From Chiloscyllium plagiosum (Eukaryota), in NCBI RefSeq assembly GCF_004010195.1, contig NW_025214719.1, positions 8,991 through 45,404 of the forward strand: a DNA stretch of 36,414 nt. Direction: 5' to 3'. Below the pieces are notes generated by a model. That model was not told where the DNA came from, ran no database searches, and saw only the letters and a program-made list of their open reading frames with translations. Shown one piece after another: positions 1 through 36,414 of the stretch (the stretch's first letter is position 1; the number at the start of each line of letters is the position of its first letter). The translations under genes were made by a program, and so were the position numbers.

Positions 1-199
1 GGGTAAAAAGCGATCTCGAGGTTGTGAACAGTTTTGTTCACGGATGGTTGTGAGGGAGTGGTCTGCAATTCATGGATAATGAATGGAGACTGCAATTGAA
101 ACTGAAGACAACAGTTTCTTTCTCTGACAAATATAGATAACAGAATTTGCAACGAAGTTCAAATTTGTTTATGGAATTAATGATTGGACAGAGGTAGCG

Positions 200-533
200 A
201 ACACCAGCAATAGTGATAATAGGTTAGTAGCACACCGTCCACCCCGCCCAGAAAAATCACAAGCACTGCTGATATCCGATATGGTAGAAATTCCTAATAG
301 GGCGAAATCTTGAAAAGACTCAAGGAAACTCTCCTCTCCATTGTTGTAATGTTCCAATCCACTATTCTCAGGTTCAGATCTGTCCTCTCTCTGTCTACAC
401 AGCTGTTGATCTCTGTTACTGTTGGAGCTGATGCATCTGCTACTACAGTGGGATAGCGCACTGAATGAAGCCCCTCACCAATAGGAGAGGGAAACCCTCC
501 AGTGACACAGTTACATTGCATGGAGACTGACAT
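200..533 (-). pseudogene. Pseudogenised first exon of a GPR139-like GPCR (paralog of 30397-30763)
   Basis: ORF 294-533 (MSVSMQCNCVTGGFPSP...DWNITTMERR) aligns with the N-terminus of ORF 30077-30763. A TAG at 294-296 is followed by a frameshift, then Y*PIITIAGV (TAA at 224-226) where the paralog has YYPVLAIVGV. The GTAAGT donor is absent. Confidence 0.75.
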
Positions 534-1015
534 TAATCACAGTCACTGAGCAACAGTCCCAGCTTTCAATACAGCACATTCAGTTCACAATATGACTGGA
601 CTGGACTACATGTTGGCATTGCTGGCTATTGGTCAAATCTCCCATCACCAATTGCTCTAGTGAAGGTAGTTGTGAGGGAGAATGATGGATGTTATCTTTT
701 CATAGGCTACATGATTCTGCTTTGTTGTCCGTTTACAATGCTGTAACCATCTCTCCCCAAATCCATCCACCTCCCAAAAGAATCACAATCAGGATGTTAT
801 TACTGTGCTGTTCTCTCCTCCACGGGAACAAACGCTAGCGAACAAACTGTCACTGGGCACAGTTGCCCTGAACATAGATAGGAAGTGAAGACTTCTCTGA
901 AAGTTCCTCTCATTGCTCTAAAAAGTCAACTTTGGAACTTCCATAGAGAATATGCTTCAGTAATTAATTTATACAAATTGACAAACTTCTAAGTGCAGTT
1001 TTATTTGCTGCAAAG
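534..1015 (-). promoter_or_regulatory. Upstream region of the pseudo-exon, homologous to 30764-31250; contains a CCAAT motif
   Basis: GCTGGCTATTGGTCAAATCTCCCATCACCAATTGCTCTAGTGAAG (621-665) is close to 30857-30901. ATTGG at 628-632 reads CCAAT on the minus strand. Function is inferred from position and conservation only. Confidence 0.4.
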
Positions 1016-1369
1016 CAGTATTGTTTTTTACACATTTTGGCCTCAGTCCAAAACCAAAAATGATAATTACAATGAACTTAATCATTAAGGTTTATGAATT
1101 AATGAGTCAGGTTCGAATGAACGTGACATTGGCTACGAGATAAGGCAGAATGGGGGCAGTGGCTGTGGAGACAGCATGGGGAGTACAATGATAGTCCCCA
1201 GTCATCATCACTCTTTCTGACAGACAGAATTAAATCTAATGCACAACAGGGAAACAGCCAACATTTGGGAAATGTAATGCTGAATGACAATGTGATCTGA
1301 ACAGGATAATTTTAAATGTGACGAAATGAGTAATATTTTATATACACACCATTTAATCTTTGGGTATAC

Positions 1370-1510
1370 AGATTGAGTAAGGTCACAGGACCTGAAACAT
1401 TAACTTTGATTTCTCTTCACGATACTGCCAGACCTGCTGAGCTTGGCCTCTAAGTTCTGTTTTTCTTTTTGTTTTAGATTGATCATATTGTTCATATCTG
1501 GCAGGATACT
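1370..1510 (+). mobile_element. Degenerate PLE terminal-repeat (pLTR) fragment
   Basis: GGTCACAGGACCTGAAACATTAACTTTGATTTCTCTTCACGATACTGCCAGACCTGCTGAG resembles the pLTR seen at 1910-2010 and 11701-11793. Confidence 0.55.
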
Positions 1511-1834
1511 TACAATTAAAAGCAGACACTAATAACAAAATGTGAAGAGCTAAGGGGACAATACAGGAGACGTTCAGCAGAGATATAGTCATTCCAAGCT
1601 GGAAGAGACAATGGGCTGAGTTTCCCCCACTTTTGCTGTAAATAATTCTATGATATGTAATCAAAGCCTTTAGAGAGGGGGTAGACACGCTAATTCAATG
1701 AAGGATATAGAGTGCTCCACCATCAATAATCTATTCCTAATATCTCATGAAATTTCAGCTGGCTCTGAAATGTCTTTTCAAACAAAGTGGAGTTCCTGAG
1801 ATTTACAGGATATTCAGAAGAAATGCAAAGAGAA

Positions 1835-3313
1835 AATGGTGGAGAAACGCGACAGATGAGGAAGTATCTGCAGAGAGAAACAGAGTTGATATATCGAATA
1901 TGATGTGACACTGTTCTGAAAAAGTCATATTGGAATCAAAGGTTAATTCTGTGTATCTCTGCTCAGAGGGTGCCAGACCTGCTGAGTTTCCTTCATTCGA
2001 TTTCTTTTTCTTTCTGAACTGTGACAAATTGACTGATCTGAACGATATAAGCAAAGCTGCTATCTCAGTTGAATATCGAATATTTTGTTATGGACATTAA
2101 ATTAGAAATTACAAGTTCCTATGTTTCACAGGGCTCTCAATATCGATGACGTATTGCATTGTGAGACAAAACCATTGTGATGCACTGCCTTTTGCATAGG
2201 TACATCTTGGATATTCCGTGAAGTGGTCACCCAGTCTACCTTTAGTTTCCCCAGTGTAGGGCAGACCACAATGTGAGCAGCGATTATAGCAGACCGGATT
2301 GTGGGAAATGTTTTTAGGATGCTGCTTCACCTGGGAGGTATGTTTGGCCCCTTCATTATTGAGGGGGGAATAGGTAAATGGGAAATGTAACATCTCTGGC
2401 AGGAGAAAGTGAAGTGGACTTGTGGTGGGGGTAGCGGAGGTGGGGGTGTGGAGGTATTGGGAGTGAATAACGAGCGGACCTGGGTGTCCTGGAGGAAATG
2501 ATCCTTCAGAATACGGAAAAGGGAGAGGACGGAAACATGTGTCGAGTGTGGCATCTCGCTGGAGGTGGGGGAAATGAGGACTGATGGTTCTCTGCATGTG
2601 TATGCTGGTGAGATGGTAGTTAAGGACAAGGGGAACTCTAACGCTGTTGCAAGAGGCTGAAGGTAGAAGTGCAGGAGATGGATCTGAACTGGTTGATGGC
2701 CCTGTCGATAACAATGCTGGGGAATTCTCGGGTGAGGAAGAAAGTGGACATTTCAGAGGCCACGTTTTTGTAGTTGACATCATCAGAAGCAATGCGGTGG
2801 AGACGGAGGAACTGAGAGACTTAAATGGAGTCTTTGCAGGAAACAGGGAGTGAGGATGTATACTCCAGGTAGCTGTGGGAGTTGGTGGGTTCATACTGGA
2901 TAACAGTGACCGGCATATCCCTAGAAATAGAAGCAGAGATGTCGAGGAAAGGAAGGGAGGAGTCAGAGGTAGATCAGGTGAAAGTAAGGGAGGGGTGCAA
3001 TTTGGAAACGATGAACTTTTCTAATTTTGGACAAGAGAGAGGAGCAGCAGCGTTGATATAATCCAAGTATCGGAGAAAGAGTTATGGATGGGGGCTGGAA
3101 TAGAACTGGAACAAGGAATGGTCTACGTACCCCATGAAGGAACAGATATAACTTGGGCCCACGTGTGTATCCATGCACCTCCTGTGCATGGCAGAAGCAG
3201 GCTGAAGCAATGGGTCTGCCCAGGCCGTTCTGTTTGTGGATTTTCAGGAGGAGATAAAAGCGATCTCTGCTATGAGAGGACCATCATCTTCGGGACTGTT
3301 CGGTGGGGGTGAG

Positions 3314-3348
<35 letters not shown>

Positions 3349-3719
3349 GTGTCGGGGTGGGAGTGGTGGTGGCGAGTGGGTGGGAATCTCCAGATGACGT
3401 GTGGTCAGACTTAGTTAATAAAATAACCTGATGTGCCATGTGGGGTCATGGACAAGTAGGTGATATGTGGAGGTATCTGAGAGCTGGCACTCAGCATCAG
3501 AAATGTAGAGGTGAGTCCACCAGACTACAGCAGCACCTCCCTTATCGGCACAGGCTGAATAACGTAGTCAGGGTTGGATCGAAGCATACAGCGTACAGTC
3601 TGTTCAAAGGGCTTTAGGTTTGATAGGGTGAGGGGGATACAGAGAATTTAAGACAACCAAACTCACATGGAGCGTTCTCAAGGAACAGATTGAGTTCAAG
3701 TAAACGCCAGAGGAATGGG
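1835..3719 (-). mobile_element. Decayed Neptune-clade Penelope-like element (RT, GIY-YIG, palindromic pLTR end)
   Basis: ORF 2109-2894 contains NPVCYNRCSHCGLPYTGETKGRLGDHFTEY (GIY-YIG remnant). MDTRVGPSY near 3170 corresponds to the RT motif MGTRMGPSY. Head-to-head pLTR halves lie at 1835-2040. Many frameshifts. Confidence 0.85.
3314..3352. repeat. (GT)n microsatellite
   Basis: About 19 GT units with one interruption. Confidence 0.95.
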
Positions 3720-4438
3720 NNNNNNNNNNNNNNNNNNNNNNNNNNNNNNNNNNNNNNNNNNNNNNNNNNNNNNNNNNNNNNNNNNNNNNNNNNNNNNNNN
3801 NNNNNNNNNNNNNNNNNNNNNNNNNNNNNNNNNNNNNNNNNNNNNNNNNNNNNNNNNNNNNNNNNNNNNNNNNNNNNNNNNNNNNNNNNNNNNNNNNNNN
3901 NNNNNNNNNNNNNNNNNNNNNNNNNNNNNNNNNNNNNNNNNNNNNNNNNNNNNNNNNNNNNNNNNNNNNNNNNNNNNNNNNNNNNNNNNNNNNNNNNNNN
4001 NNNNNNNNNNNNNNNNNNNNNNNNNNNNNNNNNNNNNNNNNNNNNNNNNNNNNNNNNNNNNNNNNNNNNNNNNNNNNNNNNNNNNNNNNNNNNNNNNNNN
4101 NNNNNNNNNNNNNNNNNNNNNNNNNNNNNNNNNNNNNNNNNNNNNNNNNNNNNNNNNNNNNNNNNNNNNNNNNNNNNNNNNNNNNNNNNNNNNNNNNNNN
4201 NNNNNNNNNNNNNNNNNNNNNNNNNNNNNNNNNNNNNNNNNNNNNNNNNNNNNNNNNNNNNNNNNNNNNNNNNNNNNNNNNNNNNNNNNNNNNNNNNNNN
4301 NNNNNNNNNNNNNNNNNNNNNNNNNNNNNNNNNNNNNNNNNNNNNNNNNNNNNNNNNNNNNNNNNNNNNNNNNNNNNNNNNNNNNNNNNNNNNNNNNNNN
4401 NNNNNNNNNNNNNNNNNNNNNNNNNNNNNNNNNNNNNN
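3720..4438. other. Assembly gap (719 N)
   Basis: Run of N. Confidence 1.
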
Positions 4439-4588
4439 TCTTAAGGAAGAAACAGATTTCGGCCGTAACACAGGTGTCACAGACACAACAACTACAATAG
4501 GAACAGGAAAGGACGACATTGTCCACATATAACCAAATTCAGCATGTAACCCTGTCAAGAACCATGAAATATAGTGATACGGAAACAT

Positions 4589-6208
4589 GAAATGCAAAGA
4601 GAAAATGGTGGAGAAACGCGACAGATGAGGAAGTATCTGCAGAGAGAAACAGAGTTGATATATCGAATATGATGTGACACTGTTCTGAAAAAGTCATATT
4701 GGAATCAAAGGTTAATTCTGTGTATCTCTGCTCAGAGGGTGCCAGACTTGCTGGGTTTCCTTCATTCGATTTCTTTTTCTTTCTGAACTGTGACAAATTG
4801 ACTGATCTGAACGATATAAGTAAAGCTGCTATCTCAGATGAATATCGAATCATTTGTTATGGACATTAAATGAAAAATTACAAAGTTCCTATGTTTCACA
4901 CGGCTCTAAATATCGATGACGTATTGCATTGTGAGACAAAACCATTGTGATGCACTGCCTTTTGCATAGGTACATCTTGGATATTCCGTGAAGTGGTCAC
5001 CCAGTTTACCTTTAGTTTCCCCAGTGTAGGGCAGACCACAATGTGAGCAGCGACTATAGCAGACCGGATTGTGGGAAATGTTTTTAGGATGCTGCTTCAC
5101 CTGGGAGGTATGTTTGGTCCCTTGGATATTGAGGGGGGAATAGGTAAATGGGAAATGTAACACCTCCGGCAGGGGAAAGTGAAGTGGACTTGTGGTGGGG
5201 GTGGGGGAGGTGGGGCTGTGGAGGTATTGGGAGTGATTAACGAGCGGACCAGGGTGTCTTGGAGGAAATGATCCTTCAGAAGGCGGAAAAGGGAGAGGAG
5301 GGAAACATGTCTCTAGTGTGGCATCTCGCAGGAGGTCGGGGAAATGAGGACTGATGGTTCTCTGCATGTATATGCTGGTGAGATGGTAGTTAAGGACAAG
5401 GGGAACTCTAACGCTGTTGCAGGAGGGAGGAAAGAAGCTGAAGTTAGAAGTGCAGGAGATGGATCAGAACTGGTTGAGGGCCCTGTCGATAACAATGCTG
5501 GGGAATTCTTGGGTGAGGATGAAGGTGGACATTTCAGAGGCGACATTTTTGTAGTTGACATCATCAGAAGCAATGCGGTGGAGACGGTGGACCTGAGAGA
5601 ATTAATTGGAGTCTTTGCAGGAAACAGGGAGTGAGGATGTATACCTCAGGTAGCTGTGGGAGTTGGTGGGTTCATACTGGATAACAGTGACCGGCCTATC
5701 CCTAGAAATAGAAGCAGAGATGTCGAGGAAAGGAAGGGAGGAGTCAGAGGTAGATCAGGTGAAAGTAAGGGAGGGGTGCAATTTGGAAACGATGAACTTT
5801 TCTAATTTTGGACACGAGAGAGGAGCAGCAGCGTTGATATAATCTACGTATCGGGGGGTGGCGAGTGGGTGGGAATCTCCAGATAAAGTGTGGTCAGACC
5901 TAGTTAATAAAATAACCTGATGTGCCATGTGCGGTCATGGACAAGTAGGTGATATGTGGAGGTATCTGAGAGCTGGCACTCAGCCTCAGAAATGTAGAGG
6001 TGAGTTCACCAGACTACAGCAGCACCTCCCTTATCGGCACAGGCTGAATAACGTAGTCAGGGTTGTATCGAAGCATACAGCGTACAGTCTGTTCAGAGGG
6101 CTTTAGGTTTGATAGGGTGAGGTGGATACAGAGAATTTAAGACAACCAAACTCACATGGAGCGTTCTCAAGGAACAGATTGAGTTCAAGTAAACGCCAGA
6201 GGAATGGG
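4589..6208. repeat. Tandem duplication, copy B
   Basis: Collinear with 1820-3719. At about 5855 it lacks the segment holding the GT microsatellite. Confidence 0.95.
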
Positions 6209-6720
6209 TCCAGGTGGAGGGAGAGTGTTGGAACTGGGCGAAAGGTCTATGGGATGGGGAGTGTACTCTTGCACAAAAAAATGGACATTGAGGAGAAGAC
6301 GGTGGAAGAGGAATTCAACATTATGTCGTGAATGAAATTCATTAAAGTGGGAGCACAGAGGGTTAAAGCGGAGACCTTTTCTGAGTACAGAACATTCAGC
6401 ATTAGAGCGAAGAAGGTTAGGAGGGATGGTGAATACACGACAGGAGGTGGGCTTGGGGGAGGGGATGGACTCAGATTGCAGGGCATGGGTGGAATGGCAG
6501 GTTCCAGAGGCTCGTACGCATCTCTAGGTTATTCCAACTTGTGGGCCTCGTGTATCTGGCGAGCACGGCGAATGAACTGGAGAATGAAGTAGAATTGGGG
6601 AATGGTGCAGCCTTGAGCCAATGTCATGGCGAATCAACTGGAGTATGAAGTAGAATTGGGGAATGATGCAGCCTTGAGCCAATGTGATGCGATGCTGTTG
6701 AACAGAGAAAATGTTGATCT
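4604..6720 (-). mobile_element. Decayed Neptune-clade PLE (duplicate of 1835-3719, extending further 5')
   Basis: ORF 4906-5367 contains CSHCGLPYTGETKGKLGDHFTEY. PLE-like sequence continues to about 6720; that boundary is approximate. Confidence 0.8.
6567..6688. repeat. 61-bp tandem duplication (2 copies)
   Basis: GGCGAATGAACTGGAGAATGAAGTAGAATTGGGGAATGGTGCAGCCTTGAGCCAATGTCAT at 6567 recurs at 6628 with about 4 mismatches. Confidence 0.9.
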
Positions 6721-6914
6721 CAGTGGCAACGACACTGCACGACCAGTCCTCAGAAAGTAAACAATTGAAAATAATCGGAACTATTATCTTATTGTAATGC
6801 TCTGATTTCATTGGGGTGACACTCAACCAGCAAGGTCTTACTTTTCTGAGATTTTAGACCAAACTGTGAAAACAGAATGTATCTTGATGTTATTAATAAG
6901 ACAAATCCATCCAT

Positions 6915-7130
6915 GGTTTTGGAAGGCACTAGCAAGAGCAGAGTTTATTTGTCATTCCCAATAGCTCTAGGGAAGGTGTCATTATTCATCGAGGAAATTA
7001 CCAGCACAGAATTTCCTCCAATTCCCGTTGACCGCAGTTTCCTGAGGATCAATGATGCTACATGAGTCAAATACTAATTTAATGGCAAGGGAAGTTACTC
7101 TGATCTCACCTCAACTGACATTGGAAAATC
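6915..7130 (-). mobile_element. Highly decayed SacSINE1/Deu-SINE-like or L2-tail fragment
   Basis: AGCAGAGTTTATTTGTCATTCCCAATAGCTCTAGGGAAGGTG resembles the reverse complement of the L2-type tail at 29040-29128. Confidence 0.4.
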
Positions 7131-8269
7131 AGTTAAAATACTAAAGAGAAAAAGGCATAGTTGAACAATGTGGTCACTGTCCTCGCAACTTTAAGGACAA
7201 ACAGATGCATGGACTTTTGATTCTGAGGAGAGGTTTGTCCTCTTTGGGATGAGGCTGTTTAGTTAAGCGCTGTGACAGAGAGACTGAAAAAGTCCCACTC
7301 TCCATGGGGAAAAAGAACACCTTATTCACGGTGCATTGGACAATGACAGACATGCACTATTGTCTGTTCCTATTGGGCATTGATCATCTCAAACTCATCA
7401 TTCACTGCTGATCAATAGCAGCACAGAAGCCAGCAGCTCCCATCACCCCAGTTGGAAATCAAAAAGGGGTAAGGGATGGCCAGTGGAAGTGGGAGTAACT
7501 AGGGAACTGGTGTAACTTACAGTGGGAGTGGCAGAATAAGGGTGTGAAGAGATTCCATCAGTGGAAGAGAATGTGGCAGCAGAAGGGGTAGTTCAAGGGA
7601 AGTAGGAGTGTAAAGAAAGAGTAGGAAGAGGAGGAAGAATGGCTAATGAAGTTTTAGTGCCACGGAAAAGCTAGTTTTTGGAAAAGTGAGGTTGGGTGAA
7701 AACCACGACTGTTCAGGAAAATTGGGAACTGATTCGATTGAAAATTAAGATTTGATGTACTTCTTTTTCTATCACTTGATTCTTCATCAGATTGTACATT
7801 TACTCTGTGGTTTTGTATCTCCATCAAATGCAGGTGACGTGTTTTTTTTCTCCCCTGGTGTTGTGTCTCAACATTATTGATTTTTTAACAGTATGTATTT
7901 GCTTCCGATTCAAGGTAGACATAAGAATATGATTTGATCTCCTGCAGTTTGTCCATAACATCGAATTTAATTGAATATTTATCCTCATCACATTAGCTGA
8001 TTCAAGCAATGAGTCTGTGCCCATCCTGCAGATGCAAAATTTCTTCAGTTCTGACTATTGTTCCAAAGAACAGTACCATACAAAAGGCTAACGTTCCAGT
8101 GCAAAGTGCCAAACCGTAGTTAATCCTAAATTTGTTACAAGCTTTATGAATAAGACATGCTGAGGGACAGAGTGTAAACGCTGAATTTAACTTTGTGTCG
8201 AAAATGGTATTTGCAGCACCCTCATAATAGGTGTTAACTACATCACTCTGTAAATTTCCCAAAAGAAGA

Positions 8270-9225
8270 ATAACAAGAGACTGGAATTCTGAATTCTTCT
8301 TCTGTGAATAAAATCTGGAGAACAGGAAGGAAATCAAGGATTTTGTGTGATATTCATAAATGATGATGGTGAGAATGTGGAAGATGGATGACAGTGGAAT
8401 GATAACTAATGTTGGGGATGACACAAAGATTAAATGGGTGCTTCAAAGTGAGGAGGAAAGGATGAGGCTACAGGACGAGATAAACAGACGGTTTCTATAA
8501 CCAGATCAATTGCCATTGAAGTTTAACACGACAAATGTAAGATGATGCACATCTGAATTAACAAGACAAGTGAGTGTTCAAACTGTGAAAAGCAAGGGCT
8601 AAATTTGCTCCTTTTTACTTTGCAAAAGGGAAGGTTGAGTAGTGAACCTGGTACAGATGAACAAAAACATAAGGGGTATGGATAGGATGAACAGACAGCA
8701 ACTGTTTCCCTTACTCGAAGTGTCAATAACAAAGGGACACATACTTAAAGTGAAAGACAGGTGATTGAGAGAGGATTTGTGGAGTCTGTATTGAACTGAG
8801 AGGGTGGCACAGACATATATTATAAAATGCATACCATGTGGAAATAGGCCCTTCAGCCCAACAAATCCACACTGACCCCCAAAGAGTAACCCACCCAAAC
8901 ACGTTCCTCCTATTTTTACCCCTGACTTATGTACCTAACCTACACATCCCTGAACATATTCGGCAATTTAGCATGGCCAATTCACTTAACCTGCGTACCT
9001 TTGGATTGTGGGAGGAAACTGGAGTAGACACGGGGAGAATGTGCAAAACCATACAGGCAGTCACCCGAGGCTGGAATCAAACCTGGCTCCCCAGCGCTCT
9101 AAGGCAGGTGTGCTAACCACTAAGCCCCCGTTCTGCCCCTGGTAACATGTGTCTAGAATGCATTTCCTTGGCGGGTGATTGATCAGATAATCTCACAAAC
9201 CTATAGAAAGTTCTTTGGACATGCA
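8270..9225 (+). mobile_element. CR1 LINE 3' RT fragment interrupted by an HE1 SINE
   Basis: ATATTCATAAATGATG...GATGACACAAAGATT (IFIND / DDTKI motifs), AAATGTAAGATGATGCAC (KCKMMH) and CR1-type 3' sequence GTCAATAACAAAGGGACACATACTTAAAGTG. Confidence 0.65.
8830..9138 (-). mobile_element. HE1-type V-SINE
   Basis: Reverse complement of the 16759-17052 element: AGGCCCTTCAGCCCAACAA...GGCAATTTAGCATGGCCAATTCAC...TGCTAACCAC. Confidence 0.85.
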
Positions 9226-9269
9226 CTTGGTGGTGCAAACTCGCGTTTTCATTCAATTATTCTATGTGG

Positions 9270-9740
9270 TGGCAGCCACGAACACTCAGATATATTCTGA
9301 AGCAATAACTAATGGCAGTTCCAAGTTCGTTCCATTGACTACTCAGTAAATGAGTCTCCAGTGAAGTGCTGGTGTTATTTCCCACTTTCTTTTTAAGTGT
9401 TTCGGTTTCCTTGAGTTGGTAATGCAACTTCCTGTATCGATGATGTCATTTCCGGCCCTTTTTCTCAGAGGATGGTAGACGGAGGCAAAAGTGACGTGTT
9501 TGTTGACGGTGTTCCGGTTGGAATGGCATGATTCTAGGAATTCATGTGCTTGTCTCTGTTTGGCCTGTCCTAGAATGGATATGCAGACCTAGTCAAAGTG
9601 GCGTACTTCCTCATCAGTACGTAAGAAATTAGTGTTGGGATCATGTCTTTTGAGGCTAGTTGATGTTCATAAATCCTGGAGACTAGTTTTCTGCTTGTTT
9701 TTCCGTTGAAGTGTTTGTTACACTTCTTGCAAGGCTTATT
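9270..9740 (-). mobile_element. Decayed Poseidon-clade PLE 3' end (GIY-YIG plus terminus)
   Basis: ORF 9570-9788 PCKKCNKHFNGKTSRKLVSRIYEHQLASK matches PCKDCTKHYIGQTGRQLTVRIHEHQLATK at 34908-35105. Confidence 0.75.
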
Positions 9741-10934
9741 GTTCCTGGAGCTGAACAGACAAAGATGTGAATTTATTGCGGTGCTCACAAGTATGAAAAA
9801 AAGTTGCAGAGCAGAAAAAGAATACTCTTATTAGTTGGCATTACAGCATCAAGGAATTCTAATTTCAAGGTTGTCAGCAAACGAGCTAGGAGTGAAACAA
9901 GGAAAAAATTCTATATTTAGGGAGTTGTTACGAATTGGAATTGACTGGCTGGGAAAGTTGTGGATGAATATTCAAAAGAGAACTGGATATATATTTGGAA
10001 ATTATGAATTTAACGGGAAACAAAGAGAGGGCTGGCAAATGGGAGGTGCTTGGGAGACATTTTTGGAGCTGATGCATAAACGGCCAATGGCCTCCTCCTG
10101 TGCTTTACAGTTGTACTCAATCATGTACCAGCTGTGAATAAAAGTCAGTATCCAATTATTTCACAGTGTTAATGCTCGCAAATATCTGCTTATTTGATGC
10201 AGCATAAGCATTTAAAATGCAAGTATTGCAAGGTCAGCTTCATTATGAAATCTAATTATTAATCATAACATGAATATTTTACATGTTGTATTCCAATTAC
10301 TCAAACAAATATATCATTGCTTTGTCACAAAGTTCTTTGGAAGGCTCGGATTTTTCATTGACACGATATTATGTTCGTTGCTTTTGTTTTCACTCTCAAC
10401 ATTTCATATTAAACATCATTCATTTTAAAAATTGGACGTTTTAAAATTATTGTTCACCAAACTTTGATAACACAAATAATTTATTTAGTTTAATATTCCC
10501 AGTCCATTTTGAATATTTCCATTTTTAAATGCTGGCAAATAGCTGAAGATCGTACATTTCAGTGAGAAATTAAACTGATTGCTTATATATGAATGTATAA
10601 GAATGCTAATTCTATTTGTATATTTAATCGTTTGCTCATTCTGAACATGTAATCATTCAGAAGCCAACATTGCTTTGAATCCTGACATTGAATATCTAAT
10701 TCTGATCAGCACAAGAGTTATGTTGTTTCTTCGATAAAATAAAATGTACATGCTTTATTTCTGTATTAGAAAATCTTGACAGGAGTTTATATTTTAGTTC
10801 CATAAATATAGAATCAACACAATTGATTTAAGCGATTATAGTTCAGTTGAATGATTATCGTTCACATCTTATTTTTTGCCCAATTCATGAAATATAGCAA
10901 ACATCCGATTAATGTTCGGGTCAGTAAACTCAAT

Positions 10935-11792
10935 GGAGGAGAAAGTGAGGTCTGCAGATGCTGGAGATCAGAGATGGAAATGTGTTGCTGGAAAAAAATA
11001 AAAATAAAAATTGCGGTGGAGTCGAAGGAATTGGGAGAATGGGATGGCGTTTTTACAGGGGGCAGGATGGGAGGAGGTGTAGTCCAGGTAGCTGTGGGAG
11101 TCGGTTGGTTTGTAGTAGATGTCCGTGTTGATTCGGTCGCCTGAGATAGAAACAGAAAGGTCTAGGAAGGGGAGGGAGGAGCCCGAGACTGTCCAGGTGA
11201 ATTTGAGGTCACGGTGGAAGGTGTTAGTGTAGTGGATGAACTCTTCAACCCCCTCGTGGGAGCACGAGGCGGCGCCGATACAGTCATCGATGTAGCGGAG
11301 GAAAAGGTGGGGGGTGGGGCCAGTGTAGGTGCGGAAGATGGATTGTTCCACATACCCTACGAAGAGGCAGGCATAGCTGGGGCCCATGCGGGTGCCCATG
11401 GCTACTCCTTTCGTTTGGAGGAAGTGGGAGGATTGGAAAGAGAAGTTGTTCAGGGTGAGGACCAGTTCAGTCAGTCGAAGGAGGGTGTCTGTGGAAGGGT
11501 ACTGGTCGGTACGGCGATTAATGTTCGGGTCAGTAAACTCAATGGAGGAGAAAATGAGGTCTGCAGATGCTGGAGATCAGAGATGGAAATGTGTTGCTGG
11601 AACAAAAAAAATAAAAATTGCGGCGGAGTCGAAAGAATTGGGAGAATGGGATGGCGTTTTTATAGGGGGCAGGATGGGAGGAGGTGTAGGTGCAGGGAGG
11701 ATTCCTGAAGAAGGGCTAATGCCCGAAACGTCGATTCTCCTGTTCCCTAGATGCTGCCTGACCTGCTGCGCTTTTCCAGCAACACATTTCCA
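10935..11792 (-). mobile_element. Young, rearranged Neptune-clade PLE insertion with an uninterrupted RT core fragment
   Basis: Open frame 11517 to about 11012: TLLRLTELVLTLNNFSF...GVAMGTRMGPSYACLFVG...RYIDDC...LPFLD...YKPTDSHSYLDYTSSHP. pLTR pieces at both ends. Flanked by TCAGTAAACTCAAT (10921-10934, 11793-11806). Confidence 0.92.
11692..11743 (+). ncRNA. Minimal type I hammerhead ribozyme motif in the PLE pLTR
   Basis: CTGAAGA (11705-11711), extra A, stem II GGGC/TAAT/GCCC, GAAA, palindromic stem III ACGT, GTC cleavage triplet (11730-11732). This is the architecture known for PLE hammerheads. Confidence 0.8.
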
Positions 11793-12644
11793 TCAGTAAA
11801 CTCAATACCTTGCAATGTGCTACGCTGAAAATTGCTTCCAATAGATCTGAAATCATTTACAGTGTTATGGGACCTCACCGCGGCCTGTGATACAGAGAGA
11901 CTCAGTGGCCTGTTCCAAAATCTGTGCATTCAGCTTCTAACCTGGTTCAGGGCAGTCAGTCAAACATTACTTCAAAACAAATAATTTGGAATCAACCTTG
12001 GGTAGGGGGAGAACCCGCCAACAGACTATCATTGGTCTCAGTGTAGATACAAATGTTGTCCAGGTTAAATACTAATGGTTGACCAGCAACCAAGTTTTAA
12101 AATTGATCTTCAGTCAGATCCTGGCCCTGAGACCAGACGTGTTGACATGGAGAGCAAGAATCACACCATACAAGTTACCAATGGTGATGAAATCTGACCA
12201 GCCTCCCAGACTCCATACATCTGCACCACGGATCAGACATGGGTGAAGACGTTATCAAGTTGACAATCTATTGCAGTGCCTTGTGTTTCACAAAGAAACC
12301 TCTAAAAACATATCCAATAAATGTCACCGTCACATTCTCCAGTATCAAAATAAATTTGTACATCTCTGTGAATGGTCAGAGATTACTACATGGATCACAT
12401 CGTAGAATGTATGCGAAGTAACCAACAGCAAACGGCAAGCCAAGAATAACATTAATAACTGAACTTGGCGGATTCTGTCTGGTCTAAGTAACCACACATA
12501 TTATACTGGCTTTCAGGTGACTGTAACAATGTACACCATAACTGGAGGCTTTGTCCTTACACCCCTCCAAAGCTTCCTGATCTCACACACATCACTCCCT
12601 CATACATTCAACAATTGATGAGAGTCCACAAGCTGTCTGAAACT

Positions 12645-14125
12645 GGAAACATTGAACAGTGCAACACAGTGCAGGCCTTTCGACCTTTTATCCTACTCTA
12701 AGTTCAGACTAACCTACATACTTTTCATCATACTATCATTCATGTGCCTATCCAATTAACTATCCCTAAATATAGCTGACTTTAGTACAACTGCTGGCTA
12801 TTCATTGCACACACACACCTCTCTGCGGAAAGAAACTAAATCTGACATCTTCCCAAACCTTTTTTCAATTACCTTAAAATCATCTCCCCTCGAGAGCCAT
12901 TTCCTCCCTTGGAGAAAGTCTCAGGCTGTCCACTCTATCTATGCCTCTCATCATCTTGAACACCCTGTCAAGTCACTTACCAATGAGGAAAACACCCTAG
13001 CTCCCTCAACTTTTCTTTGTAAAACATGCCCTCCAGTCCAGGCAGCATCTTGAAAAATCTCCTCAGCAAGCTCACCACATTTTCCACATCTTTCTTATAA
13101 CGAGGCAATCAGAATTGATCGCAATATTCTAAGTGTGGTCTCACCAGGGCTTCATAGAGTTGCAGCATAAACTCGTAGCTCTTAAACTCAATCCCTCGGC
13201 TAATGACCACATCAACTCCGTCTTAACAACCTTATAAACCTGGGTAGCAACTTTGTGGGAGCTAGGTCATGAACCATATGATCCCCCTGTTCCTCCACAA
13301 CGCAAGAATCCTGCCATTAACCCTGTATTCTGCATTCTAATTCGACCTTCCAAAATCAATCGGATCTCACTTTTCCATATTGCACACCACCTGCCACTTA
13401 GCAGCCGAGTCCTGCATCCTGTCAATGTCCTGTTGCAAACTACAGCACCCCTCCACACTATCGACAATTCCACCAATTTGTGTTACATCATCAAACTTAC
13501 GAACCTGCCCTTCCACTTCGTCATCCAAGTCATTTATCAAAATCACAAACACAGAGGTCCCAGAACCGATCCTTACAGAACACCACTGCTCGCCTAGTTC
13601 CACACTGAATACTTCCCATTTACCACCACCCTCTGTCTTCTATGGGCTAGCCAATTCTGTATCCAGACAGATAGGACTTCCTGTATGCCATGCCTCCTTA
13701 CTTTCTGAATGAAACTACCACGGGGAAGTTTATCAAACACTTTGTTAAAATCCATGCACTCCACACTCACTGTTCTACCTTCTTCAGTGTGCTAAATCCC
13801 ATCCTCAAAGAATCCAATAAGAGTTGTGAGGTATGACATGCCCCTCACAAAGCCATGCTGACTATTTATAGTCAAACCATCGTTTTTCAGAATCCTCTCC
13901 AATACTTTGCCCAATACTGATGTAAGACTGACTGGTCTGCCATTCTCAGGACAATCCCTCTTTCCTTGCCTGAACAAGGGAGTAACATTTGCCACTCTCC
14001 AATTATCCGACGCTACCCCAATGCAGAGTGAAGACGCAAAGACCATCGCCAAAGGCACAGAAATCTCTTCCCTCTCTTCCTGTAGTAACCTAGTGTGTTT
14101 CCCGTTTGGCCGCGTGATTTATCTA
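12645..14125 (-). mobile_element. 5'-truncated CR1 (HER1-like) LINE, RT domain to 3' tail
   Basis: NWRVANVTPLFRQGKRDCPENGRPVSLTSVLGKVLERI...SQHGFVRG (13792-14058) and FVILINDLDDEVEGQVRKFDDVTQIGG...LQQDIDRM...KWQ (13367-13603). Confidence 0.9.
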
Positions 14126-14299
14126 TCCTTATGTTTGTACATCAATCAGTCTGTATTTCATCTCAACTTGTTTACTCCCTGTCCAACCAACTGATTGACT
14201 GCTTTCCATTTCAGGGCTCTGTACAGTGCTGCCTTCCTGAGTAAGTATGGTTCCCCATATCCTGTATATTATAGAATGGAAAACATGGGAACGGCAGAT

Positions 14300-14410
14300 G
14301 CCAAAGCTTTGACTCTGCTACTCCTCAGATGCTGCCTGACTGGCTGTACTTTTCCAGGGCCACAATTTTCGACTCTGATCACCAGGATCTGCAGTCCTCA
14401 CTTTCTCCAC
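14300..14410 (+). mobile_element. PLE pLTR fragment
   Basis: CTCAGATGCTGCCTGACTGGCTGTACTTTTCCAG...GACTCTGATCACCAGGATCTGCAGTCCTCACTTTCTCC, same family as 10935-10990 and 19450-19560. Confidence 0.75.
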
Positions 14411-14679
14411 TACTGAGGGCTGTCCCCTCTGCACATTGAGCAGGGAACTAATCAGCAGAAACCCGTTGTATCTGGAGCTGACTGTTCAGTTCTGGAAAGT
14501 TGCATTTGATGAGCACATTTACTAAAAACGAAATTAAAATTCGACGTATATTTATTCAGTCCAAGAGTTACAGTTTTGGTTCATGAATTGGACAGGTTGA
14601 TAACGAACAATGAATTACTGAAGAACTCCGAGGTACAGAGTATTCCAGGTGATATATTTCAGGTTGGATGTGCTGGTAA

Positions 14680-15860
14680 TATTAATGCTGGTAATATTAA
14701 CAGACAGACAGATATGATAAGGAAACGAGGTGACATGTGGAAGTGTGACATTTTTGCCATTTCTGAAATGTGTTTGAGGGAGGTCAGGGCTGACAACTCA
14801 ATATTCTGTGGTACCAGAACTATAATCAGGACAGGAGAGAGGAGGCGGTGTTGCCTTATTAATTATGGAGTCAGTTAATGGTGTGAGAAGGGACGATATC
14901 TTGAAAGGATCTTTTAATGAAGCTTGGTGGTTAGAGCTCAGGATCAAAACCATGACCGAAACACTGCTAGGGATATATTATTAGACCCAAAGATAAAGGA
15001 AAGTATGGGAGAAGGTATATAACCAAGTTATTGAGGTGTATAAAAACAATAATAGGATCATTATATTCAGGCATGCCAATTCTAAACATTCATTAGGTCA
15101 GTGATAACTTTTTAAGAAGGGGCAGGTGTTTTGAAATTTATTCCAGAGAACTTCTTATACAGTTATAACAATGGGCAGTGCAGTGCTGGGCCTCACTGTG
15201 GGGAACGAAGCCAGTCAGCTGTTCCAGGCAGAAGTGGGAGAGCATTAGAGGACCAGTGACCGTGATATCACACATTTTGACTTTGCTAAGGAACAGACCC
15301 CAAAAATGTTAGAAAATAAAAGATTTTTGCATTTGGGAGAAAGATTTCATAGGGAAAAAATGACAGGATCTGGCCAAAGTGCAGTTGCTTCTGGGTGAAA
15401 CTGCAGCAGAACAAGTTGGGGCAGGGGTTGGGGGATCATTTGATTAAAATTGAATTGATGACAGTGTCGGCCCAGCATGTTACACCGAAGATAAAATTTA
15501 GGAAAACAAGCCCAGAGAACCCCACATGTCGACACCAATTCCGAACAGGGTGAAAAAGGAAAGAGAAGCTTAAAGCAGGTACCAAGTGAGCAGGCCAATG
15601 AAGGTCCTAAAAGAATATATAAAGTGTAGCGCTAAACTTAAAAAGTCAGTGGAAGAGCAGAAGGAGGGGTGATAAAACATTAGCGGGTAAGATTAGCAAG
15701 AATCCAAAGTCTTTTTTTTTTGGTTTATTAAGAGGAAGAGGATAACGCGGGATAAAAAATCGGAGTATCAGGGACGAAGGGGACAGCGTGTTCACAGAGC
15801 CAGAGAATATGTTATACACATCCTATGAATCGGTCTTCAGTTTGGAGGAGCCGAGGAAGA
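14680..15860 (+). mobile_element. Old CR1 LINE endonuclease-region fragment
   Basis: CDIFAISEMCL (EN motif D.IAITETWL), GGATATATTATTAGACCC (YYRPP-like), AGTGACCGT (SDH-like), AATCCAAAGTCTTTTTTT (NPKxF). Confidence 0.6.
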
Positions 15861-16758
15861 ATTGGAAGTTTATGCAAGATAGAGTGGAGAAGTCACCAGA
15901 TTAAAAGCCACCAAGTCTCACATCAGTGAGAGGGAAACAATTGGAGACAATTCGGAGGGCTGTTGAGGCTGGATCATTAAATATCTTCAAGGCTGAGACA
16001 GACAGATTTTTTACAAGTGTTACGGGGAAATCGCAGGATAGTTGAATGGGGGATTATCAAAATAGGTATAAACTAATCGAAGGAAAAGCAGAGTCAGTGA
16101 GCGGATCGACATATTGTTGCCCCTTTGTCTAATGGTGTTCTTTTCCAATAGCACTGTATTCACAAGAACATCAAATTGTCTTGCTATGGTGTGAGACACA
16201 GTTTGGAATGCTATCAAAGGATTCAAGGAATTCATAAACGCAATACTAATAGACAGAAAGTACCAGAAAACTGCAACAACACGGATTACCTATGGGGGGA
16301 GGATTTGCATCGACACAGTCACCACTACCAGAAGGAAGACCTCAGCAAGACACTGTACAAGGCCAAGCAGTGACCTGAACTGGGGAGCAGATAGTCAGGG
16401 GCCAGTTGTCAAGGAGTGCTGAAAGCCCAAACACTACATCACTGTAGTGCCTTCTTCCTTTCCTGACCAAAACTAAATGTGGAGGGATAGAGAGACATGC
16501 CATTGTAGCAGAGTAAGCAATAAGGCTTTGACACGAGAGGCTTCGGACAGCTGCAGCTCAGCAAAAATTACTAGTAAACCCAAATAACGTCCTTTTCACT
16601 TTATTGTTACATCAGTCGAGATGGCATTTAGGGCAGCCGCACGCTCCTCTTGTGGGATGTGGTAACTCAGAGAGATTTCTGACGGCCCTGATCGCTATAC
16701 GTGTGGGCATTGCACCCAGCTTCAGCTCCTGGGAGAACGTGATAGGGAGCTACGCTGC

Positions 16759-17052
16759 GCGGCACGGTGGCTCAGTGGTTAGCACTGCTGCCTCAGAGGA
16801 CCAGAGTTCAAATCCTGCCTTGGGCAACTGCCTGTGTGGAGTTTGCATATTCTCCCCCTGCCTGGATGGGTTTCGTCTGTGTGCTGTGGTCTCCTCCCAC
16901 AGTCCAAATATGTGCATGTTAGGTGAATTGGTCATGCTAAATTGCCCGTAGTGTTGGGTGTAGGGGGGTGGGTCTGTGTGGGCTGCTCTTCAGTTGGTCG
17001 GTGTGGACATGTTGGGCCGAAGGGCCTGTTTACACACTGTAGGTAATCTAAT
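16759..17052 (+). mobile_element. HE1-type V-SINE (tRNA-derived) inserted in CR1 ORF1
   Basis: A box TGGCTCAGTGG (16768-16778), B box GAGTTCAAATCC (16804-16815), V-domain TGTGTGGAGTTTGCATATTCTCCCC, LINE-like tail TTGGGCCGAAGGGCCTGTTT. Confidence 0.9.
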
Positions 17053-19349
17053 TTAGGATGCACTCAGTGGCATCCGAGATACTGAGAACTTCATAGATAA
17101 GTGCTTTAGTGTGGTTGTCACACCCAAGACACGCCCCTAGTTATGTTTCTTTAAAGACTGCAATATTCCAGTCCAACGTTCATCGCCCTGAGGTCATTAG
17201 CCTTACCTGTCAGCCCTGTTGCATTTAAATAAACACGATTTAATCCAACAGGCTTACCTTGCTTCCTGTCATGTTCCAGGCGAGAGTAATTGGGCGACAA
17301 ACAGGAATAGCAAACGGAATAGGCAGGGAGTGCAGGAATTCCCTGTGGCCATTCCTCTCGAAAACAGGTAGACCGTTTTGGATTGTTGGGGGCGATGACC
17401 TTTCAGAGGAAAGCAGCAGTAGCCAGGTTGGTCGTACTACCACTGGCTCTGGGGCACAACGGGAAAGGGTAAACATAAACAGGACCTAAAAGATAGGAGG
17501 GTCGATTGTTAGAGGGACAGATCGGAGATTCTGTGGTCACAAACGGGAATCCTGGATGGTGGGTTACCTCCCAGCTGCTAGGGTCCAGGATGTCTCCAAG
17601 TGGCTGCAGAACATTCTCTAGAGGGAGGGGCAGAAGCCAGAAATCATTTTGCACGTTAGCACAAATGATACCCGTAGAAACAGGGACGAGGTCCTGCAGT
17701 GTGATTATAGAGAGCTTGGAGAAACATTTAACAAAAAACCTTGACAGTGGTAATTCCTGAGAGGGAGATTACCGTCCGAGACATGCACTGGAGCGAACAC
17801 CAATACCTTGGCGGTCAGTTTTTCTAGTGTTACAAGGGTGGGTTTAAACTGGATTGGCAGGGGGTGGTGTCCTCAAGAGGAGGGAGGCAGGTGCAAGGCT
17901 GGAAGGTGATACAGTAATCAGAAATAGTAAGGTTAGGCTGGAAAACGACAGAGAGAAAGTACTGCCATTTGGATTAAATTGCATCTATTTCAATGCAAGA
18001 AGACCTACAGGTAAGGCCGATGTACTCAGGGCTTCAATAGGTAGGTGGGAAAGTTATATTATAGCCATTACACAAACATGGCTAAGTGATGGATAGGACT
18101 TACAGCTTAATGTGCCAGGATACAGGTGCTTTAGGCGAGACAGAGATGGTGGAAGGAGGGGAGGGAGAGTTGCATTTCTGATTAAGGGGAGTACAACAGC
18201 ATTAATCAGAGATAAAATAATTATGGATCACCCAATCAGGCTTTGTGGGTAGAGGTAGGAAATAGGAAGGTGATGGTGAGGTGATTGGGGATGTAATATA
18301 GGCCCCCAAATAATAGGGGATTTTCATTTTTCTAATACAGACTGGAACGGCCAGAGCGTTAAGGAATTTGATGAGATAGACTCTGTTAAATGCGTCAGGA
18401 AAGTTTCCTCATGCAGCATATAGAGTGTCCTACTCAGGAAGGGGCAAAACTCGAAATTTTCTTAGGGCAGAGTTAATAGTGGGGGAGCACTTTGGGACCA
18501 GTAACCATAGTTCTATTAATTTTCAAATAGGTATGGAGAGGGACGAAACTGGTGCACAGGTTCATGTTCGAACTTGGGACGTGGCTCAGGTACAGGCAGC
18601 TCGGATCAAGGGAATCCCTGGAGGTATATAAAAGATACAGGATTTTACTGAAGAAGGAAATCAGTGGGGCGAAAAAGGGGTAACAAAGAACCTTGGCTGA
18701 GAAGATAAGGATGAATCCAAAAATATACCTTAAATATATTAAAAGAAAAAAGCAATGATTGGAGGGAAAATAGGACCCCTCGAAGATTAATGCAGACAAG
18801 TATGTGTGGAACTTTAAGAGATGAGTGATGTCTTCATCGAATATTTCTACTCTATGTTTACCGTGGAGAAAGACATGTTGACTTGAGAACTTGAGGAAGT
18901 TATTGGTGATATCTTAGGGACGATCCATATCATAGTAGATGAGATCTTGGACGTACTGGAAAGAAGATAAATCTCATGGTCCTTACCCGATATATCCAAG
19001 AACACCTCAAGGTGCTCCAGAAGAATTTGCGGGGAACCTGGCTTATAATGTTGATCATCATTAACCACAGGTCACGTCCCGGAAAACTGGAGGATAGCAA
19101 ATGGTGTGCCCCTATTCAAGAAGAATTGAACAAAAAAAGCTTTGGAACTACAGACCAGTAGGTTTAACATCCGTGGTCGGTAAGTTACTTGAGAAGGTTC
19201 TGAGGGATAAGATGTACATGTATTTAGAAAGAGAGGCTTTGATTAGGAATAGTAAGTGTGGTTTTGTGCGAAGAGGTTTGTGCCTGACAATTTTCTTAAA
19301 ATAATTGGATGATGTACCCAGGAAGATTGACTTGGGTGGGGCAGTAGAT

Positions 19350-19560
19350 GTCGAAACATGTGCTGCTGGAAAAACACAGCAGGTCAGGCAGCATTCGAGA
19401 GGCAGGAGAATCGATGTTTCGGACATAAGCCCTTAATCAGGAACGTCCAAAACATCTATTCTCCTGTTCCTCTGATGTTGCCTGACCTGCCGGGTTTTTT
19501 TTTCCAGTGCCACACTTTTCGACACTGATCTCCAGCATCTGCAGTGTTCACTTTCTCCAA
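19350..19560. mobile_element. 211-bp palindromic PLE-derived mini-element with an 11-bp TSD
   Basis: Two inverted pLTR halves flanked by GGGCAGTAGAT at 19339-19349 and 19561-19571. It interrupts the CR1 VDVVYMDF-like motif. Confidence 0.85.
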
Positions 19561-20129
19561 GGGCAGTAGATTTAGTCAATATAGATTTCAGTTACACCAG
19601 AGCAGAATGAGGCTTTTCAGCCCATGGAGCCTGATATACAATTACAGGAGGATGCCAATAAGCTCCTCGTGCCTATAAAACTGTAAACAGATCATGCAGC
19701 ACCAGTATCCAGTTGCACAGCAACATGATCAGTCTATTCAGCTACTTGTAGTCAGTAACACAGGAAATTGAAGATGCCACAAAGTGACTGGACTATGGGG
19801 TATACTGGAATAAAACCAAGCTGCATAGTCCCTCAGACCTGCCCTTCCATTCAGTAAGTCAGGGCTAATCTGCACTCGGCCGCAAATTCTCTTTTATGCC
19901 CAATTCTTTGTAGCCCTCGACTCTCTCACGGGTCAAAATCCACTGACGTCCACTCGCATCCCCAAACATTCCATGATGTGGCCTCCTCTAACTGTCTGGT
20001 CCCAACCGTCACTACCCCCTGAGAGAAGGAAACACTCCCCACACATATACTTTGACCAATTGACATGAACAAAAGATATGAACACAGCGTCAGAGTGATT
20101 GGCCCTTACATCATGGCAGTAATTGACTG

Positions 20130-20420
20130 AGCAAGATATCAAGGAGACTGAACAAAATTGAACTTGATGGGAATCCGTTGTAAACTCCCCACTGGTTGGA
20201 CATTCAGAGCACAATGGGGCTGGAGGACATCAATCCTCCCAGTCCCTGGATATCTCTGTGGGCAATCCTCAGGGTAGCTTCTTCAGCAAAAAAAAACATC
20301 TTCGGCTGCTTCATCAATGTCTTTCCCTCTGTCATATGATCAGGGATTGGGATGTTCTGTGAAGATTATACAATGTTCAGAACAATGAGTCACCTCCTAA
20401 GGTACTAAAGTCTCAAATCT
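20130..20420 (+). mobile_element. L2/CR1-group LINE RT fragment
   Basis: GGCAATCCTCAGGGTAGC (GxPQGS), ATCTTCGGCTGCTTCATCAATG (IFxCFIN), GGGATGTTCTGTGAAGAT (GMFADD-like). Confidence 0.6.
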
Positions 20421-20669
20421 GAAAAACATTTAATGTAAAGGTAACATGAATCAAAAGCACTGCTGGACACTAAACATTCCCACGGTTAAAAGAAAGAGGA
20501 ACTCCTTCAGCAACTCTAGCTGGTTTCACAGTAGTATAAGAAAGCCATTCAGCCCGTCTGATCTGTTGGATAACAAGAGGCGCAATGCGTTCACTCACTC
20601 CTGCCTATTACACAAGAAGACAATTTAAAATAAAAGCAGGTGTTGGAATCCAAAATACACACGAGTCCC

Positions 20670-21085
20670 CGGGGTGTAAGCTGCACAGGTAACAGATGAG
20701 ATCTTGTTCATCCAAATTATGGTTTAGTTCATTGTGGCAATTGAGGAGGCCAAGGATGGCCATGTCGGAAAGGGATTGGGAAAAAGAATCGAAATAGGAA
20801 GTGACTGCGAGGTCTTCCATTCCACCTAACGACCATACCTTTCAGCTCGCAACCGGATTCATCACTCCCATCGCCCAACCAGGTTGCACCCACCACTTGT
20901 GTCCACATAGCCGTAACTCACCATCCCCCTGATCTCCACACCTCAACCACTCCCTTCCCTCTTTATCTGCAGCGCCCCCGACCCTCAACCCAGTTCTGAA
21001 GAACGGTTATATCTGAAATGTTGACTTTCCCAGCTCATGACGCTGCCTGGCTTGTTGTGTTCTTCCAGCCTTCTGTTTGTCTCCT
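20670..21085. mobile_element. Neptune PLE 3' fragments (inverted endonuclease-end piece plus pLTR)
   Basis: ORF 20608-20820 SDMAILGLLNCHNELNHNLDEQDLICYLCSLHP resembles the Neptune endonuclease C-terminus (minus strand). It is followed by a plus-strand pLTR GTTCTGAAGAACGG...GCTGCCTGGCTTGTTGTGTTCTTCCAGCC. Confidence 0.65.
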
Positions 21086-21457
21086 ATAACTCAGGAAGAT
21101 AGAGTCTAGTCAGCACAACGTGCTGGTAGGCAGGAACCACGGGTTGCCCACTGCAGTCCTTGAACCTCTGCCCTCGGGCCAGGAGGAAGACATTCAGTTC
21201 CTCCAGACACTGACACCTGAACAGAAGAGGCCATTCAGCCCCTCAAAACTGTTACACTGAAATAGGAGGATGTCATTGTTGCTGCAACACGACAAACCAA
21301 TGAGGCATAGACTGCACAGACAGACTGCTCCGTGTTGTTCCTCCTGGCTCCATTGCTAATGGTATACATGTGTTATGTTAACGTAGTTTGCTGATCATGA
21401 GTATGGAAAGTGATTGGTTTGTGCCAAGTCCCAAGGAGGCATCTTCCATCTCCGAGA

Positions 21458-22107
21458 TGTTATGGACTAGGCTAGACCACTCAAAACACTTTTAAGCAGG
21501 CAGCCCAGAGCATACCTTTGCAATTTCTTTCGGTAAGTGTATAATGAAAATTACCCTGAGTAATTTAGCTGGGGTGACTAGTAGATTTTAAAACAGACAA
21601 AAACTTTATTCATAAAATTACACAATGAAACACAAAGAACAGAATAAAGGATCACGACAGAATTCAACCTATCTAACTAGACTTAATTATGCTATTCCGA
21701 ATATACACAGCTGTCCCAATAAGCAAACTCCCAATAAAAAACAATATAAATGGAACACATACTTCCAAGTTGAATTTGAAGGTCAGAAAAGAGAGAGAGT
21801 TTCCACACAGCTCCCAGTTGAACTTCCCAGTTCAAGACTCAACTCAAACTGCTCAGCTCAGCTCAGCTAGTTCAGCTAAAATAGCTCACCACTCTCCGTT
21901 CATTATACAGGTCACTTATAAAGCATTACCACTTTGGCCTGAAGTTTCATCTGTTTCCGTATAAACAAAAGGCCTCTGAAAATCCTTTTCATCTCTGTAC
22001 CAAACCAGACTGATCGGAGCTTGGCCCGTTTTATTGTACCTCTGAAACAAAATCAAAGACAGAGCCAAGGAACAGCTTTTAGACAAAAACTGACTTGCAT
22101 TGTGATG
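21458..22107 (-). repeat. 3' LTR (about 650 bp)
   Basis: On the + strand it runs TGTTATGGACTAGGCTAGACC...TTGTGATG. Direct repeat of 26970-27634 at roughly 85% identity. Confidence 0.93.
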
Positions 22108-22109
22108 GG

Positions 22110-22126
22110 TCTCTCTCCCCCCCACC
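22110..22126 (-). other. Polypurine tract
   Basis: GGTGGGGGGGAGAGAGA on the minus strand, 2 nt upstream of the 3' LTR. Confidence 0.85.
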
Positions 22127-22294
22127 ATAAAAAAGAACCATCAATGCTAAAAGGTGGCTGCATTTTTAACCCTTCAAACCCAATTAGTAGTCTCAAAACT
22201 GACAGATGCACTCTACTAACTGTAAACATTCAAACATGCACAAACCCATGCAAATTCAGGCCGCGGTATACCCACCACCGAACACCTCCGTATC

Positions 22295-25200
22295 TCATTC
22301 GAGTCTCAATAACTCATCAGCTTTCACATTTTCGCGACCTGCCACATGCACAATTGTCAGATTGAATGGCTGCAACAACAAGCTCCATCTAAACAGTCTG
22401 GCATTTTTGTCTTTATTTTTTTCCACAAATGTCAATGTGTTGTGATCAGTGTATACGATTGTATCAGACGCATTGCTGGTAATGTAAACACAGTTATGGT
22501 GTAATGCCAACACCAAGTTTAAAGTCTTTTGCTCCACGGTTGAACATTTCTGTTGATGAACGCTCCATTTCCCAAAATAATACCTGATGGGTCTTCCTAT
22601 TCCCTCATCATCCCCCTGCAGGAACACCGGACCGACACCCACATCTCTGGCAACGATAGCCACCTTGAAATTCTTCGTGTGATCTCGTGTAGCTAATTCT
22701 GGGAGCAGTGGCTAATATCGATTCTGTAAAATGCATTTTGACAGTCCTCTGTCCACTGAGAGTTCTTGCCCTTGACAATTCGGTGAGTGGAGCAGCCACA
22801 CTGCTTAAAGTTTGGCACAAACTTTCAGTAAAATCCAGTCAATCCCAGGAACCGTAGTATTACATATTTCTTTTTGTAGACGGTGTGGAACATTCCCCAA
22901 CTACTTTCGTTTTTGTATCTCATGAGGCCATTGGGCATTGTCCAATAGCGTGACCCAGGAACGTGACTTGGGCTTTCTCAAATTCACTTTTAGCTAGGTT
23001 TACCAACAAGCCTGCCTTCTGAAGTCAATCAAACAAGTCTGATAAATGCTGTAAATGTTCCTTTCAGGAGTGGCTAAAAACCACCAGGTCATCAATGTAC
23101 ACCACATAGTTGGGTAATCCGGCATTGACCTTATTATCAGTCTCTGAAATGTGGCTGGATCGTTTTACACACCAAATGCCACAATTGTGAACTGATATAA
23201 TCCATTTGGTGTTATGAAAGCCGAAATTGCATTTACTCTCTCTGACAGAGGTCCTTGCCAGTAGCCTCTGAGCAGGTCCAGCTTAGAAATGTAAGTAGCC
23301 TCTCCCACTTTTTCGACACAGTTCTCTCAGCATGGAATTGGATATGCATCAGTCTTTGTAACGAAGTTGACTTTGTGATAATCCACACATGACCGTTGGG
23401 TGCCATCTGGCTTTGGCACCATGACTATACGTGAGGTCCAGTCATTGTAACTCACATCAATTATGCCATCTTGAGCATGCGCTCTATTCCTTCCGAACCT
23501 GTGCCAATTTTGGAGGGTCATGCCTATAAGGATGTTACTTAATCAGAACAGCATCTCCTGTGTCTAAATCATGCACAATTATGTTCGTACTTCCCAGTTT
23601 TTTTTCCGCATATCTCTCCACGAGATAGTAATAACTCTTTCAGGTCGCTTTGTTTTTCTTGTGGAAGGTAACTCAATAATTTATCCCAATTTTTGACAAC
23701 TTTCTCATTGTTTAATTTGATTTGAGGAATGTCCAATTCAGAATCCTCTGAACTTGGTTCTTCCTTCTGTGCTGTAATCATAAACACGTTCTGCTCTTGC
23801 TTTCCTTCCCTGGCAAAATACCTTTAGAGCATATTCACATGACACACTCTGTGAGATCTTATCCTCTCTGGAGTCCGTATCGAATAGTTCACCTCAGTCA
23901 ATATCTTCCCAATTTGATAAGGTACACTAAAACTTGCTTTTCAAGGCTCAATTTTTACTGGAAGGAACACCAATACTTTACTCCCCATTGCAAAATTGCC
24001 AATTTATGATTTTTGATCCACTTCCTGTTTCATTGTATATTGTGATTCTTTTAAATGCTGTCTACCCAACTCTCCAGCTCTATTTAATCGTTCCCTAAAA
24101 TTTGACACATCATCCAAATGGGTGGTCTCTGAATTCTGACTTATTAATTTCTTCTTAACCAATGGTAATGGTCCTTTTACTTTATGCCCACAAATTAATT
24201 CAAATAGACTGAATTTGGTCCATTCATTCCGTGCGTCCATGATCACAAATAGTTCAAAAGGAATTTCATTATCGCAATCATCTGGATAATCCTGACCGTA
24301 AACCCTCAACATGGTCTTCAGTGTTTGATGTCATCTCGCTCATGCTCCCTGTGATTCCGAATAGTATGCAGTAGATTTGAATTGCTTTATTCCCAAGTTA
24401 CCCATCATCTCCTTGAATAGTTCGGATGTGAGGTTTGATCTGTCTGGAGCTATATTGGTAGTCCGTACCTAGTAAAAAGAATAAGCATGTTTTCTACAAT
24501 TCTTTTAGCTGTGATGCTGCATAATGGGTCTGGCTCTGAAAATCTAGTCGACATATCCATTACTGTTAATAAATACTTATTCCCACTTGTTGTTTTAGGT
24601 AGGGGACTTACACAATCTATCAGGACTCTTGTGAAAGGTTCCTCAAATGCTGGAATAGGTATTAAAGTTGCAGGTTTTATTACATGTTTGAGACGTCTGG
24701 CAAAATTCAACCTCATCTTTATGTCATCCTGGCCAGTGAAAATATCTTTGAATTCCAGCCTGTAATTTCCGAACACCGAAATGATTTCCAAGTGGTAGCT
24801 CATGTGCCACTCGCAGCACCTCCTTTCTATACCCAACAGGCAAAACAATTTGATAAAATTTCTGTCCACGCATGATCTGCTTCAATGAGTGCTGATCTAC
24901 ATATCCGCATTAAGACATCATGTGTTAAGTAATGACATGCAGGAATGCATTAATTCTCTTTCTTGCTAAATGTCTTTTGATATGACTTTTGTAACTCCTC
25001 GTCATTCTGCTGTAATTCAATCTTAGCAGAGCTAAAAATACGTTCATGTTTCCATACTTGCTCCTTCTCTGTTCCACTTATATAGTCTGAAAGAAACTTT
25101 CGGATAACGTCAGTTTCCTTATCTGTGCCTTTATCTTGCTTCAACCTGCGCATTTGTGATCTTCTGATCACGCAATCAGGGAAAATTCCTGGATAAACAT

Positions 25201-26869
25201 TCTCCAGATCTTCAGTTTCCTGCATCTCCACTGGCTTTTCAACTCGAGTAGGCAGCACACCTACCAGTAAATCAGCTACATTATTTGCAAGGACACATTT
25301 TATTCCTGGAGCTGAGAGTTAGGGGTCCAGTACTCCGACCACACATGCTCACTCTTTTCTGGACTACCTAGCCTCACTTTACATAACTGAGCAGTTTTTG
25401 CCTGTTCCCAGCACATTTTCTGGCAATAGTCTCTCAAGAGTGCATAAAGCCTCACCCCTCAGCATTACAGACTGAAAATATCCTGTGTCAATTAATATTG
25501 GATCCTCCTTACCAATTACTCCTGGCCTATGTGAATCAACTTTACCCTTCCATGTAGATTTTTTTACGCAGATTTAGCACGTCCACTGATCATCTTGTAC
25601 ACTCTTAGGCAGTTGTCTAACTCCCCCTATGCTTTTTGTTACTCGTTCAACGAAACTTCCAGGCTTGTCTAGTTATCCTACATCTGGTTTTCTCCCAGCC
25701 CACCAACACTGTGATTTTGTGTGGCCCACTTTATTACAATGAAAACACCATAGTATTTTAACTTCTTTGTCCCCCTCAAGGTTTTCTTTATTACTGTGGT
25801 AAATTATCCTGACGTTCGACACTGTGATCTACCTTTCCCTCCGCACGTGAGGATATCTCTATGCTCCAACTTCTGTCCCACAGAGAGCAGAACTGGTTCT
25901 GAAAAACAAACCAAGTTTATGTTCCAGTTCATAATCATCAGCAATTTCAGCAGCCAAACTTGCTGTTTACACTCTCTGCTATCCCACCTGAGTTTGCACT
26001 ACTTCAGGTAGTGAATTTTTGAATTCCTCCAAATACTAACCTCTCTAAGGGCATTATAGATTTGCTTCAATTCTAATGCTCTTATCCAACTATCGAAATT
26101 AGTCTGTTTGTTCCTTACAAATTCAGTGTAGGTTTGACCAGGATCCTCATTAGATTCCTGAAAGGTTGCATATGCAGACGACATTTTTTAAATCTCCTCA
26201 TACTCCCAGATACCTCCTCTGATAGGGATGTGAATACCTCACCAGCCCTACCTACAAGTTTCGTTTGGATCAACAAAACACATATTGCCTCTGGCCGCTG
26301 CATTTGTTCAACCAACTTTTCAAATGAGATGAAAAGGGCGTCACATTCTTCTCATCAAATTGAGGCAATGCTTGAACATACTCAAACAAATTCTCACGAG
26401 GCTTCTGACTACGGGGGCCTTGTTCATCCTCACTCTCTTCCTTTCTAAGCCCACCCTCAGCCGTTATCTCCGGCCTTTTACACTGACTTTCCTTTTTAAG
26501 TGTCAGTTTTTGCCGTTCAAATGCTCTCTCTTTCTCTCTCCCCTGCTGCTCTCTCTTTTCCCTCCTCTTCTGCATTTTATCGTAAGTCAAGTGTTTCATT
26601 TTGGCTGCCCTTTCCTTACCTCTCGACGCTAACTCAAGATGTTTCATTTGCAACTGAATTCTTGCCATCTCTATGGATTCTGATGGTTTATCCAGCAAGT
26701 TTAATTGATGAGCTACTGCTGTAATTATCTCTCCTCTCCTCACAGAAGCAGTCCGTTCCAATTCCAGCTTCTCTGCTAATTCTTGCAAATTGGTCTTATT
26801 CACTTTTCGTAAAATTTCCAAAGTCACTGCATGCACACCCAGGAAATGTTTGGCGACTGAAATAGTCAT
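22295..26869 (-). pseudogene. Fragmented gag-pol polyprotein of the Gypsy element
   Basis: Gag ATG at 26869 (MTISVAKHFLG). SCAN-like segment PGQTYTEFVRNKQTNFDSWI (25999-26184). INT PFTRVLIDCVSPLPKTTSGNKYLLTVMD. RT VMVPKPDGTQRSCVDYHKVN. RH VYTDHNTL...RWSLLLQPFNLTIVHVAGRENVKAD. Many frameshifts and stops. Confidence 0.9.
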
Positions 26870-26947
26870 TACTATTCGAAGCTTTGTCAACCCAATCAAA
26901 CTAATACCCGAACTAAAGACACTAGCACCTCCCACTCGCTGTTGAAA

Positions 26948-26966
26948 ATCCAGCAATGAGCCCCCA
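26948..26966 (-). other. Primer binding site, tRNA-Pro-like
   Basis: TGGGGGCTCATTGCTGGAT, 3 nt downstream of the 5' LTR. The canonical tRNA-Pro PBS is TGGGGGCTCGTCCGGGAT. Confidence 0.75.
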
Positions 26967-26969
26967 GTC

Positions 26970-27634
26970 TGTTATGGACGAGGCTAGACCACTCAAAACA
27001 TTCTTAAGCAAGCAGCCCAGAGCATAACTTTGCAGTTTATTTCGGTCATTATCCAATGAATATTATCCGGAGTAATTTAGCTAGGGTGACTACTAAATTT
27101 TAAATCAGACAAGAACGTTATTCACAAAGTTACACAATGAAACACAAAGAACAGAATAAAGAACCCCTACAGAATTCAACCTATCCAGCTTGACTTAATT
27201 ATGCTATTCCAAATACACACAATAGTCCCAATAATCAAACTTCCTTGAGAAAACGTTATAATGGAACGCATGTTTCCAGGTTGAAACTGAAGGGCAGAAA
27301 AGAGAGAGAGTTTCCACACAGCTCCCAGTTGAACGTCCTAGTTCAAGACTCAACTGAAAACTGCTCAGCTCAACTCAACTCAGCTAGCTCAGCTAAAAGA
27401 GCTGCCAACTCCCCGTTCATTATACAGGTCACTTCTAAAGCATGACCACTTTGGCCTGTAGTTCATCTGTTTACATATGTATAGAAGGCCTCTGAAAATC
27501 CCTTGCATGTCTGTACCAAACCAGACTGATCGTAGCCTGGCCCCGTTTTATTAACCCTCTGAAAAACATCAAGGACAGTGTCTACTTGAGCCAATGAACA
27601 GCTTTTAGCCAAAAAGAAGGATTGGTTTGTGACA
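26970..27634 (-). repeat. 5' LTR (665 bp)
   Basis: On the + strand it runs TGTTATGGACGAGGCTAGACC...TTTGTGACA, with TG...CA termini. Confidence 0.93.
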
Positions 27635-27840
27635 GAGAAGACAGGCTAGTGTTCTGTATGGAGGTCAGAAGCTGGTGGGAATGGTTAATACTATCAGAGT
27701 GTGGCTGATGACAGATTTGTGAACAACATGATGTTCAATTCAGGGTCACACACCAACTGCACATCAAGTCAGCGAGAGTTCATTCAGAACCTGGAGTTCT
27801 CTCTCAACCAACATGGGGGCTCCATAGAGCTCTGTAAACT

Positions 27841-27995
27841 GTCATAGAGTCATAGAATCCTATAGCACAGAGACAGGCCCATTAGCACAAACTAGTTCAT
27901 GCTGATCAAAATGTCCATCCATGCTAACCCCATTTCCCTGCGCTTGGTCCATATCCTTCTAAATCTTTCCTAACTATATATTTGTCCAAATGTGA
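27841..27995 (-). mobile_element. CR1/HER1 3'-tail fragment
   Basis: (GTCATAGA)2 tail repeat, then ACAGAGACAGGCCCATTAGC...CCATATCCTTCTAAATCTTTCCT. Confidence 0.7.
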
Positions 27996-28349
27996 AGACA
28001 CATATCATGGAAAACATGTTCTATCTAATGCTATCCGTGTTTTGTTTTGGAAATAATGAGTGTTGATTGATAACACTCCAGTGTTAATGCAATCACGTTT
28101 TATTCTTTTTGTAGCGTTACAGATTAAACACTCATTCCCTTCACATTCTCCTCATGGTACCATCACCGCAGGGATTAATCTGGTGAAACTCCAATACACC
28201 GTCTCTCTGTGGCAAGGAGATCATTGATTATAAATGAAAGAAAATACTGTCTCAAGTACATTCCACAACTGCAGGACGGTGTCTTCACTCTTCTACTTTA
28301 ATCATTTTGTAATGAACGCTCCTCCTCATTTATTGTGCTGATTATTTGC

Positions 28350-28460
28350 TGAGTCATAGAGTCATAGAGATGTACAGCATGGAAACAGATCCTTCGGTCC
28401 GACCCGTCCATGCCGACCAGATATCCCAACCCAATCTAGTCCCACCTGCCAGTACCCGAC
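28350..28460 (-). mobile_element. CR1/HER1 3'-tail fragment
   Basis: GAGTCATAGAGTCATAGAGATGTACAGCATGGAAACAGATCCTTCGGTCC...CTAGTCCCACCTGCCAG. Confidence 0.8.
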
Positions 28461-28660
28461 TGCTCTGTATGAATTCTGTTAGTGCCTCATGATCAAGGAC
28501 ATCCAGCTTCTTTTCACCAAGAGCACTTCCCATCATCTCTTCTTCTCATAAATACAAAATGAGAAGGATGGCATTTTTTGCCAATCATTTATTTGCCTTA
28601 TGAAGCAAAGTCACACCAACAACAACATCACTGTTGCCCTTGGAGTTGATTGGAGATACT

Positions 28661-29128
28661 GAGGAGGCGATGATCTAGCTGTATTATCTCTGATAATGAA
28701 TCCAGGGATCCAGGTAATGACCCAGACACCGGATTTGCTTTCCACCTTGGCAAATGTTGGAAATTGAATTCAATAAAATATCAGGAATTAAGGATCAAAT
28801 GAAACAATGAAACCATTGTCGATTGTCCTACCTGGCACCCTCCTGCCCTTCAGGAAAGGAAATCTACCATCTACAGCAGGTCGGGCTGATATGTACCTCC
28901 ACAGCAATGTGGTTAACTCTCAGTTGCAGTTTGAAATAGCCAAGCCAGCCACTCAGTTATATCAGTCACTTCAAAGCCTCAGAGAAAAGAAATCGCATGG
29001 ACCTCAGCACTGACTACTTACAGCCCACGCACTGCAGTGGGTCAGGAAGGCAGCTCACCAAACTCTTCTCAAGGGCAACGAGGAAAGGGAATTAAATACT
29101 GGACCAGCATCCCATTAATGAATAAAAG
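28661..29128 (+). mobile_element. SacSINE1-like Deu-domain SINE (tRNA head, L2-type tail)
   Basis: Head GGAGGCGATGATCTAGCTGTATTATC; core GAATTCAATAAAA...ATGAAACCATTGTCGATTGTC...CCACAGCAATGTGGTTAACTCT; tail CTGCAGTGGGTCAGGAAGGCAGCTCACC...TTCTCAAGGGCAA...AATGAATAAAA. Confidence 0.75.
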
Positions 29129-29414
29129 ACGATGATCACACCCAGGGAAGAGAGAAAAACAGACATAAATAACTTCAAACAGGGACTTTGACACATACCT
29201 TACATAGTCATGATTATCAGTAATATGGGAAGAGGAAAAACATAAGTAATGTTTAATTTTTTTTTATTTCCATCCCAGCTGATCATCACCAATCTCTTTG
29301 TTAGCTTCTTTCTCTCTATCTCTCTCTTTTTCTATCTATTCAACTCAGTCCTTCTCCCCTTCATAACAGATGTTGGGTGCCACCAACATCAATCACACGA
29401 TTTCCCAACTGTGT

Positions 29415-29560
29415 TCACTTCTGATGCATGGTCATTGGAATCGAATTGCCAATTCTATTTTTCTCTCAAACCGAGGGGGCTGCTAAATCTGTTCAGTTTG
29501 TCTGGCACTTTCTCGTTCTTTATTAGCTCTGAGCTGTTGCATCATTCTTTGCTTTATTTA
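29415..29560 (+). mobile_element. Decayed PLE pLTR fragment
   Basis: TTCTGATGCATGGTCATTGG...GCTGCTAAATCTGTTCAGTTTGTCTGGCACTTTCT; homologous to 34125-34260. Confidence 0.5.
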
Positions 29561-29584
29561 ACCTTTAATTTTATTATTACTTGA

Positions 29585-29950
29585 AATGTCTGCATCGCTG
29601 ACAGGGGCAGCATTTGTTGACCTAACCAAATGTCATTTACTGCGAGGTCATTCTTTCAGGCAGTACAGAACCAAGCACATTCCTGCGGGTCTCACATCAA
29701 TCTTAAGCCAGACCAGATAATAACGCACGATCTATTTACCAAAGGACATCAGTGAAATAGACAAACGTATAGACAAAATGCTGGAGGTGTTATGGATGTT
29801 ATTAGTAAAACTTGTTTTTTTTTTCCAATTCCTGTCTTGTGTATTTACTTTCTGACATCGTCCGTGGTAGGATGTGGATTAGTGTCTTTCTGTGTAATAA
29901 CATATGCATCAGAATTACATTTCTTCCGACATTACTGCTCTGAGAGTGTT
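29585..29950 (-). mobile_element. SacSINE1-like Deu-SINE, decayed
   Basis: Reverse-orientation match to 28661-29128 (GCAGCATTTGTTGACC...AAAGGACATCAGTGAA...CCGTGGTAGGATG). Confidence 0.6.
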
Positions 29951-30396
29951 CCTGTCATTAAGTTATTTTAGAGACAAGAACAAAGTTGTGATCGGAATAT
30001 TTGCAACTCAAAGAGTGCTTAGAAGAGAGGTGGAACCATAACGTCTGAATTTTACCAAAGCATAGATAATGGATAATTAAGCTACAGCATTGAAACCAAG
30101 ATGGTGACTGGGCATATAATTTAGCTGGTAGTGGATAGGTTTTGTAGTGGGCAGAATACCGAGACATAATGAAATCAGGGAAGAAATGTACTTCGGTATT
30201 GTGAATAGTCTCGTTCTCAGATGTTTGTGAGGGCGGGGGTGTTGGCGGTTCTGAAATCTGTGGGAAATGAATTGAATTTGCATTTGAAACTGAAGATAAT
30301 AGTTTCCGTCTTTGTCAAATATAGATAAAAGAAATAGCAAAGAAGTTCGCCATGGTTGAAGAGATAAATAAATGGATAGAGATGAAGAACACTTAC

Positions 30397-30763
30397 CAGG
30401 AACACCAACAATAGCGAGGACAGGATAGTAACCCGCCTGGATAATCATCAGGGCACCATATATCCGAAATGATAATGTTGACCGAGGCCAGGAAAAATAG
30501 AAAAGTCCCTCGGATAAACTCCTGTCCATTGTTGCAGCATTCCAGTCTAATGTTCGCAGATTCTGATCCATGAATGGATCATTCCAGACTATACTACGAT
30601 GTTTAAATCTCCTTTTTCTGTCTCTGCAGCTGCTGATCCCTTTGAGCATTGGAGTTGATGCATCTGCTGCTACAATGGCATAAACCATTGCAAGAGGCCC
30701 CTTACTAAAAGGAGACGGAAAACATCCAGTGACACAACTAGGATCCATGGAGACTGGCATCAA
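30397..30763 (-). CDS. First coding exon of a GPR139/GPR142-like class A orphan GPCR (N-terminus plus first half of TM1); true start may be 30763, 30571 or 30529
   Basis: The open frame ends IIQAGYYPVLAIVGVP, the TM1 signature of this family (YYxxLxxxGxP-x-N). It is followed immediately by a consensus phase-1 donor CCTG|GTAAGT (intron starts at 30396). The ORF-track extension to 30077 is intron read-through. Confidence 0.8.
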
Positions 30764-31250
30764 TCACAGTCACTGAACAAACAGCTCCATTTAACCCCTT
30801 TCAGTATGGTTCCTTCAGTTCACAAAAACTACTGGACTGGATTGAATGTTGGCACCGCTGGCTATTGATCACATCTCCCATCACCCATTGCTCTCGTGAA
30901 GTTGGTAGTGAGGGAGAATGATGCATTGTTTCTTATCGCAGGCTAGATGATTCTGCTGCGTTGTCCGTTTGCAATACTGTAACTGGCTGAACGTCCCACC
31001 ACCACCTCCCTCAAAAACCACAATCTACATGCTGTTACCGTGCAGATCTCTTCTCGACTAGAATAGGCACCAACCAATAAATTTACAGTGGATATGTTTG
31101 CACTCCAAAACATAGGAAATGTGATTTGCCTTGGCATTCCTCTAATTGATCTAATAAGGCAATTTTGTATCTTCAACACTCAATGTGCTTCAGCATCTTT
31201 TTAAAATATAAACTCACAAACACCTTAACATACTTTATTAAGCACAAGTT
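30764..31250 (-). promoter_or_regulatory. Putative promoter region of the GPCR exon, conserved with 534-1015
   Basis: Paralog-conserved block 30815-30925, TATA-like TTAAAT at 30789-30794, TCAAT at the position where the paralog has CCAAT. Confidence 0.4.
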
Positions 31251-31456
31251 TCTTCACTTTCTCCTCATGGTAGCATCATGCCAGGGTTTAGTCTGGTGAA
31301 AGCCCTTTGGACTGAAGCGCTGACAAGATCAGTATTTATAAGGCTGATTCAGCCTGAACACAATACACCTAACAGTCTCTCAACAAAATACTATCATTGG
31401 GAAAGATACATTTACTCTAGTACTTGTATCATTTTGCATGAAGAGCCACATATCAT

Positions 31457-31789
31457 TTAGATTAGATTAGATTACAGTGTGGGAACAGGCCCTTCGGCCC
31501 AACAAGTTCACACCGACCCGCCGAAGCGAAACCCACCCATACCCCGACATTTATCCCTTACCTACCACTACAGGCAATTTAGTATGGCTTATTTACCTGA
31601 CCCTGCAGGTCTTTGGATGGTGGGAGGAAACCGGAGCACCCGGAGGAAACCCACGCAGACACGGGGAGAACGTGGACACTCCACACAGTCAGTCGCCTGA
31701 GGCGGGAATTTTACCCGGGTCTCTGGCGTTGTGAGGCAGCAGTGCTAACCACTGTGCCACCGTGCCGCCCACTATGCCACCGTGCCGCC
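31457..31789 (-). mobile_element. HE1-type V-SINE with (TCTAA)n tail and duplicated 5' end
   Basis: (TTAGA)3 tail, ACAGGCCCTTCGGCCCAACAAG, GGAGGAAACCGGAGCACCCGGAGGAAACCCACGCAGACACGGGGAGAAC, GCTAACCACTGTGCCACCGTGCCGCCC. Confidence 0.9.
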
Positions 31790-31829
31790 TGCTGCTGCGT
31801 AAAAATTCTGTTTGTGACTTATGACCAAG

Positions 31830-32670
31830 CACATCCAGGTCTGTTTCAACAACAGCACTTCCCAACCTCTCACTATTTAAAGAACATAAATGTGAATGAT
31901 GATATTTTATGTTCATATCTGAAATATTTTATATCTTCCGAAGAGCTATTGCCAAAGCACTGATCGTTCTGATACCCCAGAGCCTTCACTCCAGATAATT
32001 ATACGACTCTCTTCATTCTCTCGATTATCCAACTTTTAATACATTCGGTGTATTCCACCCCTACCTACCCATGGACTCTAACATTCCCCACTCACCTGTA
32101 TTCAACCATGACAAACGTCTGCTTAAAATTCAAATACTTCATCCCCACTGGTTCTCAATTGTCGATGTCACAACGGACAACCTCCACAAAGTCCNNNNNN
32201 NNNNNNNNNNNNNNNNNNNNNNNNNNNNNNNNNNNNNNNNNNNNNNNNNNNNNNNNNNNNNNNNNNNNNNNNNNNNNNNNNNNNNNNNNNNNNNNNNNNN
32301 NNNNNNCACATCCAGGTCTGTTTCAACAACAGCACTTCCCAACCTCTCACTATTTAATGAACATAAATGTGAATGATGATATTTTATGTTCATATCTGAA
32401 ATATTTTATATCTTCCGAAGAGCTATTGCAAAAACACTGATCCTTCTGATACCTCAAAGTTTTCACTCCAGATAATTATACGACTCTCTTCATTCTCTCG
32501 ATTATCCAACTTTTAATACATTCGGTGTATTCCACCCCTACCTAACCATGGACTCTAACATTCCCCACTCACCTGTATTCAACCATGTCAAACGTCTGCT
32601 GAAAATTCAAATACTTCATCCCCACTGTTCTCAATTGTCGATGTCAAAACGGACAACCTCCACAAAGTCC
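31830..32670. repeat. 365-bp direct duplication (31830-32194 / 32307-32670) flanking a 112-N gap (32195-32306)
   Basis: Both copies run CACATCCAGGTCTG...CACAAAGTCC at about 96% identity, and both abut the gap exactly. Confidence 0.9.
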
Positions 32671-32689
32671 AGCAGATTTATTACAGATC

Positions 32690-33130
32690 AAGATCATTTC
32701 CCCTTCCTGAATCTAGATTGACTCTACCGAATCATGACATTATTTTCCAAGGGTCTAGTTGTCACATTCCTCACAAAAGGTTCCAATGTTTTTCTCACAG
32801 CTTGCATTAAGCTAACCAGTGTTTAGTTTGCTGTTTGCTCTCTCCGTCCTGTTTTAAATATTTAGGTGTACAATAGCTGCTTTCCAGTCTGGAGGATCCT
32901 TTCCAGAATCTAACCAGCTTTGAAGAATAATCAGTAATTCTTTCACAAGCTCTACTGCCACCTCCTCAATACTCTGGGATGTCGCTCATCAGATGCAGCA
33001 ATATACCAACCATAAATTAAATTTGACTTTGAAAGACATAACTTTATTATTTCTAATTTCCTGCTGTTCCTCATTTTCCCCAGTCACTCTGTTCCTTTGT
33101 ACTTCTGGAAGTTTCTTTCTGTATCTTCCT
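32690..33130 (-). mobile_element. Old CR1 RT-region fragment
   Basis: CATTAAGCTAACCAGTGTTTAGTTTG is the reverse of an NYRPVSL-like motif. TTTCCAGTCTGGAGGATCC is the reverse of a PxDWK-like motif. Confidence 0.55.
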
Positions 33131-34284
33131 CAGGGAGATGGACATGGTAAATTGCTCTCAGTGAACAGATTGGTTCTGTCAGCCACTGAATATATCGGAG
33201 GACTGCACTGTGGTGATGAAGGATATGTTACTCACCCCTGCCTGAAAAGTTCCAGAATTAATCCAGTTTAATTTATGGTGAGCATCGGCACAGTCCTGTC
33301 ACCGGCGTGAGGCTACACAGTATACTGAAGGAGGGGAAACAGCTCAGTGACCACCTCGATTTTGAAACAAAGTGGTTTCGTACCTGACACCTGGTCCAGC
33401 TGAGACAAATTTCCCGAGAAATCCCAGGAAAGATAATGTACTGTACTACACCTCCCTATTTATCGAGCTTTCCTTCTGTGGAGCCTCATCTCCTTTTGTT
33501 TAGCATGGACCCCGACACTCTGTAAATGCAATGTATAGAGTGGGGTCACCAGATTCAGCAGCTGACAAAACAAACCCGAGACAAGCATCCACAGAAACTC
33601 CACTGATTTTCCAATGACAGGATGAAGTCAATTCCCCACACGGAACGTGCTCGCACTCAGTGTTGAAAAACTATTTCCACTCCAGAGTTTCTGTTCCTGG
33701 CTGGGAAAGCCATTGCATTTCTGCACAGTCCCACAGGAAGAGTTTCTCTCTCCAAAGAAGCAGTTGACAATGTAGTATTATCTTCCTCTATATCTCAGCA
33801 ACTATCAGGGCAGCAGCAGTATTGTTAATTGATTTGATCATCACACTCAGAAGAGAGATAGAGAGAACCTAACTCACTTTAAACAGGGACATATCTAAAT
33901 GGACGCGATATTCAGGAATATGGGAAATTGGGAAACGTGAGAATAACTTGCCATTTGTTTTCCTTTCAGTTCATCATCAGCAATCCCTTTGCTCACTTTT
34001 CATTTCTTTTTCTCTCTTTTTCTGGCCATTTCTCCATCCATTCAATTTAAACCTAGCCCCCACCTCTCTCTCCAAACCAACCATCCATGATACCAGGATA
34101 AATAATATTATTTCCCGGTTTGCTTCCAGTTGCGAAGCAGGGTCACTGGGCTCAAACCGTTATCTGCATTTCTCCTGACAGAGGCTGCCATACCTGCGAG
34201 ATTTTCCAACACTTTCAGACGCTGGAGAATCTTATCAAAGCACCAACCTTTCTTTGATTTATTTCACCTTTAATGCTGTTGTTT

Positions 34285-34630
34285 CACGGGATGCCAGCAT
34301 CAAGGGCAAGGACAGCATTTATTGTCCATCACTAATAAACCTTGACGACACGGCCATTTGTCAAGACAAAATGGAGCCAACAATGTTTCTGTGTGTCTGA
34401 AGTCACACTGAGTTCGCACTGGGTAATAATGTTAAGTTTCTTTACCAAAGGCCATCAGCAAAATAATAAATATAAATCTTAACGGTTTCTGGTTTCCATG
34501 AGTGAAATTAGGTTTTATTCTGATTTTTGTCGTTCGTATTTAAGCTCTGTCATCGGCTGTGGTAGGATGTTAAACACTGCCTTGCAGTCACAGCCCGTGC
34601 CTCTGAATTACCCGACTAGTTCAATGATCG
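34285..34630 (-). mobile_element. SacSINE1-like Deu-SINE, decayed (paralog of 29585-29950)
   Basis: GACAGCATTTATTGTCCATCACTAAT...TTTACCAAAGGCCATCAG...GTGGTAGGATGT. Confidence 0.6.
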
Positions 34631-34632
34631 CT

Positions 34633-35428
34633 GTTGTGGTTCTGTTCGCCGAGCTGGGAATTTGTGTTGCAGACTTTTCGTCCCCTGTCTAGGTGACATC
34701 CTCAGTGCTTGGGAGCCTCCTGTGAAGCGCTTCTGTGATCTTTCCTCCGGCATTTATAGTGGTTTGAATCTGCCGCTTCCGGTTGTCTGTTCCAGCTGTC
34801 CGCTGCAATGGCCGATATATTGGGTCCAGATCGATGCTTATTGATTGAATCTGTGGAAGAGTGCTACGCCTCTAGGAATTCCCTGGCTGTTCTCTGTTTG
34901 GCTTGTCCTATAATAGTAGTGTTGTCCCAGTCGAACTCATGTTCTTGTCATCTGAGTGTGTGGCTTCTAAGGATAGCTGGTCATGTCTTTTCGTGGCTAG
35001 TTGGTGTTCATGGATGCGGACTGTTAGCTGTCTTCCTGTTTGTCCTATGTAGTGTTTTGTGCAGTCCTTACATGGGAGCTTGTACACTGCATTGGTTTTG
35101 CTCATTCTGGGTATTGGGTCCTTCGTTCTGGTGAGTTGTCCGAGAGTGGTTGTTGGTTTGTGTGCTGTTATGAGTCCTAGTGGTCGCAGTCGTCTGGCTG
35201 TCAGTTCAGACTACTGCGCCCACTAGGTGGTGTGGCTAGTCCTTTGCGTTGCGGCATGTCCTCATTCCGTTGTATTTCCCTTAGGCATCTGTTGATGAAA
35301 TTGCGTGGGTATCCGTTTCTGGCGAATATATTGTATAGGTGTATTTCTTCCTCTTTTTGCAGTTCTGGTGTACTGCAGTGTGTTGTGGCCCTTTTGAATA
35401 GTGTCTTGATGCAACTTCTTTTGTGTGT
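34633..35428 (-). mobile_element. Poseidon-clade PLE, inverted arm (GIY-YIG endonuclease plus terminus)
   Basis: ORF 34908-35105 NAVYKLPCKDCTKHYIGQTGRQLTVRIHEHQLATKRHD. It is the inverted repeat of 35943-36414. Confidence 0.9.
34669..34708 (-). ncRNA. Minimal hammerhead ribozyme motif in the Poseidon PLE terminus (stem III apparently mutated)
   Basis: Minus strand reads GCA-CTGAGGA-T-GTCACC-TAGACA-GGGGAC-GAAA-A-GTC-TGC: stem I GCA/TGC, intact core, stem II with one mismatch, GTC triplet. Confidence 0.7.
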
Positions 35429-36414
35429 TCACCTCTATCGACAAAACCCTAGCGATAGAAACAATAGCTAACCTGCTGAATATACAGAATAGACAAAAGG
35501 ACGTTGAACCTATCAACAAAGACGGCATACTCAAACTAATGGACCTGTGCCTCACAACACACTTCTCATTCAACAACCAAGTATATGAACAAATCAGGCT
35601 CACCCATCTCTGGACTCATAGCAGAAGCGGTAATGCAAAGATTTGAAGAAACAGTGTTACAGCAAATTCAACCCAAACGCTGGGTCAGATATGTAGACGA
35701 TACCTTTGTAATCATTAAAAACACAGAAATAGAGAACACACACCAATAGAGAACACACACCGGATCATCAACGCCACACTCACAGGAATTCGATTCACTA
35801 GAGAGGAAGGAAAAAAAAAATCAATTCCCATTCCTAGACGTGATGGTACAGAGAAAACAAAACGGATAATTCACTACATATGTACACAGGAAAGCCACAC
35901 ACACAGACCAAGTCCTGAACTACGAAAGCAACTACCCCAACACACACAAAAGAAGTTGCATCATTTCACTGTTCAAAAAGGCCACAACACACTGCAGTAC
36001 ACCAGAACAGCAAAAAGAGGAAGAAGAATAGCTATACAATGTATTCACCAAAAACGGATACCCACGCAATTTCATCACAGATGCCTAAGGGAAAGACAAC
36101 GGAATGAGGACATGCCACAACCCAAAGGACTAGCCACACTACCATACATGAAGAGCATTTCAGAACTGGCAGCCAGACTACTGTGACCACTAGGACTCAT
36201 AACAGCGCACAAACCTACAGTCACTCTCAGACAACAACTCACCAGAACGAAGGACCCAATACCCAGCATGAGCAAAACCAATGTAGTGTAAAAAATCCCA
36301 TGCAAGGACTGCACAAAACACTATATAGGACAAACAGGAAGACAGCTAACGGTCCACACCCATAAACATCAACTAGCCACGAAACGACACGACCAGCTAT
36401 CCTTAGTAGCCACA
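35429..36414 (+). mobile_element. Poseidon-clade PLE, forward arm (5'-truncated RT to GIY-YIG; runs off the window)
   Basis: FTSIDKTLA, LCLTTHFSFNNQVYEQ, WVRYVDDTFVII (35681-35716), PFLDV, RKATHTDQVLNYES, TLPYMKSISE, IPCKDCTKHYIGQTGR. Frameshifted. Confidence 0.92.

Follow-up and report, generated by a model that had tools for sequence, protein, structure and literature searches.

In the UGT1, GCNT2, UGT2A, and PCDH alpha and gamma clusters, promoter/first-exon units lie in tandem on the same strand with relic exons among them; the variable exons of such a cluster number from three to over a dozen, and every one is joined by splicing to a single conserved constant region (PMC1885805). No description of a variable-first-exon array for a GPCR was found in the literature searched. 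The original prediction for the locus discussed here, a 36,414-nucleotide stretch of the shark Chiloscyllium plagiosum (the window), was that two first exons of a GPR139-like receptor could form such an array. A comparison with the UGT1/PCDH clusters does not bear this out. Those clusters have at least two functional first exons in tandem and a single, unmultiplied constant region, whereas the window has one intact first exon, one dead one, no third, and no constant exon in view, and the second exon of the family is itself highly multiplied. That is, the window is one live first exon plus one dead one and not an array.

In human GPR139, the first exon is short and the intron long. The structure of this receptor (PDB 7VUG, 9M42) is the only solved one that matches a full-length shark relative at E ≤ 1e-5 (E 1.3e-06). 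Agonist binding by GPR139 involves E108, R244, and N271 (PMC12775434, in the part of the article available to us); at these positions, the relative P0024 has L, L, and F, read by eye from an alignment (the intact exon of the window itself comes without exon 2). The match is remote, and the name “GPR139” is best taken as a nearest-match label, not as orthology. Sharks have been described as GPCR-poor (PMC8455134, in part), and databases list hundreds of shark GPR139-like receptors. Models termed “probable G-protein coupled receptor 139” are found in NCBI and UniRef for Rhincodon, Stegostoma, Heterodontus, Scyliorhinus, Heptranchias, and Chiloscyllium. No paper on the shark family was found in a search whose scope excluded the supplement of PMC11979771 and 12 of the 24 files of PMC8455134, which may mention it.

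The window contains two paralogous exon-1 units of this family, both on the minus strand: A at 1-1017 and B at 30180-31250. As predicted, they are clearly homologous (blastn, 22-960 versus 30199-31193, 67.3% identity over 1018 columns, E 1e-95), and the homology takes in exon 1 together with the sequence upstream of it and the first part of the intron. Outside the exon, the two are 65 to 77% alike, a range that holds for the upstream regions (384-1017 in A, 30572-31250 in B); the intron start of B (30180-30396) is 69 to 73% like its counterpart in A (1-198), where the homology reaches the window edge. Judged by their sequences, the two units are paralogs that separated long ago. Faster divergence of the exon than of its flanks was considered and dropped: a core identity of 52% is an alignment effect and becomes 72% with gaps allowed. 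A search of the 36-kb window with an exon-1 HMM turned up no third copy, and neither unit has a 26-base satellite array upstream of it.

Exon 1 of A (196-383; exon-1 HMM E 2.8e-07) is dead, with four lesions: a TAG stop at 296-294, a frameshifting net insertion of 13 bases near 233-247, a TAA stop at 226-224, and a 13-base deletion at 199/198, between two GTGTTC repeats, that removes the donor. Exon 1 of B (30397-30571, minus strand; HMM E 2.6e-27) is intact with a perfect donor, just as had been claimed. Its 58-codon frame runs from 30571 to 30398 and is followed by one further base, the last of the exon at 30397, and by a consensus phase 1 donor (CCTG/GTAAGT; GTAAGT at 30391-30396, minus strand). 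The exon encodes the N terminus of a shark GPR139-like receptor and the first half of its TM1, and the donor sits at the family exon boundary, after ...GVP, as in the relatives. The family assignment likewise stands: B is matched by 116 of 123 family queries, with a whale-shark “probable GPR139” model on top (74% over 57 aa). Like the shark models, B has an MDQNLRTxDWN-type start and a YYPxLAIVGVP end (up to 74% identity to P0024), and it belongs to the same large family, rich in broken copies; unlike them, it has no exon 2 in the window, no usual sequon, and no close orthologue on record, no annotated protein having been found with B's exon above 74 to 76% identity. Upstream, 30572-30760 stays open in frame with exon 1, and the conservation of this region suggests that it is likely promoter and 5′ UTR.

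Is B alive? On an exon-1 profile built from the relatives with B excluded, B scores 67.7 bits, above 19 of 128 relatives and within their range. Under neutral decay, the chance of B staying intact is 0.67 at 2% divergence, 0.47 at 4%, and 0.16 at 10%, and its intactness is a mild sign of selection. The first exons of 117 of the 128 relatives carry an N-glycosylation sequon, which is common but not universal; its absence from B may be early decay. No solved structure was found to match B's exon alone. Among the sequencing runs searched, none contained half of the words of the stretch, and no RNA run was listed as containing it. Reads or contigs aligned to 29300-31440 numbered 35 and 0 in two RNA read sets, 8 among presumed RNA contigs, and 3291 among DNA contigs. 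The 35 RNA reads are paralog level (none at least 99% alike, and no joint listed at 30397), and with 2 to 6% sampled per run, they do not address expression. In the DNA run of a relative, there are many copies closer to B than A is, most of the 3291 contigs being 85 to 95% alike. Given that no transcript ties B to an exon 2 and that no annotated match is close, the partner of B has never been seen.

An exon 2 of about 300 codons (the rest of TM1 to TM7) would be expected downstream of B, and it is absent from the called bases, the view being limited at the 3720-4588 join and by the edge of the window. With 99 exon-2 queries, the best tblastn match in the window had an E of 0.028, versus 0.052 on the reversed window, and the lowest E from an exon-2 HMM (93 sequences) was 0.047. 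In a power control limited to substitutions, with no frameshifts, planted fragments with 45% of residues randomized were recovered in 20 of 20 cases at 60 aa and in 15 of 20 at 40 aa. Pfam scans of 16 and 98 frames, most of them from 152 listed frames, returned no match to 7tm_1. The claim that no exon 2 lies between the units thus held for the called bases. The weak tblastn matches at 16624-16899, 8532-8786, and 17538-17687 were taken as chance, the match at 13388-13537 is to a fragment of a mobile element with which model P0018 begins, and the open frame at 4442-4693, beside the gap, has no Pfam family and weak Atlas matches only (0.76) and is not exon 2. A metagenome scan for exon-2 DNA flanks yielded a single weak locus (41% over 35 aa), which was set aside.

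In the stretch between the units, a decayed LTR retroelement (21458-27615, minus strand; LTRs 87% alike) is probably of the Gypsy type, going by its domain order, and LINE-like reverse-transcriptase remnants lie at 10862-11799 and 13238-14194 (minus strand; weak RVT_1 matches below the curated cut-off). Most of the A-B stretch had been ascribed to transposable elements; the check extends to part of it, 13,638 of its 29,381 bases having been assigned without a repeat library. A scaffold gap of 719 N at 3720-4438 separates the contig of A from that of B. The end of the A contig (1820-3719) is duplicated at 4589-6208 (95.9% and 97.2%, with one 291-base indel), while the first 150 bases of the B contig (4439-4588) are unlike the A contig and the rest of the window, so that the two contigs diverge at 4588 and the gap is flanked by 96 to 97% duplicates. 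Because the flanks are near-duplicates, 719 N is not a safe length. The adjacency of A and B rests on this join, and exon 2 may be hidden there; for the molecule that carries B, the absence of exon 2 is not established. At a second gap (112 N, 32195-32306), the left end (31830-32194) is repeated as the right start (32307-32670) at 96.7%, which has the pattern of two alleles placed end to end.

The relatives bear on what kind of gene B could belong to. Sequences matching one family member fall into 829 clusters of 154 to 490 aa, and the family multiplies whole genes, with exon-2 bodies that are many and distinct. Among 138 proteins, whenever two match in exon 2 at 97% identity or more, their first exons match at 86% or more; a set of 141 annotated relatives has seven pairs that reach 99.5% in exon 2, and in each of the seven, exon 1 identity is 95% or higher. 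Among these 138 to 141 proteins, none of the annotations places different family first exons on the same, identical body. The proteins are database models, most of them probably predicted with no full-length cDNA to draw on, and they would not reveal rare cassette splicing. Isoforms that do have a common body (P0184/P0185; P0093 with P0186-P0189) use other first exons that are not the family exon 1. At the same time, exons 1 and 2 of the relatives are loosely coupled. In the nearest exon-2 subfamily, 10 of 33 models are without the family exon 1, five of them isoforms of one locus (P0026 was recounted by eye as real). Trees of the two exons conflict for 27 proteins (AU p 0.017, 0.002, 0.042, and 0.013 in four tests; the exon-1 alignment has 48 columns only), hinting at germline exon swapping, although gene conversion in exon 2 or mispairing by gene models could also be the source. 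Among the nearest matches to B, broken models and models with exon 1 only are frequent, several of them on very short contigs; in one set of 11 matches, 3 were set aside (P0005, a repeat protein, and P0013 and P0014).

Taken together, these observations lead us to favor, with modest confidence, a reading in which B opens a normal two-exon gene whose intron is long and whose exon 2 lies outside the assembled sequence, with a dead relic beside it. Counting in its favor are B's preserved frame and donor against the four lesions in A, its score within the relatives' range, and the mild sign of selection, along with whole-gene multiplication and the matched exon pairs in the relatives. The age of the A-B split when a relative's DNA holds many copies closer to B, the parting of the contigs at 4588, and the loose coupling and tree disagreement also count in its favor; the missing transcript and close annotated partner, the missing sequon, and the frequency of exon-1-only and broken models count against it. 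Where would the intron end? It would be at least 26 kb long, presumably enlarged by mobile elements. An end within sequence concealed at the join near 3720-4588, an option that the original prediction missed while rightly posing orphanhood or splicing across the dead copy, is possible but doubtful. An end to the left of the window, with splicing past dead A, is a slightly better prospect and still tentative: here B would have lost its own exon 2 by deletion and acquired the body formerly A's, and A would then have died, in a first-exon replacement. Since a dead exon is no alternative cassette, a transcript that skips A would still have B as the one live first exon of its body, and under either ending there would be a single live first exon per body. 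We posit that the pattern would arise from whole-gene birth and death with recombination within long introns and not from cassette choice.

The strongest competitor, which we hold to be a serious possibility short of an even chance, is an orphan B, left over from the deletion of its exon 2 or from a duplication that copied just the front part of a gene. In that case, A would be the front part of a different pseudogene, the two units would be remnants from a birth-and-death cluster, and the locus would make no receptor. The 29 kb between the units without exon 2, the lack of a sequon that most relatives keep, and the many broken and partial models in the family are consistent with this, and a recent loss would make the survival of 58 codons easy, as the 2% figure above indicates. 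Against it, B is wholly intact next to a neighbor with four lesions, and the 3720-4588 join leaves the absence of exon 2 open on B's molecule. A true array, with several live promoter/exon-1 cassettes including B spliced to one exon 2 left of the window and A as a relic cassette, we consider highly improbable: a pair of units on the same strand that enclose no body, a conserved upstream region, exon-1 lineages that cross exon-2 lineages, and the pseudogene and relic variable exons of UGT1 clusters (PMC1885805, in the excerpt used) would suit it, but 36 kb hold one live first exon, the “constant” part is not constant across 829 clusters, and the body-sharing isoforms do not draw on different family first exons.

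As it stands, the A/B locus is ordinary birth-and-death cluster debris in a gapped assembly, and its value is as a pointer. That shark GPR139-like clusters use the short first exon as a swappable part, with several live promoter/N-terminus exons per 7TM body at some loci, this one among them, seems to us very unlikely. A weaker form at this locus, germline replacement, in which the exon 2 of the upstream gene was deleted and two first exons briefly sat on one body before one died, is unlikely but conceivable; its end point would match the present state of the locus. The first exon encodes the outer part of the receptor; if it is reshuffled onto different bodies, this would be an unreported route to receptor diversity.

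The two GPR139-like units of this window are same-strand paralogs, as the original prediction held, and align over ~1 kb (22-960 versus 30199-31193) at 67% identity; an exon-1 HMM finds these two copies only. The distal copy, unit B, is likewise intact as predicted, with a 58-codon frame on the minus strand (30571-30398), a last exon base at 30397, and, directly after it, a GTAAGT splice donor read from the sequence. Its closest match is 74% identical over 57 aa. Exon 1 of the proximal copy, unit A, is dead: it carries a TAG (296-294), a net 13-base insertion, and a TAA (226-224), and its donor has been lost to a 13-base deletion flanked by two GTGTTC repeats. Upstream of exon 1, the frame stays open in both copies (30572-30760 and 384-533, minus strand). 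This region is included in four database models (P0009, P0011, P0015, and P0082) and may represent a longer N terminus or merely conserved 5′ sequence.

Based on its exon-1 sequence, B is assigned to a shark receptor family whose likeness to GPR139 is remote (E = 1.3e-06). A search with the last 44 residues of B against 1.84 billion representatives gave 11 matches; of the 8 retrieved, 7 are family members, and 3 contain the start of the 7TM body of B’s nearest subfamily. One full relative matched 829 clusters, the majority of the 120 listed bearing the name “probable G-protein coupled receptor 139”; the named receptor-family matches are all shark proteins, which marks the window as DNA of a cartilaginous fish and probably of a shark. 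Searches of mainly open-access literature (GPR139 in sharks, GPCR expansion, GPR139/GPR142 evolution), which covered PMC8455134, PMC11979771, PMC6504862, and PMC12775434, found no paper on the family. In the relatives P0006, P0047, and P0182, the N terminus is a 13- to 14-residue repeat with a glycosylation sequon; repeat copy number differs widely among family members, and B has about one copy, lacking the sequon. All four fetched Chiloscyllium models of B’s nearest exon-2 subfamily (P0080, P0107, P0111, and P0126) are without the family exon 1, which may mean that introns are long or second exons orphaned in the genus.

Exon 2 is absent from the called bases of the window, which bears out the claim that none lies between the units. 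The best E value from 99 exon-2 queries was 0.028 (0.052 in the reversed window), and an HMM of 93 exon-2 sequences reached 0.047. With residue substitutions and no frameshifts, that HMM recovered 20/20 planted fragments of 60 aa at 45% randomized residues and 14/20 of 30 aa at 30%. The claim that most of the interval is transposable sequence is borne out in part: without a repeat library, 13,638 of its 29,381 bases could be assigned to repeats. A decayed 6.2-kb LTR retroelement (21458-27615) retains RNase H and integrase zinc-finger remnants between LTRs 87% alike; at 34959-36414, an 88% inverted duplicate (35942-36414 against 34959-35428) with a weak GIY-YIG match is like a Penelope-type element.

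Near-duplicates (96 to 97%; regions 1820-6208 and 31830-32670) lie on either side of each N gap, where the assembly likely places alleles or paralogous tracts one after the other. At 32195-32306, the left end recurs as the right start (96.7%), as is usual where two alleles are so placed. At the join between the two units’ contigs (3720-4438), the end of A’s contig (1820-3719) recurs at 4589-6208 (95.9% and 97.2%), and the first 150 bases of B’s contig (4439-4588) are dissimilar to A’s contig. This unique stretch has no family match; its minus strand carries an acceptor-like site, and an open frame reaches from it into the gap. Among differences between the duplicates, transversions exceed transitions (22/30, 4/6, and 5/7). 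The join may be a real tandem duplication, structurally differing alleles, or misjoined paralogous tracts. In the latter two cases, the sequence left of 4439 may not be that of B’s own molecule and 719 is unsafe as a gap length, and thus the original case against exon 2 fitting inside the gap is weak.

On the likeliest reading, B would open a one-to-one gene whose intron spans at least 26 kb, a length that is not far-fetched given that the human GPR139 intron is ~40 kb. Its exon 2 would lie either left of the window, which taken by itself is somewhat doubtful, or hidden at the join, where we would place it with low confidence. Nearly as good is the reading of B as an orphan exon, a distinct possibility: B lacks the sequon present in exon 1 of 117/128 relatives, and its survival intact is at most a mild sign of selection.

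The original prediction stood as observation and only in part as interpretation. A true variable-first-exon array is very unlikely. In UGT1- and PCDH-type clusters, as described in PMC1885805, several functional first exons have promoters of their own, and each is joined by splicing to a single conserved constant region, whereas the window has a single live first exon and the relatives have multiplied exon 2 as much as exon 1. Of 184 proteins, 138 were usable, having a recognizable exon 1 plus 200 aa or more of exon 2; wherever two of them are at least 97% identical in exon 2, they are at least 86% identical in exon 1. A looser motif admits 141 proteins, and the seven pairs among them that are at least 99.5% identical in exon 2 are 95 to 100% identical in exon 1. 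These are database models biased towards one query, among which rare arrays could escape. Isoforms that share a body use alternative first exons other than the family exon 1. A search of mainly open-access literature found nothing relevant on first-exon clusters of GPCRs.

In 27 hand-picked relatives (P0016-P0196; 19 that belong to the nearest exon-2 subfamily and have a real exon 1, and 8 others), the exon-1 and exon-2 trees conflict. The exon-2 tree groups 21 rows at 99/100 support, mixing two exon-1 types; the exon-1 tree (29 rows) groups 11 at 97/89, including a protein whose exon 2 falls outside the exon-2 clade. Four AU tests under a simple LG+G4 model, with 48 columns for exon 1, reject the cross-imposed groups (p = 0.017, 0.002, 0.042, and 0.013), and one protein pair is 95.7% identical in exon 2 and 59% in exon 1. 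The conflict suggests exon swapping, gene conversion, or mispaired models; because conversion in exon 2 and wrong exon pairing in the gene models account for the trees just as well, exon recombination is a lead. As a lead, recombination within the long intron would account for the tree conflict, for orphan exons, and for what this window shows: a gene upstream would lose its exon 2, its first exon would then capture the following body, and that body’s former first exon would die.
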